Shown: positions 1 through 16,625 of the stretch, in pieces | How the letters are laid out: the number at the start of each line of letters is the position of its first letter | Position numbering within the stretch: the first letter of the stretch is position 1 | Translations under genes and position numbers: made by a program | Notes under the pieces: generated by a model | What the model was told of the DNA's origin: nothing | The model's database searches: none | Seen by the model: the letters and a program-made list of their open reading frames with translations, nothing else | DNA from: a virus | Taxonomy: Duplodnaviria; Heunggongvirae; Uroviricota; Caudoviricetes | Virus record (IMG/VR): IMGVR_UViG_2778261459_000008 | Length of the DNA stretch: 16,625 nt | Strand: one strand, 5' to 3'

Positions 1-222
1 GTGGTGATATGGATGACGGATGGCTGGCCGCTGTATGAATCCCGCCTGAAGGGAAAGCTGCACGTAATCAGCAAGCGTTACACTCAGCGCATTGAGCGAC
101 ATAATCTGAATCTGAGACAACATCTGGCAAGGCTGGGACGGAAGTCACTGTCGTTCTCAAAATCGGTGGAGCTGCATGACAAAGTCATCGGGCATTATCT
201 GAACATAAAGCACTATCAATAA
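1..222 (+). CDS. insB: IS1 transposase InsB, C-terminal part (5' end cut by window edge)
   Basis: 73-aa in-frame translation [73 protein letters not shown] with stop at 220-222; recognised as InsB C-terminus. Confidence 0.85.
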
Positions 223-237
223 GTTGGAGTCATTACC
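1..237 (+). mobile_element. IS1 insertion sequence, right-hand portion; the window begins inside the element and its terminal inverted repeat ends at about 237
   Basis: The 1-222 translation ends ...[10 protein letters not shown], which I recognise as the InsB C-terminus. It is followed by CAATAAGTTGGAGTCATTACC, matching the IS1 terminal inverted repeat as I recall it. Left boundary is outside the window. Confidence 0.85.
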
Positions 238-570
238 AGAAAAATACAGTTCGCTATCCTACAAATTATCATTCGTCGATGTAAGGAATAGTTATGAATA
301 CAGGCATCTCAAGGCACATAAACACAAAAAAAGATTAATATTCTACTGTTTTATTTTGACGCGGGTTGAAAGAGGCAGAATTAAAACCTCGTAAATTGAA
401 ATATATATTGATGTAGTGAATGTATCTTAGGTAAATAATATATATTATTTATTTAACGATTTATAGCAACTCAATATTAGCCTCTCGTATAAATACACAT
501 TAGGTGATAGATTAACCTTCGCTATTTTCTCACTCTGTGTCGAATATATTTATTTCCTGAATAATTAATC

Positions 571-1233
571 ATGGCAAAAAGAACCAAAGCCGAAGCTCTG
601 AAGACCCGGCAAGAACTGATTGAAACTGCCATCGCCCAGTTTGCGCAGCATGGCGTAAGCAAGACGACGCTCAACGACATTGCCGACGCCGCTAACGTTA
701 CGCGTGGCGCTATCTACTGGCACTTCGAAAACAAGACTCAACTGTTTAATGAGATGTGGTTGCAACAGCCTTCATTGCGGGAGTTAATCCAGGAACACTT
801 GACGGCTGGATTAGAGCATGACCCGTTTCAACAATTGCGTGAAAAATTGATTGTCGGCTTGCAATATATTGCCAAAATTCCCCGCCAGCAGGCGTTGCTG
901 AAAATCTTATATCACAAATGTGAATTTAATGATGAGATGCTGGCCGAGGGAGTGATACGCGAAAAGATGGGCTTTAATCCGCAGACTCTCCGCGAAGTAT
1001 TGCAGGCGTGTCAGCAACAAGGTTGTGTAGCAAATAACCTCGATTTAGATGTTGTGATGATTATTATTGATGGTGCCTTCAGCGGAATTGTTCAAAACTG
1101 GTTAATGAATATGGCGGGTTATGATCTTTATAAACAAGCCCCCGCTCTGGTCGATAACGTATTAAGAATGTTCATGCCAGATGAAAACATAACGAAATTA
1201 ATTCATCAAACGAATGAATTAAGTGTCATGTAA
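571..1233 (+). CDS. envR: TetR-family transcriptional repressor EnvR/AcrS (regulator of acrEF/acrAB efflux)
   Basis: 220-aa ORF with N-terminal TetR HTH (TRQELIETAIAQFAQHGVSKTTLNDIADAANVTRGAIYWHF); length and sequence match my recollection of E. coli EnvR; followed by yhdU and yhdJ as in K-12. Confidence 0.85.
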   Translation: MAKRTKAEALKTRQELIETAIAQFAQHGVSKTTLNDIADAANVTRGAIYWHFENKTQLFNEMWLQQPSLRELIQEHLTAGLEHDPFQQLREKLIVGLQYIAKIPRQQALLKILYHKCEFNDEMLAEGVIREKMGFNPQTLREVLQACQQQGCVANNLDLDVVMIIIDGAFSGIVQNWLMNMAGYDLYKQAPALVDNVLRMFMPDENITKLIHQTNELSVM

Positions 1234-1235
1234 AT

Positions 1236-1415
1236 TCACATTCTGTCCTGAAAATTCAGTTCGTCACAGTTAACCAGTTTTAGTGGATTAACTGAGTTCA
1301 TATTGCGGCATTTGTCTGTTTCTGTTGCCAGCAGTTCAATCCACTGCATCAGTAAAGTATCAAACAGAAAAACGAAGACAGCGAAAACGACGAGCCACCA
1401 ATACTTGCGAATCAT
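1236..1415 (-). CDS. yhdU: small membrane protein YhdU (DUF2556-like)
   Basis: The minus-strand ORF 1236-1442 contains a 59-aa product from the internal Met (MIRKYWWLVVFAVFVFLFDTLLMQWIELL...) with one hydrophobic helix; it sits between envR and yhdJ as in K-12. Start choice (1415 vs 1442) is uncertain. Confidence 0.7.
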   Translation of the reverse strand: MIRKYWWLVVFAVFVFLFDTLLMQWIELLATETDKCRNMNSVNPLKLVNCDELNFQDRM

Positions 1416-1498
1416 TACCTGAGCCTGTGCATGTTTAACCAAGTCTGGCAGGAAATATACACGAAATGAATAATCTGAAAACCAGGCTTACACATCCT

Positions 1499-2383
1499 TT
1501 ACTTTGTAATGAGATCGGGGTCAACTTCGCTTAACCGGCTTCGTTTTGACAGGTTGCCGGTCTTTCTTTTTTTCACTTTCGCCAGTTCTTCCGCAGAGTA
1601 ATGCGACGCGACATCCAGCCGTCGAAGCCCCATTTTGATGTACTCGCTGTTGATCTCAATACCAATGAATTTTCGTCCGCTGGCGATGGCTACGGCACCG
1701 GTAGTAAAGCTACCAGCAAACGGGTCGAGAACGATATCGCCTGGGTTGGAAGAGGCGAGAATAATGCGTTTCAGTAAGGCTTCCGGTTTTTGCGTCGGGT
1801 GGTTTTCATATTCATCCATCAAATAACGCACGCGCGGAAAATCCCAAACGTTACCCGGTACTTTTTGATGATTGTAAGGCTGTGGAGGATTTTTGCGATA
1901 ATCGATCAACGCGCGCTGCGATCCGGTTTTGGCTTCTACCAGAATAGCATCACCGTTGAATGTGTAGTTCTTTGCGTCTTTCACCATCATCAGGATGGGT
2001 TCGTACATGGAGCCGTAGTGTTTTTTCGCCTGCACTCCAGAACTGTCATATGACCAGACGATGCGACTTTTGATGGTAAAAAGCTTGCGGCACTGGAGAT
2101 CGATAAAGGGCATGTTTTCCGTACTGTTCATGATGTACATGCTGCCCTGCTTTTTCAGAACGCGGTGGCACTCTGCAATCACTTCAAACAGCCAGTCGAT
2201 AAACAGATCTTCTTTCCAGGCTTCGATCAGACCATCAAAATTTTTACCGATGTTATATGGTGGGTCGGCAAAGATCAGATCGACACTTTCGGCGGGGATC
2301 TTTTTAAGTTCGGCAAGCGCATCACCGTGAATAATGGTCTTAGCTTCATTACCAAACCGGGTCGGTTCACATCCTGTTCTCAT
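1499..2383 (-). CDS. yhdJ: N6-adenine DNA methyltransferase YhdJ
   Basis: Minus-strand ORF with DPPY motif (LIFADPPYNIG) and SAM-binding region (VLDPFAGSFTTG). The ATG at 2383 is preceded by GGGAG; the ORF-track start at 2389 is a GTG two codons upstream. Confidence 0.85.
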   Translation of the reverse strand: MRTGCEPTRFGNEAKTIIHGDALAELKKIPAESVDLIFADPPYNIGKNFDGLIEAWKEDLFIDWLFEVIAECHRVLKKQGSMYIMNSTENMPFIDLQCRKLFTIKSRIVWSYDSSGVQAKKHYGSMYEPILMMVKDAKNYTFNGDAILVEAKTGSQRALIDYRKNPPQPYNHQKVPGNVWDFPRVRYLMDEYENHPTQKPEALLKRIILASSNPGDIVLDPFAGSFTTGAVAIASGRKFIGIEINSEYIKMGLRRLDVASHYSAEELAKVKKRKTGNLSKRSRLSEVDPDLITK

Positions 2384-2406
2384 GGTCACTCCCTTTGTGA
2401 CACCTA

Positions 2407-2445
2407 TAAAAAAGGCGCTTCCCCATGCCGAGTAGCGCCTTTTTA
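2407..2445 (-). terminator. rho-independent terminator in the yhdJ-fis intergenic region (A-run, GC stem, T-run; bidirectional in form)
   Basis: AAAAAAGGCGCT-tccccatgccgagt-AGCGCCTTTTT: stem GGCGCT/AGCGCC flanked by an A-tract and a T-tract. Confidence 0.6.
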
Positions 2446-2468
2446 ATCAAGCATTTAGCTAACCTGAA

Positions 2469-2487
2469 TTAGTTCATGCCGTATTTT
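2469..2487 (-). other. fis: fis 3'-terminal fragment (last codons K-Y-G-M-N-stop only), proposed core of the island attachment site / island-chromosome junction
   Basis: Reverse complement of 2469-2487 is AAAATACGGCATGAACTAA, encoding KYGMN-stop, which matches the Fis C-terminus as I recall it. A TGA occurs in frame immediately upstream and the preceding sequence is not fis-like. Position relative to yhdJ (about 85 bp upstream) matches K-12 synteny. Confidence 0.6.
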
Positions 2488-2670
2488 CAAAACCTACGTT
2501 TTTTACCGTTCGGATATGTTTGCTAATGTTCATCTATGATACTGATATAAAACAATAAAATTGATTTATCGGTTTGCCTTTGTTCATTGCCGTTCATAGA
2601 GTAACATTGATATGTGCAGTCAGTGGTGCAGTCAGTTTGGCGTACCAAATGATATGAACTGAGGTTTTCA

Positions 2671-3894
2671 ATGGCTGGTGGAACGAACAAATTAAGCGAT
2701 ACATCGCTTCGTAAAATGCTGGGAAGGGAGAGCCCCGGAGACAGCTTCTATGCTGATGGCGATGGGCTAAGTGTGAAGGTGTCCAGATCGGGCGTGTTGA
2801 CTTGGTATTTCACTTTCCGCATAGGTGGCCGGGAATCAACATCTCAGCGTATAAAGCTGGGTAATTATCCAGACCTTTCACTCAAAGCAGCTCGTGAGAA
2901 ACGAGAGCAGTGTCGCGCATGGCTCGCAGAGGGAAAGAATCCAAAGCACCAGTTGAGCGTTACGACTCAGGAAACGTTAAAGCCGGTGACAGTCAGGGAT
3001 GCCCTTGAATACTGGATCAGGGAATATGCCACCCATAACCGCGCTAATGTTGAAAAGCACATTGAGCAGCTCAATAAGCATATCTTTCCTTATATAGGTA
3101 CTTATCCGCTTTCTATGTGTGAAACTCGCCACTGGCTGGAATGTTTCGCCAGGGTAAGGAACGAAGCGCCTGTAGCGGCTGGCTATCTTTTGCAGATGTG
3201 TAAGCAAGCACTCAAGTTCTGCCGGGTTCATCGGTATGCGGTGAGTAACGTCCTGGACGATCTGACCATTGACGATGTTGGACGTAAACAGAATAAGCGG
3301 GACAGGGAGCATACCCGGCAAGAACTTGCTGATATATGGCGAGAATGCTCAGGCCTGAAATTTAAGCCCTACTACTCAGCTCTATTACGTCTGCTGGTGG
3401 TGTTTGGCTGCCGAACTCAGGAGCTGAGATTATCTCGCGTAACCGAATGGGATCTAAATGATTGGGTTTGGACGGTACCTAAAGAGCACAGCAAAGGTGG
3501 TGAGAAAATACTACGGCCTATTCCCGTAGATATTCGCCCATTTATCAAACAGCTTTTAGAGCAGCACCAAAGCACAGGGCTATTGCTGGGAGAGATAAAG
3601 AAACCGGAAGCTGTCAGTCAGTGGGGAAGGATGTTGTATAAGCGTCTGGGCCACTCTGAACCGTGGACGCTTCACGATTTACGCCGTACATTTTCCACGA
3701 CTCTGAACAACATGGGAATTGCTCCGCATGTTGTCGAGCAGCTTCTGGGCCATGCGCTGGGCGGTGTCATGTCCGTATATAACCGCAGTCAGTATTTACC
3801 TGAAAAGCTGGATGCACTGAATAAATGGATGCAGAGATTAGATGTTATTACCTCTGATATCTCAAATGTTACTATTCTTGAGGTCGCAAGATGA
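2671..3894 (+). CDS. int: tyrosine site-specific integrase (P4/CP4-57-like phage integrase family)
   Basis: 407-aa ORF; N-terminal DUF4102-like arm-binding region (GLSVKVSRSGVLTWYFTFRIGGRESTSQRIKLGNYPDLSLKAAREKREQCRAWLAEGKNP); C-terminal catalytic signature (HDLRRTFSTTL ... LGHALGGVMSVYNRSQY); SD GAGG 8 nt upstream of the ATG. Confidence 0.9.
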   Translation: MAGGTNKLSDTSLRKMLGRESPGDSFYADGDGLSVKVSRSGVLTWYFTFRIGGRESTSQRIKLGNYPDLSLKAAREKREQCRAWLAEGKNPKHQLSVTTQETLKPVTVRDALEYWIREYATHNRANVEKHIEQLNKHIFPYIGTYPLSMCETRHWLECFARVRNEAPVAAGYLLQMCKQALKFCRVHRYAVSNVLDDLTIDDVGRKQNKRDREHTRQELADIWRECSGLKFKPYYSALLRLLVVFGCRTQELRLSRVTEWDLNDWVWTVPKEHSKGGEKILRPIPVDIRPFIKQLLEQHQSTGLLLGEIKKPEAVSQWGRMLYKRLGHSEPWTLHDLRRTFSTTLNNMGIAPHVVEQLLGHALGGVMSVYNRSQYLPEKLDALNKWMQRLDVITSDISNVTILEVAR

Positions 3895-4733
3895 TAAAAA
3901 AAATTAACAGTAAAAGAGACTTACCAAAGTCATTCAGCTTAGAAAAATATGATGACCTTGAAAATATGTCTGATAAGGATTTGTTTCGTCAGCTTTATTG
4001 GCGATGCGATGATTTAACAATAAAAAATACAGACTGCCCTGACTATGGTTTGCAATATGGTGCTAAATACCCGCTTAACAATAATTTTGGTGATCCATTC
4101 GGGGAACTCAAAGCAGAAGAATGGTTTCTTGAAAAGCAAAAGGAATACGAGTACAAGACTCAGCCTGATTTGCTGAAATTAAGTTACGGCGATGGTATAA
4201 AACCATTAATGCGATTTGAGTTGGCATTTTTAAATAAAATCAATGCTGATAAAGGTCACTGGAAAGGAAAGCCAATAGTAGTTGACGATGATTTGGTGGG
4301 GGATTTGTTTACAGCAGATAACGGTATGTTTTGGGCTGTCATGCGTGAGCCAGTAAACTTACTTTCTGATGTTGTGGAAAACGTGATGATTACTGTTGAC
4401 TTAAACAACAGAGATGATCTTTTGATTGAAGCATTCACGAACCTCCTCCCAAAATGGCGCGAAGAACTCGGAATACCTGAACCAGATAAGCCAGTCTCAG
4501 GGGACTGGGAGAGCGTCAGACGGAAGATAATTGACTACAGAATAATTCCACTTATTGATTTGATGTCATGGGAAAGCGCTACCGACAGCAAAATATCCCT
4601 TGGCGTACTCGCAGTATCCCTGTTCCCGGATGGGGAAAAGGAGTCCTTTGCCATAGCTCAAACGGTGAAACCTTTCTTGGATAAAATTATGAGAAGTGAT
4701 TCTTTAGATAAAATCAGGAAAGAATTATCTTGA
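3891..4733 (+). CDS. hypothetical protein, 280 aa, AT-rich cargo gene translationally coupled to the integrase (ATGA overlap)
   Basis: Uninterrupted ORF whose ATG overlaps the int stop (ATGA at 3891-3894); visibly lower GC than flanking genes; no motif I can assign; followed by a strong terminator. Confidence 0.6.
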   Translation: MIKKINSKRDLPKSFSLEKYDDLENMSDKDLFRQLYWRCDDLTIKNTDCPDYGLQYGAKYPLNNNFGDPFGELKAEEWFLEKQKEYEYKTQPDLLKLSYGDGIKPLMRFELAFLNKINADKGHWKGKPIVVDDDLVGDLFTADNGMFWAVMREPVNLLSDVVENVMITVDLNNRDDLLIEAFTNLLPKWREELGIPEPDKPVSGDWESVRRKIIDYRIIPLIDLMSWESATDSKISLGVLAVSLFPDGEKESFAIAQTVKPFLDKIMRSDSLDKIRKELS

Positions 4734-4811
4734 TATAACTGAATCAGGGTAACTCCTTTAGAGGAATATAATTTTTTTCTCACCGTCGCGGTGATAATTT
4801 TTTTGAATAAG

Positions 4812-4848
4812 AATGCTCTCGAACCCTAGCGAACGAGAGCATTTTTTT
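4812..4848 (+). terminator. rho-independent terminator after the 280-aa gene; its T-tract runs into the alpA start codon
   Basis: AATGCTCTCG (4812-4821) pairs with CGAGAGCATT (4834-4843), followed by TTTTTTT and then ATG at 4849. Confidence 0.65.
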
Positions 4849-5058
4849 ATGAACAATATTAAACAATCCCAGCAGCCAGCAGAAAGAGTTATCCGTGAGG
4901 CTGAGTGCCGGCAGCTAACCGGTATTTGTCGAACCACTCGATACATGATGGAAAAAGAGGGGAGCTTTCCCGCCCGCCGCAAGCTGGGAGGTCGTGCTGT
5001 TGGTTGGCTTCTGTCTGAGGTCACAGCATGGCAGCAGAGCCGCAGCAAAGCAGCGTGA
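4849..5058 (+). CDS. alpA: AlpA-family phage/island transcriptional regulator (excisionase-like HTH)
   Basis: 69-aa product MNNIKQSQQP...CRQLTGICRTTRYMMEKEGSFPARRKLGGRAVGWLLSEVTAWQQ carries the AlpA signature (LTG.sR.T.Y....G.FP....LGGR.VGW...E...W). Start at 4849 chosen over the upstream in-frame ATG at 4813 by length similarity to AlpA; no clear SD for either. Confidence 0.8.
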   Translation: MNNIKQSQQPAERVIREAECRQLTGICRTTRYMMEKEGSFPARRKLGGRAVGWLLSEVTAWQQSRSKAA

Positions 5059-5399
5059 GGGGTGGGAAATGTCACATAAAACAAAAGCGGCCATGCAGGG
5101 CCGCCAATGTCACTACCAAAAACTTAAGCAAAGTCAGGATACCAGGGTTAATGCTAGTGGTCAAAGCCAGAGCGCTGCTGGGATTAAAGGAACTGCGGCA
5201 TTGGCGCACACCCTATTTCCCCAAATCTGGGGAGAACTGGATCATCATGCGGGGTGTGCTGCAATGCAGCATACCCCGGAGAAATCCCGTAGTTTCGACA
5301 AATACCCAGATATTGGGTGTTATGGCCTGCATAAAATCACACCTGCGGTTCTTATTCCTGTCCCCGGCTCTTCTTTAGCTCATTTGCAATGGCGGATAT

Positions 5400-5654
5400 T
5401 TAATCACGTGGTAACCAGCCTTTCGCATTCCTTTTGGGGATTGGAAGGTTCTTTTCCTTCAAAATACGTAAAATGGCAGGTTCTGAATGTGGTCCCCAAC
5501 CATCCCAATTACCTTCCCAACAGTCGTTACAGCAGAAAGCCCTACCGTATAATTGCAGTACACGTCCTTGGTAAAGGTCTGGGCCAAATCGTGTTTCTGA
5601 TCCACAGACTTCACATGTGCAATAAAAATGCCCTTTCTCATCTATGCGCATCAT
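5400..5654 (-). CDS. hypothetical Cys-rich small protein (putative zinc-binding), second gene of a two-gene minus-strand operon
   Basis: Product MMRIDEKGHFYCTCEVCGSETRFGPDLYQGRVLQLYGRAFCCNDCWEGNWDGW... contains C-x-C-x2-C and CC-x2-C clusters; GAGGA sits 5 nt upstream of the ATG at 5654; it lies 1 nt downstream of the stop of the upstream RHH gene. The ORF track extends it to a TTG at 5666. Confidence 0.5.
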   Translation of the reverse strand: MMRIDEKGHFYCTCEVCGSETRFGPDLYQGRVLQLYGRAFCCNDCWEGNWDGWGPHSEPAILRILKEKNLPIPKRNAKGWLPRD

Positions 5655-5667
5655 CTTCTTCCTCAAA

Positions 5668-5877
5668 TCAACCTTTTGGTTCTATTCCTTGCCGACGCAA
5701 TTCCGCGCGAGCTAATTCTTTTATCCAATTACCAAGACTTACGCCTTCGCGCTCCGCTGCATCGTTCAGTTGCTGGCGTAGATCAGGGTTGATTCTGATC
5801 TGGAAAGTAGGTGACCAGCCATCACCTTTAGGGGTTTTGTCTCGTTTAATTGTTGACACGTACGTACATAACCTCAT
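5668..5877 (-). CDS. ribbon-helix-helix (CopG/Arc/MetJ-like) DNA-binding protein; start codon uncertain (ATG at 5877 or GTG at 5859)
   Basis: The C-terminal 45 aa (SPTFQIRINPDLRQQLNDAAEREGVSLGNWIKELARAELRRQ) has the beta-strand plus two-helix pattern of RHH repressors. The ORF-track N-terminal extension to 5970 is merely the translation of the palindrome and is unlikely to be coding. Confidence 0.55.
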   Translation of the reverse strand: MRLCTYVSTIKRDKTPKGDGWSPTFQIRINPDLRQQLNDAAEREGVSLGNWIKELARAELRRQGIEPKG

Positions 5878-5904
5878 AGCATGTATTTTGTTATGTACGT
5901 ACGT
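5858..5904. promoter_or_regulatory. perfect 15-bp inverted repeat (ACGTACGTACATAAC, 17-bp spacer, GTTATGTACGTACGT): candidate operator in the divergent control region
   Basis: Read directly: 5858-5872 is the exact reverse complement of 5890-5904. It lies between the minus-strand RHH gene and the plus-strand replication operon starting at 5993; TTGACA is at 5852-5857. Confidence 0.6.
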
Positions 5905-5992
5905 TATCACGTCTGGCATAGAAAAGACAACGCCCCAAACTGTTGGAGCAGTATTGGGGCGTCTAACCAAACCGTTAGTTGAGGTAACAGTT

Positions 5993-6205
5993 ATGGCTGA
6001 ATTACAGCATACCCAAACTCGCCCGGAATTTACATGGAGATTTATCTCTGCTTCTGAGCGCTACCCTACCGCCAAACCATTGGTGATCTACGTCAACGCA
6101 TCCAGCGAACAGGAGGCCCGCGACACTATGCCGGGTGTAAACCTCATTTTCGCAGCACGTCTCCCATTCCATGCCTTTCAGGCAATGGAGGTACGCCATG
6201 CGTGA
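5993..6205 (+). CDS. hypothetical protein, 70 aa, first gene of the replication-module operon
   Basis: ATG at 5993 with GAGG 8 nt upstream; product MAELQHTQTRPEFTWRFISASERYPTAKPLVIYVNASSEQEARDTMPGVNLIF...; stop overlaps the next start. The 403-aa track ORF 4994-6205 is mostly spurious read-through; only this 3' part looks genic. Confidence 0.5.
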   Translation: MAELQHTQTRPEFTWRFISASERYPTAKPLVIYVNASSEQEARDTMPGVNLIFAARLPFHAFQAMEVRHA

Positions 6206-6383
6206 ATTAACCAATAAAAGTGCGTCAATAGCCTGTGAACTGGCTGCGTTGTTGATGGTTGTCGAAGAGTGCGACGTTGATCAGGTTGAGCGTGAAAACC
6301 TTATCAGTCTGGCCAGACGAGTATCGGATCAACTGGCGGCAAGCATGGTCGAGCAGAATTCAACGGGGGGGCTCAATGGATAA
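6198..6383 (+). CDS. hypothetical small protein, 61 aa, paralogue of the next gene
   Basis: ATG at 6198 with GGAGG 6 nt upstream; overlaps upstream stop and downstream start. Confidence 0.5.
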   Translation: MRELTNKSASIACELAALLMVVEECDVDQVERENLISLARRVSDQLAASMVEQNSTGGLNG

Positions 6384-6603
6384 CTTTTACACCTACCGCA
6401 GCAAAAAAGATTTGCTGTTACTGGCGCAAGAGGTTGCCGCGCTTCTGTCATGTGCTGCTTACCTTGCGACTACCAGAGGCGAGGAAGAGCGTATCCATGT
6501 AATGAGTTTGACGCACCTGGCTCAACGGCTTTCTGACGAGCTGGCAAACTCACTGGATATTTCTACTTTTTCAGACCCTGAATCGCGGGAGGCAAAATCA
6601 TGA
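6376..6603 (+). CDS. hypothetical small protein, 75 aa, paralogue of the previous gene
   Basis: ATG at 6376 preceded by a G-rich SD-like run; shares the pattern A..LAALL...ER...SLA.R.SD.LA.S with the 6198-6383 product; overlaps the next start (ATGA at 6600-6603). Confidence 0.5.
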   Translation: MDNFYTYRSKKDLLLLAQEVAALLSCAAYLATTRGEEERIHVMSLTHLAQRLSDELANSLDISTFSDPESREAKS

Positions 6604-6968
6604 TCAGCAATGTGAAGTTTTACGAGCTGGCTAAGCGCGTTGATCTGCTGGTTGAAAAGGTTTTGCATCTTGAGGCACAGGTTAAGTCACTCACTGATAG
6701 TCAGGGGGGGGAAATCCCTCCGGGTATGACGCCAGTAGCAACACTGGCCGCTGAATACGGTATCTCAACCAATAAGGCTGAGGAACTGGCGAAAAACACA
6801 GGGGTGATGCTGGTTAAGCTGAAATCTGGCGGGTTCGTTGCACCTGATGAAAAGTTCAGGGAAGCGGCGCGTCTGGTGCTGCGCAGCGCTAAGCGCAAAT
6901 ATGGCTCTGCGTACTGGTTCCATCCTCTGATCGGCAAATTCCAGATGAGCGGGGGCATTCCAAAATGA
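6600..6968 (+). CDS. hypothetical protein, 122 aa, translationally coupled to the helicase gene
   Basis: ATG at 6600 with GGGAGG 8 nt upstream; ATGA overlap with the downstream gene at 6965-6968; no recognisable motif. Confidence 0.55.
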   Translation: MISNVKFYELAKRVDLLVEKVLHLEAQVKSLTDSQGGEIPPGMTPVATLAAEYGISTNKAEELAKNTGVMLVKLKSGGFVAPDEKFREAARLVLRSAKRKYGSAYWFHPLIGKFQMSGGIPK

Positions 6969-8329
6969 CGGTACAACTGACAGCTGTAGAAACCGTTTCT
7001 GATGCCCTGTTCACCTGTTCGTATCTGTGGGCGCACGGCAAGCAATACAGTCGCAGCGATTTGGATAAAGCGCTCCACCAGCATAAGGACCCCACTACCC
7101 GTTACGGAAAGCTGGTGGCTCGCCTCAACCAGATAGCAGCAATGCCGTATGAGGAACTCTGTGATGCCGGATATCTCGATACGGACCGCAAACAAATGAT
7201 TACAGCGCGGCGTTCTGTGCTGGTGGAAGAGATAGGCGAAGGGGAAATGAATGCCATGCTGTCTGACGTGCAGCGCATTCACCGGGTCTTCCCTGATGCT
7301 GGTGCAAAGTTCAGGACAAAGCTGCCTCTCTCTCGCGGTTCTGAGGGCTTTGATATCCGTCAGGACTATGTCCTTAAACACTTTCTGCCAGCGCAATCAC
7401 TGTGCAGCATTTACGGTCCCAGCGGTTCGTATAAGAGTTTTCTCGCTGTATCGTGGGCCTGTCACATTGCTGCGGGTCTGCCATGGGCTGGGAAGAAGGT
7501 CACTTCCGGCGCGGTGCTGTATGTGGTTGGTGAGGGGGGCGTAGGCGTTCCCCGGCGTATAAAGGCTTGGGAGCAGGTGCACGGCATACAGGCGGACAAC
7601 CTCTGGCTGGTCAATCGTCCGGTGTTTCCTGTGCGCGAGTCAGAGGTAACGGAAGTGCTTCTGGCTGCCAGACAGATTGAAGCTGAATGTGGTGTGCCGG
7701 TTCGCATGGTGGTGATCGATACGCTGGCCCGTTGTTTTGGCGGTAACGACGAGAACGATGCTCGTGATATGGGGGCATTTATTGAAGGGTGTGACGTTAT
7801 CAAACAGAAAACGGGTGCAACGGTGCTGATAGTTCACCACTCCGGCAAAGATGAAGGGAAAGGCGCTCGCGGTTCCAGTGCTTTCCGCGCTGCGCTTGAT
7901 ACTGAATTTAACGTTAAGCGTGAAGGGGATGGAAAGGCGCTTATTCTGACCTGTACCAAGATGAAAGACGCGGAGGAGCCAGAGCGTAAAGCGTATGACC
8001 TGAGAACGGCAGAGCTTTACACCGATGAAGATGGTGAGCTTGTTTGCTCTCTGGTTGTGCACGATCAGCCGAGAGAGGCTAAAGAGGTTGAGCCTGAACT
8101 GGCCAATGTCTCCCGTCTTAGCGATAACCACCATGCATTATGGCAGGCAGTACGCAGCCGCACAGCTAAGGGGGAGCCATGCACTATCTCCGTCATTAAA
8201 GATGATCTGCGTGCAACACTGGGGACAGATAAAGTGAGAAAGTCATTCTCGCGCTGGCTGGACAAGCTGGAGAGTGAGCAAATTATTCGCATCGAGGGTG
8301 AGAACCTTTACCCGGTAACAGTCGAGTAA
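6965..8329 (+). CDS. replication initiator/helicase, RecA-like AAA_25 (RepA-like) ATPase with predicted C-terminal winged-helix DNA-binding domain
   Basis: Walker A (IYGPSGSYKSF), Walker B-like (VRMVVIDTLARCFGG), HHSGKD motif; C-terminal about 90 aa basic and helical; immediately followed by iterons. Confidence 0.8.
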   Translation: MTVQLTAVETVSDALFTCSYLWAHGKQYSRSDLDKALHQHKDPTTRYGKLVARLNQIAAMPYEELCDAGYLDTDRKQMITARRSVLVEEIGEGEMNAMLSDVQRIHRVFPDAGAKFRTKLPLSRGSEGFDIRQDYVLKHFLPAQSLCSIYGPSGSYKSFLAVSWACHIAAGLPWAGKKVTSGAVLYVVGEGGVGVPRRIKAWEQVHGIQADNLWLVNRPVFPVRESEVTEVLLAARQIEAECGVPVRMVVIDTLARCFGGNDENDARDMGAFIEGCDVIKQKTGATVLIVHHSGKDEGKGARGSSAFRAALDTEFNVKREGDGKALILTCTKMKDAEEPERKAYDLRTAELYTDEDGELVCSLVVHDQPREAKEVEPELANVSRLSDNHHALWQAVRSRTAKGEPCTISVIKDDLRATLGTDKVRKSFSRWLDKLESEQIIRIEGENLYPVTVE

Positions 8330-8330
8330 A

Positions 8331-8522
8331 TGCGGCGGTAAGTGCGGCATGTGCGGCATTTAGTATGTTTTATGACCAAATGCCGCACTTAGCCCCTGTA
8401 TACACGCGCTAAGTGCGGCATTTCACTGAAACCACCGTCATTACTGGTTTTGCATGATTTTTTGAGATAACTGGTGCGGCGCTAAGTGCGGCATTACTAA
8501 ACGCGGCACTAAATGCGGCAAG
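8331..8522. repeat. iteron array (replication origin): about 6-7 copies of TAAGTGCGGCATT-like repeats in both orientations plus an AT-rich stretch
   Basis: Copies read at about 8339-8349, 8351-8360, 8379-8393 (reverse), 8410-8424, 8484-8497 and 8510-8522, with degenerate TGCGGCGG at 8331 and CGCGGCAC at 8502; AT-rich 8440-8470. Confidence 0.75.
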
Positions 8523-8543
8523 TTAGACAAACAAGGAGAATTT

Positions 8544-8783
8544 ATGCCTATTACGATTCATGAAATAAAGGAACATTACGATTATTACGGGCTTCATGAT
8601 ATGGTCTCCATGTCAACGAAAGAATACCAACAGATTTTAGCTAATGGTGCTTTGTTCTGGATGGATCATCATGATTTTGTTCGCAGCACTCTTTCCGATG
8701 AAATCTTGGCAACAAACAAGGAGCAACTAGATGCAATAATTGAGCATCTACAACAATACAGAGACAGAATGCCTTCTGCCTAG
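8544..8783 (+). CDS. hypothetical small protein, 79 aa, AT-rich cargo
   Basis: ATG at 8544 with AAGGAG 5 nt upstream; product MPITIHEIKEHYDYYGLHDMVSMSTKEYQQILANGALFWMDHHDF...; followed by a hairpin at 8793-8813. Confidence 0.6.
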   Translation: MPITIHEIKEHYDYYGLHDMVSMSTKEYQQILANGALFWMDHHDFVRSTLSDEILATNKEQLDAIIEHLQQYRDRMPSA

Positions 8784-8792
8784 AAATTTGTT

Positions 8793-8813
8793 AGGGGCTG
8801 ATTCCAAGCCCCT
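8793..8813. terminator. hairpin between the convergent 79-aa and 414-aa genes (likely bidirectional terminator)
   Basis: AGGGGCT-gattcca-AGCCCCT: 7-bp stem, 7-nt loop; flanks only moderately T/A-rich. Confidence 0.45.
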
Positions 8814-8820
8814 GAATGTT

Positions 8821-10065
8821 TCAATAATTAAAGTGACTTTCAACTGAAAGTTGTTTGCAGCCCAATAATTTTAAAGCTTTTCGAATGTAATATAAAGCAG
8901 CGGTATTGTCGATAATGTAGCGGAAGGCTTCATTTTTATCTTGTTGTGCATCTCTTAAATTTCTTTCAAATTCTCTTTCATAATCTTCTGCGTAATATTG
9001 ATTGGATTGTCGGCCCATAATAATCAATGTGGTTAAATCTGCTAATTCTTCCTCTGAAAAGAGAGGTAGGTAAGTAGTGGTGATGCGCATTTTTAACCGT
9101 AGGTAGTCTAAAAAATCTTCTGCTCTGATATCGGATAAACTAATTCCTGAATCCTGTAGTGGGTCCAGAAATACGTTATTTTTTTTCATTACGTCTTTTA
9201 TATGTAGTGCGTACCAAGCTTTTTTAAAACGCAATAGTGTATTTTTCCCGCTATGTTTAAGTGGAAATTCAACGCCAATTAAAGATGATAGGTATCTATT
9301 TACAACAATTTTGTCGATTGCTTTTATAAGTTGTTTGTTGCTATTGAGATTAAATTTTTTCTTGATGAATTCCTTTTTTTTCACTGTAAGTGTAGTTACC
9401 CATTCATTTTTATTACCTAGAGCTTTTGAAAGCTTGATTAGATCACGGCGTGAAAATTTATCGGTATACGTACCTGTTTTATACTCATCTTTCAGATTTA
9501 GAGTGAGCTTAATTATTTCTCGCAAACCTTCCGTGAGCTTTTTGAAATAAACAACAAATCTTACAAGGTTAATGATCGGTGTTTTTTCCAAATGTGTCGC
9601 TCCGACATTGGACTCAGGGTATCTAAAAGTTTGTGCTGTGTCGTCTATAGCCACAAAGTCTAATATATAAGGCTCGATTTTTTTTGTAATGTGAAATAGT
9701 CGTATATCTGTCCTCTCAGCGACATCAATCGTGGCATCCCATAGTTTCTTGATGCTGTGGATTTTTGTCACATCAGGAACTGATATCGCCAATCCTCGGA
9801 GATCTGCCATGTCAATGAGGATAGTCTTTAGAGAAAGCTCAATTCCGTGCCTGGCAGAGTAGGCAATCGGATAAACAAGTAAATCAACTTCTCCTCTCTT
9901 GTTATTTTTGTATATATAGTCAGTAAGTATCTCTGGGGTTCTAAGGTAACCTTCAGCATAAGTTAATGAGTCAGGGAAACCATTCGTTCCGACGCAAGCA
10001 TTCAGCCAATCAAATCGACCATTGCCCAAACCAAAGGTGTTATTAAAGATTGTTTCTTTTTCCAT
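8821..10065 (-). CDS. hypothetical protein, 414 aa, AT-rich cargo gene on the opposite strand to the island backbone; candidate accessory/anti-phage function
   Basis: Uninterrupted minus-strand ORF with ATG at 10065 and AAGGA 8 nt upstream; markedly AT-rich versus flanking replication and capsid genes; no Walker, HNH, DPPY or other catalytic motif recognised. Confidence 0.7.
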   Translation of the reverse strand: MEKETIFNNTFGLGNGRFDWLNACVGTNGFPDSLTYAEGYLRTPEILTDYIYKNNKRGEVDLLVYPIAYSARHGIELSLKTILIDMADLRGLAISVPDVTKIHSIKKLWDATIDVAERTDIRLFHITKKIEPYILDFVAIDDTAQTFRYPESNVGATHLEKTPIINLVRFVVYFKKLTEGLREIIKLTLNLKDEYKTGTYTDKFSRRDLIKLSKALGNKNEWVTTLTVKKKEFIKKKFNLNSNKQLIKAIDKIVVNRYLSSLIGVEFPLKHSGKNTLLRFKKAWYALHIKDVMKKNNVFLDPLQDSGISLSDIRAEDFLDYLRLKMRITTTYLPLFSEEELADLTTLIIMGRQSNQYYAEDYEREFERNLRDAQQDKNEAFRYIIDNTAALYYIRKALKLLGCKQLSVESHFNY

Positions 10066-10312
10066 TAATCGATCCTTGCTTTGTAAATTATTTGTTCAAT
10101 GTCGTTCATTGCTGTTTGAATCAAAAAATACTCGTTTACATCAATAATTCAATATATATCTTAAAGAGTGGCACTCAGACGTGAGCCGCCACTGTTGCCG
10201 TCCGATCCCCTGCGCGATGCCGGGTTGATCTGCGAGATGCCGAGAGTGTCGGGCGGCGCTCCCTCCGTGTTGGTTTCACGTCCTGAATCTTAACCAATAC
10301 GAGAAAACCTTC

Positions 10313-11482
10313 ATGAAGAAATTAATCGAACTCCGCCAGCAAAAAACCGCCCTGAAAAACCAGATGCGATCCCTGCTGGAAAAAGCCGACAGTGAAAACC
10401 GCAGTCTGACCGATGACGAGGGCAAACAGTTTGATGAACTGCGTGCAAAAGCTGATTCCCTCGATACAGACATTTCCCGCCTCGAGTCTGTGGCTGATGA
10501 AGAACGCAGCAAGCCAGGAACGGGCATCCAGAAATTATCATCTGATGAATTGCGTAACTACATCGTAACCGGAGATGTGCGATCTCTGTCCACCAGCACT
10601 GACAGCGGCAGGGATGGCGGATATACCGTAATTCCTGAGCTTGATCGCGAAGTCATGCGCCAGCTACAGGATGACAGTGTTATGCGCGTGATCGCGACCG
10701 TGAAGACTGCAAAATCAAATGAGTTTCAGAAACTGGTTTCCACTGGCGGCGCAACTGTAGGACGAGGCACAGAAGGCAGCGCACGCAGTGAAACCAACAC
10801 CCCGAAAATTGAACGCGTAACCATCAAGCTGAATCCGATCTACGCCTACCCGAAAACCACGCAGGAAATCCTGGATTTTTCAGAGGTGGATATTCTGGGC
10901 TGGTTATCCTCCGAAATTGCCGACACGTTCGCCAGCACCGAAGAGGATGATTTTGTTAATGGCGACGGTAACGGCAAGCCGAAAGGCTTCATGGCTTACA
11001 CCCGTGCGGCGACCAGTGACAAAACCCGCGCTTTTGGCACCATTGAAAAAATGGTAGCGGCAAGTGGAACCGCCATTACAGCGGACGAACTGATCGACAT
11101 TCTCTACAAGCTGAAAGCGAAATACCGCAAAAATGCCGTCTGGGTGATGAACTCGGGCACGGCAGGGACACTACAGAAGCTGAAAAATGAGAACGGCGAT
11201 TATATCTGGCGCGACAGCCTTAAAGAAGGTGCGCCGGATATGTTGCTTGGTCGTCCTGTTTACTGCCTGGAGTCCATGCCGGACATCGGCGCAGGAAAAG
11301 CACCGCTAGCGGTTGGCGATTTCAGTCGTGGTTATTTCATCGTTGATCATGTAACAGGGATTCGCACCCGACCGGACAACATTACTGAACCCGGATTCTA
11401 CAAGGTCCACACGGATAAATATCTGGGCGGTGGTGTGGTGGATTCAAACGCCATCAAAATTCTGGAAATGAAAGCTGGCTAG
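10313..11482 (+). CDS. major capsid protein, HK97 fold, with N-terminal coiled-coil delta (scaffold) domain
   Basis: 389 aa; N-terminal about 70 aa is a charged coiled coil (LIELRQQKTALKNQMRSLLEKADSENRSLTDDEGKQFDELRAKADSLD); FVNGDGNGKPKGF motif typical of HK97-family capsids; strong terminator immediately downstream. Confidence 0.85.
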   Translation: MKKLIELRQQKTALKNQMRSLLEKADSENRSLTDDEGKQFDELRAKADSLDTDISRLESVADEERSKPGTGIQKLSSDELRNYIVTGDVRSLSTSTDSGRDGGYTVIPELDREVMRQLQDDSVMRVIATVKTAKSNEFQKLVSTGGATVGRGTEGSARSETNTPKIERVTIKLNPIYAYPKTTQEILDFSEVDILGWLSSEIADTFASTEEDDFVNGDGNGKPKGFMAYTRAATSDKTRAFGTIEKMVAASGTAITADELIDILYKLKAKYRKNAVWVMNSGTAGTLQKLKNENGDYIWRDSLKEGAPDMLLGRPVYCLESMPDIGAGKAPLAVGDFSRGYFIVDHVTGIRTRPDNITEPGFYKVHTDKYLGGGVVDSNAIKILEMKAG

Positions 11483-11494
11483 TCATGAGTAAGG

Positions 11495-11517
11495 AGGAGG
11501 CTGCGGCCTCCTTTTTC
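11495..11517 (+). terminator. rho-independent terminator directly after the capsid gene
   Basis: AGGAGGC-tgcg-GCCTCCT followed by TTTTT. Confidence 0.65.
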
Positions 11518-11536
11518 AGCTTTATGGAGTACACCG

Positions 11537-12097
11537 ATGAAAAACACCGATTTTGAAATCCGCACATCTGAACTGACCGCCAGCAATAAAAAGCTGGTGG
11601 GGTATGCCGTTCGCTGGAACAGCCTTTCAGAAATTATCTGGGACGAATTCCGCGAACAGTTCACGCCGGGGGCTTTTGCTGACTATCTGGCGGCGGGTAA
11701 TGATGTGCGCTGCCTGTATGAGCATGACTATACCCAACTGCTGGGGCGCACCAAATCCGGCACTCTGGTACTGACTGAGGATAACACCGGGTTACGTTTT
11801 GAGCTGACACCGCCGGATACCCAGCTTGGAAAAGATGTGCTTACGCTGGTGGAGCGTGGCGACATTACAGGAATGAGCTTTGGTTTTCGCGCATTATGCG
11901 AGGAGTGGAGTATCGCGCAAAAACCGTATCTGCGTACCGTAACCGCCGCTGAACTCCGTGAAATCACAATAACGTCGATGCCTGCTTATCCAGAATCTGG
12001 CGTGGAGATTGCCCGCCGTTCGTTGTTTGCACAGCACCCTGAATTACGTCCGACAGGAAATAATCGTCATCGTTGGTCTGAGTTGGCGGGGTTGTGA
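11537..12097 (+). CDS. prohead maturation protease (HK97 family, S78/U35-like)
   Basis: 186 aa; N-terminal ...KKLVGYAVRWNSLSEII...FTPGAF pattern typical of HK97 prohead proteases; GGAG 7 nt upstream of the ATG. Confidence 0.8.
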   Translation: MKNTDFEIRTSELTASNKKLVGYAVRWNSLSEIIWDEFREQFTPGAFADYLAAGNDVRCLYEHDYTQLLGRTKSGTLVLTEDNTGLRFELTPPDTQLGKDVLTLVERGDITGMSFGFRALCEEWSIAQKPYLRTVTAAELREITITSMPAYPESGVEIARRSLFAQHPELRPTGNNRHRWSELAGL

Positions 12098-12098
12098 T

Positions 12099-13313
12099 AT
12101 GTGGTGGCCTTTTAGTCGTAAAAAAAGCGAGCAGCGTAACCTGTCCATTGATGATTTTCTGGCGCTGTCCGGCGTACCGAATACCGGATCCGGAGAATAT
12201 GTTTCTGCCGGGACGGCTGAATCATTGCCTGCAGTGATGAACGCGGTTTCTGTCATCGCTGAGGCGGTGGCCACGATGCCGTGTTATCTGTATCTGGTAC
12301 GTAATGACAAGGGCAGGGAGGCGCGGGAATGGCTGGACAGTCACCCGGTAGATATTCTGCTGAATGAGCAGCCTAATTCGTGCCAGACACCTTACCAGTT
12401 TAAACGCACAATGATGCGTCACTGCCTGCTGAACGGTAACGCCTATGCGGTTATTGAGTGGGGGCGGGACGGGCAGCCCAAATCACTTCATCCTTATGCA
12501 CCGGGTTGTGTTGTACCGGAACGCACAGGCGCACACAAATACCGATATACCATCACCGAACCCTATACAGGAACGGTGCGCACGTATTTACAGGAAGAAG
12601 TTCTGCATCTCCGCTATGCCTCGGATGATGGCTTTCTGGGGCGCTCCCCCGTCACGATTTGCCGTGAGGCACTTGGGCTTGGCCTTGCTCAACAGCGCCA
12701 CGGAGCCAGCATTATGAAAGATGGCATGATGGCGGCAGGGATTATCACGTCAGGCGAATGGCTGGACGGCGTGAAAGGTAAACAGGCATTAGATGCTCTG
12801 GAACGCTACAAGGGGGCGAAAAATGCCGGAAAAACGCCAATCCTTGAAGGGGGCATGGATTACAAGCAACTGGGAATGAGTAACCAGGATGCGGAATGGC
12901 TGGCCTCCCGTCGCTTCTCCATTGAAGACATCGCCCGCATGTTCAACGTATCGCCTATTTTTCTGCAGGAATACAGCAACAGCACCTACAGCAATTTCAG
13001 CGAGGCAAGCCGCGCGTTTCTGACCATGACAATGCGCCCATGGCTGGCGAACTTCGAACAGCAAATCAAGGCCGCTTTGCTGGTGGCTTCTCCCGTACCT
13101 GGTACCCGTTATCTGGTTGAGTTTGATTCAGCCGATTTATTACGCGCCACACCCACCGAACGTTATGCCACGTATGAGAAAGGGATTAAGAACGGGATCA
13201 TGAATCCGAACGAAGCCCGTGAGCGTGAGGGTATGCCGCCGCGTGAAGGTGGTGACGAGTTCAGCCAGGCATGGAAGCAGACTGTGGAAATTAAAGGTGA
13301 AAAAGATGAGTGA
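12099..13313 (+). CDS. portal protein (HK97 family)
   Basis: 404 aa from the ATG at 12099 (2 nt after the protease stop); conserved portal block RRFSIEDIARMFNVSPIFL; the ORF track's upstream extension to 12009 overlaps the protease gene and is unlikely. Confidence 0.85.
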   Translation: MWWPFSRKKSEQRNLSIDDFLALSGVPNTGSGEYVSAGTAESLPAVMNAVSVIAEAVATMPCYLYLVRNDKGREAREWLDSHPVDILLNEQPNSCQTPYQFKRTMMRHCLLNGNAYAVIEWGRDGQPKSLHPYAPGCVVPERTGAHKYRYTITEPYTGTVRTYLQEEVLHLRYASDDGFLGRSPVTICREALGLGLAQQRHGASIMKDGMMAAGIITSGEWLDGVKGKQALDALERYKGAKNAGKTPILEGGMDYKQLGMSNQDAEWLASRRFSIEDIARMFNVSPIFLQEYSNSTYSNFSEASRAFLTMTMRPWLANFEQQIKAALLVASPVPGTRYLVEFDSADLLRATPTERYATYEKGIKNGIMNPNEAREREGMPPREGGDEFSQAWKQTVEIKGEKDE

Positions 13314-13608
13314 ATCCAGAATTACGCTTAATGAAGTAATGGCCCATCTTCGCCTTGATGATGATTTTTATGGTGAGGTTGAACTTCTGCAAATATATAC
13401 CGATGCGGCGCTGGAAGCCTGCCAGAAGCATATCGGGAAACGTTTTGAAGACGGCCTGGAATTTACCCCGGCAATACGTGTTGGTTGCCTGATGTACATC
13501 GCTTTTCTGTACGAGAACCGGGAAGCGGTTTCACCAGTTGAGCACTCGGAACTGCCTATGGCTATTTCTGCGCTCTGGTCGGTTTATCGTGATGTGGGGG
13601 TGTACTGA
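13306..13608 (+). CDS. head-tail connector / DNA-packaging protein (gp6-like)
   Basis: 100 aa from the ATG at 13306, overlapping the portal stop; N-terminal ITLNEVMAHLRLDDDFYGEVELLQIYTDAALEA pattern typical of gp6-like connectors. Confidence 0.7.
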   Translation: MSESRITLNEVMAHLRLDDDFYGEVELLQIYTDAALEACQKHIGKRFEDGLEFTPAIRVGCLMYIAFLYENREAVSPVEHSELPMAISALWSVYRDVGVY

Positions 13609-14048
13609 TGCCGTGGCAACCATTAAGGCGATGCACTGAGCCGGGCTGTAATAAGCGCGTGAAGTCCGGCAAGTGTGAAGAGCACAGGCGGGCTGCATGG
13701 CGTGCAGAGGATGCCAGACGGGGACACCGCCGCGCACGTGGGTATTCCCGACAGTGGGACAAATACCGCGCCCTGTACCTGAGCAAAAACCCGTTATGCG
13801 TGCGTTGTCTGGCTAAGGGTATTTATACACCAGCTCTTGTGGTGGATCACATCATTCCCATCAATGGCGGCGGTGATGTTCTCTTCTGGCCTGAGTGGAA
13901 TCACCAGGCATTGTGCCAGACGTGCCACAACCGTAAGACGACACGGGAAGATCCAGCCACGAAAGCAAACCGTAAAGCGGGCATGTATCGCGAGCAGGAA
14001 GAACGGGCGGCACACCGTAACGACTGGATGTATGGCGATGATGACTGA
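13608..14048 (+). CDS. HNH endonuclease (packaging-associated)
   Basis: 146 aa; CxxC ... DHIIP ... H ... CQTCHNRK zinc-finger HNH signature; start overlaps the connector stop (TGATG). Confidence 0.85.
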   Translation: MPWQPLRRCTEPGCNKRVKSGKCEEHRRAAWRAEDARRGHRRARGYSRQWDKYRALYLSKNPLCVRCLAKGIYTPALVVDHIIPINGGGDVLFWPEWNHQALCQTCHNRKTTREDPATKANRKAGMYREQEERAAHRNDWMYGDDD

Positions 14049-14217
14049 ACAGGAGCAAACCAGGCTGATACGTGGACTGATAAGGCAGCGTGACACATGG
14101 AAGACACAGGAGACAGAGCACAAAGCCAACAGGACAGGGCGCACAAAACGCACCACAGCGAAGCGATTAACCGACCGTGACCGCGAGGTCATGGAATGTT
14201 TTCGCAATCGCTGGTGA
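14041..14217 (+). CDS. possible small basic protein, 58 aa, overlapping the HNH stop; uncertain
   Basis: ATG at 14041 in an ATGA-type overlap with the HNH stop; product MTEQEQTRLIRGLIRQRDTWKTQETEHKANRTGRTKRTTAKRLTDRDREVMECFRNRW; no clear SD. Confidence 0.3.
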   Translation: MTEQEQTRLIRGLIRQRDTWKTQETEHKANRTGRTKRTTAKRLTDRDREVMECFRNRW

Positions 14218-14336
14218 GGCCGTCAGAGGGGGTGGGGGTGGTTTTCAGGACGAAACCGTCCCTGCCGGACACCGACCGCCCCCTCAAATTTTTGTGCACG
14301 GTAATTTTTTTGAAAATAATTGGGCGAAAAAAGAAC

Positions 14337-14693
14337 ATGGCAAGACCACCAAAAGCCCCCGCTTACCTGGATGAAATCGCGGTCAGGCAGTGGAAGGAAA
14401 AATCGCGCCAGCTTTCCGGGCGGGAAGACCTTACCCCCGCCGACTGGAGCAATCTGGAACTGTATTGTGTTAACTACTCCATATACCGCAAAGCCGTCGA
14501 AGACCTTGCGACGCGCGGGTTCAGCATTGTTAACAGTCAGGGCAGCGAGAGCAGAAACCCCGCACTGAGCGCAAAGGCTGACGCAGAAAGAATAATGATC
14601 AAAATGGCTTCTTTGCTGGGTTTTGACCCGGTAAGCCGTCGCAGAAATCCACCGGAAACAGAGGAAGAGGACGAACTTGACCGCCTGGCATGA
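14337..14693 (+). CDS. terminase small subunit (P27-family-like)
   Basis: 118 aa from the ATG at 14337 (MARPPKAPAYLDEIAVRQWKE...), an N-terminus typical of P27-type TerS; lies directly upstream of and overlaps TerL. Confidence 0.75.
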   Translation: MARPPKAPAYLDEIAVRQWKEKSRQLSGREDLTPADWSNLELYCVNYSIYRKAVEDLATRGFSIVNSQGSESRNPALSAKADAERIMIKMASLLGFDPVSRRRNPPETEEEDELDRLA

Positions 14694-16338
14694 GTACGCA
14701 GAAGGCGTAAAAAACGGCAAAATTACGGCCTGTAAACGACTGAAACAGGCCGTTAAACGGTATTTTTCTGACCTTGAAAACTCCCTTTACACGTTCGATC
14801 CGGAGGTCGTGGAGCGGTTTATTGCCTTTTCCCGGGTGTGTCCGCACGTAAAAGGCGCAATGCGCGGTAGTCCCATTGAACTGGAGCCGTGGCAGCAGTT
14901 CGCCTTTGCCTGCATCCTGGGCTTTAAGGTTAAGGCCACCGGACGGCGCAAATACACCAGCGCATTCATTGAAGTACCGCGAAAAAATGCCAAATCCACG
15001 GTCGCCGCTATCCTGGCTAACTGGTTTCTGGTTATGGAAAACGGGCAGCAGGATATTTACACCGCCGCCGTGAGTCGTGATCAGGCGCGGATCGTGTTTG
15101 ATGATGCGCGTCAGATGTGCCTTTTATCCCGACCGTTACGAAAGCGGGTAAATATTCAGGCGCACAAGGTGATACACCCGAAAACCAACAGCCTGTTAAA
15201 GCCACTGGCAGCAAAAGCGGCAACCATTGAGGGGACAAACCCGAGTCTTGCCATTGTGGATGAATATCACCTGCACCCAGACAACGGGGTTTATTCCGCA
15301 CTTGAGCTGGGGATGGGGGCGCGTCCGGAGGGGCTGTTATTTGCCATCACCACATCGGGGAGCAACGTTGTTTCAGCCTGTAAACAACACTATGACTATT
15401 GCTGTCAGATACTGGATGGTGAAGAGATGAACGAATCCATGTTCGTTCTGATTTACGAGCTGGATGATGAAAGCGAGGTTGACGATCCGGCGATGTGGAT
15501 AAAGGCGAATCCAAATATCGATGTTTCCGTCGATCGTGAAAAACTGGCCTCAACCATCCAGAAAGCGCGGGGTATTCCGTCGCAGTGGGTGGAAATGCTC
15601 ACCAAGCGATTCAATATCTGGTGTCAGGGGGCTACGCCGTGGATGGGTAACGGTGCATGGGCGGAGTGCGCCGGAACGTTCGCGGAGGCGGATTTATACG
15701 GGCAGGAGTGCTACGCGGGGCTGGACTTATCATCAACCAGCGATATTTCCAGCGTGTGCTATGCCTTTCCGGTCGGTAAAAAGATTATGCTGGTTTCCCG
15801 TCACTATCTGCCGGAATTTCAGCTACAGAACCCCGCCAATAAAAACCGCGCCATCTATCGCCAGTGGGTAAAGGCGGGCTGGATACGCACAACACCGGGT
15901 GACTGCATTGATTATGACCGTATCCGTGATGACATCATGGCGGATGCAGAGAATTTCAATATCAGGCTGGTGGGCTTCGATACATGGAACGCCACGCACC
16001 TGAGGACGCAGCTACAGGGGGCAGGATTTGAGGTGGAGCCGTTCCCGCAAACATACCTTCGTTTCAGTCCGGCGGCGAAATCGTTCGAAGTTTTTGTTAA
16101 CCGGAAGGTGATTGTGCATCGTGGTGATCCGGTGCTGGCCTGGTCAATGAGTAATGTTGTGATGCAGAGTGACGCGAACGCCAATATCAAGCCGAACAAG
16201 AAAAAATCATCCAACAAGATAGACCCGAGCGTTGCGGCGCTGATGGCGTTTGGCACATTCCAGGCAGAGCATGAGGAATTTGCATTTGATATGAGCGACA
16301 GCCACAAAGAGCGACTTGCGGCGTTTGATGGGGTATGA
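14677..16338 (+). CDS. terminase large subunit (ATPase/nuclease)
   Basis: 553 aa; apparent TTG start at 14677 with AAGAGG 6 nt upstream (no in-frame ATG/GTG until about residue 61); Walker A-like VPRKNAKST; acidic nuclease-domain motifs; 16-nt overlap with TerS. Confidence 0.85.
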   Translation: MTAWHEYAEGVKNGKITACKRLKQAVKRYFSDLENSLYTFDPEVVERFIAFSRVCPHVKGAMRGSPIELEPWQQFAFACILGFKVKATGRRKYTSAFIEVPRKNAKSTVAAILANWFLVMENGQQDIYTAAVSRDQARIVFDDARQMCLLSRPLRKRVNIQAHKVIHPKTNSLLKPLAAKAATIEGTNPSLAIVDEYHLHPDNGVYSALELGMGARPEGLLFAITTSGSNVVSACKQHYDYCCQILDGEEMNESMFVLIYELDDESEVDDPAMWIKANPNIDVSVDREKLASTIQKARGIPSQWVEMLTKRFNIWCQGATPWMGNGAWAECAGTFAEADLYGQECYAGLDLSSTSDISSVCYAFPVGKKIMLVSRHYLPEFQLQNPANKNRAIYRQWVKAGWIRTTPGDCIDYDRIRDDIMADAENFNIRLVGFDTWNATHLRTQLQGAGFEVEPFPQTYLRFSPAAKSFEVFVNRKVIVHRGDPVLAWSMSNVVMQSDANANIKPNKKKSSNKIDPSVAALMAFGTFQAEHEEFAFDMSDSHKERLAAFDGV

Positions 16339-16625
16339 CGAGAATGACTGAAACTGATCTACTAAAAATAATTCGCCGCATTACCGGAATCAGTCAGCAG
16401 CCTGACGAACAGGCTACACAGCCGGACAGCGTGATAGCCGAAAATTACGCGCGTGTGGTGGCTGAGGTGATGCGCCGTGACGGTATTGAGCTTAACGGCG
16501 TGGATATGCGCAACATACGAACCAGAGTCCTTGAGTTGCTGGCATACCGTCGCCGTTCTCAACAACGGAGGGAGAGCGCGAAAAATACTTACCAGTGGAA
16601 GAAGCCGGAACGACTGCGGCGGTAA
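16335..16625 (+). CDS. hypothetical protein, 96 aa, downstream of TerL (possibly a head-completion/packaging accessory protein)
   Basis: ATG at 16335 overlapping the TerL stop (ATGA); stop at 16623-16625; no recognisable motif. Confidence 0.5.
   Translation: MTRMTETDLLKIIRRITGISQQPDEQATQPDSVIAENYARVVAEVMRRDGIELNGVDMRNIRTRVLELLAYRRRSQQRRESAKNTYQWKKPERLRR

Follow-up and report, generated by a model that had tools for sequence, protein, structure and literature searches.

The DNA analysed here, a stretch of 16,625 nucleotides that we refer to as the window, opens inside an IS1 element whose right end abuts the spacer between the divergent genes acrS (envR) and acrE, on the acrE side of that spacer. 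The boundary between IS1 and the spacer is a real sequence junction, and chance resemblance is excluded. The reading that we favor, although we hold it at somewhat less than an even chance, is a simple insertion that uncouples the efflux operon acrEF from its promoter and leaves it silent. The features of the window, together with IS1 insertions near the same genes in other complete genomes, are collected in Table 1.

Table 1. Features of the window (positions from its first letter) and IS1 insertions at the same locus in other genomes (positions relative to the named gene).
Feature	Location	Strand	Basis or remark
IS1 3′ terminal 237 nt	1..237	+	IS1 positions 532-768; translation, PF03400, comparison with full IS1 copies
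77-mer identical to common IS1A/IS1B copies	1..77		first isoform-specific base is 78
IS1 right inverted repeat (IRR), ATCAATAAGTTGGAGTCATTACC	215..237	+	letter match to full 768-bp copies
Outward -35-like TTGGAG inside the IRR	224-229	+	base reading
acrS-proximal 333 bp of the acrS-acrE spacer	238..570		100% identical to K-12; 28.8% G+C
Predicted 9-bp target-site duplication, AGAAAAATA	238..246		acrE -66 to -74; one flank visible; analogy with related insertions
TACAGT, 15 nt after the outward TTGGAG	245-250	+	poor arrangement
Candidate native acrE core promoter, CTTACA-18-TAGGAT	256..285	-	promoter scoring and published mutation positions
Promoter-like TTAAAA-17-TATATT facing acrS	381..409	+	consensus match only; no more sites than in shuffled sequence
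acrS (envR), TetR-family repressor, 220 aa	571..1233	+	intact; DNA identical to K-12
yhdU	1236-1415		as annotated in K-12
yhdJ	1499-2383		as annotated in K-12
Phage-satellite-like island between yhdJ and fis	2488-16625		gene annotation
Island integrase	2671-3894
IS1 in J2	33 bp upstream of acrE ATG		simple insertion, duplication, acrE intact
IS1 in H2 (same span: OZ547461)	46 bp upstream of acrE ATG		simple insertion, duplication, acrE intact
IS1 in XJ55	63 bp upstream of acrE ATG		simple insertion, duplication AACTCGCAG, acrE intact
IS1 in AR436 (same span: AR_0374)	137 bp upstream of acrE ATG		simple insertion, duplication, acrE intact
IS1 in RM9088	246 bp upstream of acrE ATG		simple insertion, duplication, acrE intact
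IS1 in AVS0247, GD33, 13KWH46	at ATG or within acrE		simple insertions
IS1 in E29	joins yhdX to acrE interior		deletion
IS1 in P276M	acrE 5′ end lost		degenerate IS1
IS1 in 300081	inside acrS	opposite orientation	240-bp deletion
IS1 in Ec1120	inside acrE	opposite orientation
IS1 in 2017.11.01CC (same span: PSS-10)	29-38 bp upstream of acrS	opposite orientation

The assignment to IS1 draws on both protein and DNA. A stop-free frame at positions 1-222 translates into the C-terminal 73 aa of InsB, and PF03400 (DDE_Tnp_IS1) is on record in the database for an identical 73-aa product; the frame thus belongs to InsB, with only the C-terminal part of the protein visible. The sequence-only reading had placed the end of an IS1 inverted repeat at 237, and the letters agree, as the IRR is the same as in the 768-bp IS1 copies of XJ55 and eight other genomes, with the right end of the element reading ...AAGTTGGAGTCATTACC. 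Transcription of insAB runs from left to right, towards acrS, and insAB and acrS therefore lie on one strand. As the window opens only at position 532 of IS1, the left inverted repeat, insA and the far flank are beyond it.

The IS1 of the window is an uncommon, divergent isoform. Its 237-nt tail departs from IS1B at 12 positions, each of them within 78-210, and 12-13 nt differences separate it from IS1A/IS1B copies. Among 5,426 complete E. coli genomes there was no 100% DNA match to this tail; the closest match reached 99.6%, and several such best matches are located on plasmids. The identical 73-aa InsB product led no further than Shigella dysenteriae and genomes like it, in which the IS1 copies are fragmented. 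These Shigella-type copies differ from the window tail at 13-14 of 237 nt and still encode the identical 73 aa, so the nucleotide differences of the isoform are synonymous. The IS1 elements found in natural spacer insertions (J2, H2, XJ55 and others) are of a different isoform from that in the window and mismatch it at 12-13 of the final 237 nt.

The distribution of these mismatches also bears on how the window came to start where it does. Assemblers of the de Bruijn type run at k=77 stop after exactly 77 shared repeat bases, which is the length over which the window matches the common IS1 copies. The start of the window is thus probably a k=77 short-read assembly break at a contig edge, with the left flank placed on another contig. 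If such a break is real, the isoform tail would be single-copy in the source genome, which would also hold other IS1 types.

The junction can be placed exactly on the K-12 map. Within the K-12 locus (L001), acrE reads on the minus strand from an ATG at 5935 and the ATG of acrS is at 6334, so that the spacer measures 398 bp, in good agreement with the figure of roughly 400 bp from which the sequence-only reading had started. A direct comparison of positions 238-2487 with K-12 MG1655 revealed no mismatch, and the stretch 238-1300 shows 100% identity to K-12 MG1655 and many other strains. Window position 238 corresponds to L001 position 6001, or acrE position -66, which leaves 65 bp between IS1 and the acrE ATG. 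The distance to acrS is 571-237-1 = 333 bp, just as had been proposed from the sequence along with a start of envR at 571. The further proposal that IS1 lies on the acrE-proximal side of the spacer, that is, on the side of the acrEF promoter, is likewise upheld, because the alignment of 238-570 to the K-12 spacer puts the insertion at -66/-74.

Target duplications of IS1 are 8 or 9 bp long (PMC12428005). If the duplication were 9 bp, the second copy of AGAAAAATA would lie past the IS1 left end, outside the window, and acrE would retain 74 bp of native upstream DNA. The predicted left junction of a simple insertion would have the IS1 left end joined to ...CGCAGAAAGAAAAATA and then acrE; put differently, ...TTAACTCGCAGAAAGAAAAATA would meet the GGTGATG... 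of the left end on the acrE side. Exact searches for this predicted junction, in which an 8- or 9-bp duplication and variants of the left end were allowed, gave no match in the collections searched, and a 42-mer spanning the right junction had no match in a one-genome-per-species collection or in metagenome contigs. The junction in one piece is also absent from the 5,426 complete E. coli genomes, and relative to these genomes the insertion point is new, although the event is of a known kind. The exact integrase protein of the neighboring island occurs in 10 places, and the acrE-acrS spacer is intact in all 10. An exact-protein look-up found no window proteins that are unique to this strain.

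The known events of this kind are instructive about what may be present on the far side of IS1. Twelve of the 5,426 complete genomes carry a same-orientation IS1 near acrS, and in ten of these the element is a simple insertion flanked by an 8- or 9-bp duplication. Seven of the ten retain an intact acrE and represent five sites, located 33, 46, 63, 137 and 246 bp from the ATG (Table 1), with the XJ55 site only 11 bp from that of the window. A mirror-image query for the opposite orientation recovered only four genomes. Since most IS1 events at the locus are simple insertions, acrE is quite likely to be found on the far side of IS1 in the source genome as well, by analogy with these relatives.

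Alternatively, the IS1 end could mark the breakpoint of a rearrangement, such as an IS1-mediated deletion of adjoining DNA, an inversion between two copies of IS1 or the insertion of a larger segment with IS1 at its ends, in which case acrEF would be lost, truncated or relocated. The locus does undergo such events: IS1 is linked to the loss of acrE sequence in E29, PD7 and P276M, the IS1 inside acrS of 300081 is accompanied by a deletion, and the window itself stops inside IS1. PD7 has the same neighboring island as the window, and its IS1 joins yhdV to the island interior with acrEF, acrS, yhdU, yhdJ and the island integrase gene all gone. However, the prevalence of simple insertions with target duplications among the same-orientation genomes argues against a breakpoint, as does the junction itself, in which the boundary base falls cleanly within the spacer, with nothing disturbed towards acrS. 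E29 and PD7 resemble the window in that an IS1 end abuts the same chromosomal neighborhood in the same orientation, but in these two cases the sequence beyond IS1 can be seen to be unrelated and there is no target duplication, whereas the far flank of the window is outside the sequence. We regard a rearrangement as improbable, with perhaps one chance in five.

If the insertion is a simple one, its consequences for acrEF may depend on where the native promoter lies. In acrB-deletion evolution, mutations in the acrS/acrE spacer included IS1 at -138, IS2 at -86/-90 with duplication of GTAGG, IS5 at -94 and -163, and the single-nucleotide changes T>G at -92 and G>A at -86 (PMC9783932); insertions of IS1 and IS2 at -90 and -187 are attributed to Kobayashi et al. 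as cited in the same paper, the supplements of which do not list acrS/acrE mutations. Base mapping shows that K-12 has G at -86, T at -92 and GTAGG at -90..-86, which matches the published numbering. The activating changes cluster from -86 to -94, on or beside the candidate promoter CTTACA-18-TAGGAT, whose hexamers are at 280-285 (acrE -113..-108) and 256-261 (acrE -89..-84); the change of G to A at -86 would convert TAGGAT to TAGAAT. A second possible -10, GATAAT, is present at -98..-93. A weak core promoter for acrEF thus probably occupies about -113 to -84, and transcription would begin near -77, a placement that was made by consensus scoring and published mutation positions rather than from a mapped transcription start.

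Relative to this candidate promoter, the IS1 of the window and the IS1 selected in the laboratory are on opposite sides. The selected element at -138 is upstream, and the promoter would stay attached to acrE, whereas the window element at -66/-74 is downstream, and acrE would be separated from the promoter. No hybrid promoter that could serve as a replacement is predicted at the other end of the element. At 16-18 nt from the outward TTGGCA of the left end, the bases are TTTCTG, TTCTGC and TCTGCG, none of which is a -10, and promoter scoring found no good promoter in the 74 bp that acrE would retain. The same scoring did detect a weak outward element, CATACA-17-(TG)CAGCAT/CATCAT, at the left tip of IS1. 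Consensus promoter scans of the acrE strand in the window, K-12 and XJ55 yielded nothing above the expectation from shuffled sequences. Among other signals sought in the same DNA, a palindrome resembling the AcrR operator was rejected as a chance-level match (405 of 500 shuffles matched equally), the inverted repeats of the spacer were AT-rich low-complexity pairs only, and an Rfam scan of the window gave no match.

These observations suggest the following series of events, which constitutes the reading that we favor. IS1 would have transposed into the AT-rich acrS-acrE spacer with its right end to acrS and its left end to acrE, presumably as a simple insertion with an intact acrE beyond the left end. 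Lying just downstream of the weak core promoter (-10 at -89..-84), it would cut acrEF off both from this promoter and from the AT-rich DNA further upstream, which H-NS reportedly silences. The displaced native promoter (256-285, minus strand) would now fire into the IS1 right end, and its transcripts could reach acrE only by reading through 768 bp of IS1; IS1 insertions are generally strongly polar. Neither the left end together with the 74 bp nor the 74 bp alone would seem to be a credible sigma-70 promoter. With the native promoter displaced and no credible new one in its place, acrEF would most likely be silent, or more silent than before. The insertion would then have struck a preferred IS1 target with a neutral or nearly neutral outcome and would not be a classic activating allele.

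The classic outcome nevertheless deserves careful consideration. It has been reported that wild-type K-12 hardly expresses acrEF and that H-NS represses the operon (PMC4462101), that activated acrEF complements the loss of AcrAB (PMC4462101, PMC6599122), and that IS1, IS2 and IS5 inserted in the spacer upstream of acrE are repeatedly selected in acrB-defective strains, where they activate AcrEF by raising acrEF expression (PMC9783932, PMC4462101, PMC6599122). The literature thus agrees with the sequence-only reading that insertions upstream of acrEF are a route to activation. An IS1 upstream of an intact acrEF could act through transcription that leaves its left end, through the removal of the AT-rich DNA, reportedly bound by H-NS, and the acrS-side control DNA to a distance of 768 bp, or through both, and extra efflux would be expected mainly if AcrAB is impaired. 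The inverted repeats of IS1 do contain an outward -35, although a strong hybrid promoter results only with a correctly spaced -10 (PMC8764528), and the weak TG-extended, -10-like element at the left end is also in favor of such transcription. However, activating mutations cluster at an element that lies upstream of the site, and the -35 of the left end has no correctly spaced -10. The probable native -10 is on the wrong side of IS1, and the TG-extended element is the one weak signal that the left end offers. We consider activation to be unlikely, at slightly more than one chance in four.

The orientation of natural insertions bears on whether the left end of IS1 might be useful to acrE. In all six acrE-proximal spacer insertions (the five sites noted above and the window), the left end faces acrE, a bias with a two-sided p of ~0.03. 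This uniformity runs counter to a silent acrEF and hints at selection for something that the left end supplies. However, insertions inside acrE show a similar tendency, three of them sharing this orientation and one having the opposite, and because these are disruptive, the bias may reflect something other than activation. The acrF gene is annotated as a pseudogene in two of the IS1 carriers, XJ55 (internal stop) and P276M (frameshift), and selection for a working AcrEF is thus hard to reconcile with these strains. The IS1 site shared by AR436 and AR_0374, 137 bp from the ATG, is apparently the same as the laboratory-selected site at -138 (PMC9783932), and by this analogy acrEF may be genuinely activated in these two strains.

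A more general proposal is that E. coli in nature harbors a distinct class of insertions in the acrE leader, at 33, 46, 63 and 74 bp from the ATG, in which the left end faces acrE and supplies a position-independent outward promoter (CATACA-17-TGn-CAGCAT/CATCAT) that replaces the native promoter silenced by H-NS. We view this proposal as speculative and improbable. If it were true, IS1 would serve as a portable acrEF promoter in the wild, beyond the selections made with acrB mutants in the laboratory.

The frequency of these insertions can be accounted for without invoking selection. The IS1 tail occurs at no fewer than 58,587 chromosomal places in the 5,426 genomes, and with chromosomes taken as ~5 Mb, at least about 4.7 genomes should have an IS1 in any given 398 bp. 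The observed number is nine, some of which are clonal pairs, and occupancy of the acrS-acrE spacer is therefore close to the genome-wide expectation with no strong enrichment, which is a further point against activation. IS1 has been described as preferring AT-rich targets (Zerbib et al. 1985, as cited in PMC9330008). Given this preference, and given that an insertion in the leader of a silent operon would be free of cost, the occupancy needs no selection. With IS1 downstream of the probable promoter, no workable -10 at the left end and occupancy near expectation, the activation that the sequence-only reading implied for the present site is unsupported.

Several reports are close precedents for one or another part of this arrangement. 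For E. coli and Salmonella strains defective in acrB, activation of acrEF by IS elements is said to have been described by Kobayashi et al. 2001, Jellen-Ritter & Kern 2001 and Olliver et al. 2005, and IS1 hybrid (fusion) promoters reportedly by Prentki et al. 1986. The laboratory alleles have in common with the window the element itself, the acrS-acrE spacer and the acrE-proximal side; beyond the difference in position with respect to the probable promoter, they were recovered by selection in acrB mutants, whereas the window case is known from sequence alone. The natural insertions in J2, H2, XJ55, AR436/AR_0374 and RM9088 share with the window the left end facing acrE and a location in the 33-246 bp stretch, but differ in insertion point and isoform. 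Known hybrid promoters and the window both have an outward -35-like hexamer in the terminal repeat beside target DNA. In the window, however, the predicted acrE-side junction is without a correctly spaced -10, and the acrS side offers only TACAGT at a spacing of 15 nt. The importance of this spacing is illustrated by IS1 upstream of afaA, osmB and ugd, where expression goes up, goes down or is unchanged according to the spacing of the -10 (PMC8764528). In the case of afaA in ST131, IS1 is co-directional with the gene that it activates (PMC8764528), and the corresponding gene in the window would be acrS.

The acrS gene is full length, identical to its K-12 counterpart and divergent from acrE, and the 220-aa product carries PF00440 and PF08361 (TetR_N and TetR_C_2) on record in relatives. 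It is conceivable that the main effect of the insertion is on this gene, with IS1 transcription and a weak hybrid promoter at the right end raising the level of the repressor and slightly lowering expression of acrAB and acrEF. The co-directionality of insAB and acrS would permit this, as would the right-end TTGGAG followed after 15 nt by TACAGT, and AcrS has been reported as a repressor of acrAB (Hirakawa 2008, by way of PMC7771234 and PMC4462101). However, the 15-nt spacing is poor, the site failed the consensus scan, acrS is a large distance away, and the native 333-bp upstream region is kept along with its promoter-like site (381-409), which is untouched by the insertion. We consider such an effect very improbable; with its entire upstream region in place, acrS should be little affected.

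Downstream of yhdJ, the window continues into an island that resembles a phage satellite. In addition to the integrase it encodes DUF6387, AlpA, an Icd-like protein, a RepA-type helicase and DUF3775, as well as a head and packaging set that comprises the major capsid protein, prohead protease, portal, head-tail connector, HNH nuclease, and small and large terminase subunits. There are no tail genes annotated between 2488 and 16625, and we take the gene content to be similar to that of capsid-forming phage-inducible chromosomal islands. E. coli HZ13, a near relative that lacks the IS1, differs by 3 SNPs in 16,388 nt. On either side of the island is a direct repeat whose exact shared core is 47 bp and which reaches roughly 100 bp by eye, at ~2400-2487 of the window and ~23100-23188 of HZ13. 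This repeat takes in the terminator region of fis together with the final 19 nt of the gene; the island is thus inserted at the fis 3′ end, which its integrase targets and which the island rebuilds. Various internal deletions in four relatives of the island (L006, L011, L012 and L013) have removed capsid, packaging or replication genes, and the island appears from these sequences to be decaying in several lineages. At position 13278, within the portal gene, the window has C where HZ13 has T. The HZ13 portal protein is annotated as 393 aa compared to 404 aa in relatives, and from these two observations the window probably carries the intact portal allele.

Whichever outcome applies to acrEF, an IS element upstream of this operon cannot be read as activating until the side on which it lies relative to the core promoter has been checked. 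One point that deserves pursuit is that natural insertions in the acrE leader all share one orientation. If acrE is intact and driven by IS1, the insertion would be a chromosomal efflux-upregulation allele, of a type that is missed by resistance-gene catalogues and that lies exactly where short-read assemblies break. If IS1 instead insulates acrEF from its promoter, the outcome to which its position points, the strain would be without its backup pump for AcrAB, which would matter for strategies that rely on efflux inhibitors.

What the first reader, a model, noticed from the sequence alone, without database searches (positions are those of the whole stretch)
2469..2487. Island junction falls in the last codons of fis: only K-Y-G-M-N-stop of fis remains next to yhdJ
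The fis-yhdJ spacing and terminator are as expected, but fis homology stops after about 19 nt and the integrase gene begins 180 bp further on. This is the pattern left by an integrase that targets the 3' end of a protein-coding gene, where the element supplies a replacement 3' end and one junction keeps a short duplicate. fis as an integration target would be notable because Fis is a global nucleoid regulator and a known cofactor of phage excision and integration.
Basis: partly seen in the sequence, partly recalled or inferred. Interest (0 to 1): 0.6.

Follow-up and report, generated by a model that had tools for sequence, protein, structure and literature searches.

The report
Phage satellite inserted at fis end
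The 19-base scrap of the fis gene next to yhdJ is the left junction of a 15-kb capsid-forming phage satellite (a "fis PICI") that inserts into the last codons of fis and leaves the gene intact; this is real, but thousands of such elements have already been published.

Summary
Window 2469-2487 (minus strand) is AAAATACGGCATGAACTAA, which is K-Y-G-M-N-stop of Fis, and the integrase gene starts 183 nt further on.

In E. coli HZ13, which is 99.98% identical to window 238-16625, the same sequence recurs 14,938 bp away at the end of an intact fis. The direct repeat there is a perfect 82 nt (window 2406-2487): the last 19 nt of fis, a spacer and the fis terminator. Removing one unit in silico gives the yhdJ-fis sequence found contiguous in 5309 of 5426 complete E. 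coli genomes.

In other host species the attL/attR identity shrinks to 17-31 nt. Together with a published Klebsiella excision block, this places the crossover within AGTTCATGCCGTA (window 2471-2483). The element therefore supplies the stop codon and terminator of fis.

The element carries int, an int-overlapping DUF6387 gene, alpA, a RepA helicase with iterons, and a full HK97-type head and packaging module. It has no tail or lysis genes, so it has the gene set of a capsid-forming PICI. Metagenome contigs show the excised attP form.

Integration at fis is already documented: 3565 "fis PICIs" (Mageeney 2023) and the Vibrio PICMI satellites (Barcia-Cruz 2024). The one small addition is a doubled arm-type motif at fixed positions (-94 and +140) that co-varies with the integrase arm domain. 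Interest is low.

The parts
2406..2487 (.). attL identity block. This 82-nt direct repeat is shared with attR and comprises the fis terminator, a spacer and the last 19 nt of fis.
   Evidence: family D1 has two 100%-identical copies 14,938 bp apart in L001 (20207-20288 and 35145-35226). Window coordinate = L001 coordinate - 17801.
2406..2447 (-). fis intrinsic terminator hairpin (AAAAAGGCGCU...AGCGCCUUUUUU). At attL this is the host copy; a near-identical copy is carried by the element at attR.
   Evidence: fold of -26.4 kcal/mol, z = -2.96; inverted repeat I22; the hairpin is present at both attL and attR in four host backgrounds.
2469..2487 (-). fis 3' remnant, AAAATACGGCATGAACTAA (K-Y-G-M-N-stop).
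2471..2483 (.). Smallest segment common to all identity blocks, AGTTCATGCCGTA (TACGGCATGAACT on the fis strand). It must contain the strand-exchange region.
   Evidence: L034 block is AGTTCATGCCGTATTTT. L003 and L004 blocks end at ...GCCGTATT. The Kpn47.16.fis block TACGGCATGAACTGATAC is from PMC10111431; the 13-mer is exact in 32 of 35 species-level loci, and a 33rd has one mismatch.
2488..2670 (+). P' arm of the attachment site: island-derived, AT-rich, non-coding, and ending at the int start codon.
   Evidence: It aligns with the attP of excised-form contig L013.
2613..2634 (+). Doubled arm-type motif TGTGCAGTCAGTGGTGCAGTCA (P' copy), starting 140 nt right of TCATGCCGTA. A co-oriented P copy lies 94 nt left of the core at attR, outside the window.
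   Evidence: family D8; family D3; the spacing is fixed in all integrase subclades and the half-site differs by subclade; the arm domain is the most diverged part of Int where the motif differs.
2671..3894 (+). Tyrosine integrase, 407 aa, pointing into the island.
   Evidence: Arm-DNA-bind_3 (8e-19), Phage_int_M and Phage_integrase (9e-17).
3891..4733 (+). DUF6387 gene overlapping int by ATGA. It occupies the same position as the PICMI int-overlapping gene 'iolg'.
   Evidence: iolg is needed for excision in PICMI115 (PMC10803314). Homology between the two was not tested.
4849..5058 (+). AlpA-family regulator, the likely excision activator.
   Evidence: Phage_AlpA, 5.9e-16.
5668..5859 (-). Small divergently transcribed Arc/HicB-like (YlcI/YnfO) regulator.
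5993..6968 (+). Icd-like small repressor gene followed by three small genes of unknown function (5993-6205, 6198-6383, 6376-6603, 6600-6968).
6965..8329 (+). RepA-type replicative helicase.
   Evidence: AAA_25, 5.9e-42. Annotation.
8331..8521 (.). Iteron cluster, the likely replication origin.
   Evidence: direct families D2 and D3 and inverted repeats I3, I9, I10 at L001 26132-26322.
8544..8783 (+). Small gene of unknown function (79 aa) between the iteron cluster and the cargo gene.
   Evidence: Annotated as hypothetical. No Pfam match. Matches phrog_1957, a family of unknown function.
8821..10065 (-). Cargo gene of 414 aa with a weak DUF3775 match, sitting in a variable slot.
   Evidence: No PHROG or PADLOC match. 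L003 and L004 carry different genes in the same slot.
10313..16625 (+). HK97-type head and packaging module:
- major capsid protein 10313-11482
- S78 prohead protease 11537-12097
- portal 12099-13313
- head-tail connector 13306-13608
- HNH endonuclease 13608-14048
- unknown 14032-14217
- TerS 14337-14693
- TerL 14677-16338
- unknown 16344-16625
   Evidence: Pfam; the portal is full length in the window but truncated in HZ13.

Best explanation
Window 2406-2487 is the attL junction of an integrated phage satellite of about 14.9 kb: a capsid-forming PICI of the published 'fis PICI' group.

Its tyrosine integrase has an N-terminal arm-binding domain, a central domain and a catalytic domain. It recombines an attP on the circular element with an attB at the 3' end of fis. 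Strand exchange falls within AGTTCATGCCGTA (window 2471-2483, the Y-G-M-N codons of fis).

attP carries its own copy of the fis end: the last codons, the stop codon, a spacer and the intrinsic terminator. After integration fis is therefore rebuilt intact at attR, with an island-supplied stop codon and terminator. The host's original fis tail and terminator are left as a 19-nt remnant beside yhdJ at attL.

Two co-oriented doubled 9-mers (GTGCAGTCA n3 GTGCAGTCA) sit 94 nt left and 140 nt right of the core. They are probably the arm-type sites bound by the integrase N-terminal domain.

Shown here: the junction, the repeat, the intact fis, the precise empty site, where the identity blocks narrow the crossover to, the gene content, and attP-form contigs of close relatives.

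Inferred from relatives: excision is triggered through AlpA (with the int-overlapping gene) after helper-phage or SOS induction. The element then replicates from the RepA/iteron origin, packages its DNA into its own small HK97-like capsids through HNH/TerS/TerL, and uses helper-phage tails.
For: Junction and repeat:
- The 19-mer is unique in the window and matches the fis end.
- A perfect 82-nt direct repeat flanks 14,938 bp, with intact fis at the far end, in HZ13. HZ13 is 99.98% identical to window 238-16625.
- The in-silico excised site is 100% identical over 566 nt to contiguous yhdJ-fis. That arrangement is present in 5309 of 5426 complete E. coli genomes.
- 24 genomes carry this integrase type at the same junction.

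Crossover position:
- Identity blocks shrink to 17-31 nt in other hosts. In L034 the stop codon is TAA at attL and TGA at attR.

Excised form:
- Metagenome contigs L013, L056 and L072 are circularly permuted (terS-terL-attP-int...HNH). Their attP matches the in-silico attP.

Integrase and arm sites:
- Integrase domains are Arm-DNA-bind_3, Phage_int_M and Phage_integrase, and AlpA is present.
- The integrase homologue lies 177-272 nt from AGTTCATGCCGTA in 33 of 35 species-level loci across Enterobacterales; the 13-mer is exact in 32 of them and differs at one base in Proteus mirabilis.
- The doubled motif keeps a fixed spacing and changes with integrase subclade. The arm domain is the most diverged part of Int where the motif differs.

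Gene content:
- Capsid, protease, portal, connector, HNH, TerS and TerL are present, and no tail or lysis family was found.

Literature:
- 3565 fis PICIs with consensus block TACGGCATGAACTAA, which can extend into the terminator; Kpn47.16.fis excision was shown with mitomycin C (PMC10111431).
- PICMI satellites integrate at the end of fis (PMC10803314).
- cf-PICI criteria come from bioRxiv 10.1101/2025.02.11.637232.
Against: - The window itself stops about 720 bp short of attR. Intact fis and the second repeat were seen in a near-identical strain (HZ13), not in the window's own genome, and that genome was not found in the complete-genome set.
- No excision, packaging or helper-phage data exist for this particular element.
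- Permuted metagenome contigs could in principle come from tandem arrays, which do occur at fis (L023 and L046), rather than from circles.
- The head-tail 'adaptor' listed among cf-PICI genes was not identified by Pfam or PHROGs.
- Integrase binding to the doubled motif is inferred, not shown.
Confidence: 0.93

Rival explanations
1. The element is a small or degraded prophage that uses fis as its attachment site, not a phage satellite.
For: It encodes a complete HK97-type head and terminase module. IMG/VR lists its relatives as viral contigs.
Against: - The unit between the att repeats is only 14.9 kb.
- No tail, lysis or CI/Cro-type module was found.
- int points inward and alpA follows it, which is the PICI signature.
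- PMC10111431 tested 923 new and 203 model fis islands for tail-gene Pfams and found none.
- The gene set meets the published cf-PICI criteria.
Confidence: 0.04
2. The element entered or moves by RecA-dependent homologous recombination across the 82-nt identity, rather than by integrase-mediated site-specific exchange in the fis codons.
For: In E. coli the identity block is unusually long: 80-82 nt and perfect. That is long enough for occasional homologous exchange. Such exchange could also explain why the island-borne spacer matches the E. coli host exactly.
Against: - In other hosts the same element family sits at the same nucleotide position with only 17-31 nt of identity.
- The Klebsiella element excised within an 18-nt block (PMC10111431).
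- An intact integrase and conserved arm sites at fixed distances are maintained across at least 20 genera.
Confidence: 0.02
3. fis has been truncated by a deletion or rearrangement, and the 19 nt is a dead remnant with no matching second junction.
For: Inside the window there is no second copy of the 19-mer and no intact fis.
Against: - The window simply ends before the far junction.
- In the 99.98%-identical HZ13 locus, fis is intact with the repeat at its end.
- The same holds in L003, L004, L016, L022 and L034.
- All 5426 complete E. coli genomes have a match to the reconstructed yhdJ-fis query, but the summary does not show that each match includes fis.
Confidence: 0.01

Closest known systems
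fis PICIs (Mageeney et al. 2023, NAR Genom Bioinform, PMC10111431), including Kpn47.16.fis of K. pneumoniae BAA-2146
   Same: - Same target: the terminus of fis, with yhdJ on the other side.
- Same identity-block consensus (TACGGCATGAACTAA), extending into the rho-independent terminator.
- An inward-pointing tyrosine integrase followed by alpA.
- No tail genes, and a late zone of head and packaging genes.
   Different: Nothing essential differs. The paper states that the doubled motif of the related HE-PICIs was not found in fis PICI attPs. Here, fis PICIs show their own doubled motifs, with different half-sites, at comparable positions (-94 and +140, against -81 and +132).
Capsid-forming PICIs (cf-PICIs; Alqurainy et al. 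2023 is recalled from my own knowledge, and the criteria come from bioRxiv 10.1101/2025.02.11.637232)
   Same: - About 15 kb in size.
- int, regulation and replication modules.
- Its own capsid, protease, portal, connector, HNH, TerS and TerL.
- No lysis or tail module.
   Different: No function was tested here. The adaptor gene was not identified by profile search. The named model elements mentioned in the paper read here (for example EcCIEDL933) were not compared with this island.
PICMI satellites of Vibrionaceae (Barcia-Cruz et al. 2024, PMC10803314)
   Same: - Integration at the end of fis, flanked by a short direct repeat.
- int with a downstream gene overlapping it by ATGA, followed by alpA.
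   Different: - PICMIs are about 6-7 kb and have no capsid or packaging genes.
- They use a DUF3987/DUF5906 primase rather than a RepA helicase.
- They depend on virulent vibriophages and are packaged as concatemers.
Integrases that target the 3' ends of tRNA genes or icd (P4-like elements, e14 and phage 21)
   Same: attP carries a replacement copy of the target gene's 3' end, so the gene stays functional. A short remnant is left at one junction.
   Different: The target is a protein-coding nucleoid-protein gene, and the replacement includes its transcription terminator.

Membership tests
fis PICI (PMC10111431) | Integrated at the terminus of fis, with an attL/attR identity block containing TACGGCATGAACTAA. 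| tested here: met
   The block is 82 nt and contains the consensus at window 2469-2483. fis is intact at attR in L001.
fis PICI (PMC10111431) | Precise insertion relative to an uninterrupted attB in related genomes. | tested here: met
   The in-silico attB is 100% identical over 566 nt, and yhdJ-fis is contiguous in 5309 of 5426 genomes.
fis PICI (PMC10111431) | Tyrosine integrase pointing inward, with Phage_AlpA present. | tested here: met
   int is at 2671-3894 (+) and AlpA at 4849-5058 (+).
fis PICI (PMC10111431) | [quoted passage not shown] | tested here: met
   Pfam scans of all 20 annotated island proteins found no tail family.
fis PICI (PMC10111431) | Integrase belongs to the clade related to the HE-PICI 11capE integrase (at least 400 bits). 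| not tested
Indirect support: homologues of 58-98% identity sit at fis in 33 of 35 species-level loci.
cf-PICI | Size of about 10-18 kb. | tested here: met
   the unit is 14,938 bp.
cf-PICI | [quoted passage not shown] | tested here: met
   All were found except a recognisable adaptor. Two small late genes match only PHROGs of unknown function.
cf-PICI | No lysis genes and no complete tail module. | tested here: met
cf-PICI | Forms its own small capsids and depends only on helper-phage tails. | not testable with these tools
   This needs induction, electron microscopy and transduction experiments.
PICMI (PMC10803314) | Integration at fis, with an int-alpA core. | tested here: met
PICMI (PMC10803314) | DUF3987/DUF5906 primase as the replication gene. 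| tested here: not met
   The replication protein is an AAA_25 RepA helicase. Sister islands L003 and L004 do carry a primase.
PICMI (PMC10803314) | Minimal size (about 6-7 kb) with no capsid or packaging genes. | tested here: not met
   14.9 kb with a full head module.

The most novel reading that the evidence does not exclude
The choice of fis may not be neutral. Integration puts the satellite directly downstream of one of the most strongly growth-phase-regulated operons (dusB-fis). A conserved island-borne copy of the fis terminator is then the only barrier to transcription running antisense into the packaging genes. Terminator read-through, or Fis itself acting as a recombination cofactor at the adjacent attR, could couple satellite excision or silencing to host growth state. 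Both the Enterobacterales fis PICIs and the Vibrio PICMIs use this site, so some selective advantage beyond sequence conservation is possible. Nothing here tests this idea. High conservation of the Fis C-terminus and terminator is a sufficient and simpler explanation.
Probability: 0.07. Interest if true: 0.5.

Novelty: already known. Interest (0 to 1): 0.15.

Why it matters
It matters mainly for annotation. The fis scrap is not a pseudogene or a deletion scar. It marks the left end of a mobile, probably active capsid-forming satellite, and it gives that boundary to within a few bases.

The element occupies the fis site in about 0.4% of complete E. coli genomes. About 2% of genomes lack a contiguous yhdJ-fis, although what interrupts the site in most of them was not checked. 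Elements of this kind move DNA between species by borrowing phage tails.

The biology of fis targeting is already published, so this is not a new principle. The one useful addition is the pair of doubled arm-type motifs at fixed spacing, whose sequence changes with the integrase arm domain. That gives a natural set of matched integrase/attP specificities for the same attB, which could interest people who engineer integrases.

Tried and rejected
- A second copy of the 19-mer inside the window, allowing up to 3 mismatches: none found. The window ends about 720 bp before attR.
- The window's own source genome, searched through its IS1/acrS junction: no exact match among complete E. coli genomes. 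The far junction therefore had to be read from HZ13.
- Strain E62 (H25) as an 'empty site': it turned out to carry a different fis-site island with a 54%-identical integrase. I built an in-silico attB instead.
- A simple promoter and terminator scan of 2350-2720: no promoter for int was found, and the scan missed the fis terminator because of its loop-size rule. The fold shows the terminator.
- PADLOC and PHROG scans of the cargo gene and small ORFs: no defence-system match.
- Rejected readings: fis truncation by deletion, a complete prophage, and PICMI membership (see the rival explanations and membership tests).

Full report
**1. The observation**

Window 2469-2487 reads TTAGTTCATGCCGTATTTT on the plus strand. 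Its reverse complement, AAAATACGGCATGAACTAA, occurs once in the window, where about 0.01 matches are expected by chance even with three mismatches allowed. It translates as K-Y-G-M-N-stop, preceded by an in-frame stop.

The genes to its left are acrS, yhdU and yhdJ in the E. coli arrangement. The 407-aa integrase ORF begins at 2671, 183 nt to the right.

The sequence is identical to the end of the annotated E. coli fis gene (L001 35208-35226). Homology to fis stops after exactly 19 nt.

**2. What lies around it**

The junction region (window 2200-2900) is 100% identical to E. coli HZ13, NZ_CP128609.1. Window 238-16625 matches that chromosome at 99.98%, with 3 mismatches. Window coordinate = L001 coordinate - 17801.

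In HZ13 the inserted segment is flanked by a perfect 82-nt direct repeat, 14,938 bp start to start. The left copy corresponds to window 2406-2487. The right copy ends inside an intact 98-codon fis, followed by dusB.

The repeat therefore consists of the last 19 nt of fis, a 21-nt spacer and the fis intrinsic terminator (fold of -26.4 kcal/mol).

Removing one repeat unit in silico gives a 566-nt yhdJ-fis sequence. It is 100% identical to many E. coli chromosomes, including K-12 derivatives. 5309 of 5426 complete genomes have the site contiguous.

Twenty-four genomes carry this integrase type at the junction. Others carry more distant relatives: strain E62, for example, has a 54%-identical integrase at the same nucleotide position.

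**3. Where the crossover is**

In E. coli the identity block is too long (80-82 nt) to locate strand exchange. Three IMG/VR loci from other hosts contain both junctions.

| Locus | Differences between attL and attR | Remaining identity block |
|---|---|---|
| L016 | In the spacer | Not delimited |
| L022 | In the terminator and spacer | 31 nt |
| L034 | Throughout the spacer | 17 nt, AGTTCATGCCGTATTTT |

In L034 the stop codon is TAA at attL and TGA at the intact fis at attR.

The E. coli blocks end at ...CCGTATT. The experimentally excised Klebsiella element has the block TACGGCATGAACTGATAC (PMC10111431). The common segment across all of these is AGTTCATGCCGTA, window 2471-2483.

Strand exchange therefore falls in the Y-G-M-N codons. 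The element supplies the stop codon and terminator of the rebuilt fis. The 19-nt remnant at attL is part host (stop-codon side) and part island (AAAA side).

**4. The element**

Pfam scans find the following, in order:

- int, with Arm-DNA-bind_3, Phage_int_M and Phage_integrase domains
- a DUF6387 gene overlapping int by ATGA
- Phage_AlpA
- small regulators
- an AAA_25 RepA helicase, followed by an iteron cluster
- a minus-strand cargo gene with a weak DUF3775 match
- major capsid protein, S78 protease, portal, connector, HNH, Terminase_4 and TerL

No tail or lysis family was found. With a 14.9-kb unit, this matches the published search criteria for capsid-forming PICIs (bioRxiv 10.1101/2025.02.11.637232).

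**5. Evidence for an excised form**

Among 80 IMG/VR relatives, metagenome contigs L013, L056 and L072 are circularly permuted. Their order is terS-terL, non-coding DNA, a single att, then int and so on up to HNH, with no host genes.

The att of L013 aligns base for base with the attP predicted by joining the HZ13 right and left ends. Tandem arrays at fis also exist (L023 and L046). A tandem origin for these contigs therefore cannot be fully excluded, but their unit length argues for circles or packaged genomes.

**6. Arm-type sites**

A doubled motif, GTGCAGTCA n3 GTGCAGTCA, occurs twice in the same orientation.

- One copy starts 140 nt right of TCATGCCGTA (window 2613-2634).
- The other starts 94 nt left of it, directly abutting the terminator copy at attR.

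Across the IMG/VR and species-level genome loci the +140 spacing is constant, whatever the distance to the int start codon. The half-site changes with integrase subclade: GTGCAGTCA, GTGTAGTCA, GTGTATCAC, GTATAAACA or GTGGGGTA.

The integrase arm domain (residues 1-95) is the most diverged region where the motif differs, at 45-53% identity. It stays at 75% identity in a Yersinia integrase that keeps a near-identical motif even though its catalytic domain is only 62% identical.

This pattern is what arm-type integrase binding sites would show; binding itself is inferred. PMC10111431 describes an analogous doubled motif at -81 and +132 in the related HE-PICIs. It states that this motif was not found in fis PICI attPs. 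The fis elements appear to carry their own versions.

**7. Distribution**

In 33 of 35 species-level genome loci, an integrase 58-98% identical lies 177-272 nt from AGTTCATGCCGTA. The 13-mer is exact in 32 of them and differs at one base in Proteus mirabilis. The hosts include Enterobacter, Klebsiella, Raoultella, Kosakonia, Pantoea, Serratia, Yersinia, Erwinia, Pectobacterium, Brenneria, Rahnella, Xenorhabdus, Providencia and Proteus. The two exceptions are a 27%-identical unrelated hit and a truncated copy.

**8. Comparison with what is known**

- Mageeney et al. 2023 (PMC10111431) mapped 3565 islands in fis and classed them as PICIs. They gave the consensus identity block TACGGCATGAACTAA, noted that it extends into the rho-independent terminator, and noted yhdJ as the usual neighbour. 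They cited experimental excision of Kpn47.16.fis (their ref. 27, PMC5001619).
- Barcia-Cruz et al. 2024 (PMC10803314) showed that Vibrio PICMI satellites always integrate at the end of fis. They also showed that an int-overlapping gene (ATGA overlap), together with alpA, is needed for excision.

The window's element meets every tested criterion of a fis PICI and of a cf-PICI. It fails the PICMI criteria on size, packaging genes and primase.

**9. Verdict**

However, fis as an integration target is established knowledge, and this island is an ordinary member of a large catalogued group. Novelty: already known. Interest: about 0.15.

Remaining uncertainty is limited to two points. The far junction was read from a near-identical strain, not from the window's own genome. 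No functional data exist for this particular copy.

Noticed in passing
window 1-237: The 3' end of an IS1 transposase gene and the IS1 terminus abut the region upstream of acrS. HZ13 has the normal acrE-acrS intergenic region here, and homology to HZ13 starts at window 238. The window therefore comes from a different strain, with an IS1 insertion next to the acrEF regulator. No exact match was found among complete E. coli genomes.
   Followed up: partly
window 2613-2634, and L001 35116-35143: fis-PICI attPs carry a doubled 9-mer at fixed positions, -94 and +140 from the core. Its sequence co-varies with the integrase subclade and with divergence of the arm domain. The published survey reported that the doubled motif of related HE-PICIs is absent from fis PICIs.
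   Followed up: yes
window 3891-3894: int and the downstream DUF6387 gene overlap by ATGA. This is the same arrangement as the 'iolg' gene that is essential for excision of the Vibrio PICMI115. Sister islands L003 and L004 have a different, unannotated gene in the same overlapping position. Homology to PICMI iolg was not tested.
   Followed up: partly
window 8331-8521: A cluster of direct and inverted about-20-nt iterons (TGCGGCGSTAAGTGCGGCAT) lies immediately downstream of the RepA helicase gene. It is probably the island's replication origin.
   Followed up: no
window 8821-10065 (-): A 414-aa minus-strand gene with only a sub-threshold DUF3775 match and no PHROG or PADLOC hit sits between the replication and packaging modules. 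Sister islands carry two unrelated unknown genes in this slot, so it looks like a variable cargo or defence slot.
   Followed up: partly
window 13278-13280; L001 31079-31081: The portal gene is full length in the window (12099-13313). In HZ13 it has a premature stop (CAG changed to TAG). The HZ13 copy may therefore be packaging-defective while the window copy is intact.
   Followed up: yes
window 2406-2447 and attR copies in L001, L016, L022, L034: The fis terminator hairpin, including its loop (TCCCCATGCCGAGT or TCCCCATGCCGAAG), is almost invariant between host copies and island-borne copies across several genera. The spacer between it and the stop codon varies. The reason for the loop conservation is unexplained; it could reflect a constraint from recombination or from the fis 3' UTR.
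   Followed up: no
L001 34423-34770 (starts at window 16622, mostly beyond the window): The 720-nt non-coding right end of the island contains two copies of a 44-nt element, 82% identical and 304 nt apart. Its function is unknown.
   Followed up: no
L023 and L046 (IMG/VR loci from isolate genomes): These are tandem pairs of islands at fis. In L023 the middle att has a P arm motif of one type (GTATAAACA) and a P' arm motif of another (GTGCAGTCA). This is what successive integration of two different fis PICIs would produce.
   Followed up: partly

What the first reader, a model, noticed from the sequence alone, without database searches (positions are those of the whole stretch)
2488..16625. Satellite-type island with its own HK97-like head/packaging module but no tail or lysis genes in view (capsid-forming PICI-like)
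Gene order int, cargo, alpA, small-gene switch, RepA-like helicase with iterons, cargo, then capsid, protease, portal, connector, HNH, TerS, TerL matches a phage-inducible chromosomal island that builds its own small capsids and borrows helper tails. The head-module order (capsid-protease-portal before HNH-TerS-TerL) is rearranged relative to canonical HK97-like phages. The island extends past the window end, so completeness cannot be judged.
Basis: partly seen in the sequence, partly recalled or inferred. Interest (0 to 1): 0.7.

Follow-up and report, generated by a model that had tools for sequence, protein, structure and literature searches.

The report
Capsid-forming phage satellite island (cf-PICI)
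This is a 14.9-kb E. coli phage satellite of the already-described cf-PICI family, which builds its own small capsids and borrows only tails from a helper phage; its one unusual trait is that it lacks one of the two head-to-tail joining genes that the studied cf-PICIs carry.

Summary
The window carries nearly all of a 14,938-bp island. It is bounded by a perfect 82-bp direct repeat and sits between yhdJ and the 3' end of fis in E. coli. In the near-identical strain HZ13, only about 720 bp of non-coding DNA, attR and fis follow the window end. There are no tail or lysis genes.

Every head and packaging call is supported by profile searches. The module matches, gene for gene and in the same order, the experimentally proven cf-PICIs EcCIEDL933 and EcCIGN02175 (58-93% amino-acid identity). 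EcCIGN02175 uses the same fis site. The "rearranged" head-gene order is the normal cf-PICI order. So this is a new member of a known family.

One twist: the gp16(SPP1)-type head-closure gene, called "head-tail adaptor" in the cf-PICI papers, lies between portal and connector in the prototypes but is absent here. Instead there is a distinct connector allele. This eight-gene module occurs in 143 of 5,426 complete E. coli genomes, on at least three backbones and integration sites, and its genes are under purifying selection. It is therefore probably functional. How such heads are closed and joined to tails is unknown.

The parts
2406..2487 (.). attL: left copy of the 82-bp perfect direct repeat. 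The right copy (attR) lies beyond the window, at window-equivalent 17344-17425, and overlaps the last 19 nt of fis and its terminator.
   Evidence: family D1 (spacing 14,938 bp). A rebuilt empty site, yhdJ-single att-fis, is contiguous in 5,309 of 5,426 E. coli genomes.
2611..2638 (.). Tandem 11-nt motif (TATGTGCAGTCAGTGGTGCAGTCAGTTT). It recurs immediately inside attR. Candidate integrase arm-type or AlpA binding sites (inferred).
   Evidence: families D6 and D7. An analogous tandem motif sits at both ends of the island in L008 (D9).
2671..3894 (+). Tyrosine integrase with an arm-DNA-binding domain.
   Evidence: Arm-DNA-bind_3 8e-19, Phage_integrase 9e-17. 62% and 56% amino-acid identity to the EcCIGN02175 and EcCIEDL933 integrases.
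3891..4733 (+). DUF6387 protein of unknown function. It overlaps int by 4 nt and is linked to the same integrase type in the XH992 island.
   Evidence: No PADLOC hit.
4849..5058 (+). AlpA-family regulator/excisionase. The induction switch in Gram-negative PICIs, by homology.
   Evidence: PF05930, E 9e-16. 66% identity to the EcCIEDL933 AlpA.
5668..5859 (-). YlcI/YnfO (HicB-like ribbon-helix-helix) small DNA-binding protein, divergent from the rightward operon. Candidate island repressor (inferred).
5993..6968 (+). Rightward early operon of small genes: Icd-like (5993-6205), hyp61 (6198-6383), hyp75 (6376-6603), hyp122 (6600-6968, phrog_6610).
6965..8329 (+). RepA-family (AAA_25) replicative helicase. 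This is the island's replication protein; the prototypes carry a primase-type (DUF927/primase) gene instead.
8331..8521 (.). Origin candidate: four ~20-nt iterons (TGCGGCGNTAAGTGCGGCAT) at 8331, 8402, 8475 and 8502, plus overlapping GTGCGGCAT sub-repeats.
   Evidence: families D2 and D3.
8544..8783 (+). Conserved small protein (phrog_1957), also present in EcCIGN02175 and EcCIEDL933.
8821..10065 (-). Accessory gene in the variable slot before the packaging operon: a 414-aa DUF3775-containing protein at 35% GC. Function unknown; no match to known defence systems.
10313..11482 (+). HK97-fold major capsid protein with an N-terminal delta (scaffold) domain.
   Evidence: TIGR01554, 6e-102. PDB 9GYI (EcCIEDL933 capsid) E 3e-155. 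64% and 75% identity to the EDL933 and GN02175 capsids.
11537..12097 (+). Prohead serine protease (S78).
   Evidence: 6e-46.
12099..13313 (+). Portal protein (404 aa). It is intact in the window. HZ13 has a C>T change at 13278 that creates a stop 11 codons early.
13306..13608 (+). gp6-like head-tail connector (Ad1 type), a distinct allele. It follows the portal directly; the head-closure gene found here in the prototypes is absent.
   Evidence: TIGR01560, 2.5e-20..
13608..14048 (+). HNH endonuclease, the terminase-associated packaging nuclease of HK97-type systems.
   Evidence: 84% identity to the EDL933 protein.
14032..14217 (+). Small basic protein (61 aa). Ortholog (77% identity) of the EcCIEDL933 gene that sits between HNH and TerS.
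14217..14336 (.). Candidate cos/packaging-initiation region: an intergenic block with invariant G-rich and C-rich segments, conserved across six cf-PICIs (inferred).
14337..14693 (+). Small terminase, P27 family.
14677..16338 (+). Large terminase (ATPase plus nuclease domains).
   Evidence: 93% identity to the EcCIEDL933 TerL.
16344..16625 (+). Last gene of the operon: a 93-aa helical, basic-tailed protein (phrog_1561), 75% identical to the EcCIEDL933 gene in the same position. Function unknown.

Best explanation
The region is a capsid-forming phage-inducible chromosomal island (cf-PICI). It is integrated by its own tyrosine integrase at the 3' end of fis in E. coli.

By homology with EcCIEDL933 and EcCIGN02175, the inferred life cycle is:
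1. A helper phage, or SOS induction of resident prophages, switches on alpA.
2. AlpA together with Int excises the 14.9-kb element.
3. The RepA-family helicase replicates it from the iteron origin just downstream of its gene.
4. The late operon makes an HK97-fold capsid protein that the S78 protease matures on the island's own portal into small capsids. These are T=4 in EcCIEDL933, sized for about 15 kb.
5. TerS, TerL and HNH cut and package island DNA from a cos-like site upstream of terS.
6. The filled head is joined to a tail supplied by a helper phage, because the island has no tail or lysis genes.

What is shown here: the gene content, the element boundaries, orthology to the proven cf-PICIs, and the absence of tail and lysis genes. 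Every dynamic step is inferred.

Particular to this island: it carries only the gp6-like connector and no gp16(SPP1)-type head-closure gene (the 'adaptor' of the cf-PICI papers). The last step of head completion must therefore differ from the prototypes. My best guess is that the divergent connector allele recruits the helper's own head-closure protein together with the tail.
For: Boundaries and insertion:
- 82-bp perfect direct repeat, 14,938 bp apart.
- The empty site is contiguous in 5,309 of 5,426 genomes.
- fis follows directly after attR.

Gene content:
- Profile hits above curated cut-offs for integrase, AlpA, capsid, protease, portal, connector, HNH, TerS and TerL.
- No tail, holin or lysin family matched.

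Relationship to proven cf-PICIs:
- Same gene order as EcCIEDL933 (L005) and EcCIGN02175 (L004, same yhdJ-fis site), with 58-93% amino-acid identity.
- Capsid matches PDB 9GYI, the EcCIEDL933 capsid, at E 3e-155.
- The biology of the family is taken from 10.1101/2022.09.08.507074 and 10.1101/2025.02.11.637232.

Other features:
- Iterons lie next to repA.
- A conserved block lies upstream of terS.
- Near-identical copies occur in strains from humans, pigs and poultry.

The adaptor-less state looks like a maintained architecture:
- No head-closure homolog in any of six frames (best E 0.18, against 1e-58 in the EDL933 control).
- The same junction is in 143 of 5,426 genomes.
- It occurs on three backbones and integration sites.
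- It also occurs in divergent lineages, including a probable non-E. coli host.
- dN/dS is 0-0.35 for eight of the nine module genes; the 61-aa gene is the exception, at 1.6 from 7 differences in the pairs involving the OkiPb01705 island.
Against: - No experiment bears on this particular island. Induction, helper identity, capsid size and transfer are all extrapolated.
- The DNA beyond the window was read from HZ13 and relatives, not from the window's own genome. That genome differs: it has an IS1 at positions 1-237 and 3 SNPs.
- In EcCIEDL933, knocking out any packaging-module gene, the adaptor included, abolished transfer even with helper HK106 present. A helper's head-closure protein therefore does not automatically substitute.
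- No record in the phage database (INPHARED) carries this connector allele.
- The purifying-selection signal could partly reflect recombination with adaptor-bearing relatives rather than selection after the loss.
Confidence: 0.9

Rival explanations
1. A cf-PICI that is no longer transmissible. Loss of the head-closure/adaptor gene left heads that cannot retain DNA or dock tails, so the island is a decaying passenger that spreads only by generalised transduction or vertical descent.
For: The adaptor gene is absent. In EcCIEDL933 every packaging gene, apart from the hypothetical gene 1792, was required for transfer. No phage-database record carries this connector allele. HZ13 has a nonsense SNP near the end of its portal gene.
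Against: The same eight-gene module is intact in 143 genomes and in 46 of the 75 IMG/VR loci analysed. It sits on at least three different backbones and integration sites. It is paired with its own conserved connector allele. It shows dN/dS of 0-0.35 in eight of its nine genes, with no frameshifts in the copies inspected. Divergent lineages (65-72% DNA identity) share the architecture.
Confidence: 0.2
2. A remnant of an ordinary HK97-like prophage that lost its tail and lysis genes by deletion.
For: The head and packaging proteins belong to HK97-type families.
Against: There are precise att repeats, with int at one end and the packaging operon running to the other. The gene order differs from that of HK97-like prophages in the same genomes. 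It carries PICI-type alpA and replication modules. It is orthologous to proven satellites. The size and layout recur in hundreds of genomes.
Confidence: 0.03

Closest known systems
EcCIEDL933, the prototype cf-PICI (E. coli O157:H7 EDL933, between roxA and phoQ; Alqurainy et al., 10.1101/2022.09.08.507074; capsid structure PDB 9GYI)
   Same: Layout is int-alpA-early genes-replication-accessory, then capsid-protease-portal-connector-HNH-small ORF-TerS-TerL-93-aa ORF. It has no tail or lysis genes and is about 15 kb. Amino-acid identities: TerL 93%, TerS 88%, HNH 84%, portal 81%, capsid 64%.
   Different: EDL933 has a head-closure ('adaptor') gene between portal and connector; this island has none. 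The connectors are only 58% identical. EDL933 replicates with a DUF927 primase plus SSB and PerC, where this island has a RepA helicase plus iterons. The integration site and accessory genes also differ.
EcCIGN02175 (He et al., 10.1101/2025.02.11.637232), the cf-PICI found in seven species
   Same: The same yhdJ-fis integration site and att sequence and the same overall order. Identities: capsid 75%, protease 83%, portal 87%, TerL 83%.
   Different: GN02175 carries both the adaptor and the connector, a primase-type replication gene, other accessory genes, and DUF3892 in place of the 93-aa last gene. Its integrase is only 62% identical.
cf-PICI in E. coli strain 10 (L006)
   Same: The packaging module is almost identical: capsid 99.5%, portal 99.2%, HNH 97.9%, TerL 96.6%.
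   Different: It keeps the head-closure gene, and its connector is only 59% identical. This is a cassette swap of the kind He et al. describe for tail specificity, but in the window's island the cassette has one gene rather than two.
Classical Gram-negative PICIs (e.g. EcCICFT073)
   Same: The int-alpA-replication left half and AlpA-dependent induction (from the papers).
   Different: Classical PICIs encode no capsid, portal or TerL. They remodel or redirect the helper's capsids.
HK97-like temperate phages (e.g. the prophages in L003, L006 and L008)
   Same: The protein families for capsid, protease, portal, connector, HNH and the P27-type TerS/TerL packaging system.
   Different: The phages have tail and lysis genes, genomes of about 40 kb, and the order HNH-TerS-TerL-portal-protease-capsid-connector-head closure.

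Membership tests
cf-PICI (SatelliteFinder model: 11 core components, at least 9 required, tails and holins forbidden; PMC10085698) | Integrase | tested here: met
cf-PICI | AlpA-type regulator | tested here: met
   (PF05930, 9e-16).
cf-PICI | Primase/replicase module | tested here: inconclusive
   A RepA-family AAA_25 helicase with adjacent iterons is present. It is not the primase type of the prototypes, and it was not scored against SatelliteFinder's own profiles.
cf-PICI | HK97-fold major capsid protein | tested here: met
cf-PICI | Prohead serine protease | tested here: met
cf-PICI | Portal | tested here: met
cf-PICI | Head-tail connector (gp6-like, TIGR01560) | tested here: met
cf-PICI | Head-tail adaptor (gp16_SPP1-type head-closure protein, TIGR01563) | tested here: not met
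   No homolog in six frames of the whole att-bounded element (best E 0.18; EDL933 control 1e-58). tblastn also found nothing. The portal is followed directly by the connector. With this gene missing the island has at most 10 of 11 components, which the SatelliteFinder model still accepts: 10 of 11 is its 'Type B' and 9 of 11 its 'Type C'.
cf-PICI | HNH nuclease, TerS and TerL | tested here: met
cf-PICI | No tail or holin genes inside the element; size about 14-16 kb | tested here: met
   The last 800 bp were read from HZ13, not from the window's own genome.
cf-PICI | Helper-dependent induction, self-made small capsids, transfer that needs only helper tails | not testable with these tools
   Shown for EcCIEDL933, EcCIGN02175 and KpCIDSM30104 only.
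HK97-like prophage | Tail, tail-completion and lysis modules | tested here: not met

The most novel reading that the evidence does not exclude
This island represents a widespread, so far uncharacterised sub-architecture of cf-PICIs. Its packaging module has eight genes rather than nine. The gp16-type head-closure ('adaptor') gene is missing, and a dedicated connector allele takes the place of the usual two-gene tail-specificity cassette.

If these elements are transmissible, they must complete their heads in one of two ways. Either they also steal the helper's head-closure protein, so they take more than tails, or they dock tails directly on the connector.

Either way, their DNA-filled tail-less capsids may be unstable outside the cell. 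That would restrict the 'tail piracy' route described for other cf-PICIs.
Probability: 0.35. Interest if true: 0.55.

Novelty: new member of a known kind. Interest (0 to 1): 0.33.

Why it matters
As a cf-PICI it is ordinary. The family was described in 2022-23, is reported in 13% of Enterobacteriaceae genomes, and one studied member uses the very same fis site.

The useful output is a clean annotation and one concrete lead. About a quarter of the E. coli genomes that match this part of the packaging module (143 of 534) lack the gene that the cf-PICI papers treat as half of the tail-specificity determinant, a gene that is essential in the prototype. Working out how these heads are closed and joined to tails would test how general the "steals only tails / releases stable tail-less capsids" model is.

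The accessory slot also holds an uncharacterised low-GC DUF3775 gene, at the position where such islands are expected to carry anti-phage systems.

Tried and rejected
- Locating EcCIEDL933. Two guessed 50-kb stretches of the EDL933 chromosome held only lambdoid and HK97-like prophages. The third stretch held it.
- The GN02175 genome record (CP041550) is not in the collection, so I used the identical copy in GN06667.
- An Rfam scan of the whole element found nothing significant. ARAGORN found no tRNA, so this is not a tRNA-targeting island.
- PADLOC gave no defence-system hit for any accessory or small protein.
- Head-closure gene elsewhere in the island. tblastn and a custom HMM over all six frames, including the 800 bp beyond the window, found none.
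- Another island protein as a substitute. The only DNA shared by the three adaptor-less islands is the packaging module itself. Its two unknown small proteins also occur in EcCIEDL933, which has the adaptor. So they are not replacements.
- A relationship between the variant connector and helper-phage connectors. The alignment shows no special similarity.
- Restoring the split prophage terL. I tried to show that excision of the nested islands in L006 and L008 would rebuild it, but the reference TerL was too distant and no long direct repeat was found. Left open.
- The supplementary tables of the 2022 cf-PICI preprint and of the SatelliteFinder paper are not held as text. I therefore could not check whether this island or the adaptor-less type is already listed there.
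- A full-text literature search found no paper that discusses cf-PICIs without the adaptor. That is not proof that none exists.


Full report
**What is in the window**

The left 2.4 kb is E. coli core chromosome: acrS (571-1233), yhdU and yhdJ (1499-2389, minus strand). The end of an IS1 element occupies positions 1-237.

From 2488 to the window end there is a run of mostly plus-strand genes. Profile searches identify them as:
- tyrosine integrase
- DUF6387 protein
- AlpA
- a HicB/YlcI-like gene on the minus strand, facing an Icd-like gene and three small ORFs
- a RepA-family AAA_25 helicase
- a conserved 79-aa ORF
- a low-GC DUF3775 gene on the minus strand
- HK97-type capsid, S78 prohead protease, portal, gp6-like connector, HNH, a 61-aa basic ORF, P27-family TerS, TerL and a 93-aa ORF

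. Four ~20-nt iterons lie immediately downstream of the helicase gene, at 8331-8521.

**Where it comes from and where it ends**

The island is 99.99% identical to E. coli HZ13: 2 SNPs across 14.1 kb, one of which gives HZ13 a premature stop in its portal gene. The window's own genome is a different strain, because it has an IS1 upstream of acrS that HZ13 lacks.

In HZ13 a perfect 82-bp direct repeat brackets the element. The right copy lies about 720 bp past the window end and overlaps the last 19 nt of fis. The repeat spacing is 14,938 bp.

I rebuilt the empty site (yhdJ, one att copy, fis). It is contiguous in 5,309 of 5,426 complete E. coli genomes, including K-12 derivatives. This is a precise site-specific insertion.

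Nothing resembling tail, baseplate, holin or lysin genes lies inside the element.

**What it is**

The layout matches the capsid-forming PICIs (cf-PICIs) described by Alqurainy et al. (10.1101/2022.09.08.507074) and He et al. (10.1101/2025.02.11.637232). I retrieved two characterised members:
- EcCIEDL933, located in the EDL933 chromosome between roxA and phoQ.
- A 100%-identical copy of EcCIGN02175 in strain GN06667, using coordinates from He et al. Table S1.

EcCIGN02175 occupies the same yhdJ-fis site with the same att sequence.

The packaging module is orthologous gene for gene and in the same order. Amino-acid identities to EDL933 / GN02175:

| Protein | EDL933 | GN02175 |
|---|---|---|
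| capsid | 64% | 75% |
| protease | 63% | 83% |
| portal | 81% | 87% |
| connector | 58% | 62% |
| HNH | 84% | 80% |
| small ORF (61 aa) | 77% | 37% |
| TerS | 88% | 83% |
| TerL | 93% | 83% |
| 93-aa ORF | 75% | no counterpart |

The capsid matches PDB 9GYI at E 3e-155. He et al. state that 9GYI is the EcCIEDL933 T=4 capsid.

The order capsid-protease-portal ... HNH-TerS-TerL really is different from HK97-like prophages in the same genomes. It is, however, the standard cf-PICI order and has already been noted by those authors.

The intergenic block upstream of terS (14217-14336) has long invariant G-rich and C-rich stretches across six cf-PICIs. It is my candidate for cos (inferred).

**How it most likely works**

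This is inferred from the prototypes; nothing was tested for this island.
1. A helper phage or prophage induction activates alpA.
2. Int and AlpA excise the island.
3. The RepA helicase fires the iteron origin.
4. The island's own capsid, protease and portal build small heads suited to about 15 kb.
5. TerS, TerL and HNH package island DNA from cos.
6. Tails come from a phage.

For the prototypes these steps rest on knock-outs, Southern blots, EM and cryo-EM.

**The one real difference**

EcCIEDL933, EcCIGN02175 and a very close relative in E. coli strain 10 all have two genes between portal and HNH:
- a gp16(SPP1)-type head-closure protein (TIGR01563)
- a gp6-like connector

The head-closure protein is what He et al. 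call the "head-tail adaptor". The GN02175-versus-EDL933 identities I computed (40% and 60%) match their quoted 40% and 61%.

The window's island has only the connector. tblastn and a purpose-built HMM over all six frames of the whole att-bounded element find no head-closure homolog. The best E-value is 0.18, against 1e-58 for the EDL933 positive control.

Against strain 10, the rest of the module is nearly identical: capsid 99.5%, portal 99.2%, HNH 97.9%, TerL 96.6%. The connector is only 59% identical. Homology breaks right after the portal motif SQAWKQ (13278) and resumes about 35 codons into the connector. This is a cassette replacement of the kind He et al. link to tail specificity, but here the cassette has one gene.

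**Is the one-gene cassette an accident?**

The evidence says no.
- The direct portal-connector junction occurs in 143 of 5,426 complete E. coli genomes. For scale, 534 genomes have some match to this part of the module.
- It sits on at least three backbones and integration sites: RepA helicase at fis; a primase backbone between rcnR and thiM; and a DUF927 backbone inside a prophage terL gene.
- In 75 IMG/VR loci retrieved with the connector, all 46 loci with a connector at least 87% identical to the window's lack an intervening gene.
- Six more divergent loci (connector 59-68% identical, DNA 65-72% identical) also lack an intervening gene. One of them is flanked by a fis gene only 85% identical to E. 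coli's, so it is probably from another genus.
- The remaining 23 loci have a 346-393-nt gap that encodes a head-closure homolog.
- Among three adaptor-less modules, eight of the nine genes give dN/dS of 0-0.35. The exception is the 61-aa ORF, with 1.6 from 7 differences in the two pairs that involve the OkiPb01705 island.

Against easy substitution by the helper: in EcCIEDL933 the loss of any packaging gene abolished transfer even with helper HK106 present.

The only DNA the adaptor-less islands share is the packaging module itself. Its two unknown small ORFs are also present in EDL933. Any compensation must therefore come from the connector allele or from the helper. I favour recruitment of the helper's head-closure protein, at modest confidence. 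Direct tail docking, or a defective element, remain possible.

**Comparison with what is known, and novelty**

Under the SatelliteFinder definition (11 core components, at least 9 required, tails and holins forbidden; PMC10085698), the island has at most 10 of 11 components and no forbidden ones. If its replication gene counts, that is a "Type B" cfPICI, the most common class in that survey (459 of 969).

It is thus a new member of a known family, not a new kind of element. The adaptor-less cassette may be a functionally distinct variant. I found no paper that discusses it, but the relevant supplementary tables and figures were not readable.

**Verdict**

Interest is low to moderate (0.33): ordinary as a cf-PICI, with one specific, testable anomaly in head completion.

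Noticed in passing
window 1-237: The window starts inside an IS1 element: the C-terminus of the IS1 transposase (PF03400, E 7e-39) followed by the terminal inverted repeat. It is inserted in the acrE-acrS intergenic region and is absent from HZ13. From my own knowledge, IS insertions upstream of acrEF can activate this efflux pump. It also shows that the window's source strain is not HZ13.
   Followed up: partly
L006 1-17233 and L008 1151-17889 (also IMG/VR loci L038-L041, L044, L046-L048, L050, L075): Related cf-PICIs, both with and without the adaptor gene, are integrated inside the large-terminase gene of an HK97-like prophage. The insertion splits terL into N- and C-terminal pseudogene halves, and the prophage's head, head-closure and tail genes lie just downstream. 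A satellite nested in the packaging gene of a potential helper would block that phage until the island excises. I could not define the att core or show that excision restores terL.
   Followed up: partly
L001 26132-26177 (begins at window 16619) and L001 26439-26482; L005 29856-29900: A ~46-nt element immediately after the last gene is 98% conserved in EcCIEDL933, although the rest of the right-end non-coding region is not. A diverged second copy lies 304 bp downstream. It contains two short palindromes (ACGCAAAATTGCGT and GTGCAAATTTGCAC), which may be a protein-binding site or a terminator. There is no Rfam match.
   Followed up: partly
window 8821-10065 (minus strand): A 414-aa DUF3775-containing protein in a 35% GC patch occupies the variable slot where cf-PICIs are expected to carry anti-phage systems. 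It has no PADLOC or PHROGs hit and is a candidate uncharacterised defence or accessory gene.
   Followed up: partly
window 13278: HZ13 has a C>T change here that turns portal codon Gln394 into a stop, removing the last 11 residues. The window's copy is intact. The RefSeq annotation of HZ13 accordingly ends the portal gene 33 nt early.
   Followed up: yes
window 2611-2638 and L001 26828-26855: A tandem 11-nt motif (GTGCAGTCAGT, two copies) sits just upstream of int and again just inside attR. The unrelated island in L008 has its own tandem motif at both ends (GTGTATTGC, two copies). These are probably arm-type recombinase or AlpA binding sites.
   Followed up: no
window 10313-11482: After the EcCIEDL933 capsid, the best solved-structure matches for the capsid are the Rhodobacter capsulatus gene transfer agent capsids (6TB9 and 6TBA, E ~2e-55). 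HK97's own capsid is not among the matches.
   Followed up: no

What the first reader, a model, noticed from the sequence alone, without database searches (positions are those of the whole stretch)
3891..4733. AT-rich 280-aa gene of unknown function translationally coupled to the integrase
The ATG overlaps the int stop (ATGA), composition is clearly more AT-rich than int and alpA, and a strong terminator follows. Cargo inserted between int and alpA is a typical position for accessory, defence or anti-defence genes in satellites. I recognise no family for it.
Basis: partly seen in the sequence, partly recalled or inferred. Interest (0 to 1): 0.6.

Follow-up and report, generated by a model that had tools for sequence, protein, structure and literature searches.

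The report
DUF6387 cassette between integrase and alpA
This is a real, strongly conserved gene of a known but uncharacterised family (DUF6387) that fills a fixed one-gene slot between the integrase and the alpA switch gene of a phage satellite; what it does has never been tested.

Summary
The ORF at 3891-4733 is real. Its ATG overlaps the integrase stop (ATGA), its GC is 0.39 against 0.49 and 0.54 for int and alpA, and two hairpin/T-run terminators follow it. It is not family-less: it matches Pfam DUF6387 at E=6e-30, a stand-alone family of more than 1,200 clusters.

The window is an E. coli capsid-forming PICI of about 15 kb, integrated in the 3' end of fis.

In every DUF6387 locus I could read, across many Enterobacterales genera, the gene sits directly upstream of alpA. 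In nearly all of them it also follows a P4-type integrase, usually with the same 4-nt overlap. The literature notes the same pairing with the AlpA-type excision factor in ROD21-like islands, described as an "843 bp gene of unknown function".

When islands were sampled by integrase instead, the int-alpA gap was never empty. In all but a few it held one ORF of 216-321 aa from interchangeable, unrelated families, between near-identical flanks.

DUF6387 has dN/dS of about 0.04. It has no defence-database hit, no domain fusion and no structural relative.

Function is unresolved. My best guess (0.33) is a non-enzymatic modulator of the AlpA switch. Close behind (0.30) is a defence or accessory cassette. 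The finding is of moderate interest.

The parts
2406..2487 (.). attL: left copy of an 82-bp perfect direct repeat. It corresponds to the 3' end of fis plus its terminator. The right copy lies outside the window, at the position equivalent to 17344-17425 in E. coli HZ13.
   Evidence: using locus L001.
2671..3894 (+). P4-type tyrosine integrase, 407 aa.
   Evidence: Arm-DNA-bind_3, Phage_int_M and Phage_integrase domains. RefSeq annotation.
3880..3883 (+). GAGG ribosome-binding site for the DUF6387 gene, located inside the end of int.
   Evidence: Read directly from the sequence.
3891..4733 (+). DUF6387 family gene, 280 aa, pI 4.8, mostly alpha-helical. Its ATG overlaps the int stop (ATGA).
4780..4804 (+). 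First terminator-like hairpin (TCACCGTCGCGGTGA) and its T-run. It ends the int-DUF6387 transcription unit and belongs to the exchangeable cassette.
   Evidence: In one search this stretch differs between cassettes.
4809..4848 (+). Conserved leader hairpin (core stem 4812-4821 paired with 4832-4841) followed by U7, abutting the alpA start codon. It forms the right-hand conserved flank of the slot.
4849..5058 (+). alpA, the AlpA-family regulator or excision factor, 69 aa.
   Evidence: (Phage_AlpA, E=6e-16).

Best explanation
Shown: the ORF encodes a genuine, strongly constrained, stand-alone protein of Pfam family DUF6387. It is translated from the integrase transcript, with its own GAGG site and a 4-nt overlap with the int stop. 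It is insulated from alpA by two hairpin/T-run elements. It occupies a fixed slot between a P4-type integrase and alpA in a capsid-forming PICI of about 15 kb inserted in the 3' end of fis. Within this integrase lineage the slot is never empty. In all but a few loci it holds one protein of 216-321 aa, drawn from several unrelated families that are swapped between nearly identical int and alpA flanks.

Inferred: DUF6387 is a non-enzymatic, mostly helical protein made together with Int while the island is quiescent or newly arrived. It acts on the AlpA-dependent excision/induction switch. It either holds AlpA in check or sets the threshold or signal for switching on. It would do this through protein contacts, or possibly RNA contacts, rather than by binding operators. 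On this reading, the interchangeable families in the slot are alternative solutions to the same job.
For: 1. DUF6387 is directly upstream of alpA on the same strand in every locus with enough flank. There are 42 distinct int/DUF6387/alpA combinations, from Escherichia, Enterobacter, Klebsiella, Serratia, Dickeya, Pectobacterium, Morganella, Yersinia, Providencia and others, down to 31% identity.
2. The pairing survives where the rest of the island differs. Replicases are AAA_25, DUF5906 or DUF927. Capsid genes are HK97-type, cap_E-type, ClpP-capsid fusion or absent. One locus is an element with a TraG-type coupling protein.
3. [quoted passage not shown] That gene is annotated DUF6387 in ICEKp258.2 (PMC10763509).
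4. DUF6387 divergence tracks AlpA divergence (partial r 0.41) more than Int divergence (partial r 0.08).
5. The slot is never empty and in 75 of 78 readable loci holds one ORF in a narrow size range. This fits functional analogues better than random cargo.
6. The family is essentially absent from phage genomes (2 of 50,697 records) and from plasmids. It is never fused to another domain.
7. dN/dS is 0.03-0.06.
8. There are no enzymatic or defence signatures, and the residues invariant across the family are mostly aromatic, Pro, Leu, Arg or Asp.
10. Background from the literature: how Gram-negative PICIs keep alpA off and sense the helper phage is unknown (PMC6092414). A protein antagonist of an AlpA exists in P. 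aeruginosa, namely YgfB (PMC9998450). From my own knowledge, in SaPIs and in ICEBs1 the genes between int and xis are the immunity regulators.
Against: 1. No function has been tested for any family member.
3. DUF6387 cassettes carry no paired operator-like repeats (0 of 27), unlike 13 of 30 cassettes of the other slot families. No shared cis motif was found either.
4. Near-identical alpA genes (>85% identity) go with DUF6387 proteins below 50% identity in 50 locus pairs, and also with unrelated slot families. Any contact with AlpA therefore cannot be highly specific.
5. The prototype PICI EcCICFT073 has no gene between int and alpA, yet it is inducible and mobilised (PMC6092414). A slot protein is therefore not generally required for the PICI cycle.
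6. The AT-rich composition and cassette exchange are also what an accessory or defence gene would show.
Confidence: 0.33

Rival explanations
1. It is an anti-phage defence or phage-interference cassette carried in the 5' accessory region of the satellite. It is expressed constitutively with Int and protects the host, and so the island, against competing phages. The other slot families would be alternative immune genes.
For: PICIs are reported to carry immune systems at their 5' or 3' ends (PMC11364771, citing Fillol-Salom et al., Cell 2022, which I could not read). Unrelated families are exchanged between flanks that are 95-99% identical. GC is 0.39 against about 0.5 for the island core, the same as for the second AT-rich variable gene at 8821-10065. 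The gene has its own terminator. The prototype PICI works without a slot gene. Non-enzymatic PICI proteins that block phage assembly are known, for example Tai (PMC11364771).
Against: Neither DUF6387 nor nine other slot proteins hit PADLOC. No nuclease, TIR, Sir2, ATPase or other effector domain was detected. The slot never holds a recognisable multi-gene or known defence system in the 78 readable integrase-sampled loci, and its size range is narrow. DUF6387 is never seen in other hotspots, phages or plasmids, unlike mobile defence genes. It is a conserved partner of the excision factor in ROD21-like islands (PMC6035254). Its purifying selection is as strong as for int.
Confidence: 0.3
2. It is an accessory factor of site-specific recombination for this P4-type integrase and AlpA module. 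It might be architectural, act in target choice, or control directionality or stability. This would explain the translational coupling to Int.
For: The gene is always next to int and/or the AlpA-type directionality factor. In the circular form of ROD21-like islands, int, attP, DUF6387 and alpA are neighbours (PMC10763509). The 4-nt overlap with int is conserved down to 31% identity. A distant member also follows an integrase of only 23% identity.
Against: Integrases 95-99% identical to the window's work with unrelated slot proteins. DUF6387 divergence is almost uncorrelated with Int once AlpA is accounted for. EcCICFT073 integrates and excises without such a gene (PMC6092414). There is no similarity to Xis, Vis or AlpA.
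Confidence: 0.1
3. It is an establishment or anti-defence protein needed at entry into a new host. It would be made together with Int from the incoming DNA to counter host restriction or other immunity.
For: Co-expression with Int places it at the moment of arrival. The protein is acidic, with pI 4.8 and net charge -12. Cassette diversity would match host-defence diversity.
Against: The acidity is modest compared with known DNA-mimic proteins (my own knowledge). There is no similarity to any anti-restriction family. In ROD21-like islands the gene is not coupled to int (PMC10763509).
Confidence: 0.07

Closest known systems
The '843 bp gene of unknown function' next to the AlpA-type RDF in ROD21-like (EARL) genomic islands, for example KPNJ2_RS09320 of ICEKp258.2
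   Same: It has the same Pfam family as annotated in RefSeq (DUF6387; PMC10763509). It has the same length, 843 bp. It sits in the same place, directly upstream of an AlpA-family gene on the same strand. It is conserved across most islands of that family (PMC6035254). Its function is also untested.
   Different: There the pair sits at the island end opposite the integrase, so it cannot be translationally coupled to int. Those islands are conjugation-related, not capsid-forming satellites. I did not align the two proteins directly.
Stl/Rpr master repressors of Gram-positive PICIs (SaPIs)
   Same: They sit next to int. They differ strongly in sequence between related islands. They gate the excision and replication switch, and phage proteins are their inducing ligands (PMC6092414). 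The slot here shows the same pattern of a fixed place with a variable protein.
   Different: No helix-turn-helix domain and no operators were found for DUF6387. The gene is co-directional with alpA rather than divergent from the regulated operon. EcCICFT073 has no counterpart. There is no homology.
Immune genes in the 5' accessory region of PICIs, and the P4 defence hotspot
   Same: The position after int, the exchange of unrelated genes between conserved flanks, and the AT-rich composition (PMC11364771).
   Different: There is no match to any known defence model. Nearly always one gene of similar size fills the slot. DUF6387 is not found in other hotspots or in phages.
YgfB, the protein antagonist of the antiterminator AlpA in Pseudomonas aeruginosa
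   Same: It is a precedent for a small non-enzymatic protein that restrains an AlpA-family regulator by direct binding (PMC9998450). This is the working model proposed here.
   Different: There is no sequence or genomic relationship. YgfB is a chromosomal gene that is not linked to alpA. The interaction is not tested for DUF6387.

Membership tests
Pfam PF19924 (DUF6387) | The profile HMM score is above the curated gathering threshold. | tested here: met
   105.1 bits against a cut-off of 28.9, E=6.1e-30. All 45 homologues carry PF19924.
Pfam PF19924 (DUF6387) | Full-length, single-domain architecture of about 250-300 aa, with a conserved N-terminal LPxxF..Y..L...D.F/L.Q.R motif and a C-terminal LLPxWR / IPLxDLxxW / FPxGEK / QTxxPF block. 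| tested here: met
   Alignments A1 and A6. There are no fusions in the longer members.
Capsid-forming PICI (cf-PICI) | The int - alpA - replication module is in one orientation at the left end. | tested here: met
   int at 2671-3894, alpA at 4849-5058, AAA_25/RepA helicase at 6965-8329.
Capsid-forming PICI (cf-PICI) | [quoted passage not shown] | tested here: met
   (L001 annotation up to fis). (82-bp att repeats about 14.9 kb apart).
Capsid-forming PICI (cf-PICI) | Induction and transfer depend on a helper phage that supplies tails. | not testable with these tools
   This needs experiments. A circular copy of 16,971 bp from a related island is deposited as a K. pneumoniae 'plasmid', which suggests excision.
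Known anti-phage defence systems (PADLOC-DB 2.0) | A match to a defence protein model. | tested here: not met
   no hit at E<=0.1; none for the other slot families either.
Known anti-phage defence systems | Protection against phage when expressed. | not testable with these tools
HTH master repressors (Stl/Rpr/CI-like) | A recognisable DNA-binding domain. | tested here: inconclusive
HTH master repressors (Stl/Rpr/CI-like) | Repeated operator sites next to the regulated promoter. | tested here: not met
   paired palindromes in 0 of 27 DUF6387 cassettes, against 13 of 30 cassettes of other slot families; no enriched motif.
Recombination directionality factors (Xis/Vis/AlpA) | Sequence or profile similarity to the AlpA/excisionase fold. 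| tested here: not met
   hhalign probability 0.05% against an AlpA alignment; no Phage_AlpA or Exc hit.

The most novel reading that the evidence does not exclude
DUF6387 and the other proteins that fill the int-alpA slot are the missing control module of this lineage of Gram-negative satellites and related islands. They would be interchangeable 'immunity' cassettes that keep the AlpA switch off and determine which phage signal, or other signal, turns it on. DUF6387 would be the variant that works by protein contact, while the others work through their own operators. Cassette exchange would then set helper specificity and allow related islands to co-reside.
Probability: 0.2. Interest if true: 0.8.

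Novelty: new member of a known kind. Interest (0 to 1): 0.45.

Why it matters
How Gram-negative phage satellites stay silent and sense their helper phage is an open question. AlpA is known to be the activator, but nothing is known to hold it back (PMC6092414). A family of more than 1,200 protein clusters that always travels with alpA is a concrete, testable candidate for that role. The slot it occupies is never empty in this integrase lineage and is exchanged as a cassette. If the gene turns out instead to be a defence gene, it would be a new single-protein system with an unmatched fold. Either way, the well-defined cassette boundaries make the experiment simple: the left boundary is the int stop codon and the right boundary is the conserved alpA leader hairpin.

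Tried and rejected
1. Chance ORF. Rejected on homologues, dN/dS and annotation.

2. Known defence gene. No PADLOC hit.

4. Remote homology between DUF6387 and the alternative slot family from E. coli SCU-125. Rejected: BLASTP E=4.1 and hhalign probability 1.5%. The predicted secondary structures also differ, all-alpha against alpha/beta.

5. Similarity of either family to AlpA. Rejected.

6. Domain fusions as a functional hint. None found.

7. A DUF6387-specific cis element between the gene and alpA. An exhaustive gapped 3+3-mer search found nothing present in at least 60% of 27 non-redundant loci. A hand-made CAC..GTG-type pattern is present in only 9 of 27.

8. Wider context sampling of very distant members. 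The alignment was too divergent to search with. Single-protein scans found nothing.

9. Reading Fillol-Salom et al. 2022 (Cell), to see whether a DUF6387 gene had been tested. The paper is not held.

10. A direct sequence match of the window's AlpA to the P. aeruginosa AlpA structures. Not found at E<=1. Only 8c3t, an 'AlpA family phage regulatory protein', matched.
Full report
**1. The observation**

The window carries an ATG-started ORF of 280 codons at 3891-4733 on the + strand.
- The sequence reads gcaagATGAtaa, so its start codon overlaps the TGA stop of the preceding 407-aa gene (2671-3894) by four bases. A GAGG ribosome-binding site lies at 3880-3883.
- Its GC content is 0.388. The upstream gene has 0.485, the downstream gene 0.543, and the rest of the element 0.51-0.54.
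- Two hairpins with T-runs follow it. The first is at 4780-4794. The second, stronger one is at 4809-4841 and is followed by seven U that run directly into the next start codon at 4849.

**2. Where the window comes from**

The window is 100% identical to the chromosome of E. coli HZ13.
- The RefSeq annotation and my domain scans agree on the gene order: acrS, yhdU, yhdJ, then int, DUF6387, alpA, ylcI/ynfO (- strand), icd-like, three small ORFs, a RepA/AAA_25 helicase, a small ORF, a DUF3775-domain gene (- strand), HK97-type capsid, prohead protease, portal, head-tail connector, HNH, TerS, TerL, one small ORF, then fis.
- An 82-bp perfect direct repeat brackets the element. One copy is at window 2406-2487. 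The other is about 14.9 kb to the right, outside the window. It consists of the 3' end of fis and its terminator.
- This is the anatomy of a capsid-forming phage-inducible chromosomal island: its own head and packaging genes, no tail or lysis genes, about 15 kb.
- A related island, whose DUF6387 protein is 98.6% identical, is deposited as a 16,971-bp circular 'plasmid' of Klebsiella pneumoniae. A protein 99% identical is encoded in Enterobacter soli.

**3. What the protein is**

- It matches Pfam PF19924 (DUF6387) at 105 bits against a cut-off of 28.9, and phrog_23422. It matches nothing in NCBIfam or PADLOC.
- Forty-five full-length homologues of 40-98% identity come from Enterobacterales. 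A profile built from them finds 1,236 clusters at 50% identity, nearly all 230-330 aa long. The longer ones contain no second domain.
- Two regions are conserved across the whole family. One is an N-terminal motif, LPxxF.L..Y..L....D.F.Q..R. The other is the C-terminal 110 residues, with LLPxWR, IPLxDLxxW, FPxGEK and QTxxPF. The middle of the protein varies.
- The invariant residues are mostly aromatic, Pro, Leu, Arg or Asp. They do not look like a catalytic set; this is my inference.
- The protein is acidic, with pI 4.8.
- Against relatives of 94-99% identity, dN/dS is 0.03-0.06, the same as for the integrase.
- The family is essentially absent from phage genomes (2 doubtful records of 50,697) and from plasmids other than the circular island above.

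**4. Context of the family**

- I read the neighbours of DUF6387 genes from Klebsiella, Serratia, Dickeya, Pectobacterium, Morganella, Yersinia, Providencia, Tenebrionibacter, Winslowiella, Edaphovirga, E. coli ST131 and many uncultured sources.
- A script over all loci shows that wherever enough flank exists, an AlpA-family gene follows within about 40-130 bp on the same strand. Where a tandem pair occurs, this applies to the last copy.
- In nearly all loci a P4-type integrase also precedes the gene, with the same 4-nt overlap, down to 31% protein identity.
- The exceptions are variations on the same theme:
  - two DUF6387 genes in tandem (L005, L023);
  - an extra reverse-strand gene between int and DUF6387, in an element that also carries a primase and a TraG-type coupling protein (L025);
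  - a 51-nt gap after an integrase that is only 23% identical.
- The rest of the island varies freely, in its replicases and in its capsid modules.
- Two papers list a DUF6387 gene next to an AlpA gene in other islands.
[quoted passage not shown] There the pair lies at the end opposite the integrase (PMC10763509). The constant partner is therefore alpA.
- In E. coli the family is rare. It occurs in 55 of 5,426 complete genomes, five of which carry this allele.

**5. The slot**

- E. coli SCU-125 has the same island at the same site, with int about 94% identical at the DNA level and a near-identical alpA. It carries an unrelated 270-aa gene in the same place, with the same ATGA overlap.
- That gene belongs to its own family, here called famB, which is widespread in Enterobacterales and always lies between int and alpA. 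It shows no profile similarity to DUF6387 and has a different predicted fold.
- I then sampled 80 loci by integrase rather than by DUF6387. Both int and alpA could be read in 78 of them. The int-alpA gap was 650-1290 bp in all 78.
- In 75 of the 78 the gap held one + strand ORF of 216-321 aa. In nearly all of these the start overlaps the int stop by 4 or 1 nt. In 11 it starts 8-94 nt downstream instead.
- The three exceptions: no ORF passed my filter in one (L070); there are only short ORFs in two (L087, L108); and the DUF6387 gene is split in two in one (L121).
- The occupants fall into DUF6387, the broad famB group, a 216-220-aa family and a few minor ones. None hits PADLOC or, apart from DUF6387, any Pfam family above threshold.
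- Islands with int 95-99% and alpA 90-99% identical to the window's carry any of these. Conversely, DUF6387 identity is out of step with int: for example int 87% with DUF6387 43%, and int 56% with DUF6387 71%.
- The cassette runs from the int stop codon to just before the conserved hairpin in front of alpA.
- The slot is not universal. The prototype PICI EcCICFT073 has a 365-bp gap with no gene between int and alpA, yet it is inducible and mobilised (PMC6092414).

**6. Weighing the readings**

- the published use of the PICI 5' end for immune genes (PMC11364771);
- cassette exchange between near-identical flanks;
- AT-richness;
- the dispensability shown by EcCICFT073.

The reading of a role in the island's own switch is supported by four others:
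- the slot is never empty and nearly always holds a single gene in a narrow size range;
- the alpA partnership holds in elements that are not satellites;
- the family is absent from phages and from other hotspots;
- DUF6387 tracks alpA (partial r 0.41) rather than int (partial r 0.08).

From my own knowledge, the place between int and xis is also where SaPIs and ICEBs1 keep their immunity regulators.

Other slot families add to this. Thirteen of 30 non-redundant non-DUF6387 cassettes have two near-identical palindromes 20-21 bp apart, starting at or just after their stop codon. Examples are GGAAATTCC...GGAAATTTCC and GTGATATCAC...GTGATATCAC. Only 0.35% of shuffled controls show such a pair. 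This looks like a regulator travelling with its operators.

DUF6387 cassettes have none (0 of 27) and no shared motif. If DUF6387 does the same job, it must do it differently. I therefore propose protein contact, with YgfB restraining AlpA in P. aeruginosa as a precedent (PMC9998450).

Nothing here shows function. I put the switch-modulator model at 0.33, defence at 0.30, a recombination accessory at 0.10 and an entry or anti-defence role at 0.07.

**7. Comparison and novelty**

- The gene is an ordinary member of a catalogued family of unknown function. Its partnership with the AlpA-type factor has been noted before for one island family.
- New here are three points: the slot is obligatory and exchangeable in this integrase lineage; the translational coupling is conserved across unrelated families; and no relative was found in the structure libraries available here (the AlphaFold database could not be searched).
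- I file the gene as a new member of a known kind, of moderate interest.
- The more novel possibility is that these cassettes are the missing control module of Gram-negative satellites. It is not excluded, and I give it about 0.2.

Noticed in passing
window 4809-4848 (core stem 4812-4821 / 4832-4841, U7 4842-4848); also L002, L011, L056, L060 and about 60 other loci: A hairpin directly in front of the alpA start codon is conserved whatever gene fills the slot. It shows covariation: 7 of 10 pairs change on both sides, 91% of cells are paired against 40-54% when the partner is slid, and the G-U pairs are readable only on the + strand. In one alpA type it is a terminator followed by a U-run. In a second type (GCCUCCAC...GUGGAGGC-AAC-AUG) it buries the Shine-Dalgarno sequence instead. 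P. aeruginosa AlpA is an antiterminator (PMC7969949, PMC9371919), so satellite AlpA may switch itself on by reading through this hairpin. No paper in the library links the two.
   Followed up: partly
L002:11034-11075, L056, L058, L074, L099 (famB cassettes); L064, L067, L085, L090, L091, L096: The non-DUF6387 slot cassettes carry two near-identical palindromes 20-21 bp apart, starting at or just after their stop codon. Examples are GGAAATTCC/GGAAATTTCC and GTGATATCAC x2. They occur in 13 of 30 such cassettes, 0 of 27 DUF6387 cassettes and 0.35% of shuffles. They look like operators travelling with a regulator gene.
   Followed up: partly
window 8821-10065 (- strand): This is a second AT-rich gene (GC 0.356): 414 aa, a weak DUF3775 match, on the opposite strand, between the helicase and the capsid gene. 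In E. coli SCU-125 (L002) and in the K. pneumoniae circular copy (L140), different genes occupy this position. It matches the accessory region next to pri described for Tai immune genes (PMC11364771). There is no PADLOC hit.
   Followed up: partly
window 2406-2487, and 2613-2635: The 82-bp att repeat is the 3' end of fis plus its terminator, so the island integrates into fis and restores it. A motif TGTGCAGTCAGTGGTGCAGTCA lies just upstream of int and recurs just inside the right end of the island in HZ13. These may be arm-type integrase sites.
   Followed up: partly
L140 (CP018459.1, whole record): A 16,971-bp circular 'plasmid' of K. pneumoniae is a related cf-PICI in excised form, with a DUF6387 protein 98.6% identical. 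It carries an extra gene annotated as a 3.4-kb tape-measure protein between terL and int.
   Followed up: no
L003 (E. coli PD7) 5288-6132: An IS1 insertion has removed int and the DUF6387 gene and truncated alpA. The rest of the island is intact, leaving an immobilised remnant.
   Followed up: no
L005:7998-9675 (Providencia) and L023:1737-3421: Two diverged DUF6387 genes lie in tandem between int and alpA.
   Followed up: no
window 4994-6205 (+): The 403-codon GTG ORF listed here is probably not one gene. Only its last 70 or so codons (5993-6205) are annotated in RefSeq, and they match the Icd-like cell-division inhibitor family. A ylcI/ynfO gene lies on the opposite strand within it (window about 5668-5859).
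   Followed up: partly
L142:9161-9525 (EcCICFT073): The gene-free int-alpA gap of the prototype PICI holds a run of GAACAAC-like repeats (GAAACAACG, GACACAACG, GAACAACAAG, GGAACAACGG) and lacks the leader hairpin. This suggests a different control arrangement.
   Followed up: no

What the first reader, a model, noticed from the sequence alone, without database searches (positions are those of the whole stretch)
4812..4851. Terminator hairpin ends directly at the alpA start codon, with no SD
The T-tract of the hairpin (4812-4843) is contiguous with the ATG at 4849, and an alternative in-frame ATG at 4813 lies inside the stem. alpA translation would therefore depend on read-through or structure-coupled initiation, a possible attenuator on the island's master activator.
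Basis: seen in the sequence. Interest (0 to 1): 0.35.

Follow-up and report, generated by a model that had tools for sequence, protein, structure and literature searches.

The report
RBS-locking terminator hairpin before alpA
The stem-loop just before the phage-satellite master switch gene alpA is a real, evolutionarily conserved RNA structure that hides the ribosome-binding site and looks like a transcription stop, most likely keeping the switch silent on transcripts that read in from upstream genes.

Summary
A perfect 10-bp stem (4812-4821/4834-4843, 12-nt loop, -16.1 kcal/mol, z = -6.7) runs into a U7 tract that abuts the alpA ATG at 4849. An in-frame ATG (4813) lies in the 5' arm.

The hairpin is conserved before alpA in 51 distinct sequences from many enterobacterial genera. 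Eleven of 13 pairs show compensatory changes, and G.U outnumbers A.C 51 to 6, so it is a plus-strand RNA structure. "No SD" needs qualifying. The 3' arm always carries the SD-like purine run: GAGGG, GGGAG or AGGAG in relatives, and a weak GAGAG here.

The U-tract is present in 39 of 51 sequences, so RBS sequestration is the invariant property and termination is an added one. Opening the RBS costs about 14.5 kcal/mol in any transcript that holds the 5' arm, against 2.7 if transcription starts inside the hairpin. The only conserved -10-like hexamer (AAGAAT, 4809-4814) would place the start there.

Best reading: a double lock that insulates alpA from int-operon read-through, as in IS200, IS10 and sigG. 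It is a new member of a known kind, and it is absent from Rfam and from the papers searched.

The parts
3891..4733 (+). DUF6387-family gene between int and alpA. It is the upstream transcription unit whose read-through would reach alpA.
   Evidence: Pfam PF19924, E = 6e-30; PGAP annotation in the identical HZ13 locus.
4780..4804 (+). Upstream terminator T1: stem TCACCG/CGGTGA with a 3-nt loop (4780-4794), then TAATTTTTTT.
   Evidence: Called by the terminator scan; folds independently of the main hairpin; inverted repeat I2.
4809..4814 (+). -10-like hexamer AAGAAT overlapping the 5' edge of the stem. It is a candidate alpA promoter element that would put the transcription start near G4821/A4822, inside the hairpin.
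   Evidence: It is the only position in -70..+30 with a consistently positive -10 PWM score across 50 of the 51 distinct relatives (one misaligned row, L015, left out): mean +2.5 bits, 70% above 3 bits, against 22% or less elsewhere. Consensus is WAAAAT. No conserved -35. This is inferred, not shown.
4812..4821 (+). 5' arm of the hairpin (AAUGCUCUCG). It is pyrimidine-rich and resembles the anti-SD. It contains the in-frame ATG 4813-4815.
4822..4833 (+). 12-nt loop AACCCUAGCGAA. Its length is kept at 12 nt in most relatives (longer in a few, e.g. L009, L041, L050, L055), and the flanks AAC...GAA are conserved, giving a direct repeat CGAAC-N5-CGAAC.
   Evidence: Alignment A2.
4834..4843 (+). 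3' arm (CGAGAGCAUU) carrying the SD-like GAGAG at 4835-4839.
   Evidence: Anti-SD duplex scan. The probability that 4835-4839 is unpaired is 0.000 in every transcript that holds the 5' arm.
4842..4848 (+). U7 tract, which is both the terminator tail and the SD-AUG spacer.
   Evidence: At least 5 U of 7 in 39 of 51 distinct relatives; the tail is 7 nt long in 45 of 51.
4849..5058 (+). alpA (69 aa; Phage_AlpA wHTH regulator/excisionase family).
   Evidence: Pfam PF05930, E = 9e-16; PHROG 2790; PGAP CDS WP_014072030.1; PDB 8c3t AlpA-family protein, E = 6e-10 with the profile.

Best explanation
The hairpin is a conserved cis-acting RNA element that forms the 5' boundary of the alpA module of this fis-site capsid-forming PICI.

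On any transcript that includes its 5' arm (that is, read-through from the int-DUF6387 unit, or a start upstream of 4809), it does two things. First, it base-pairs the SD-like purine run with an anti-SD-like pyrimidine run, so the 30S subunit cannot load. Second, in this island the U7 tail makes it a moderate intrinsic terminator, placed in tandem with T1 (4780-4804). Together these form a double lock that insulates the autoactivating master switch alpA from upstream transcription.

Release is most likely by transcription that starts inside the hairpin. An activator-dependent promoter whose -10 is AAGAAT (4809-4814) would give an mRNA beginning near G4821/A4822. That mRNA lacks the 5' arm, cannot fold or terminate, and has an open RBS.

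Shown: the structure, its covariation, its strand, its attachment to alpA, the location of the SD, and the energetics.
Inferred: actual termination (probability about 0.5) and the internal promoter (about 0.4).
For: Structure and selection: -16.1 kcal/mol, z = -6.7. In 51 distinct upstream sequences, 89% of cells are paired, 11 of 13 pairs have double-sided changes, and 0 of 500 shuffles reach the observed values; slid controls give 39-58% paired. RNAalifold finds the same stem on its own.

Strand: 51 G.U against 6 A.C in the 10 core pairs.

Attachment to alpA: 40 of 45 hits to the hairpin pattern in IMG/VR lie 7-8 nt before an alpA start. L036 loses homology to the window after int and regains it exactly at 4812. 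Three different upstream gene modules join the same hairpin.

RBS lock: the best anti-SD duplex lies in the 3' arm in all 51 sequences. Distant Shewanella, Psychromonas and Pseudomonadales homologues have different stems that still bury GGAG or GAGG. The opening cost is 14.4-14.9 kcal/mol against 2.7 kcal/mol.

Terminator: U7 here, and a U-rich tail in 39 of 51 sequences (19 of 20 in DUF6387-type islands).

Internal promoter: there is a single conserved -10-like peak, ending at T4814, and it is kept in 10 of 12 relatives that have no U-tract to pair with. The 5' partners at columns 12-13 vary less than their 3' partners. In relatives, two 10-bp palindromes lie 32.5 and 53.5 nt upstream of that T, which is -39.5 and -60.5 from the implied start and matches activator-type spacing. 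No canonical sigma-70 promoter is found between 4734 and 4849.

Precedents: the IS200 left end (PMC4513863), and the sigG read-through hairpin that cannot form in the PsigG transcript (PMC5942855).
Against: There are no transcript-end or expression data for this alpA clade. The characterised PICIs EcCICFT073 and EcCIMP1 have alpA leaders without this hairpin.

As a terminator the element is atypical: a 12-nt loop and only 5 G-C pairs, and the generic scan does not call it.

The SD here is weak (GAGAG, -3.0 kcal/mol), and the SD-AUG spacing of 9-10 nt is on the long side.

The -10-like hexamer lacks a -35. It has T rather than A at its second position in 15 of 51 sequences. Its A-richness could partly reflect pairing with the U-tract.

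The relatives are not independent samples, so the shuffle statistics overstate significance.
Confidence: 0.6

Rival explanations
1. Regulated attenuator. Every alpA transcript starts upstream and carries the hairpin. Helper-phage induction works by overcoming it, through processive antitermination or an RNA-binding or unwinding factor, so the hairpin is the cis target of induction.
For: Helper phages raise alpA expression by an unknown route, partly independent of AlpA (PMC6092414, PMC11773190). Two tandem terminator-like hairpins precede alpA. A perfect TATAAT (4767-4772) and a GATAAT (4793-4798) lie upstream. No canonical promoter was called between the hairpin and the ATG. The loop sequence is conserved, as a recognition site would be.
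Against: No alternative (antiterminator) pairing is predicted. There is no nut, put or C4/isrK-like Rfam hit. TATAAT and GATAAT are confined to the window's close relatives, whereas the hairpin-edge hexamer is family-wide. A fifth to a quarter of relatives have no U-tract, so antitermination cannot be the general release. Even after read-through the RBS would stay locked at 14.5 kcal/mol.
Confidence: 0.2
2. An ordinary intrinsic terminator of the int-DUF6387 operon that happens to abut the next gene. The SD-like content of the stem is incidental.
For: The stem plus U7 lies 79 nt after the DUF6387 stop. U-rich tails occur in 19 of 20 DUF6387-type islands.
Against: T1 already follows the operon. 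The hairpin travels with alpA and not with the upstream module. It persists without a U-tract in 12 of 51 sequences. The 7-nt distance to the ATG is fixed in 45 of 51. The purine arm is always on the 3' side and matches the anti-SD. The 12-nt loop is unusual for terminators.
Confidence: 0.1
3. A DNA-level inverted repeat, or the loop's direct repeats CGAAC-N5-CGAAC, serving as an operator for AlpA or another protein.
For: The 12-bp spacing is fixed, the loop flanks are conserved, and both change together to CGTTC-N5-CGTTC in one clade. AlpA autoregulates in other PICIs.
Against: 51 G.U against 6 A.C shows selection on one RNA strand and not on duplex symmetry. AlpA bodies that are 92% identical occur with (L002) and without (L006) the hairpin. 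The half-site is not repeated elsewhere in the window beyond chance.
Confidence: 0.05
4. Translation starts at ATG 4813, giving an 81-aa AlpA or a short leader ORF whose translation opens the hairpin.
For: The ATG is in frame here. An ATG is present in 42 of 51 relatives, and it is in frame and open in 32.
Against: It has no SD and lies in the stem. It is absent in 9 sequences, out of frame in 7 and stopped in 3. Covarying stem positions would give radical L/P, E/G and H/R substitutions. The Pfam domain and PGAP support 4849.
Confidence: 0.03

Closest known systems
IS200 left end (terminator hairpin plus SD-sequestering 5'UTR stem-loop of tnpA; PMC4513863 and Beuzon et al. 1999 cited there)
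   Same: Both are mobile elements that put a rho-independent terminator against impinging transcription in tandem with a stable stem-loop that buries the SD of a gene whose leaky expression would be costly. The window has T1 plus the RBS hairpin in the same order.
   Different: In IS200 the native tnpA transcript contains the SD hairpin and is further controlled by an antisense sRNA and Hfq. Here the hairpin itself also carries the U-tract, no antisense RNA is evident, and the native transcript may lack the 5' arm. There is no sequence relationship.
Hairpin that blocks translation of sigG on read-through transcripts from spoIIG in Bacillus subtilis (PMC5942855)
   Same: Both concern an autoregulated master regulator placed downstream of another operon. 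A hairpin occludes its RBS only on read-through transcripts, because the gene's own promoter fires inside the structure.
   Different: The sigG hairpin is more than 20 bp and has no terminator tail, and its transcription starts are mapped experimentally. Here the internal start is only inferred.
IS10/IS50 'fold-back inhibition', protection from external promoters (Davis, Simons & Kleckner 1985; Krebs & Reznikoff 1986; from my own knowledge, not retrieved)
   Same: The logic is the same: outside transcripts pair an upstream segment with the transposase RBS, and the pIN transcript starts downstream of that segment.
   Different: The gene class and the sequences differ, and there is no U-tract.
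Canonical intrinsic (rho-independent) terminators and leader attenuators
   Same: A stem followed directly by a U7 run, located in a leader.
   Different: The loop is 12 nt and the stem is half A-U. There is no competing antiterminator fold and no leader peptide, and the U-tract is dispensable in a fifth to a quarter of homologues.
P4 satellite immunity (CI RNA with seqA/seqC premature termination; Rfam C4/isrK)
   Same: A satellite that controls its early or regulatory genes by transcription termination near an alpA/vis homologue.
   Different: There is no Rfam C4 or isrK match in the window, and no trans RNA partner was identified.

Membership tests
Intrinsic (rho-independent) terminator | Stable G+C-rich stem of about 5-14 bp | tested here: met
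   10 perfect pairs (5 G-C), -16.1 kcal/mol with the A-U/G.U extension.
Intrinsic (rho-independent) terminator | Short loop (about 3-8 nt) | tested here: not met
   The loop is 12 nt, and the scan with a 3-8 nt loop limit does not call it.
Intrinsic (rho-independent) terminator | U-tract immediately 3' of the stem | tested here: met
   U7 at 4842-4848.
Intrinsic (rho-independent) terminator | The U-tract is conserved wherever the hairpin is conserved | tested here: inconclusive
   At least 5 U of 7 in 39 of 51 sequences, absent in 12.
Intrinsic (rho-independent) terminator | Transcripts actually end there | not testable with these tools
   Needs Term-seq or in vitro transcription.
RBS-sequestering leader hairpin (translational repressor structure) | The SD or start region is base-paired within a stable local structure | tested here: met
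   The SD-like run is in the 3' arm in all 51 sequences. P(unpaired) is 0.000 and the opening cost is 14.4-14.9 kcal/mol.
RBS-sequestering leader hairpin (translational repressor structure) | Pairing is maintained by compensatory evolution on the mRNA strand | tested here: met
RBS-sequestering leader hairpin (translational repressor structure) | Stem disruption raises translation | not testable with these tools
   Needs reporter fusions or toeprinting.
Fold-back inhibition of read-through transcripts (IS10/IS50/sigG type) | The gene's own promoter starts between the two arms, so the native mRNA lacks the 5' arm | tested here: inconclusive
   A conserved -10-like hexamer ends at T4814. Palindromes lie at activator spacing in relatives. 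There is no -35 and no transcription-start data.
Leader-peptide transcription attenuator (trp/his type) | A leader ORF plus mutually exclusive antiterminator and terminator folds | tested here: not met
   Only one fold is predicted in contexts of 46-156 nt. The upstream ATG is not conserved as an ORF.
Any curated RNA family (Rfam 15, including C4/isrK and riboswitches) | Covariance-model match | tested here: not met
   No hit at gathering thresholds in the whole window. Only chance-level hits at E of 1.9 or more in 4700-5100, none on the hairpin.
Q-like / Pseudomonas AlpA processive antitermination | The regulator is homologous to P. aeruginosa AlpA, and a loading site sits in the promoter upstream of the terminator | tested here: not met
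   The 69-aa PICI AlpA matches only PDB 8c3t (AlpA-family wHTH) and not the Pseudomonas AlpA-RNAP complexes. Pseudomonas AlpA is a larger 8-helix protein with its HTH near residues 128-142. They share a name, not ancestry.

The most novel reading that the evidence does not exclude
The hairpin (with T1) is the cis-acting sensor through which the helper phage switches this clade of PICIs on. A helper-encoded function, such as termination-resistant RNA polymerase or an RNA-binding or unwinding factor that recognises the conserved AAC...GAA loop, lets transcription and translation pass the lock. This would supply the missing link between helper infection and alpA expression.
Probability: 0.12. Interest if true: 0.75.

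Novelty: new member of a known kind. Interest (0 to 1): 0.4.

Why it matters
AlpA is the master activator of Gram-negative PICIs, and how helper phages turn it on is still unknown (PMC6092414; PMC11773190). This work defines a compact, covariation-supported RNA element of about 40 nt and a candidate promoter geometry at the exact 5' edge of the alpA module, in a widespread clade that includes cross-genus capsid-forming PICIs.

It explains how an autoactivating switch placed directly downstream of constitutively needed int genes can stay off. It also gives precise, cheap experiments: transcription-start mapping, and stem and compensatory mutants. The mechanism class itself (terminator plus RBS occlusion against read-through) is already known from insertion sequences and from sigG.

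Tried and rejected
1. Pseudomonas aeruginosa AlpA antiterminator as an explanation, with AlpA reading through its own leader terminators. Rejected: it shares only the name. There is no sequence match in the PDB searches, and its size and architecture differ.

2. Rfam families, including P4 C4/isrK immunity RNAs, riboswitches and put/nut-like elements: no hits.

3. Transfer of published alpA promoter data. EcCICFT073 (L112 19526) and EcCIMP1 (L158) belong to other alpA clades, with strong exposed SDs and no such hairpin, so their reporter results cannot be mapped onto this element.

4. N-terminal extension or uORF from ATG 4813: not conserved.

5. AlpA operator: the half-site is not enriched elsewhere in the window, and AlpA does not covary with the hairpin.

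6. Search for a conserved -35, or for any other conserved promoter in the 80-nt spacer of DUF6387-type islands: none found. There are only A/T-rich tracts around -60 to -43 of the inferred start.

7. Function of the neighbouring DUF6387 protein and of the alternative 'cluster 0' protein: no informative Pfam, PHROG or PADLOC hit.

8. Four literature searches found no description of a leader structure for PICI alpA.

Full report
CONTEXT. The window is E. coli chromosome (envR, yhdJ) followed by an island integrated at the fis 3' end; the att core TTAGTTCATGCCGTA lies at 2469-2483 (core as given in PMC10111431). The island encodes the following genes:
- a tyrosine integrase (2671-3894)
- a DUF6387 protein (3891-4733)
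- AlpA (4849-5058)
- a minus-strand YlcI/HicB-like gene
- an Icd-like gene
- a RepA-type helicase
- a full HK97-type head and packaging module

It is therefore a capsid-forming PICI of the kind described in bioRxiv 10.1101/2022.09.08.507074. The locus is identical in E. coli HZ13, where PGAP starts alpA at the ATG corresponding to 4849.

OBSERVATION. The hairpin is real.
- The arms 4812-4821 and 4834-4843 are perfectly complementary. The loop is 12 nt.
- A run of seven T (4842-4848) starts inside the stem and ends at the ATG.
- RNA folding gives -16.1 kcal/mol, with z = -6.7 against shuffles. The repeat finder extends the arms to 13 nt.
- ATG 4813 lies in the 5' arm and is in frame.
- A second terminator-like hairpin with its own T run lies at 4780-4804.

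THE HAIRPIN IS CONSERVED AND IS AN RNA STRUCTURE.
- I collected alpA homologues from E. coli genomes, one genome per species and IMG/VR. This gave 78 distinct upstream sequences.
- The same stem-loop sits in the same place in about 60 of them. The hosts span Enterobacter, Phytobacter, Kosakonia, Raoultella, Hafnia, Buttiauxella and others.
- On an alignment of 51 distinct sequences (A2) the named structure has 89% of cells paired and 11 of 13 pairs with changes on both sides. No shuffle of 500 reaches the observed values, and partners slid by 1-3 columns give only 39-58% pairing.
- RNAalifold recovers the core stem unaided, with 6 of 7 pairs covarying.
- In the ten core pairs there are 51 G.U cells and only 6 A.C. 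Selection therefore acts on the plus-strand RNA and not on duplex DNA symmetry.

THE HAIRPIN BELONGS TO alpA.
- A scan of IMG/VR with the hairpin pattern alone returned 45 loci. In 40 of them an alpA start (ATG, or GTG in two) follows 7-8 nt later.
- Three unrelated gene modules can lie between int and the hairpin.
- In L036, homology to the window stops at the end of int (3894) and resumes exactly at 4812.
- The hairpin is clade-specific. L006-type alpA has a body 92% identical to L002 but a different N-terminus, and it lacks the hairpin. The experimentally studied EcCICFT073 and EcCIMP1 also lack it.

WHAT IS INVARIANT.
- The 3' arm always contains the purine run that best pairs with the 16S anti-SD. 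It is GAGGG, GGGAG, AGGAG or GAGGA at -5.9 to -6.9 kcal/mol in 40 of 51 sequences, ending 9-10 nt before the ATG. The window and its closest relatives have the weaker GAGAG (-3.0), compensated by C to U in the 5' arm.
- Distant homologues in Shewanella, Psychromonas and a Pseudomonadales MAG have unrelated stems that still bury GGAG or GAGG.
- The distance from stem to ATG is 7 nt in 45 of 51 sequences.
- The U-tract is variable: at least 5 U of 7 in 39 of 51, and absent in 12. It is nearly universal (19 of 20) in islands that, like the window, carry DUF6387 upstream, against 18 of 28 in the other main type (these sequences are not independent).
- RBS sequestration is therefore the family-wide property. 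Termination is an added property of a large subclade that includes this island.

ENERGETICS. The cost of making 4831-4861 single-stranded is 14.4-14.9 kcal/mol for transcripts that start at 4734, 4779 or 4805. It is 2.7 kcal/mol for a transcript that starts at 4821 or 4822. The SD-like bases are unpaired with probability 0.000 in the first case and 0.71 in the second. No alternative fold competes with the hairpin.

WHERE DOES alpA TRANSCRIPTION START? This part is inferred.
- The generic scan finds no sigma-70 promoter between 4734 and 4849.
- A -10 weight matrix slid across the 51 relatives (50 scored; the misaligned row L015 left out) gives one outstanding position: the hexamer ending at the T that corresponds to 4814. 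Its mean is +2.5 bits and 70% of sequences exceed 3 bits, against 22% or less everywhere else. The consensus is WAAAAT.
- The hexamer is kept in 10 of the 12 sequences that have no U-tract for its A residues to pair with. The 5' partners of pairs 12-48 and 13-47 vary much less than their 3' partners.
- There is no conserved -35, as expected for an activator-dependent promoter.
- In relatives whose int-alpA spacer gene is an uncharacterised protein of about 250 aa, two perfect 10-bp palindromes (GTGATATCAC or GGAAnTTTCC types) lie at fixed centres 32.5 and 53.5 nt upstream of that T. That is about -39.5 and -60.5 from a start 7 nt downstream, the classic class II and class I activator spacing.
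- DUF6387-type islands have A/T-rich tracts in the corresponding -60 to -43 region.
- A start near G4821/A4822 would yield an mRNA without the 5' arm: no hairpin, no terminator, open RBS.
- This logic is documented for sigG, where the hairpin forms only in read-through transcripts (PMC5942855). It is also documented for IS10 and IS50 (my own knowledge). The tandem arrangement of terminator and SD hairpin matches the IS200 left end (PMC4513863).

ALTERNATIVES.
(a) A regulated attenuator opened by a helper function remains possible. Helpers induce alpA by an unknown route (PMC6092414; PMC11773190). However, it does not explain the homologues without a U-tract or how the RBS would be freed.
(b) A plain operon terminator is contradicted by the modular linkage to alpA, by T1, and by the fixed geometry relative to the ATG.
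(c) A DNA operator is contradicted by the G.U versus A.C asymmetry, and by near-identical AlpA proteins occurring with and without the hairpin.
(d) Initiation at ATG 4813 is contradicted by its patchy conservation and by the radical substitutions that the covarying positions would impose.
(e) The Pseudomonas AlpA antiterminator shares only the name.

NOVELTY. There is no Rfam match, and four literature searches found no description. The element is a previously undescribed, well-supported cis-regulatory RNA motif, but it uses a known mechanism. I rate it a new member of a known kind, of moderate interest.

Noticed in passing
L005 about 2950-3036 (also L004, L010, L017, L019, L057, L071, L074, L080, L082, L083, L036, L100 and others); absent from the window: In relatives whose gene between int and alpA is an uncharacterised protein of about 250 aa (no Pfam, PHROG or PADLOC hit), two perfect 10-bp palindromes (GTGATATCAC type or GGAAnTTTCC type) lie at fixed centres 32.5 and 53.5 nt upstream of the hairpin-edge hexamer. 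The palindrome type tracks the C-terminus of that protein and not AlpA. This is a candidate regulator and operator pair controlling alpA, possibly the unidentified regulator of Gram-negative PICIs.
   Followed up: partly
window 3894-4812 versus L036: This is a mosaic junction. L036 is 98% identical to the window up to the end of int (3894), unrelated across the accessory gene, and 96% identical again from exactly 4812, the first base of the hairpin. The int-alpA spacer is an exchangeable cassette bounded by the hairpin.
   Followed up: partly
L002 3197-3418 versus L006 2977-3183: These AlpA proteins are 92% identical from residue 12 onward, but their first 6-11 codons and leaders are unrelated (L006 has no canonical hairpin). 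A second recombination boundary therefore lies inside the alpA N-terminus.
   Followed up: partly
window 4820-4834: The loop contains a direct repeat CGAAC-N5-CGAAC (4820-4824 and 4830-4834). In the L083/L084/L088/L095 clade both copies read CGTTC, and the loop gains two inner pairs with a GCAA or GUUA tetraloop. The reason for the loop conservation is unexplained; it could be the initial transcribed sequence or a recognition site.
   Followed up: no
window 5853-5904: A perfect 15-bp inverted repeat (ACGTACGTACATAAC at 5858-5872 and GTTATGTACGTACGT at 5890-5904) overlaps a promoter-like site (TTGACA-18-TAGCAT, 5853-5882) between the minus-strand ylcI-like gene and the icd-like operon. It is a likely operator of the island's main rightward promoter.
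   Followed up: no
window 5086-5667: A strong minus-strand terminator (5105-5086) lies 28 nt after the alpA stop and would shield alpA from antisense transcription. The 560 nt between it and the ylcI-like gene (5106-5667) carry no annotated gene in the identical RefSeq locus.
   Followed up: no
window 2833-16625; L008; L119: The island is rare in E. coli (6 of 5426 complete genomes at 99% or more). It is 99.86% identical over 13.8 kb to an IMG/VR contig and 97% identical over 1.7 kb (AlpA 100%) to Enterobacter soli. This fits the reported cross-genus spread of cf-PICIs.
   Followed up: partly
window 8821-10065 (minus strand): A 414-aa ORF on the opposite strand lies between the replication and capsid modules, the usual accessory-gene slot. 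It has only a sub-threshold DUF3775 match and no PADLOC hit, so its function is unknown.
   Followed up: partly
window 4767-4772 and 4793-4798: A perfect TATAAT with no -35 lies just before T1, and a GATAAT lies in the 3' half of T1. Both are conserved only among the window's close relatives. They are possible alternative starts that would produce transcripts containing the whole lock.
   Followed up: partly

Follow-up and report, generated by a model that had tools for sequence, protein, structure and literature searches.

A probable RHH repressor switch with a linked zinc-finger gene at the regulatory junction of an Escherichia coli cf-PICI

The window (the whole 16,625-nt stretch of DNA analysed here) is a capsid-forming PICI (cf-PICI), a phage satellite that sits between yhdJ and fis in E. 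coli. In a 100%-identical region annotated by PGAP, the yhdJ–fis interval encodes int, alpA, a RepA helicase, capsid, protease, portal, connector, HNH, TerS and TerL. This gene set, together with the lack of tail and lysis genes, a size of the ~10-16 kb class and a dedicated attachment site, agrees with the definition of cf-PICIs that we used (10.1101/2022.09.08.507074). Between alpA, whose product has a role in PICI and cf-PICI induction (PMC6092414, 10.1101/2022.09.08.507074), and the replication operon lies a pair of minus-strand genes, which is set among its neighbours as follows.

4849..5058, plus strand: alpA, AlpA-family activator (PF05930, 9.1e-16; PGAP), convergent with the RHH operon
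5086..5105, minus strand: intrinsic terminator beside the alpA stop (fold -16.9 kcal/mol)
5400..5654, minus strand: gene for an 84-aa predicted C4 zinc-finger protein, second in the RHH operon (ATG 5654-5652, stop 5402-5400)
5658..5664, minus strand: Shine-Dalgarno GAGGAAG of the zinc-finger gene, 6 nt before its ATG (counted from the GAGG core)
5668..5859, minus strand: RHH protein of 63 aa, YlcI/YnfO family, GTG start 5859-5857 (PF05534, NF041551, PGAP, AF2)
5993..6205, plus strand: icd-like gene, first of the divergent replication operon (NF033153, 7.2e-17; PGAP)
6965-8329, plus strand: repA-type helicase (Pfam match AAA_25), downstream in the icd-like operon

The first gene of the minus-strand pair encodes a minimal Arc/CopG-type protein. 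It scores 25.7 bits against PF05534 (cut-off 21; residues 24-54 matched), 31.7 bits against NF041551 (cut-off 30) and 4.6e-6 against PHROG 228 'Arc-like repressor', with weaker Pfam matches to TacA1, RHH_4 and DUF6290; a PDB sequence search with its profile returned nothing significant. The AF2 monomer has helices at residues 25-37 and 42-56 (pLDDT above 90), block-mean pLDDT is at least 90 from residue 21, and the TFQIRI segment before helix 1 is non-helical; no strand is assigned, which is what a monomer lacking its dimer partner should give. On this model, the strand-helix-helix succession within ~45 residues that characterizes the RHH superfamily was counted as present. The profile matches and the AF2 helices agree, bearing out the RHH assignment made in the preliminary description. 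Only ~7 residues follow helix 2, leaving no toxin-binding extension in the AF2 model. Homologues of the RHH protein form 107 clusters in Enterobacterales, and recent surveys count YlcI/YnfO among the accessory genes of PICIs and cf-PICIs (PMC13612085).

Both open reading frames of the pair described earlier exist, the RHH start being placed at GTG 5859 to give 63 aa. The PGAP CDS (WP_050428151) has the same start, and the conserved M-S-T beginning of the RHH relatives falls at this position in all of them. Versions of 69-70 aa, which begin at an upstream in-frame ATG, exist in databases; we rejected the corresponding ATG at 5877 as the start, since the related loci L089 and L090 lack it and every relative has the M-S-T start. 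The YlcI/YnfO assignment has a score above its cut-off, and PGAP gives the same name, which is a family label and not a functional one. The name 'HicB family antitoxin', which PGAP applies to many of the RHH homologues, is a domain-level carry-over. HicAB identity was considered and discarded, as only the RHH part of PF05534 matches, the HicB N-terminal domain is missing and the neighbouring genes have no HicA match.

Around the start of the RHH gene, predicted promoters for both directions are interleaved with an inverted repeat.

5853..5882, plus strand: predicted sigma-70-like promoter of the icd-like/replication operon, rightward (10/12 matches)
5858..5872, no strand: left (proximal) arm of the putative operator, ACGTACGTACATAAC, between -35 and -10 of the rightward promoter
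5872..5875, minus strand: Shine-Dalgarno GAGG of the RHH gene, within the spacer of the operator (read from sequence)
5890..5904, no strand: right (distal) arm of the putative operator, GTTATGTACGTACGT, at ~+1 to +15 of the rightward promoter
5901..5909, minus strand: TG-a-TAACGT, proposed as extended -10 of the RHH promoter (inferred from conservation)
5930..5962, no strand: conserved GC-rich hairpin separating the operator from the icd-like start (fold -21.7 kcal/mol, z -4.7)

The arms ACGTACGTACATAAC and GTTATGTACGTACGT are 100% complementary and 17 nt apart, and no other perfect inverted repeat of at least 11 nt with arms no more than 60 nt apart exists in the whole window. Allowing up to 3 mismatches, we counted 3 occurrences of the arm in the window versus 0.22 expected, a count reached by 0 of 200 shuffles. 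A perfect 15-bp inverted repeat with a 17-bp spacer had been reported beforehand, and it is indeed found at 5858-5872 / 5890-5904 and is non-random by shuffling. It had also been placed immediately upstream of the RHH gene; the two do adjoin, but the left arm overlaps the start codon by 2 nt, because the gene starts at GTG 5859.

The rightward promoter consists of a -35 element TTGACA (5853-5858), which is embedded in RHH codons 1-3, an 18-nt spacer and a -10 element TAGCAT (5877-5882). A perfect TTGACA stands at the same place in all nine scanned loci of this RHH family and is missing there from the unrelated SCU-125 cassette; a -10-like hexamer follows at 17-18 nt in seven of the nine, our filter having found none in L003 and L009. 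For the leftward RHH promoter, a consensus -35/-10 pair was sought and not found, and a -35 is not recognisable. The proposed extended -10 comes from the motif TGnTAnnGT, which directly precedes the distal operator in the window and in L086, L088, L089, L090, L096, L100, L103 and L109, so that the right arm GTTATGTACGTACGT would also overlap the -10 of this promoter. The RHH Shine-Dalgarno is a long 12 nt from its start codon, and sister islands have GAGG or GGAG at the same spacing.

Comparison of islands points to the repeat as a binding site of the RHH protein. In an alignment of 5 sister islands the operator cores, GTACGTACRTAA, the TTGACA and a plus-strand TTA-CA (read as TGnTA) are invariant, and the spacer between the cores diverges. 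Within the arms, a symmetric change from A/T in the window to G/C in L086 preserves pairing. Among the RHH classes, the beta-strand SPTFQIRI goes with operator GTACGTAC, APAFQIRI with GGTA(T/C)GTACCTAT, SPIFSMRL with TATGGACC and PFQFRL with TGTAAT repeats. Because the operator sequence and the DNA-reading beta-strand co-vary across islands, we propose that they form a repressor/operator specificity pair, for which this covariation argues. From the same covariation and the two invariant GTACGTACRTAA sites, we infer that the RHH protein would bind palindromic sites as dimers.

The palindrome might instead work as an RNA or DNA hairpin, serving in translational control of the RHH gene, as a processing site or as an origin-like cruciform, and not as a protein operator. 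It folds at -22.1 and -25.4 kcal/mol on the two strands (z -4.3 and -5.1). The loop then contains the RHH Shine-Dalgarno, and the foot of the stem the start codon; pairing survives the symmetric change seen in L086, and an alpA read-through transcript would hold both arms. With transcription predicted to start near 5889 on the plus strand and near 5894 on the minus strand, however, each mRNA would carry one arm only, and a T-run follows the palindrome on neither strand. The other RHH classes have short repeats of alternating orientation (TGTAAT x4 in L003) that form no single stem, although their placement with respect to the promoters is unchanged, and operator changes follow the beta-strand residues. 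We thus consider a hairpin role very improbable. The preferred reading, an autoregulated repressor switch between divergent transcription units, had been one of two offered in the preliminary description and is supported by arms that overlie both predicted promoters and by an operator that co-varies with the RHH beta-strand. The layout would be that of a PICI master repressor, with the RHH gene divergent from the replication operon and the putative operator over the promoter of that operon.

The second gene of the pair had been described as following 1 nt after the RHH gene. That spacing belongs to an 88-aa ORF with a TTG start; the ATG of the 84-aa protein at 5654 lies 13 nt after the RHH stop (TGA 5670-5668), with the same spacing in relatives, and its GAGGAA is kept in L003, L008 and L009. 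Homologues in other PICIs, all of 84 aa, show 92, 79 and 71% identity, so the conservation in related islands on which the earlier view of this ORF depended holds (71-92%), yet the gene is optional. On comparative sequence evidence (pN 0.106 and pS 0.833 against L003), the gene is genuine and evolves under purifying selection. None of the six identical RefSeq genomes has it annotated, and 7 of 5426 E. coli genomes carry it. The protein belongs to an unnamed family of about 315 clusters with no structure.

Two Cys clusters had been noted in this protein and are present (C12, C14, C17 and C41, C42, C45); of these, the whole family keeps only C14, C17, C42 and C45, and P73 is likewise invariant. 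In the AF2 model (pLDDT 76.6) the first CxxC lies between strands 10-13 and 20-23, and the second is at the beginning of helix 43-47. With this CxxC...CxxC arrangement the model suggests a C4 zinc finger, treble-clef or zinc-ribbon-like, for which metal binding is predicted. Searches of Pfam, NCBIfam and PADLOC 2.0 gave no match to a toxin or defence family, in line with the earlier remark that the Cys-rich partner resembles no recognised toxin. No match was found in 50,697 phage records or 72,556 plasmid records, and a PDB sequence search with the family profile gave nothing significant.

Small four-Cys zinc proteins (70-85 aa) are familiar from P2 and P4, where phage and satellite encode the transactivators Ogr and Delta. 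The zinc-finger protein is similarly small and has four Cys; however, neither it at E up to 1 nor any of 35 members of its family matches Ogr_Delta (PF04606) in Pfam. The family has instead the spacing CxxC-x24-CxxC and a conserved core of its own with NWDGW, LPxPxRN and LPR, and it is spread far beyond phage-related contexts.

In Enterobacterales the zinc-finger gene always stands behind an RHH gene of this family, in four specificity types, a constancy that a functional partnership would also give. About 65 distant genomes have zinc-finger homologues without this RHH, and across many phyla solitary homologues adjoin genes such as lysC, pccB and dnaN. No recurrent partner emerged from neighbour-family enrichment around 66 distant homologues. 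Their neighbours include housekeeping families (AA_kinase, carboxylases, NMO) and mobile or defence-type ones (DUF499/DUF1156, HEPN_Swt1, AAA_15/21, integrase, portal), small neighbours being uncertain in this survey, for which ORFs were called naively.

The place behind the RHH gene is a variable slot. It is empty in L088, L090, L103-105 and L109-111, and holds a 41-aa ORF in L089, a 236-aa ORF in L086, a SWIM finger in L091 and a 205-aa ORF in L100. In L092-L099 and L108 it is occupied by PD-T7-1, an experimentally validated defence gene (PMC9519451), the PADLOC 2.0 match of the occupant in Klebsiella islands having an E of 1.8e-156. Most RHH homologues lack a zinc-finger partner, being solitary or accompanied by unrelated cargo such as PD-T7-1. 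The operator and the RHH gene, with or without a second gene, are exchanged between islands as one cassette; against SCU-125 the boundaries of the swap lie at ~5330 and ~5925, and L101 and L102 have tandem cassettes. The right edge of the swappable cassette is marked by the hairpin at 5930..5962, which is kept in all related loci with changes on both stem sides (read by eye); on the minus strand a T-run follows it, as in a terminator, and on the plus strand it forms part of the icd-like leader. At the other end, the RHH/zinc-finger transcript probably ends at the terminator at 5086..5105, for which L008, L009 and SCU-125 have an equivalent hairpin and T-run.

The other reading put forward in the preliminary description was an antitoxin-toxin-like pair: a type II system with the RHH protein as an antitoxin that also represses its own operon, and the Cys-rich protein as a novel toxin serving island stability or abortive infection. 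An RHH gene followed closely by a small second gene, with a palindrome at the promoter, is the canonical layout of such systems, yet this layout is common to many operons that are not toxin-antitoxin systems. The PGAP name 'HicB family antitoxin' on many RHH homologues points the same way; however, it stems only from the RHH segment of PF05534, and no HicA is present. A few distant zinc-finger homologues, in L054 and L069, stand directly behind small XRE-type HTH genes (HTH read by eye). Against these points, the RHH protein lacks a toxin-binding domain, the zinc-finger protein matches no toxin or defence model, its solitary homologues sit beside housekeeping genes, and most RHH genes are solitary or carry other cargo, so that co-occurrence of the two genes is not obligate. 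As the RHH protein is short, a toxin match is lacking and each gene is found without the other, the toxin-antitoxin reading is not supported and we judge it highly unlikely; the zinc-finger protein is not a plausible toxin.

A regulatory partnership is a different matter: the zinc-finger protein might be a co-repressor, an anti-repressor or a helper-phage sensor that binds the RHH protein, or its complex with the operator, and so tunes the switch. The pair would then correspond, in Gram-negative PICIs, to the Stl sensor-repressor known from Gram-positive ones. The shared operon and the conserved 13-nt spacing speak for it, as does the constant pairing with this RHH family in Enterobacterales across four operator specificities and across islands with different integrases, replicases and capsid types. 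L008 and L009 share an identical zinc-finger protein and have clearly different RHH proteins, and a C-terminal tail GIEPK(G/N) is common to all partner RHHs. The GIEPKG tail is, however, also found in RHHs without the zinc-finger gene. There are 107 RHH clusters versus 4 enterobacterial zinc-finger clusters, the latter gene has the low frequency in E. coli given above (7/5426), and the distant zinc-finger homologues have no RHH neighbour. Because the RHH clade is far wider than the enterobacterial zinc-finger gene, the switch would work without that gene, and we regard a partnership as unlikely. The tail was separately considered as a zinc-finger docking site and dropped, as RHHs without the partner keep it.

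Our favoured reading, held with moderate confidence, is that the locus is a cf-PICI regulatory junction in which an RHH repressor switch is combined with a repressor-linked zinc-finger passenger of putative anti-phage, interference or host-modulating role. Similar arrangements are known from phages. At immI of P22, the RHH repressors Mnt and Arc are found at the overlapping divergent promoters Pant/Pmnt, and icd belongs to the P1 immI operon, which is analogous. Like P22 immI, the locus has a very small RHH repressor, short symmetric operators in or between back-to-back promoters, an operator position from which a lytic-type operon would be blocked and the promoter of the repressor itself affected, and, as first controlled gene, an icd-like one. 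It differs in that the RHH protein has no detectable sequence kinship with Arc or Mnt other than the shared RHH profile, and no relative in the PDB sequence search, in that there is one RHH gene, not two, and no ant, and in that the element is a satellite with a published AlpA inducer pathway. Despite the icd-like gene, a C4/CI-type antisense RNA was absent from an Rfam scan of the whole window (E up to 1), which gave two sub-threshold matches elsewhere and none in or beside the RHH module.

In SaPIs, Stl/Rpr occupies the same place on the map, divergent from the replication operon, as the expected silencer (PMC6092414). Stl, however, is a larger HTH protein that is inactivated by helper-phage proteins, whereas the RHH protein here has 63 aa and no sensor domain, and int and alpA point toward the RHH gene and are not co-oriented. 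The global repressor of Gram-negative PICIs has been called 'unclear' (PMC6092414).

For the slot, the closest parallels are the hotspots for defence genes in P2/P4 elements (PMC9519451) and lambda cI-rexAB. As in these, a variable slot lies directly downstream of what would be the maintenance repressor, and sister islands carry PD-T7-1 in it. In lambda cI-rexA-rexB, too, passenger genes are linked to the repressor. In contrast, the zinc-finger protein is unlike catalogued defence proteins and its expression from the RHH promoter is a prediction; since the PADLOC, phage and plasmid searches gave no match, a defence role for it is guilt by position only.

We propose that in the quiescent island RHH dimers would occupy the two GTACGTACRTAA sites and keep the replication/packaging operon off, and that RHH bound at the operator would also limit its own synthesis. 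From alpA to the icd-like gene, the search for terminators found none on the plus strand. Helper-induced AlpA transcription could run rightward from alpA, unterminated and antisense through the RHH operon; read-through entering the replication operon would flip the switch. The zinc-finger gene would be a real second cistron in an optional cargo slot and would be made while the island is silent, because this slot sits behind the repressor as rexAB does behind lambda cI. Its product would most likely be an accessory protein, anti-phage, helper-interfering or host-modulating, that acts through zinc-finger binding of protein or nucleic acid and not as an RHH-neutralised toxin. The papers on Gram-negative PICIs and cf-PICIs describe the AlpA activator only, and report that capsids are made even without induction (PMC6092414, 10.1101/2022.09.08.507074). 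Because of this capsid production, repression by the RHH protein may be partial, or may amount to Arc-like feedback. A bolder form of the proposal, in which the RHH/operator cassette is the maintenance repressor of Gram-negative PICIs and cf-PICIs at large, split into specificity types by cassette exchange, and the 84-aa protein founds a family of single-gene effectors, as either a novel anti-phage defence protein or a zinc-finger sensor linking the RHH switch to a signal from the helper phage, seems to us rather doubtful.

A conserved RHH protein located exactly where Gram-positive islands keep Stl is a testable candidate for satellite silencing, and the covariation of operator and beta-strand is a candidate reason for a possible lack of cross-regulation among related islands. 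Because it can carry PD-T7-1, the slot behind the RHH gene is a place to seek new defence or helper-interference genes, of which the zinc-finger family, missed by RefSeq here, is one candidate.

The observation made in the preliminary description of this region was confirmed. The perfect inverted repeat that it reported is present, with ACGTACGTACATAAC (5858-5872) and GTTATGTACGTACGT (5890-5904) pairing with no mismatch and 17 nt between the arms, and the window has no other perfect inverted repeat of at least 11 nt whose arms lie within 60 nt of each other. The arm sequence is also enriched: three sites were found at up to three mismatches against 0.22 expected, a number reached in none of 200 shuffles. 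Both proposed minus-strand ORFs are present as well. The gene for the 63-aa ribbon-helix-helix (RHH) protein begins with GTG at 5859, as in the PGAP annotation, and all relatives have an M-S-T start at this position. Because of this start, the left arm overlaps the start codon, so that the repeat is adjacent to the gene, as described, but not wholly upstream of it. Similarly, a Cys-rich 84-aa protein (zinc-finger protein) is encoded behind RHH, but not after 1 nt: its ATG (5654) lies 13 nt past the RHH stop and is preceded by GAGGAAG, the 1-nt spacing being a property of a longer TTG ORF.

Two putative promoters overlap the repeat, a candidate protein operator (hereafter, the operator).

Predicted promoter elements at the operator
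5853-5858, plus strand: TTGACA, -35 hexamer of a predicted rightward sigma-70-like promoter (promoter scan)
5877-5882, plus strand: TAGCAT, its -10 hexamer, after 18 nt
5909-5901, minus strand: TGATAACGT, TGnTAnnGT motif

Read as its reverse complement, the -35 hexamer falls within RHH codons 1-3 (GTG TCA ACA). A perfect TTGACA occupies that place in all nine scanned loci of this RHH family, whatever the operator type, and is absent from the unrelated cassette of SCU-125, an E. coli sister island; by our own filter, seven of these nine also have a -10-like hexamer 17-18 nt downstream, and none was found for the related loci L003 and L009. On the RHH strand, TGnTAnnGT directly borders the right arm on its outer side, is kept in all relatives examined and may be the extended -10 of the RHH promoter, for which no good -35 was found. 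The left arm occupies the -35/-10 spacer of the predicted rightward promoter and the right arm extends over about +1 to +15. Transcripts from the two predicted promoters would begin a few bases apart and diverge, with each arm placed both over one promoter's core and over the stretch transcribed early from the other. The P22 Pant/Pmnt region follows such a logic; the likeness is in the placement of arms over back-to-back promoters, which here are predicted. Between the operator and the start of the icd-like gene, the first of the divergent replication operon, a GC-rich hairpin (5930-5962) is kept in every related island. On the minus strand, where a T-run follows (5929-5920), it resembles a terminator placed just upstream of the predicted RHH promoter, and on the plus strand it lies within the icd-like leader; insulator, antisense-RNA end, leader structure and recombination joint are candidate roles.

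Across islands, operator and RHH vary together. In five islands with an SPTFQIRI RHH, the cores GTACGTACRTAA, TTGACA and the putative TGnTA bases (TTA-CA on the plus strand) are invariant and the spacer varies; one operator change, A/T in the window versus G/C in related locus L086, is symmetric. APAFQIRI RHHs adjoin GGTA(T/C)GTACCTAT repeats, SPIFSMRL RHHs adjoin TATGGACC/GGTCCATA repeats, and PFQFRL RHHs adjoin four TGTAAT hexamers. Thus, the predicted DNA-facing ribbon residues change with the repeats, while the geometry of the repeats relative to the promoters is constant. The palindrome, whose stem is itself stable on folding, might act as a hairpin rather than as a protein operator; this alternative is weakened, however, because some operator classes consist of several short repeats that cannot pair into a single stem, and because only one of the two arms is present in each predicted mRNA. 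The autoregulated repressor switch suggested earlier is supported by the architecture (divergent layout, arms over predicted promoters) and by this covariation.

RHH clears the curated cut-offs of Pfam PF05534 (25.7 versus 21 bits) and NCBIfam YlcI_YnfO_N (31.7 versus 30), and matches the PHROG 'Arc-like repressor'. In an AlphaFold model built from 27 homologues, the N-terminal arm is of low confidence, the TFQIRI segment is non-helical, and helices 25-37 and 42-56 are confident. With only ~7 residues after helix 2, RHH is thus a minimal Arc/CopG-type protein without the C-terminal toxin-holding extension of RHH antitoxins. Members of the clade are common across Enterobacterales, where they form 107 clusters at 90% identity, under annotations that vary between YlcI/YnfO, 'HicB family antitoxin', CopG and 'repressor'. 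We rejected a HicB identity: the name stems from the RHH segment only, and neither a HicB N-terminal domain nor HicA is present.

The Cys-rich ORF is conserved in related islands, with homologues 92, 79 and 71% identical, all of exactly 84 aa. Those in other PICIs (phage satellites) each lie 13 nt behind an RHH of 58-59 aa, in islands that differ in integrases, replicases (DUF927 or AAA_25) and capsid types (HK97-like or lambda-E-like). Comparison with L003 gave pS 0.83 (synonymous sites saturated) and pN 0.11, and the ORF is a real gene. A profile search of 1.84 billion representatives returned 315 clusters, nearly all of ~80 aa and matching end to end, in which C14, C17, C42, C45 and P73 are invariant and G30, Y36, N49, D51, G52, W53, P82 and R83 nearly so. 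The model (pLDDT 76.6) places the first CxxC in a beta-hairpin and the second at a helix start, a fold that we read as treble-clef-like. No relative was found in Pfam, NCBIfam, PADLOC, PHROG or PDB, nor any significant fold match, in agreement with the earlier remark that the protein resembles no recognised toxin family. The database name is 'hypothetical protein' throughout. PGAP left the gene without annotation in all six RefSeq genomes with identical sequence, and homologues at 70-79% identity elsewhere are annotated as hypothetical proteins; the absence is a PGAP miss.

The other proposed reading, an antitoxin-toxin-like pair, fails three of its defining features: neither a HicB N-terminal domain nor HicA is present, the second gene matches no toxin family and does not co-occur obligately with RHH, and RHH has no toxin-holding extension. 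Relatives of the zinc-finger protein are encoded in 74 genomes of many phyla, and by naive ORF calls this RHH lies upstream only in the one Enterobacterales MAG among them, a distribution that is incompatible with a protein depending on this RHH to be neutralised. Neighbours elsewhere include aspartate kinase, propionyl-CoA carboxylase, dnaN, DUF1156/DUF499 methylase systems, DUF2971 and small HTH genes, with no family recurring in more than three loci of distant homologues. A few distant homologues overlap, or lie close behind, a small upstream gene, which by eye looks PIN-like (DUF5615-type) in Brevundimonas (L041, 930-1582) and like an XRE-type HTH gene in two marine alphaproteobacteria (L054 and L069, ~3740-4228).

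The slot behind RHH is empty in most RHH-bearing islands; elsewhere it is occupied by a 41-aa ORF, by proteins of 236 or 205 aa, by a SWIM zinc finger or by small proteins of 67-75 aa. In the commonest Klebsiella islands and an ICE-like context it holds a 449-aa protein matching PD-T7-1 (E 1.8e-156), a validated single-gene anti-phage system (PMC9519451). PD-T7-1 lies directly behind the same RHH in L092-L099 and L108 (~3217-4566 in L092), which comprise Klebsiella islands resembling PICIs of the capsid-forming type (cf-PICIs), and the ICE-like context, where the pair adjoins FRG, DUF3892 and TrbL genes. RHH and its cargo thus move as a unit from one type of element to another. We treat the zinc-finger gene as an optional passenger in this cargo slot, because it has homologues without RHH, the slot is empty or filled otherwise in most islands, and the gene is found in 7 of 5426 complete E. 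coli genomes. Within Enterobacterales it was always found together with an RHH of this family, a pattern that a functional partner of RHH would also show, but we consider such a partnership unlikely.

The cassette holding operator and RHH is exchangeable between islands. The window and the SCU-125 island are near-identical from alpA to ~5330 and again from ~5925 on; between these points SCU-125 instead carries a small gene that is unrelated but likewise bears the YlcI/YnfO annotation, accompanied by other repeats and by no second gene. The ~270 bp after alpA (5059-5330) are almost identical despite this swap. They are not an ORF, because SCU-125 carries a 107-bp insertion there; they contain a 20-nt inverted repeat (5194-5213/5252-5271), fold a little more stably than shuffled sequence (z -2.0 and -2.6) and have no Rfam match. 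Candidate identities are a 3'UTR or a small RNA belonging to the leftward operon, and a target of AlpA. Two E. coli islands, L101 (2069-3194) and L102 (2011-3255), carry RHH cassettes as a tandem pair, each followed by a small 67-75-aa protein sharing F-x-L-(D/E)-(E/D)-F-x-x-K-Y, without a family match. The inner cassette keeps a copy or remnant of the icd-like start, leader and hairpin, which suggests that the conserved hairpin/leader may be a recombination joint. On E. coli plasmids (L087, pECO-6dfa, 2766-3486), the icd-like leader and 5' region are kept (87% over 177 nt) alongside a 59-aa divergent gene, just upstream of a WYL regulator and BREX.

The region round the module is 100% identical to the chromosome of E. 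coli HZ13 and five further complete genomes. In HZ13 it lies inside a ~14-kb insert flanked by yhdJ and fis, with genes (PGAP; Pfam support) for a tyrosine integrase, a DUF6387 protein, an AlpA-type regulator, the icd-like protein, a RepA-family helicase, major capsid, prohead protease, portal, head-tail connector, HNH, TerS and TerL; PGAP annotates no tail or lysis genes in the insert. This is the gene set that defines cf-PICIs (10.1101/2022.09.08.507074). A cluster of AAATGCCGCAC(TTAGC) repeats at 8334-8423, including a 23-nt palindrome and directly past the helicase stop (8329), is probably the island replication origin. Between the replication and capsid modules, a 414-aa gene on the opposite strand (8821-10065, minus) carries the PGAP label 'DUF3775 domain-containing' (its Pfam score, 26.3 bits, narrowly misses the 27-bit cut-off) and has no PADLOC match; sister islands hold HEPN, ProQ or PerC genes at this position, which is a second accessory slot. 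At the left edge (1-222), the sequence codes for the C-terminal portion of an IS1 transposase (PF03400, 6.7e-39) where the matching position falls within acrE in HZ13; IS1 has therefore inserted upstream of acrS in the source strain.

Gram-negative PICIs and the prototype cf-PICI need AlpA in order to be induced, and helper phages trigger its expression (PMC6092414; 10.1101/2022.09.08.507074). Here alpA is oriented toward the RHH operon, and a terminator scan gave the following signal beside it.

5105-5086, minus strand: predicted terminator adjoining the alpA stop

From alpA to the icd-like gene, the scan found none on the plus strand, and therefore AlpA-driven transcription could continue into the replication operon. 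Hypothetically, it would run antisense across the zinc-finger and RHH genes, both bypassing and silencing the RHH repressor, and so serve as the switch trigger. A 13-bp inverted repeat at 4809-4846 (AAGAATGCTCTCG/CGAGAGCATTTTT), ending 3 nt before the PGAP alpA start (4849), may be an alpA control element.

The global repressor of Gram-negative PICIs was 'unclear' in their 2018 description (PMC6092414), the cf-PICI papers (including 10.1101/2022.09.08.507074) mention no RHH, and a 2026 survey (PMC13612085) names 'YlcI/YnfO', 'HicB' and 'Icd' among accessory genes with no function assigned; our literature search found no paper that ties PICIs to an RHH regulator. As judged from sequence, the module would be an Arc/Mnt-style operator switch, a familiar design that differs here in serving a phage satellite, and it is joined to an uncharacterised zinc-finger family.

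What the first reader, a model, noticed from the sequence alone, without database searches (positions are those of the whole stretch)
6198..6603. Tandem paralogous small genes (61 and 75 aa) in the replication operon
The two overlapping genes share a recognisable motif pattern (A..LAALL ... ER ... SLA.R.SD.LA.S), indicating local duplication. With the flanking 70-aa and 122-aa genes they form a translationally coupled string leading into the helicase gene, with none assignable to a family by eye.
Basis: seen in the sequence. Interest (0 to 1): 0.35.

Follow-up and report, generated by a model that had tools for sequence, protein, structure and literature searches.

The report
Paralogous mini-genes in satellite cassette slot
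Two tiny overlapping genes in a capsid-forming phage satellite of E. coli are real, anciently duplicated relatives encoding acidic two-helix hairpins, and they sit in a slot where related satellites swap small genes like cassettes; what they do is untested.

Summary
Gene A (6198-6383, 61 aa) and gene B (6376-6603, 75 aa) overlap by 8 nt. They lie in a five-gene string joined by overlapping stop/start codons: Icd-like, A, B, a 122-aa protein (p122), then a RepA-type helicase. The island lies between yhdJ and fis and has the gene content of a capsid-forming PICI.

A and B are homologous but old paralogs, with 15 of 43 aligned residues identical. Profile-profile score is 26.9; 300 column shuffles gave mean 10.1 and maximum 18.8. 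Both genes are under purifying selection, and both are predicted to be two-helix hairpins. They match no Pfam, NCBIfam, PHROG, PADLOC, PDB or phage-genome entry.

The new result concerns the interval between icd and p122. Across 85 distinct related sequences it carries 13 arrangements of 1-4 small acidic genes from about ten families. These combine freely with three replicase types. Exchange breakpoints fall at gene junctions, many sharing the sequence ATGCGTGA.

Function is inferred only. I favour small protein-binding modulators aimed at helper phage or host rather than replicase partners. The NCBI name "aminotransferase" for B is unsupported. Interest is moderate.

The parts
5853..5882 (+). 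Sigma-70-like promoter candidate (TTGACA-18-TAGCAT) for the icd-A-B-p122-helicase string. It lies in the divergent region between the RHH regulator gene and icd.
   Evidence: Consensus scan, 10 of 12 matches. This is a pattern match only.
5668..5859 (-). Divergently transcribed YlcI/YnfO-family ribbon-helix-helix gene. It is a candidate regulator of the string.
   Evidence: NCBIfam NF041551 E=2.6e-7 and Pfam HicB E=2.3e-5. RefSeq CDS WP_050428151.
5993..6205 (+). Icd-like gene (70 aa), the first gene of the coupled string. Its last codons (..EVRHA*) contain the ribosome-binding site and start codon of gene A.
   Evidence: NF033153 phage_ICD_like E=7.2e-17. phrog_1743 E=1.5e-15. RefSeq annotation.
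6198..6383 (+). Gene A, 61 aa, pI 4.4. Predicted two-helix hairpin (H2-24, H29-56). Occupies cassette position 1 of the variable slot.
   Evidence: dN/dS. AlphaFold2 mean pLDDT 76.6. pI.
6376..6603 (+). Gene B, 75 aa, pI 5.0. Predicted two-helix hairpin (H10-30, H36-65) with a disordered acidic tail. Paralog of A. Occupies cassette position 2, adjacent to p122.
   Evidence: hhalign. AlphaFold2 mean pLDDT 78.1. dN/dS.
6198..6205 (+). Stop/start overlap junction ATGCGTGA, preceded by GGAGGTACGCC. The same junction is shared by several unrelated cassettes in other islands (Icd|A, Icd|C2, C2|D, C2|A, J|A, A|D).
   Evidence: 53 occurrences in 85 distinct icd-to-p122 regions against 1.35 expected from shuffles. 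Junction listing. The exchange breakpoint in L002 falls here.
6600..6968 (+). p122, a conserved basic (pI 9.6) 122-aa protein with an N-terminal coiled coil and an HTH-like C-terminal half. It forms the constant right border of the variable slot.
   Evidence: phrog_6610 E=5e-63. 402 homologs, all unnamed or called 'HTH gntR-type'. Linked to three replicase types.
6965..8329 (+). RepA-family (AAA_25) helicase, 454 aa, the last gene of the coupled string.
   Evidence: PF13481 E=5.9e-42. phrog_2850. RefSeq 'helicase RepA family protein'.

Best explanation
What is shown. A and B are two anciently diverged paralogs of a very small protein family confined to Enterobacteriaceae satellites. Each encodes an acidic, roughly 60-75-aa antiparallel two-helix hairpin. 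Residues conserved across both families are mostly Ala and Leu, plus an invariant Glu in helix 1 and Arg in helix 2, and a mostly conserved Ser-Asp. They occupy a hypervariable cassette slot between the Icd-like gene and the conserved DNA-binding-like p122. This slot lies in the early operon of a capsid-forming PICI inserted between yhdJ and fis.

What is inferred about expression. After the island is switched on, a single transcript starting upstream of icd is translated by stop/start coupling. A and B would then be made together with Icd, p122 and the helicase.

What is inferred about function. The hairpins pair into four-helix bundles (A with B, or B with B where A is absent). They act as small protein-binding modulators whose targets lie outside the island's own replication machinery. 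The most likely targets are helper-prophage or host proteins, for example a helper repressor, by analogy with the position of P4 epsilon just upstream of the P4 primase gene, or a host or helper interference factor. Islands diversify this function by swapping whole cassettes at short conserved translational-coupling junctions.
For: Homology of A and B.

Real coding genes under purifying selection. Conserved families.

Hairpin fold.

cf-PICI context: int, AlpA, helicase, HK97 capsid, protease, portal, connector, HNH, TerS and TerL are present. There are no tail or lysis genes. The island is about 14 kb, between yhdJ and fis. This matches the criteria quoted in 10.1101/2025.02.11.637232.

Slot mosaicism: 13 architectures occur in 85 distinct sequences. 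A and B occur with all three replicase types and both Icd types.

Cassette-precise exchange: L003 is 92-99% identical to the window except for B, which is 50-60% identical. L002 switches at the icd/A junction.

All slot families are acidic (pI 4.4-5.6), whereas p122 is basic.

The family is absent from 50,697 phage genomes. It is tiny even in 1.84 billion representative proteins.

A and B co-occur far more often than independence predicts: 36 of 40 each, Fisher p=5e-15. This fits pairing, but linkage could also explain it.
Against: - There is no functional or interaction data of any kind.
- The target class is argued only from independence of the replicase, acidity, turnover and analogy.
- Position and translational coupling with p122 and the helicase would equally suit a replication or regulatory accessory.
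- A stays identical while B is replaced by a 53%-identical allele in L003. This argues against a finely co-adapted A:B interface.
- The A-B association may be plain linkage or shared descent.
- Structure searches return only generic hairpins, so the fold says nothing about function.
Confidence: 0.45

Rival explanations
1. Replication accessories. A and B help p122 and the helicase initiate island replication, for example as loader or adaptor proteins or as copy-number modulators, in the way the hairpin protein Rop modulates ColE1 replication.
For: They sit immediately upstream of p122 and the helicase and are translationally coupled to them. Their size and hairpin fold are Rop-like.
Against: The same A and B genes precede three unrelated replicases. 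Islands with identical replicases carry unrelated slot genes. There is no Pfam Rop hit, and Rop is not among the top 50 Foldseek PDB matches. p122 is 80-99% conserved while the slot turns over.
Confidence: 0.18
2. Partners or sensors of the Icd-like effector. The slot proteins tune or gate the Icd-like cell-division inhibitor, so the operon doubles as a superinfection-exclusion or abortive module triggered by incoming phage proteins.
For: The slot genes are directly coupled to icd. In E. coli ECOR61, an Icd-like gene plus five linked genes including a primase were needed for cell death triggered by a phage accessory protein (10.1101/2023.04.06.535777). Variable sensors would explain the turnover.
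Against: I could not show that the ECOR61 locus has this architecture. p122 occurs in only 15 of 5426 complete E. coli genomes, and no ECOR61 strain name appears among the 15. Slot content is largely independent of Icd type. There are no PADLOC matches.
Confidence: 0.15
3. The A/B resemblance is convergence between unrelated Ala/Leu-rich helical hairpins, not common descent.
For: The proteins are short and helical. Most of the shared residues are Ala and Leu. BLASTP finds nothing. hhalign probability is only 68%.
Against: Column shuffles and the reversed profile never approach the observed score. Other acidic small proteins from the same slot give no signal. The conserved polar residues (E, R, S-D) align in register.
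Confidence: 0.07
4. One or both ORFs are not expressed. They would then be chance frames in an untranslated leader.
For: None beyond their small size and the lack of any family match.
Against: dN/dS is well below 1, with saturated synonymous change between distant alleles. Length, start and stop are conserved across genera. SD-like sites and coupled junctions are present.
Confidence: 0.02

Closest known systems
Capsid-forming PICIs (EcCIEDL933, EcCIGN02175, KpCIDSM30104)
   Same: The island layout matches: int, alpA, replication genes, own capsid/portal/terminase module, no tails, near-identical copies in several genera (papers).
   Different: The cf-PICI texts I checked give no function for these small genes; notes only a variable gene of unknown function downstream of alpA. 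The icd-to-p122 cassette slot and the A/B family are not described in what I could read.
P4 epsilon / P1 icd-ant arrangement (from my own knowledge of these phages)
   Same: Small early genes sit between an immunity-type region (with Icd in P1) and the primase/helicase. They are translationally coupled and directed at the helper or at the element's own repressor.
   Different: A and B have no sequence similarity to anything in the phage collection. No antirepressor activity has been shown. This is an analogy of position only.
Rop/Rom of ColE1 plasmids
   Same: A roughly 63-aa antiparallel helical hairpin with an Ala-rich interface, encoded on a mobile replicon. Rop forms a four-helix bundle dimer.
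   Different: There is no Pfam hit and no Foldseek hit among the top 50. A and B are not tied to one replicon type. No RNA-based copy control is evident.
Phage 'accessory regions' and mosaic gene boundaries of lambdoid phages
   Same: There is a high-turnover set of small genes of unknown function between conserved flanks, with exchange points at gene boundaries.
   Different: Here the region is in a satellite, inside a translationally coupled operon. A short shared stop/start junction (ATGCGTGA) recurs between unrelated cassettes.

Membership tests
Capsid-forming PICI | Size 10-18 kb with an integrase, a regulation module (alpA) and a replication module | tested here: met
   int 2671-3894, AlpA PF05930 E=9e-16, RepA helicase PF13481 E=6e-42. 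The island is about 14 kb, between yhdJ and fis.
Capsid-forming PICI | Own packaging module (capsid, protease, portal, connector, HNH, TerS, TerL) and no tail or lysis genes | tested here: met
   RefSeq annotation of the identical HZ13 locus lists all of these, then one 93-aa CDS and fis.
Capsid-forming PICI | Induced by a helper phage and transferred using helper tails | not testable with these tools
   This needs experiments.
Icd-like (NF033153) | Match to the NCBIfam model above its cut-off | tested here: not met
   A and B have no hit. Only the upstream 70-aa gene matches (61.2 bits against a cut-off of 25).
Aminotransferase (the name NCBI gives to many B-family proteins) | An aminotransferase domain of any class | tested here: not met
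   B (75 aa) has no aminotransferase domain in Pfam or NCBIfam at E<=1: none in Pfam, one unrelated weak NCBIfam hit (E 0.11). The name appears only as a source label.
Rop/Rom | Sequence match to Pfam Rop, or structural match to Rop chains | tested here: not met
   No Pfam hit. No Rop among the Foldseek PDB top 50, and all matches have E>2. Only the generic hairpin fold is shared.
Phage antirepressors (P1 Ant / KilAC, P4 epsilon) | Sequence similarity to known antirepressors | tested here: not met
   tblastn of A and B against 50,697 phage records finds no match at E<=1. There is no Pfam ANT hit.
Phage antirepressors (P1 Ant / KilAC, P4 epsilon) | Binds and inactivates a repressor | not testable with these tools
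   This needs interaction and induction assays.
Known anti-phage defence components (PADLOC) | Match to any PADLOC model | tested here: not met
   No hit for A, B, Icd or p122.
A/B hairpin family (unnamed, defined here) | Helix 1 motif A-x-E-[LV]-A-A-L-L and helix 2 motif L-x-x-[LI]-A-x-R-[LV]-S-D-x-L-A, length 60-80 aa, located between icd and p122 | tested here: met
   Joint alignment A3. Invariant residues are A17, E19, L23, L45, A49, R51 and L56 in B numbering. Location census.

The most novel reading that the evidence does not exclude
The icd-to-p122 interval of cf-PICI-type satellites is a recombinase-free cassette array. Small acidic hairpin proteins, with A and B as one duplicated lineage, are swapped at a shared roughly 8-19-nt stop/start junction. 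Each cassette neutralises or senses a different helper-phage or host protein, so the array sets which helpers an island can exploit or resist.
Probability: 0.22. Interest if true: 0.65.

Novelty: new member of a known kind. Interest (0 to 1): 0.4.

Why it matters
In the cf-PICI papers I read, helper induction of alpA and helper interference are described without a mechanism. This work identifies a compact, high-turnover set of small genes expressed with the island's earliest functions. It also shows that these genes are exchanged as units. That gives a short list of candidates (A, B and about eight other families) for simple deletion, swap and pull-down experiments on helper specificity. It also corrects a widespread database name ("aminotransferase") for the B family. 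On present evidence, though, these remain uncharacterised small accessory genes of a mobile element, which is a common situation.

Tried and rejected
- BLASTP of A against B gave no alignment at E<=100. Gapped Smith-Waterman and profile methods were needed instead.
- Pfam, NCBIfam, PHROGs and PADLOC gave nothing for A or B.
- The PDB sequence search with the joint profile gave only noise at E about 1.
- Foldseek of the B model against PDB and BFVD returned only generic hairpins with E>1.
- The exhaustive HMMER search of the joint A+B profile against 1.84 billion representatives found no bridging or distant families. Hits were only A and B members, frameshift fusions and low-complexity proteins.
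- Rfam found no C4/CI-type RNA or any other family above threshold. Two sub-threshold hits, including a SAM/SAH hit inside B at E=0.05, are treated as chance.
- I tried to find the ECOR61 Icd/primase cell-death locus among complete E. coli genomes through p122. Only 15 genomes carry p122, and none is recognisable as ECOR61.
- hhalign between A or B and the other slot families (C, D, E, F, G) found no relationship. I therefore do not claim that the whole slot is one superfamily.

Full report
**1. What is in the sequence**

The window is E. coli chromosome and is 100% identical to strain HZ13 over the region tested. After acrS and yhdJ there is an island with the following genes:
- a tyrosine integrase (2671-3894)
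- a DUF6387 gene
- AlpA (4849-5058)
- a divergently oriented YlcI/YnfO ribbon-helix-helix gene (5668-5859, minus strand)
- on the plus strand, an Icd-like gene (5993-6205), gene A (6198-6383, 61 aa), gene B (6376-6603, 75 aa), a 122-aa gene here called p122 (6600-6968) and a RepA/AAA_25 helicase (6965-8329)

Further right lie an HK97-type capsid gene, protease, portal, head-tail connector, HNH, TerS and TerL. In HZ13 the island then ends before fis, with no tail or lysis genes. This is the gene content used to define capsid-forming PICIs (10.1101/2025.02.11.637232; 10.1101/2022.09.08.507074).

The five plus-strand genes are joined by stop/start overlaps, each preceded by a GGAGG-like site:
- ATGCGTGA at icd/A
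- ATGGATAA at A/B
- ATGA at B/p122
- ATGA at p122/helicase

A sigma-70-like site lies at 5853-5882.

**2. Is the A/B resemblance real?**

BLASTP reports nothing. Four other tests support the resemblance:
- Gapped Smith-Waterman scores 51 against a shuffle mean of 24.0 and sd of 4.5. None of 5000 shuffles reaches it.
- I collected 73 A-type and 77 B-type clusters and aligned them (A1 and A2). hhalign gives E=4.9e-5 and probability 68% over 43 columns.
- The score of 26.9 stands 7 sd above 300 column-shuffled controls, whose maximum is 18.8. The reversed profile scores 9.2.
- As a biological control, seven small-protein families from the same genomic slot were compared all against all. Only A-B is significant, and the 20 other pairs have E>=0.02.

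Two further observations agree. In a search of 9709 ORFs from 82 loci, each family's HMM ranks the other family first after its own members. A joint MAFFT alignment reproduces the register and shows invariant A17, E19, L23, L45, A49, R51 and L56 in B numbering.

AlphaFold2 predicts the same architecture for both proteins, a two-helix hairpin with mean pLDDT of 77-78. I conclude that A and B are homologs.

They are old homologs. Over the 43 aligned codons, identity is 35% at the amino-acid level and 42% at the nucleotide level.

**3. Are they genes?**

Both have conserved length and ends across Escherichia, Enterobacter, Klebsiella, Citrobacter, Kluyvera and others. Pairwise dN/dS is 0.04-0.70, mostly 0.2-0.35, with synonymous sites saturated between distant alleles. 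They are protein-coding and under purifying selection.

**4. What the surroundings show**

I fetched 80 loci through the helicase, 80 through p122 and several through individual A and B proteins. I then classified the interval between icd and p122. Among 85 distinct icd-to-p122 sequences there are 13 architectures built from about ten families.

| Architecture | Count |
|---|---|
| A+B | 34 |
| D | 13 |
| H | 12 |
| C+D | 9 |
| B alone | 4 |
| A+D | 3 |
| C2+D | 3 |
| F+D | 2 |
| C2+A+B, F+J+A+B, G+C+D, I+A, J+D | 1 each |

Family E occurs in three further loci.

These architectures occur upstream of three unrelated replicases: the RepA helicase, a D5_N/DUF5906 primase and a 711-aa primase. 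They also occur downstream of two Icd types. p122 is the constant right border.

All slot families are acidic, with pI 4.4-5.6. p122 is basic, with pI 9.6.

Exchange is cassette-precise. The Enterobacter soli island L003 is 92-99% identical to the window on both sides, but only 50-60% identical across B. The Kluyvera island L002 changes from about 55-60% to 96% identity exactly at the icd/A junction.

Many junctions between unrelated cassettes share the same stop/start sequence. The upstream gene ends ..E-V-R-H-A* and the downstream gene begins M-R-[D/E/K], giving GAGGTGCGYC-ATGCGTGA. ATGCGTGA occurs 53 times in the 85 regions against 1.35 expected. Such short shared junctions are plausible crossover points. 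That last step is my inference.

A and B co-occur far more often than independence predicts (36 of 40 each, Fisher p=5e-15). Linkage could explain this, and each gene also exists without the other.

**5. What the family is not**

- A and B match no Pfam, NCBIfam, PHROG or PADLOC model.
- They have no PDB relative by sequence.
- There is no structural match better than E about 1 in PDB or BFVD.
- tblastn finds no hit in 50,697 phage genomes.
- An exhaustive HMMER search of 1.84 billion representative proteins with the joint profile returned 22 hits. All are A or B members, frameshift fusions or low-complexity proteins.
- The label "aminotransferase" that NCBI records attach to many B proteins has no support.

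**6. How it most likely works**

Shown:
- paralogy
- coding status
- hairpin fold
- translational-coupling layout
- cassette mosaicism
- independence from replicase type

Inferred:
- The string is one transcript made when the island is activated.
- A and B are made together with Icd, p122 and the helicase.
- The hairpins form four-helix bundles, as A:B or as B:B where B stands alone.
- They bind proteins outside the island's replication machinery, most plausibly helper-prophage or host factors.
- Cassette turnover diversifies that targeting.

The positional analogy is with P4 epsilon, which lies upstream of the P4 primase gene, and with P1 icd-ant. This rests on my own knowledge and was not tested here.

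I give this explanation about 0.45. The rivals are:
- a replication accessory (0.18), weakened because A and B are not tied to any one replicase
- modulators or sensors of the Icd-like effector (0.15), prompted by the ECOR61 cell-death locus with an Icd-like gene and a primase (10.1101/2023.04.06.535777); I could not connect that locus to this architecture
- convergence rather than homology (0.07)
- non-expression (0.02)

**7. Comparison with what is known, and novelty**

The island is a member of the known cf-PICI kind. The cf-PICI texts I checked assign no function to these small genes; one passage notes only an unexplained variable region downstream of alpA. The A/B family has no name or model in any library searched.

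The finding as given, two paralogous small ORFs, is a new member of a very common kind: uncharacterised small accessory genes in a mosaic region of a mobile element. The added value is the cassette-slot picture and the shared junction, which give concrete experiments.

Interest is 0.4.

Noticed in passing
window 4994-6205 (+): A 403-codon open frame runs in phase into icd. It crosses the alpA 3' end and lies antisense to two minus-strand genes. It stays open for 256-413 codons in many related loci (for example L003, L006, L009) but not in L002, L005 or L008. Gene callers sometimes report it as a long Icd, for example a 266-aa product in L084. [quoted passage not shown] It is probably an artefact of antisense coding, but that is not settled.
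   Followed up: partly
window 5920-6096, hairpin 5931-5950: The icd leader and 5' end are 87-93% identical to a stretch on E. coli plasmid records, annotated 'hypothetical protein' (32 of the 56 matching places in that search are on plasmids). The leader contains a perfect 9-bp hairpin (ACGCCCCAA...TTGGGGCGT). On the minus strand this reads as a terminator-like site. A second small inverted repeat brackets the icd ribosome-binding site. No Rfam family matches. It may be a regulatory or antisense RNA element.
   Followed up: partly
window 5400-5666 (-): An unannotated 88-aa Cys-rich ORF (CTCEVCG...CCNDCW, zinc-ribbon-like) lies between alpA and the RHH gene. RefSeq has no CDS there. Among all fetched loci it occurs only in the window itself and three loci that carry an identical copy. 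It may correspond to the 'variable gene downstream of alpA' mentioned for other cf-PICIs.
   Followed up: partly
window 6600-6968 (p122): Residues 37-116 of p122 are 33-35% identical to the C-terminal part of phage proteins annotated 'anti-repressor' and 'KilA-N domain-containing' (E 2e-5 to 5e-5). The antirepressor-annotated protein itself has no Pfam domain. p122 keeps its place next to three different replicase types.
   Followed up: partly
B-family proteins in public databases: Many NCBI and UniRef records name the 75-aa B protein 'aminotransferase'. No domain search supports this. It is likely a propagated misannotation.
   Followed up: yes
window 8821-10065 (-), 8544-8783 (+): A 414-aa DUF3775-annotated gene lies on the opposite strand, in a low-GC stretch (0.33-0.40) between the replication and packaging modules. 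This is the position where cf-PICIs are said to carry immune systems. There is no PADLOC match. In E. coli SCU-125 the same position holds two different small genes.
   Followed up: no
L088 (record 'Klebsiella phage P12620-1', PQ569648.1, 97-104 kb): A 106-kb record deposited as a phage contains an Icd-C2-D-p122-p121-primase-capsid stretch of cf-PICI type. The record may include a satellite, through co-assembly or co-packaging. Most genes in this stretch are unannotated or 'hypothetical'.
   Followed up: no
window 6517-6557 (+): A sub-threshold Rfam SAM/SAH riboswitch hit (21.9 bits against a gathering score of 40, E=0.05) lies inside gene B. It falls in the most conserved coding segment of B and is most likely chance.
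   Followed up: no

What the first reader, a model, noticed from the sequence alone, without database searches (positions are those of the whole stretch)
6965..8522. RepA-like AAA_25 helicase followed by an iteron origin, with no primase gene visible
The Rep protein has Walker A/B motifs and a basic C-terminal domain, and the iteron array starts 2 nt after its stop. Many satellites carry a fused primase-helicase; here no primase motif was recognised in the upstream small genes, suggesting reliance on host or helper priming or an unrecognised primase.
Basis: partly seen in the sequence, partly recalled or inferred. Interest (0 to 1): 0.45.

Follow-up and report, generated by a model that had tools for sequence, protein, structure and literature searches.

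The report
Primase-less satellite replication initiator and origin
This is the replication module of a capsid-forming phage satellite in E. coli: a helicase that recognises repeats placed just after its own gene. It is a primase-less version of a known design, so it is mostly ordinary.

Summary
ORF 6965-8329 encodes a 454-aa RepA-family (AAA_25) helicase. Nine 10-bp iterons (AAGTGCGGCA) begin at 8328, overlapping its stop codon.

The window is an E. coli capsid-forming PICI with integrase, AlpA, Rep, capsid, portal and terminase genes and no tail genes.

Across 69 related loci the helicase core, the C-terminal winged-helix domain and the iteron layout are conserved. The iteron core sequence co-varies with the C-terminal recognition motif. 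That supports Rep-iteron recognition and an origin of the kind already described for SaPIs and E. coli PICIs.

No primase was found. Sister Reps (55-61% identical from residue 116) carry a fused zinc-ribbon plus Toprim primase. Here that module is replaced by an orphan all-helical 115-aa N-terminal domain. It is always accompanied by a translationally coupled 122-aa protein, predicted to be a coiled coil plus an excisionase/MerR-like DNA-binding fold, not a primase.

Primase-less relatives are common, and one was seen in an O157:H7 island. SaPI primase is reported to be non-essential. Host DnaG priming is therefore the likeliest mechanism, but this is inferred, not shown.

Two details were wrong: the C-terminal domain is not net basic, and the Walker A motif is non-canonical (GPSGSYKS).

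Verdict: new member of a known kind, low to moderate interest.

The parts
6600..6968 (+). p122: a 122-aa protein whose stop overlaps the rep start (ATGA). Predicted as an N-terminal coiled-coil helix (aa 4-34) plus an excisionase/MerR-type winged-HTH domain (aa 43-115), pI 9.6. It is always found with the Rep N-terminal domain of this type. It is not a primase.
   Evidence: - phrog_6610 over the full length.
- AF2 model with pLDDT 82.
- Best BFVD hit is the C-terminal part of a KilA-N protein.
- P0263 is a Rha N-terminal domain fused to a p122-like C-terminus.
- It sits at -365 relative to rep in all 17 loci with this Rep N-terminal domain and in no locus with a fused-primase, bare or NTD-B Rep.
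- dN/dS 0.02-0.08.
6965..8329 (+). rep: the 454-aa initiator-helicase (RepA/AAA_25 family).
6965..7309 (+). Rep N-terminal domain (aa 1-115): an orphan all-helical domain. It occupies the position held by the Zn-ribbon + Toprim primase in sister Reps.
   Evidence: - AF2: seven helices, pLDDT about 90.
- No Pfam hit.
- No PDB sequence hit, and no match to the DnaB N-terminal domain.
- Homology to fused primase-helicases starts only at about aa 116.
- dN/dS 0.05-0.18.
7310..8089 (+). RecA-fold helicase core (aa 116-375). Walker A is GPSGSYKS (7415-7438), Walker B is MVVID (7706-7720), and the HHSGK motif is present.
   Evidence: - AAA_25 hit.
- RSF1010 RepA 1g8y by sequence, E=1.2e-4.
- Foldseek hits to RepA 1nlf, Rad51/RadA, KaiC and DnaB.
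- 55-61% identical to the Toprim-fused relatives.
8090..8326 (+). Rep C-terminal domain (aa 376-454). Three helices plus a beta-hairpin give a winged-helix-like fold. This is the inferred iteron-recognition domain, with motif DKVRKSFSRW.
   Evidence: - AF2 secondary structure: H387-402, H408-419, H421-437, E441-444, E447-450.
- The motif co-varies with the iteron core across loci.
- The C-terminal domain and the origin were exchanged as a cassette in L004 (C-terminal dS 0.04 against core dS 1.18).
8328..8520 (.). Inferred origin of replication (ori): nine iterons in two clusters around an AT-rich spacer.
   Evidence: -.
- Iteron cores are invariant while spacers vary in eight loci.
- The same spacing plan recurs in all specificity classes.
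8328..8358 (+). Three direct iterons: 8328-8337 AAATGCGGCG, 8340-8349 AAGTGCGGCA, 8349-8358 ATGTGCGGCA.
8378..8423 (.). Inverted iteron pair (8381-8390 on the minus strand, 8411-8420 on the plus strand). It forms a 23-nt-arm imperfect palindrome centred on TGTATA and is the most conserved part of the origin.
   Evidence: - Inverted repeat I1, 91% complementary.
- Invariant columns in alignment A4.
- 16-bp hairpin in ssDNA folds of both strands, z -2.8 and -4.0.
8424..8471 (.). AT-rich spacer (GC 0.38): the candidate DNA-unwinding element between the two iteron clusters.
   Evidence: -.
- The same position is the most AT-rich 30 nt in many relatives.
8472..8520 (+). Four direct iterons: 8472-8481 TGGTGCGGCG (degenerate), 8484-8493 AAGTGCGGCA, 8499-8508 AAACGCGGCA, 8511-8520 AAATGCGGCA.
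8544..8783 (+). p79: a 79-aa gene directly downstream of the origin (phrog_1957, function unknown). No terminator was predicted between rep, the origin and this gene. It travels with the C-terminal domain + origin cassette.
5993..6603 (+). Upstream small genes of the same operon: Icd-like (5993-6205), a 61-aa ORF (6198-6383) and a 75-aa ORF (6376-6603). None has a primase signature.

Best explanation
**What the region is.** It is the replicon of a capsid-forming phage-inducible chromosomal island (cf-PICI) integrated next to yhdJ in E. coli.

**How Rep is built.** Rep is a self-contained initiator-helicase with three parts: an orphan helical N-terminal domain, a RecA-fold hexameric-helicase core related to RSF1010 RepA, and a C-terminal winged-helix domain.

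**Inferred mechanism.**
1. The C-terminal domain reads the 10-bp iterons (AAGTGCGGCA) that start at the rep stop codon.
2. Rep oligomers assemble on the two iteron clusters and on the conserved inverted pair.
3. They melt the intervening AT-rich spacer.
4. The helicase loads itself, as described for SaPI and E. coli PICI Rep-ori modules.

**Priming.** The element encodes no primase. On this conserved chassis of helicase, winged helix and origin, the N-terminal position is an exchangeable slot. Sister elements carry a fused Zn-ribbon/Toprim primase there, others carry nothing, and this lineage carries the 115-aa helical domain. That domain is co-inherited with the translationally coupled DNA-binding protein p122. 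Primers are therefore most likely made by the host primase DnaG. The N-terminal domain and p122 are candidates for coupling Rep to host factors or for regulating initiation.

**Shown versus inferred.**
- Shown here: domain composition, absence of known primase folds, reality and conservation of the iterons, and co-variation of the C-terminal motif with the iteron core.
- Inferred: origin function, self-loading, DnaG dependence, and the role of the N-terminal domain and p122.
For: **Element identity.** Integrase, DUF6387, AlpA, Icd-like, Rep, capsid, protease, portal, connector, HNH, TerS and TerL are present, with no tail or lysis genes.

**Helicase.** AAA_25 at 144 bits; RSF1010 RepA by sequence and by fold.

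**Iterons.**
- Their statistics are far beyond chance.
- In nearly all of the 69 related loci, repeats sit directly after the rep stop.
- Their core differs between loci: CGGCA, GGGAR, GGGGC, GGGGA or AGGAR. Each core goes with a distinct motif at the start of the third C-terminal helix: RKSF, KHF, RKHF, KKF or KNF.
- L004 and L005 are both 87% identical to the window Rep. L004 keeps a 97% identical C-terminal domain and the same iterons. L005 has a 62% identical C-terminal domain and GGGGA-type iterons.
- C-terminal dS of 0.04 against core dS of 1.18 in L004 shows that the C-terminal domain and origin are exchanged as a cassette.
- Iteron cores are invariant while spacers diverge.
- The spacing plan (about +2, +13, +23 direct; +50 inverted; +84 direct; AT-rich; +144 to +185 direct) is shared by Reps with a fused primase, bare Reps and this type.

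**No primase.**
- No Pfam, PHROG or NCBIfam primase hit in any ORF of the replication operon.
- A tblastn search with the Toprim domain found nothing in the whole island.
- The N-terminal domain is all-helical.
- p122 is a coiled coil plus an Xis/MerR-like fold.

**Literature.**
- The PICI origin lies immediately 3' of rep, with two iteron sets flanking an AT-rich region. EcCICFT073 rep-ori replicates autonomously in E. coli DH5alpha without a helper (PMC6092414).
- SaPI Rep uses a C-terminal winged helix on iterons and self-loads (PMC9371898).
- SaPI primase is not essential in vivo (PMC7581432).

**Primase-less relatives are common.** Bare forms of 360-380 aa occur in about 13 loci. A 466-aa AAA_25 Rep sits in an O157:H7 island.

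**Selection.** The N-terminal domain and p122 are under purifying selection (dN/dS 0.02-0.18).
Against: - Nothing here shows replication, iteron binding or helicase activity for this protein.
- Walker A lacks the canonical Gly before Lys (GPSGSYKS). It is conserved family-wide, including in primase-fused forms, so it is probably functional, but this is untested.
- E. coli DnaG is normally recruited through DnaB, so how it would work with a RepA-type helicase is unexplained.
- No DnaA box, IHF site or GATC was found in the origin that would indicate host-initiator help.
- The N-terminal domain shows no detectable similarity to the DnaB N-terminal domain. I could not search its fold in isolation.
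- The strict adjacency of p122 and the N-terminal domain could be simple linkage within one lineage.
- The 61- and 75-aa ORFs were not modelled.
Confidence: 0.7

Rival explanations
1. The N-terminal domain, alone or with p122, is an unrecognised primase, or the essential subunit of one. The precedent is the SCCmec CCPol-MP primase, which no profile predicted.
For: - The N-terminal domain sits exactly where sister Reps carry their Toprim primase.
- The N-terminal domain and p122 are co-inherited, translationally coupled and under strong purifying selection.
- Novel primases made of a small protein plus a partner exist (PMC7581432).
Against: - The N-terminal domain is a 100-residue helical bundle with no conserved acidic triad typical of metal-dependent nucleotidyl transfer.
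- p122 has an excisionase/MerR-type DNA-binding fold and is homologous to the C-terminal module of Rha/KilA-N regulators.
- Bare Reps with no N-terminal domain use the same origin plan, so no element-encoded primase is needed on this chassis.
Confidence: 0.05
2. Priming, or the whole replisome, is supplied by the helper phage. On this reading the island replicates only during helper infection or induction, as Vibrio PLE does with ICP1.
For: - cf-PICIs are induced by helper prophages (bioRxiv 10.1101/2022.09.08.507074).
- PLE is listed as a satellite whose replication dynamics are tied to its phage (PMC7145576).
Against: - The one Gram-negative PICI replicon tested, EcCICFT073 rep-ori, replicated in DH5alpha without any helper (PMC6092414).
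- From my own knowledge, not tested here: known cf-PICI helpers are lambdoid phages that themselves rely on host DnaB and DnaG and encode no primase.
- Rep carries its own origin recognition and its own helicase.
Confidence: 0.1
3. Leading-strand synthesis is primed by transcription. The origin lies inside the rep operon with no terminator before or after it, so RNA polymerase read-through could give an R-loop or transcriptional activation, as at ColE1 or lambda ori. Alternatively, the conserved hairpin could act as a single-strand initiation signal recognised directly by host primosome proteins.
For: - No terminator-like site lies between rep, the origin and the next gene, which has its own ribosome-binding site.
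- The inverted iteron pair gives a stable 16-bp hairpin on either single strand, and it is the most conserved feature of the origin.
Against: - The same layout is present in relatives with a fused primase, so the hairpin and read-through are not adaptations to lacking one.
- The inverted pair is equally well explained as the seat of two opposed Rep assemblies, as proposed for SaPIs.
- No direct evidence either way.
Confidence: 0.1
4. The repeats are not an origin. They would be Rep-binding sites for autoregulation, or a packaging or partition site.
For: Iterons in plasmids also serve copy-number control. Nothing in this study measures replication.
Against: - The position, the two-cluster plus AT-rich layout and the coupling to the C-terminal domain match the experimentally defined SaPI and EcCICFT073 origins.
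- The repeats lie downstream of rep, not at its promoter.
- The packaging genes (HNH, TerS, TerL) lie 5 kb away.
Confidence: 0.05

Closest known systems
SaPI Rep-ori replicons (SaPI1 Rep1, SaPIbov1 Rep, SaPI5 PriRep5; Ubeda 2007; Qiao 2022, PMC9371898)
   Same: - An initiator and a helicase in one protein, laid out as N-terminal domain, ATPase and C-terminal winged helix.
- Six to twelve short iterons immediately downstream of rep, split around an AT-rich region.
- At least one pair of iterons in opposite orientation.
- An optional or fused primase, reported as non-essential.
   Different: - The SaPI motors are AAA+ (SF3 or MCM-like) 3'-5' helicases. This one is a RecA-fold AAA_25/RepA-type core, so it probably has the opposite polarity (inferred).
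- There is no sequence homology.
- SaPI primases are of the AEP type. The fused primases in this family are Zn-ribbon/Toprim.
EcCICFT073 Pri-Rep-ori (Fillol-Salom 2018, PMC6092414)
   Same: - The same element family and gene order: int, alpA, YlcI/YnfO, icd-like, small ORFs, rep, ori.
- The origin lies directly 3' of rep with repeated short motifs.
- Autonomous replication in E. coli was shown for that module.
   Different: - Its 584-aa replicase belongs to the D5_N/DUF5906/Pox_D5 (SF3) family, not AAA_25.
- Its iterons are CTGTCTACC-like.
- It is a classical PICI, not a capsid-forming one.
Zn-ribbon/Toprim primase-helicase Reps of enterobacterial islands (L017, L031, L035, L039 and similar; T7 gp4-like arrangement)
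   Same: - 55-61% identical to the window Rep from residue ~116 to the end.
- The same C-terminal domain type, the same AAGTG-prefixed iterons and the same origin spacing plan.
   Different: They carry Zn_Ribbon_Prim + Toprim_3 (about 330 aa) at the N-terminus. The window Rep has an unrelated 115-aa helical domain plus the separate p122 gene.
RSF1010 RepA helicase (PDB 1g8y, 1nlf)
   Same: A homologous RecA-fold hexameric helicase core (E=1.2e-4 by sequence; Foldseek). The primase is not part of the helicase polypeptide.
   Different: - RSF1010 RepA has no N-terminal or C-terminal DNA-binding domain.
- From established knowledge of IncQ replication: iterons are bound by a separate initiator (RepC), and priming is by plasmid-encoded RepB' at ssiA and ssiB.
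- Here iteron recognition is built into the helicase and no primase is encoded.
AAA_25 Rep of the E. coli O157:H7 island at roxA/phoQ (L073)
   Same: A primase-less 466-aa AAA_25 Rep with AAGTGAGG-type iterons right after the gene, in an island with the PICI gene order. This family core is present in 681 of 5426 complete E. coli genomes.
   Different: It has a different N-terminal domain (NTD-B, also seen in L015 and P0098). It is preceded by a DUF4222 protein instead of p122.

Membership tests
PICI-type Rep-ori replicon | The replication initiator gene is followed immediately (3') by the origin. | tested here: met
   The first iteron overlaps the rep stop codon. The same holds in nearly all related loci.
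PICI-type Rep-ori replicon | Two sets of short iterons flank an AT-rich region, with iterons in opposite orientation. | tested here: met
   Clusters at 8328-8423 and 8472-8520 flank 8424-8471 (GC 0.38). One iteron is inverted at 8381-8390.
PICI-type Rep-ori replicon | The initiator has helicase and origin-binding domains in one polypeptide, with a specificity domain matched to the iterons. | tested here: met
   AAA_25 core plus a winged-helix-like C-terminal domain. The C-terminal motif co-varies with the iteron core across loci. Binding itself was not assayed.
PICI-type Rep-ori replicon | Rep-dependent autonomous replication of a rep-ori fragment. | not testable with these tools
   This needs a plasmid maintenance assay. 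It was shown only for EcCICFT073, which has a different Rep family.
Capsid-forming PICI (cf-PICI) | Integrase, AlpA-type regulator and replicase, plus its own capsid, protease, portal, head-tail connector, HNH, TerS and TerL. No tail or lysis genes. | tested here: met
   RefSeq annotation of the identical island in strain HZ13. Pfam hits for integrase, AlpA and capsid.
RepA/AAA_25 (DnaB-like, RecA-fold) helicases | Pfam AAA_25 above the gathering score, and a RecA-fold core similar to RSF1010 RepA. | tested here: met
   144 bits against a cut-off of 27. 1g8y at E=1.2e-4. 1nlf by Foldseek.
RepA/AAA_25 (DnaB-like, RecA-fold) helicases | Canonical Walker A, GxxxxGK[ST]. | tested here: not met
   The motif reads GPSGS[Y/F]KS. 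The Gly before Lys is replaced, and the other P-loop residues are invariant across the family. Walker B is normal. The consequence for ATPase activity is unknown.
Fused primase-helicase (T7 gp4-like or P4 alpha-like) | A primase catalytic domain (Toprim, AEP or Prim-Pol) in the same polypeptide. | tested here: not met
   No primase domain by Pfam, PHROG or NCBIfam. The N-terminal domain is all-helical. PHROG 'primase' hits cover only the helicase part. Sister proteins do have Zn_Ribbon_Prim + Toprim_3.
Split primase + helicase replication module (SaPI pri-rep, RSF1010 repB'-repA) | A separate primase gene adjacent to the helicase gene. | tested here: not met
   - p122 has a coiled coil plus an Xis/MerR-like fold.
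- The 61- and 75-aa ORFs have no hits.
- A tblastn search with a Toprim primase domain finds nothing in the 26.8-kb locus.
- The two smallest ORFs were not structurally modelled.

The most novel reading that the evidence does not exclude
The orphan helical N-terminal domain, together with its translationally coupled partner p122, could be a dedicated adaptor that took the place of the fused Toprim primase. It would tether host DnaG, or a DnaB-DnaG primosome, to a non-DnaB, RepA-type helicase at the satellite origin. That would be a previously undescribed way for a mobile element to outsource priming. The N-terminal slot of this Rep family (Toprim primase, N-terminal domain A with p122, N-terminal domain B, or nothing) would then be a natural series of alternative solutions to the priming problem on one conserved origin.
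Probability: 0.2. Interest if true: 0.55.

Novelty: new member of a known kind. Interest (0 to 1): 0.28.

Why it matters
The value is mainly in annotation and comparison.

- **The 'primase-replicase' label can mislead.** The satellite literature uses it for the PICI/cf-PICI core component. In this lineage the gene encodes no primase at all.
- **The family is modular.** It is built on a fixed chassis of RecA-type helicase, winged-helix reader and a stereotyped iteron origin. The N-terminal module is exchangeable, and the specificity cassette (C-terminal domain plus origin) recombines as a unit.
- **It offers a clean experimental series.** The same origin plan occurs with a fused Toprim primase, with no N-terminal domain, and with an orphan domain plus p122. 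This can be used to ask how satellite helicases obtain primers from the host.
- **It gives predicted recognition-code pairs.** RKSF goes with CGGCA, KHF with GGGA, KKF with GGGGA and KNF with AGGA. These could be tested or used for orthogonal replicons.

It does not overturn anything known.

Tried and rejected
- **Primase hidden in the Rep N-terminus: rejected.** There was no profile hit. The fold is all-helical. The apparent BLAST alignment of residues 40-115 to the Toprim region of L017 is only a weak extension, and real homology starts at about residue 116.
- **p122 as the island's excisionase: considered**, because of the Xis-like fold and because xis precedes pri-rep in Gram-positive PICIs. 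It is disfavoured because p122 identity tracks the Rep N-terminal domain and core, not the integrase. In L005 the integrase is 42% identical while p122 is 93%; in L008 the figures are 46% and 90%.
- **N-terminal domain in other protein contexts: uninformative.** The profile search returned only 11 fragments of the same family.
- **Host-factor sites in the origin:** no DnaA box with up to 2 mismatches, no IHF consensus and no GATC.
- **Defence function for neighbouring cargo genes or for Rep and p122:** no PADLOC hit.
- **Known RNA families in the window:** none.
- **A Rha-type protein upstream of the L061 Rep as a p122 relative: rejected**.
- **afdb50 fold library:** unavailable.
- **Two CFT073 regions** were fetched before the right one was found.
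Full report
**Observation.**
ORF 6965-8329 (+) encodes 454 aa. It matches Pfam AAA_25 at residues 131-297 (E=5.9e-42) and phrog_2850 end to end. By sequence it matches only RSF1010 RepA among solved structures (1g8y, E=1.2e-4).

Directly after it lie nine copies of a 10-bp repeat with consensus AAGTGCGGCA, at 8328, 8340, 8349, 8381 (inverted), 8411, 8472 (degenerate), 8484, 8499 and 8511. Six of the nine TGCGGCA heptamers in the window fall within 8343-8520, and no shuffle of 200 reached nine matches. All four perfect 10-mers lie in 8340-8493 and none lies elsewhere.

The first copy overlaps the TAA stop. The repeats form two clusters around a 48-bp spacer of 38% GC.

The C-terminal domain is not net basic (pI 6.2). 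Walker A reads GPSGSYKS rather than GxxxxGK[ST], which is a family-wide peculiarity.

**Context.**
The window is 100% identical to the chromosome of E. coli HZ13. The annotated island runs as follows:
- integrase, DUF6387, AlpA
- YlcI/YnfO on the opposite strand
- Icd-like and two tiny ORFs
- a 122-aa ORF (p122)
- 'helicase RepA family protein'
- the repeats
- a 79-aa ORF
- a low-GC DUF3775 gene on the opposite strand
- major capsid, prohead protease, portal, connector, HNH, TerS and TerL

There are no tail or lysis genes. This is the architecture of a capsid-forming PICI (bioRxiv 10.1101/2022.09.08.507074; PMC10085698).

**Anatomy of Rep.**
An AlphaFold model built on a 25-sequence alignment (mean pLDDT 78.5) shows three parts:
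- residues 10-108: seven helices, pLDDT about 90
- residues 120-370: a RecA-type alpha/beta core
- residues 387-450: three helices followed by a beta-hairpin, that is, a winged-helix-like domain

Foldseek places the core with RSF1010 RepA, Rad51/RadA, KaiC and DnaB.

**Comparative evidence for an origin.**
A scan of one genome per species returned 69 loci encoding relatives. In nearly all of them the 300 bp after the rep stop are packed with a short repeat.

The repeat keeps an AAGTG-like prefix, but its core differs between loci: CGGCA, GGGAR, GGGGC, GGGGA or AGGAR. Each core class goes with its own motif at the start of the third C-terminal helix: (D)KVRKSF, T-KHF, T-RKHF, V-SKKF or V-KNF.

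- L004 and L005 are both 87% identical to the window Rep overall. L004 has a 97% identical C-terminal domain and the same iterons. L005 has a 62% identical C-terminal domain and GGGGA-type iterons.
- In L004, synonymous divergence is 0.04 in the C-terminal domain against 1.18 in the core. The C-terminal domain, the origin and the next gene have therefore moved as a cassette.
- In an alignment of eight CGGCA-class origins, the iteron cores are invariant while the spacers vary. The most conserved element is the inverted pair TGCCGCACTTA...TGTATA...AAGTGCGGC.
- The spacing plan is the same in every specificity class: direct copies near +2, +13 and +23, an inverted copy near +50, a direct copy near +84, an AT-rich stretch, then direct copies near +144 to +185.

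This is the layout published for SaPI origins (PMC9371898) and for Gram-negative PICIs, where the EcCICFT073 rep-ori fragment replicated autonomously in E. coli DH5alpha (PMC6092414). I therefore take the repeats to be the Rep-recognised origin. This rests on strong comparative inference, not on an assay.

**The primase question.**
Relatives that share the core and C-terminal domain at 50-67% identity come in four architectures:
1. 640-691 aa, with Zn_Ribbon_Prim + Toprim_3 fused at the N-terminus. This covers about half of the loci.
2. 360-380 aa, with no N-terminal domain and no primase nearby.
3. About 470 aa, with a different N-terminal domain (NTD-B), preceded by a DUF4222 protein.
4. The 454-aa form seen here.

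Pairwise alignment shows that homology between the window Rep and the fused forms starts at residue ~116. The 115-aa helical domain is therefore a replacement for the primase module, not a remnant of it. It has no Pfam, PDB-sequence or DnaB-N-terminal similarity. It is under purifying selection (dN/dS 0.05-0.18).

The gene upstream, p122, overlaps the rep start (ATGA).
- It is present at exactly that position in all 17 loci with this N-terminal domain and in no locus with a fused-primase, bare or NTD-B Rep.
- It belongs to a very narrow family: 25 representatives among 1.84 billion.
- It has dN/dS of 0.02-0.08.
- Its model (pLDDT 82) is a long helix followed by a small alpha/beta domain.
- The best viral match is the C-terminal part of a KilA-N protein.
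- One homologue is fused to a Rha N-terminal domain.

It is a DNA-binding, regulator-like protein, not a primase. Its sequence identity follows the Rep N-terminal domain and core rather than the integrase, which argues against it being the excisionase.

The remaining ORFs of the operon (61 and 75 aa, and the Icd-like gene) have no primase signal. A tblastn search with a Toprim primase domain finds nothing in the 26.8-kb locus.

**Mechanism.**
The best-supported reading is a self-loading initiator-helicase of the PICI type that has dispensed with its own primase.
- The same origin plan serves Reps with a fused primase, with no N-terminal domain and with this domain. The primase is therefore an optional plug-in.
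- SaPI primase is reported to contribute to replication but not to be essential (PMC7581432).
- Host DnaG is the obvious source of primers. The helper is less likely, since a PICI rep-ori works without a helper.
- How DnaG would be coupled to a non-DnaB helicase is open. The N-terminal domain and p122 are the natural candidates.
- The origin has no DnaA, IHF or GATC motifs.
- It is not separated from the operon by terminators.
- Its inverted iteron pair gives a stable hairpin on either single strand. That leaves room for transcription-assisted or ssi-type priming, though the same features occur in primase-bearing relatives.

**Comparison with what is known.**
- EcCICFT073, located here at CFT073 1377930-1388654, has the same gene order. 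Its replicase, however, is a 584-aa D5_N/DUF5906/Pox_D5 protein with CTGTCTACC-type repeats.
- An O157:H7 island has a primase-less 466-aa AAA_25 Rep with AAGTGAGG repeats.
- A related helicase core occurs in 681 of 5426 complete E. coli genomes. The exact window type occurs in four.
- The cluster containing a 98% identical protein has 594 member sequences. Relatives at 56-94% identity are named from Salmonella, Klebsiella, Citrobacter, Enterobacter, Pantoea, Morganella, Providencia and Yersinia.

The module is thus a member of a known kind of replicon. It carries an uncharacterised N-terminal module.

**Verdict.**
- Novelty is low: a new member of the PICI Rep-ori kind.
- The modest points of interest are the exchangeable N-terminal slot, the pairing of the N-terminal domain with p122, and the readable C-terminal-motif-to-iteron code.

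Noticed in passing
window 8821-10065 (minus strand): A 414-aa gene lies on the opposite strand in a low-GC stretch (33-40% GC against about 52% around it), between the origin and the capsid gene. Only its last ~70 aa match DUF3775 (just below the cut-off). There is no PADLOC or PHROG hit. It is present in only two of the related loci, so it looks like cargo in an accessory hotspot.
   Followed up: partly
window 7415-7438 (Rep aa 151-158): The P-loop reads GPSGS[Y/F]KS, with Tyr/Phe in place of the canonical Gly before Lys. The other P-loop residues are invariant across the whole family, including the primase-fused forms. RSF1010 RepA has the canonical GGAGKS at the aligned position.
   Followed up: partly
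L004:7100-7900 compared with window 8090-8783: The Rep C-terminal domain, the origin and the downstream 79-aa gene are nearly identical between the window and the Phytobacter locus L004 (C-terminal dS 0.04; p79 100% identical). The rest of rep is saturated at synonymous sites (dS about 1.2). This points to a recent recombination that moved the specificity cassette.
   Followed up: partly
window 6000-7100; hits H5-H7: Three E. coli genomes (E3, DSM 103263, GPEC484-624) match 99.8% only up to about window 7100. The features listed under the match include an HK97 prohead protease. This suggests deletion derivatives of the island that lack most of rep, the origin and the capsid gene.
   Followed up: no
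window 6001-6097: A 96-nt piece at the start of the Icd-like gene matches about 32 E. coli plasmid records at 93.8% identity, under genes annotated as hypothetical. The rest of the region does not match them.
   Followed up: no
window 5059-5992: About 600 bp after alpA carry no annotated gene, only the mechanical ORFs 5028-5378 (+) and 5400-5666 (-). They are followed by a divergently oriented YlcI/YnfO-family (HicB/RHH-like) gene at 5668-5859 (-). The same gene sits at the same place in EcCICFT073. It may be a regulatory switch region of the island.
   Followed up: no
L074:12241-13995 (E. coli CFT073): The experimentally studied EcCICFT073 'Pri-Rep', annotated 'DNA primase family protein', shows only D5_N, DUF5906 and Pox_D5 helicase-type Pfam domains. 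No recognised primase catalytic domain was found, and its first ~150 aa are unassigned.
   Followed up: partly
L061:5550-5960: In an Oceanospirillaceae relative, a separate 136-aa ORF with a DnaG-type CHC2 zinc finger overlaps the start of a bare 359-aa Rep. This may be a split or remnant primase zinc-binding domain. L046 and L058 show a Toprim-like segment about 950-980 nt upstream of rep, outside the called Rep ORF.
   Followed up: no
L015:5306-5605; L073:8228-8527; L074:11945-12244: A DUF4222 protein of about 99 aa immediately precedes, and overlaps the start of, both the NTD-B type AAA_25 Rep and the unrelated D5-type Pri-Rep of EcCICFT073. Small proteins translationally coupled to rep seem to be a general feature of these replication operons.
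   Followed up: partly
window 3891-4733: A DUF6387 gene (280 aa) overlaps the integrase stop by 4 nt. It is found in only 3 of the 70 loci compared (L001, which is the window's own record, plus L003 and L061). It is probably accessory cargo between int and alpA.
   Followed up: no

What the first reader, a model, noticed from the sequence alone, without database searches (positions are those of the whole stretch)
8544..10065. AT-rich cargo locus between the origin and the capsid module: 414-aa protein (minus strand) convergent with a 79-aa protein, candidate uncharacterised defence system
This is the position where satellites commonly carry anti-phage or other accessory cargo. The 414-aa gene runs against the backbone, has its own SD and AT-rich promoter region, is bracketed by a hairpin terminator and a GC-rich structured region, and differs sharply in composition from its neighbours. 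I found no known catalytic signature, so it may be an undescribed single-protein effector; the 79-aa gene may be a partner or a separate small cargo.
Basis: partly seen in the sequence, partly recalled or inferred. Interest (0 to 1): 0.8.

Follow-up and report, generated by a model that had tools for sequence, protein, structure and literature searches.

The report
Candidate HEPN-like defence gene in satellite
A phage satellite in the E. coli chromosome carries, in a swappable cargo slot, one uncharacterised 414-residue protein that looks like an RNA-cutting (HEPN-type) anti-phage protein; the small 79-residue gene beside it is ordinary satellite backbone.

Summary
Both ORFs exist exactly as described, in an AT-rich stretch between the iteron origin and the capsid gene of a capsid-forming PICI (cf-PICI) inserted between yhdJ and fis.

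The 79-aa gene is not cargo or a partner. A homologue sits at the same place in 88 of 91 related satellite loci, whatever the cargo.

The 414-aa gene is a 1.29-kb cassette in a sharply bounded slot, between the 79-aa gene and a conserved 19-mer. In 87 satellites the slot is empty in 27. Elsewhere it holds one of 12 cargo gene families (this gene is one) or an IS transposase, mostly antisense.

Homologues (about 6,300 clusters) are absent from 50,697 phage genomes. They lie inside type I R-M operons and next to Gabija, Tmn, type II R-M and PADLOC candidate genes.

Best reading: an undescribed single-protein abortive-infection candidate. Function is unproven, and the RNase mechanism is inferred.

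The parts
8327..8523 (.). Iteron array (about 9 copies of AAGTGCGGCAT-like repeats, both orientations); putative satellite replication origin downstream of the RepA-helicase gene. Backbone.
   Evidence: repeat families D1-D3, inverted pairs I1-I8; rep gene AAA_25 E 5.9e-42
8544..8783 (+). 79-aa conserved satellite backbone gene (phrog_1957, function unknown) with SD AAGGAG at 8533-8538. Always the last + strand gene before the cargo slot. Not a partner of the 414-aa protein.
   Evidence: no tblastn match in 50,697 phage genomes; the exact sequence is on 458 contigs against 237 for the 414-aa protein
8791..8815 (.). GC hairpin (AGGGGCU-loop-AGCCCCU) between the convergent stop codons; probable bidirectional terminator. 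It travels with the 414-aa cassette in Klebsiella and Pectobacterium.
   Evidence: dG -18.7 kcal/mol, z -3.71; alignment of regions downstream of the 79-aa gene
8821..10065 (-). 414-aa cargo gene (RefSeq WP_029401188.1, 'DUF3775 domain-containing protein'); candidate single-protein defence gene.
9448..10065 (-). Codons 1-206: conserved N-terminal domain with a HEPN-like four-helix bundle. Near-invariant residues: N22-A-C-V-G26, N28-G29, P66, R72-H73, E76, K80, H103, D120, D141, F147-R148-Y149, H158, E194, R206. Proposed effector.
8824..9447 (-). Codons 207-414: variable all-helical C-terminal half. Includes the sub-threshold DUF3775 match at aa 331-402 and a disordered linker near aa 295-301. 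Proposed sensor or regulatory region.
10073..10077 (-). Shine-Dalgarno AAGGA of the 414-aa gene, 7 nt upstream of its ATG; the last cassette-specific bases.
   Evidence: read from the sequence; alignment
10079..10097 (.). Conserved backbone 19-mer (C/T)TTTGTAAATTATTTGTTC marking the right edge of the cargo slot. It lies about 12-25 nt from the start codons of three unrelated antisense cargo genes, and follows the 79-aa gene within 12-64 nt in empty islands.
10135..10162 (+). Promoter-like site TTTACA-16-TATCTT for the packaging operon, within the conserved AT-rich backbone block 10079-10165. The cargo's promoter is inferred to lie in the same block on the other strand; it was not identified.
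   Evidence: conservation
10168..10262 (+). Two-hairpin structured leader upstream of the capsid gene (backbone), supported by covariation.

Best explanation
The window holds a capsid-forming PICI satellite. It has int, alpA, a RepA helicase, an iteron origin, then the HK97-type packaging genes: capsid, protease, portal, connector, HNH, TerS and TerL.

Between the backbone 79-aa gene and a conserved 19-mer lies a cargo slot, which here holds one 1.29-kb cassette encoding the 414-aa protein. SHOWN: the cassette limits; that the slot is variable or empty in other satellites; the protein's two-part architecture (a conserved HEPN-like N-terminal bundle and a variable helical C-terminal half); its absence from phage genomes; and the defence-rich neighbourhoods of its homologues.

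INFERRED: the gene is transcribed antisense to the satellite operons from a backbone-supplied promoter, so it would be made while the satellite is quiescent. The protein would act alone as an abortive-infection-type sensor-effector. The variable C-terminal half would hold the N-terminal domain inactive until it meets a phage-derived trigger. The N-terminal domain would then cleave RNA (tRNA or mRNA, as in HepS, PrrC and RnlA) and stop phage and cell growth. That would protect sister cells that carry the satellite.

Approximate likelihoods: accessory cargo cassette 0.95; anti-phage or anti-MGE defence 0.6; HEPN-superfamily homologue 0.65; RNase mechanism 0.35.
For: Cassette and slot. Only 3 of 5,426 complete E. 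coli genomes hold the cargo, while 168 hold the flank. Homology break-points are sharp, and the 19-mer abuts the starts of unrelated cargo genes. In 87 satellites the slot is empty in 27; elsewhere it holds 13 ORF clusters (12 cargo families including this one, plus an IS transposase), 10 of them antisense. The same cargo occurs at 98.8-99.5% identity in backbones whose capsids are 75% and 99% identical to the window's.

Context of homologues. Two lie between hsdS and hsdR of type I R-M operons, next to PDC-S11 and PDC-M16A. Others lie beside a type II R-M system; beside PDC-M60, a weakly matching nSTAND-type NTPase and VspR; next to a HEPN/Toprim-associated gene that separates it from Gabija GajA/GajB (E 3e-259 and 7e-191); directly after Tmn (E 0); and beside a PLD-helicase and a PIN_12 protein.

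There is no tblastn hit in 50,697 phage genomes, and 116 plasmids carry a homologue. The literature expects immune systems in this cf-PICI variable region. HepS is a precedent for a single-HEPN, MGE-borne abortive-infection protein (PMC13043305).
Against: No experiment supports defence. There is no PADLOC v2 match for this protein or for any of the other cargo families tested, so the slot is not yet shown to hold any validated defence system.

Four of 12 non-satellite contexts show no defence neighbours. The promoter for the gene was not found by the consensus scan.
Confidence: 0.5

Rival explanations
1. The protein is a toxin-like stabilisation or MGE-competition factor. It would be a self-restrained toxin that penalises loss of the satellite or plasmid, or excludes rival mobile elements, rather than acting against phage infection.
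For: HEPN-fold proteins are common toxins (HEPN/MNT hits 7ae2, 5yep and 8xdj). Plasmid homologues sit among ParDE, TacAT-like and VapBC toxin-antitoxin modules near replication and partition genes. 72 of the 116 plasmids with a homologue are conjugative.
Against: No antitoxin-like neighbour is conserved. The only constant neighbour in satellites, the 79-aa gene, is present whether or not the cargo is there. No MNT gene is adjacent. 27 of 87 satellites persist with an empty slot. Many homologues lie in R-M or Gabija contexts instead.
Confidence: 0.15
2. The protein serves the satellite's own life cycle. For example, it could interfere with the helper phage or modulate the host during induction.
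For: The gene lies between the replication and packaging modules. It is found in at least three satellite backbones: RepA-type cf-PICI, D5-primase cf-PICI, and a Pectobacterium satellite without a capsid module.
Against: It is transcribed antisense to the satellite operons. It is absent from about 90% of related satellites. It is widespread outside satellites, in R-M operons, on plasmids and as a solitary chromosomal gene.
Confidence: 0.08
3. The conserved domain is not a nuclease. The protein would be a nucleotide- or nucleic-acid-binding regulator, or an enzyme with other chemistry, built on a HEPN-like scaffold. It could still act in defence.
Against: Those C-terminal matches are at noise level. 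From my own knowledge of the field, not checked here, most HEPN-fold proteins in defence contexts are RNases. No alternative catalytic family was detected by Pfam, NCBIfam or PDB searches.
Confidence: 0.22

Closest known systems
HepS (Gifsy-1 prophage single-HEPN abortive-infection protein; PMC13043305)
   Different: No detectable sequence similarity. HepS has a canonical HEPN catalytic site and a known trigger (the siphovirus tail-tip protein J). Here the motif is R-x9-H, the protein is about twice as long, with a 210-aa helical C-terminal half, and both trigger and activity are unknown.
PrrC anticodon nuclease of the E. coli prr locus (established knowledge, not tested here)
   Same: Two homologues of the 414-aa protein occupy the PrrC position, between hsdS and hsdR of a type I R-M operon. 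PrrC's nuclease domain is classed in the HEPN superfamily, and it acts by abortive infection.
   Different: PrrC has an N-terminal ABC-type NTPase domain, and this family has none (no Pfam or NCBIfam hit). There is no sequence similarity. In the window the gene has no R-M partner.
HEPN/MNT toxin-antitoxin toxins and classical PF05168 HEPN domains (sacsin 3o10, 4nqf, 7ae2, 5yep)
   Different: No adjacent MNT antitoxin. All profile matches are below threshold. The R-to-H spacing is 9 rather than 4-6. The protein has extra N-terminal conserved loops and a large C-terminal extension.
Defence hotspots of phage satellites: P4 and PICI (cited in PMC10085698), and cf-PICI variable regions (10.1101/2025.02.11.637232)
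   Same: A variable accessory locus at a fixed position in a satellite backbone. The cf-PICI preprint names the region before the packaging module as one of four variable regions expected to encode immune systems.
   Different: None of the 12 cargo families found in this slot matches a PADLOC v2 model, so the content is uncharacterised. The slot's exact limits, its 19-mer landmark and the antisense orientation were worked out here rather than taken from the literature.

Membership tests
HEPN superfamily | Four-helix up-and-down bundle fold | tested here: met
HEPN superfamily | Rx4-6H catalytic motif at the start of the last core helix | tested here: not met
   The only conserved Arg...His pair in that position is R148-Y-P-x7-H158. 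Its spacing is 9 in 165/187 sequences and 10-11 in 13. There is no conserved R-x4-6-H anywhere in the protein.
HEPN superfamily | Significant sequence-profile match to a HEPN family | tested here: inconclusive
   PF05168 is hit by 3 of 34 members (best E 5e-4). The family consensus gives HEPN_AbiU2 at E 0.0048 (16.8 bits, cut-off 26.8) and PF05168 at E 0.19. hhalign against a real PF05168 family gives E 0.024 and probability 2%. PDB profile searches found no HEPN chain.
HEPN superfamily | Metal-independent RNase activity from a dimeric composite site | not testable with these tools
   This needs purified protein or a multimer model.
DUF3775 (PF12616), the name RefSeq gives the protein | Score at or above the Pfam gathering threshold | tested here: not met
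   26.3 bits against a cut-off of 27, at aa 331-402. Only 8 of 34 family members match at E<1. The match covers a variable part of the protein.
Known or candidate defence systems in PADLOC-DB v2.0.0 | Match to any of 5,027 models | tested here: not met
   No hit at E<=0.1 for the 414-aa or 79-aa protein, nor at E<=0.01 for three distant homologues. Models added after 2023, such as current DefenseFinder, could not be tested.
HEPN/MNT-type toxin-antitoxin pair | Adjacent nucleotidyltransferase (MNT) or other cognate antitoxin gene | tested here: not met
   In the window the neighbours are the backbone 79-aa gene (no Pfam hit) and the capsid gene. No partner is conserved across 12 non-satellite contexts.
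Capsid-forming PICI (the host element) | int, alpA and rep genes, plus own HK97-type capsid, protease, portal, connector, HNH, TerS and TerL genes; no tail or lysis genes; about 15 kb | tested here: met
   Pfam hits for integrase, AlpA, AAA_25, Phage_capsid, Peptidase_S78, Phage_portal, Phage_connect_1, HNH, Terminase_4 and TerL. RefSeq annotation of the identical island shows it bounded by yhdJ and fis, with no tail or lysis genes.
Capsid-forming PICI (the host element) | Helper-phage induction and packaging into its own small capsids joined to helper tails | not testable with these tools
   Experimental property.

The most novel reading that the evidence does not exclude
The 414-aa protein founds a large, undescribed family of single-protein immune effectors (about 6,300 clusters at 50% identity). 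In this reading, a HEPN scaffold has been rebuilt around a different active site (R-x9-H plus the invariant R72-H73-x2-E76, H103, D120, D141 and an N-A-C-V-G loop), possibly with chemistry other than classical HEPN RNA cleavage. In addition, cf-PICI-type satellites would display such genes from an integron-like expression slot: a backbone promoter block and a 19-mer landmark that accept interchangeable antisense cassettes.
Probability: 0.2. Interest if true: 0.75.

Novelty: new member of a known kind. Interest (0 to 1): 0.5.

Why it matters
If confirmed, this would add a widespread, unannotated protein family to the anti-phage repertoire. The family is found in Enterobacterales satellites, on conjugative plasmids, in Vibrio and Pseudoalteromonas islands, and in type I R-M operons.

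It would also give a first functional content to the cf-PICI variable region that the literature only 'expects' to encode immunity. The slot map made here (exact borders, a conserved 19-mer, 12 cargo families, 27/87 empty) is a ready list of candidates for screening. These satellites cross genus boundaries: the same protein cluster occurs in E. coli, Enterobacter, Citrobacter and Atlantibacter. Such cargo could therefore move phage resistance between clinical species.

Tried and rejected
- **Known defence system:** rejected. PADLOC v2 gave no hit for either protein, for distant homologues, or for the other slot cargos tested.
- **79-aa protein as partner or antitoxin:** rejected. Its homologue is present in every related satellite, whatever the cargo.
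- **Phage structural or life-cycle gene:** rejected. Neither protein has a tblastn hit in 50,697 phage genomes.
- **Sequence homology to solved structures:** nothing meaningful with a single sequence, the full-length profile or the N-domain profile.
- **Foldseek against the PDB:** no hit with E<1. The afdb50 library was unavailable.
- **hhalign of the N-domain against a bona fide HEPN family from the same slot:** not significant.
- **Consensus promoter scan:** no - strand promoter found upstream of the 414-aa gene.
- **Rfam:** no family matched in 8300-10400.
- **Genome-contig scan with the single 79-aa sequence:** only 2 loci. Repeating it with an alignment on viral contigs gave 80.
- **Literature:** a search for 'DUF3775' found nothing relevant. 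A search for the FS_HEPN_TM / FS_HP names was uninformative.

Full report
**1. What the window is.**
The left end is E. coli chromosome. It holds acrS (571-1233, TetR/MAATS) and yhdJ (1499-2389, N6_N4 methyltransferase). From 2671 onward lies a mobile element:
- tyrosine integrase (2671-3894)
- a DUF6387 gene
- AlpA (4849-5058)
- an Icd-like gene
- a RepA-type helicase (6965-8329)
- HK97-type capsid (10313-11482), S78 protease, portal, connector, HNH, P27-family TerS and TerL

A megablast match at 99.9% over window 8400-10300 in E. coli HZ13 shows the island bounded by yhdJ and fis, with no tail or lysis genes. This is the gene set of a capsid-forming PICI, as described in PMC10085698.

**2. 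The observation.**
- GC falls to 0.32-0.375 across 8601-9800, against 0.50-0.57 on both sides.
- Upstream, about nine AAGTGCGGCAT-type iterons (8327-8523) form a plausible origin.
- A strong hairpin (8791-8815, z -3.7) separates the two stop codons.
- The 414-aa gene has an AAGGA Shine-Dalgarno 7 nt before its ATG.

**3. The 79-aa gene is backbone.**
Homologues at 43-100% identity sit immediately before the slot or the capsid gene in all 88 related satellite loci where slot and capsid could both be located. Three more loci hold the gene but no detectable capsid gene. These loci include islands with unrelated cargo and islands with none. The protein matches phrog_1957, of unknown function. It has no match in 50,697 phage genomes. 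Its exact sequence is on 458 contigs, against 237 for the 414-aa protein. It cannot be a dedicated partner.

**4. The slot.**
Alignments show that homology between islands breaks just after the 79-aa stop codon. It resumes at a 19-mer, (C/T)TTTGTAAATTATTTGTTC (window 10079-10097).
- The 19-mer lies about 12-25 nt from the start codons of three unrelated antisense cargo genes: the window's 414-aa gene, the 254-aa gene in strain D8, and the 168-aa gene in TUM12357.
- In empty islands it follows the 79-aa gene within 12-64 nt.
- It was found in 72 of the 91 satellite loci searched and in none of the non-satellite loci.

The AT-rich stretch 10079-10165 is therefore backbone. It carries a conserved + strand promoter-like site for the packaging operon. 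By inference, it also carries the divergent promoter that drives whatever cassette is present.

In 87 satellites the slot is empty in 27. The rest yield 13 ORF clusters, 10 of them antisense. Twelve are cargo gene families, and this gene is one of them, present in 9 loci. The thirteenth is an IS630-type transposase that interrupts another cargo gene.

The same cargo, at 98.8-99.5% identity, sits in backbones whose capsids are 75% and 99% identical to the window's. So the cassette moves between backbones. A cf-PICI preprint independently lists the region before the packaging module as variable and 'expected to encode immune systems'.

**5. The protein.**
The search for homologous proteins returned 58 relatives. 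A profile search of 1.84 billion representatives returned 6,287 clusters at E<=1e-3 and 568 at E<=1e-30. Of the 150 best listed, most are about 350-460 aa and matched end to end.

No source gives the protein a functional name. Pfam gives only a sub-threshold DUF3775 match at aa 331-402 (26.3 bits against a cut-off of 27). NCBIfam, PHROGs and PADLOC give nothing useful.

Conservation over 187 sequences is concentrated in aa 8-206. Residues identical in at least 96% of sequences are P66, R72, H73, E76, K80, H103, D120, D141, F147, R148, Y149, H158, E194 and R206. The C-terminal half is variable apart from a few positions: W222, I253 and E360 at 96% or more, and L216 and I263 at 87-90%.

**6. How good is the HEPN call?**

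Evidence for:
- sub-threshold but recurrent HEPN hits (PF05168 in 3 of 34 members, best E 5e-4; HEPN_AbiU2 at E 0.005 for the family consensus)
- colinearity of invariant residues: E76/K80, H103 and R148-Y149 here, against E47/K51, H66 and R103-Y104 in a bona fide PF05168 family that I found as another cargo of the same slot

Evidence against:
- Foldseek finds nothing
- hhalign against that HEPN family gives only 2% probability
- the defining Rx4-6H motif is replaced by a fixed R-x9-H

I treat the domain as HEPN-like (about 0.65) and the RNase activity as an inference (about 0.35).

**7. Context outside satellites.**
I examined twelve independent non-satellite neighbourhoods. Eight contain defence or toxin-antitoxin genes:
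- two where the gene lies between hsdS and hsdR of type I R-M operons (the position PrrC occupies in the prr locus), followed by PDC-S11 (DUF4268) and, in one, PDC-M16A
- one beside a BsaWI-type R-M system
- one beside PDC-M60, a weakly matching nSTAND-type NTPase and VspR
- one on a Vibrio plasmid, next to a HEPN/Toprim-associated gene that separates it from Gabija
- one on a Leclercia plasmid, directly after Tmn and near a restriction enzyme and VapBC
- one beside a PLD-helicase and a PIN_12 protein
- one among toxin-antitoxin modules on a Salmonella IncF plasmid

Four show nothing suggestive. No neighbour is conserved across contexts, so the protein acts alone or with host factors.

**8. 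Mechanism and rivals.**
The best reading is a single-protein, abortive-infection-type sensor-effector. The conserved N-terminal domain would be the effector. The fast-evolving C-terminal half would be the sensor or auto-inhibitor. The gene would be expressed antisense from the backbone while the satellite is quiescent.

The rivals, weighed in their own sections, are:
- a toxin-like stabilisation or MGE-competition factor
- a satellite life-cycle function
- a non-nuclease activity on a HEPN-like scaffold

Nothing here proves defence, and none of the slot's other cargo families is a validated system either.

**9. Novelty.**
The kind is known: accessory immune cargo in a satellite hotspot, and MGE-borne single-HEPN abortive-infection proteins such as HepS. 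This family is not described in any library I could query, and its motif is atypical. I class it as a new member of a known kind, with moderate interest. It is a well-supported experimental candidate rather than a surprise.

Noticed in passing
window 10168-10262 (+), extending to about 10284: Structured leader upstream of the capsid gene, conserved across satellites: hairpin 1 (10168-10192) and a long hairpin 2 whose stem sequence differs completely between islands yet always pairs. On 26 distinct loci, 97.1% of cells are paired against 28-51% for slid controls; 12 of 20 pairs have compensatory changes; 0/500 shuffles reach this. Frequent G-U pairs are readable only on the + strand, which points to an RNA element of the packaging-operon leader. 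A possible alternative pairing links the hairpin-1 loop GACGUGAG to downstream UUCACGUC, with one covarying position in 4 loci. No Rfam 15 match. Function unknown; it may be a regulatory switch tied to helper infection.
   Followed up: partly
window 10079-10097: Conserved 19-mer TTTTGTAAATTATTTGTTC at the right edge of the cargo slot. It is present once in 72 of 91 satellite loci, including a Pectobacterium satellite that lacks the capsid module, and never in the non-satellite loci. It could be part of the cargo promoter, an operator, or a recombination landmark for cassette exchange.
   Followed up: partly
loci L002, L015, L016, L038-L087 (slot between the 79-aa gene and the capsid gene): Eleven further cargo gene families occupy the same slot, and none matches PADLOC v2. 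Examples: a 168-185-aa protein (20 loci), sometimes paired with a 252-259-aa protein (7 loci); an approximately 257-aa protein with an N-terminal hydrophobic segment (11 loci); a bona fide HEPN PF05168 protein of 265 aa (L069, E 7e-9); and a 232-aa + strand protein containing RRNAMVH, an Rx4H-like motif (L077).
   Followed up: partly
L064, about 4730-6980: An IS630-type transposase (DDE_3, E 1.4e-24) is inserted in the slot, splitting the approximately 257-aa cargo gene into two pieces.
   Followed up: no
L014 6278-7518 and L031 (Phytobacter massiliensis JC163): The 414-aa gene is present but broken into three ORFs: aa 1-129 at 99% identity, the rest at 79% with frame changes. This is either a decaying copy or errors in an old draft assembly.
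   Followed up: no
L032 vs L033 vs window; L002: Mosaicism. The 79-aa gene and the 414-aa gene diverge together (100/99, 92/91, 85/84, 73/75, 68/56 % identity to the window). The capsid gene does not: it is 75% or 99% identical for the same cargo, and 99% identical in D8, which carries different cargo. This implies recombination break-points between the cargo and the capsid gene.
   Followed up: partly
window 5668-5859 (-): A small antisense gene in the regulatory region. RefSeq calls it a YlcI/YnfO family protein, and it gives a HicB-family Pfam hit (E 9.7e-6). No HicA-like partner was looked for.
   Followed up: no
window 3891-4733 (+): A DUF6387 gene directly after the integrase (E 6e-30). 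The same family follows the integrase region in the Pectobacterium satellite. The cf-PICI preprint lists the gene downstream of alpA as another variable region of unknown function.
   Followed up: no
cluster of the 414-aa protein: The cluster at 90% identity or more spans E. coli, Enterobacter hormaechei, E. ludwigii, E. cancerogenus, Citrobacter youngae, C. braakii and Atlantibacter hermannii. The 79-aa protein is 100% identical in Phytobacter. This fits the reported cross-genus spread of cf-PICIs.
   Followed up: no
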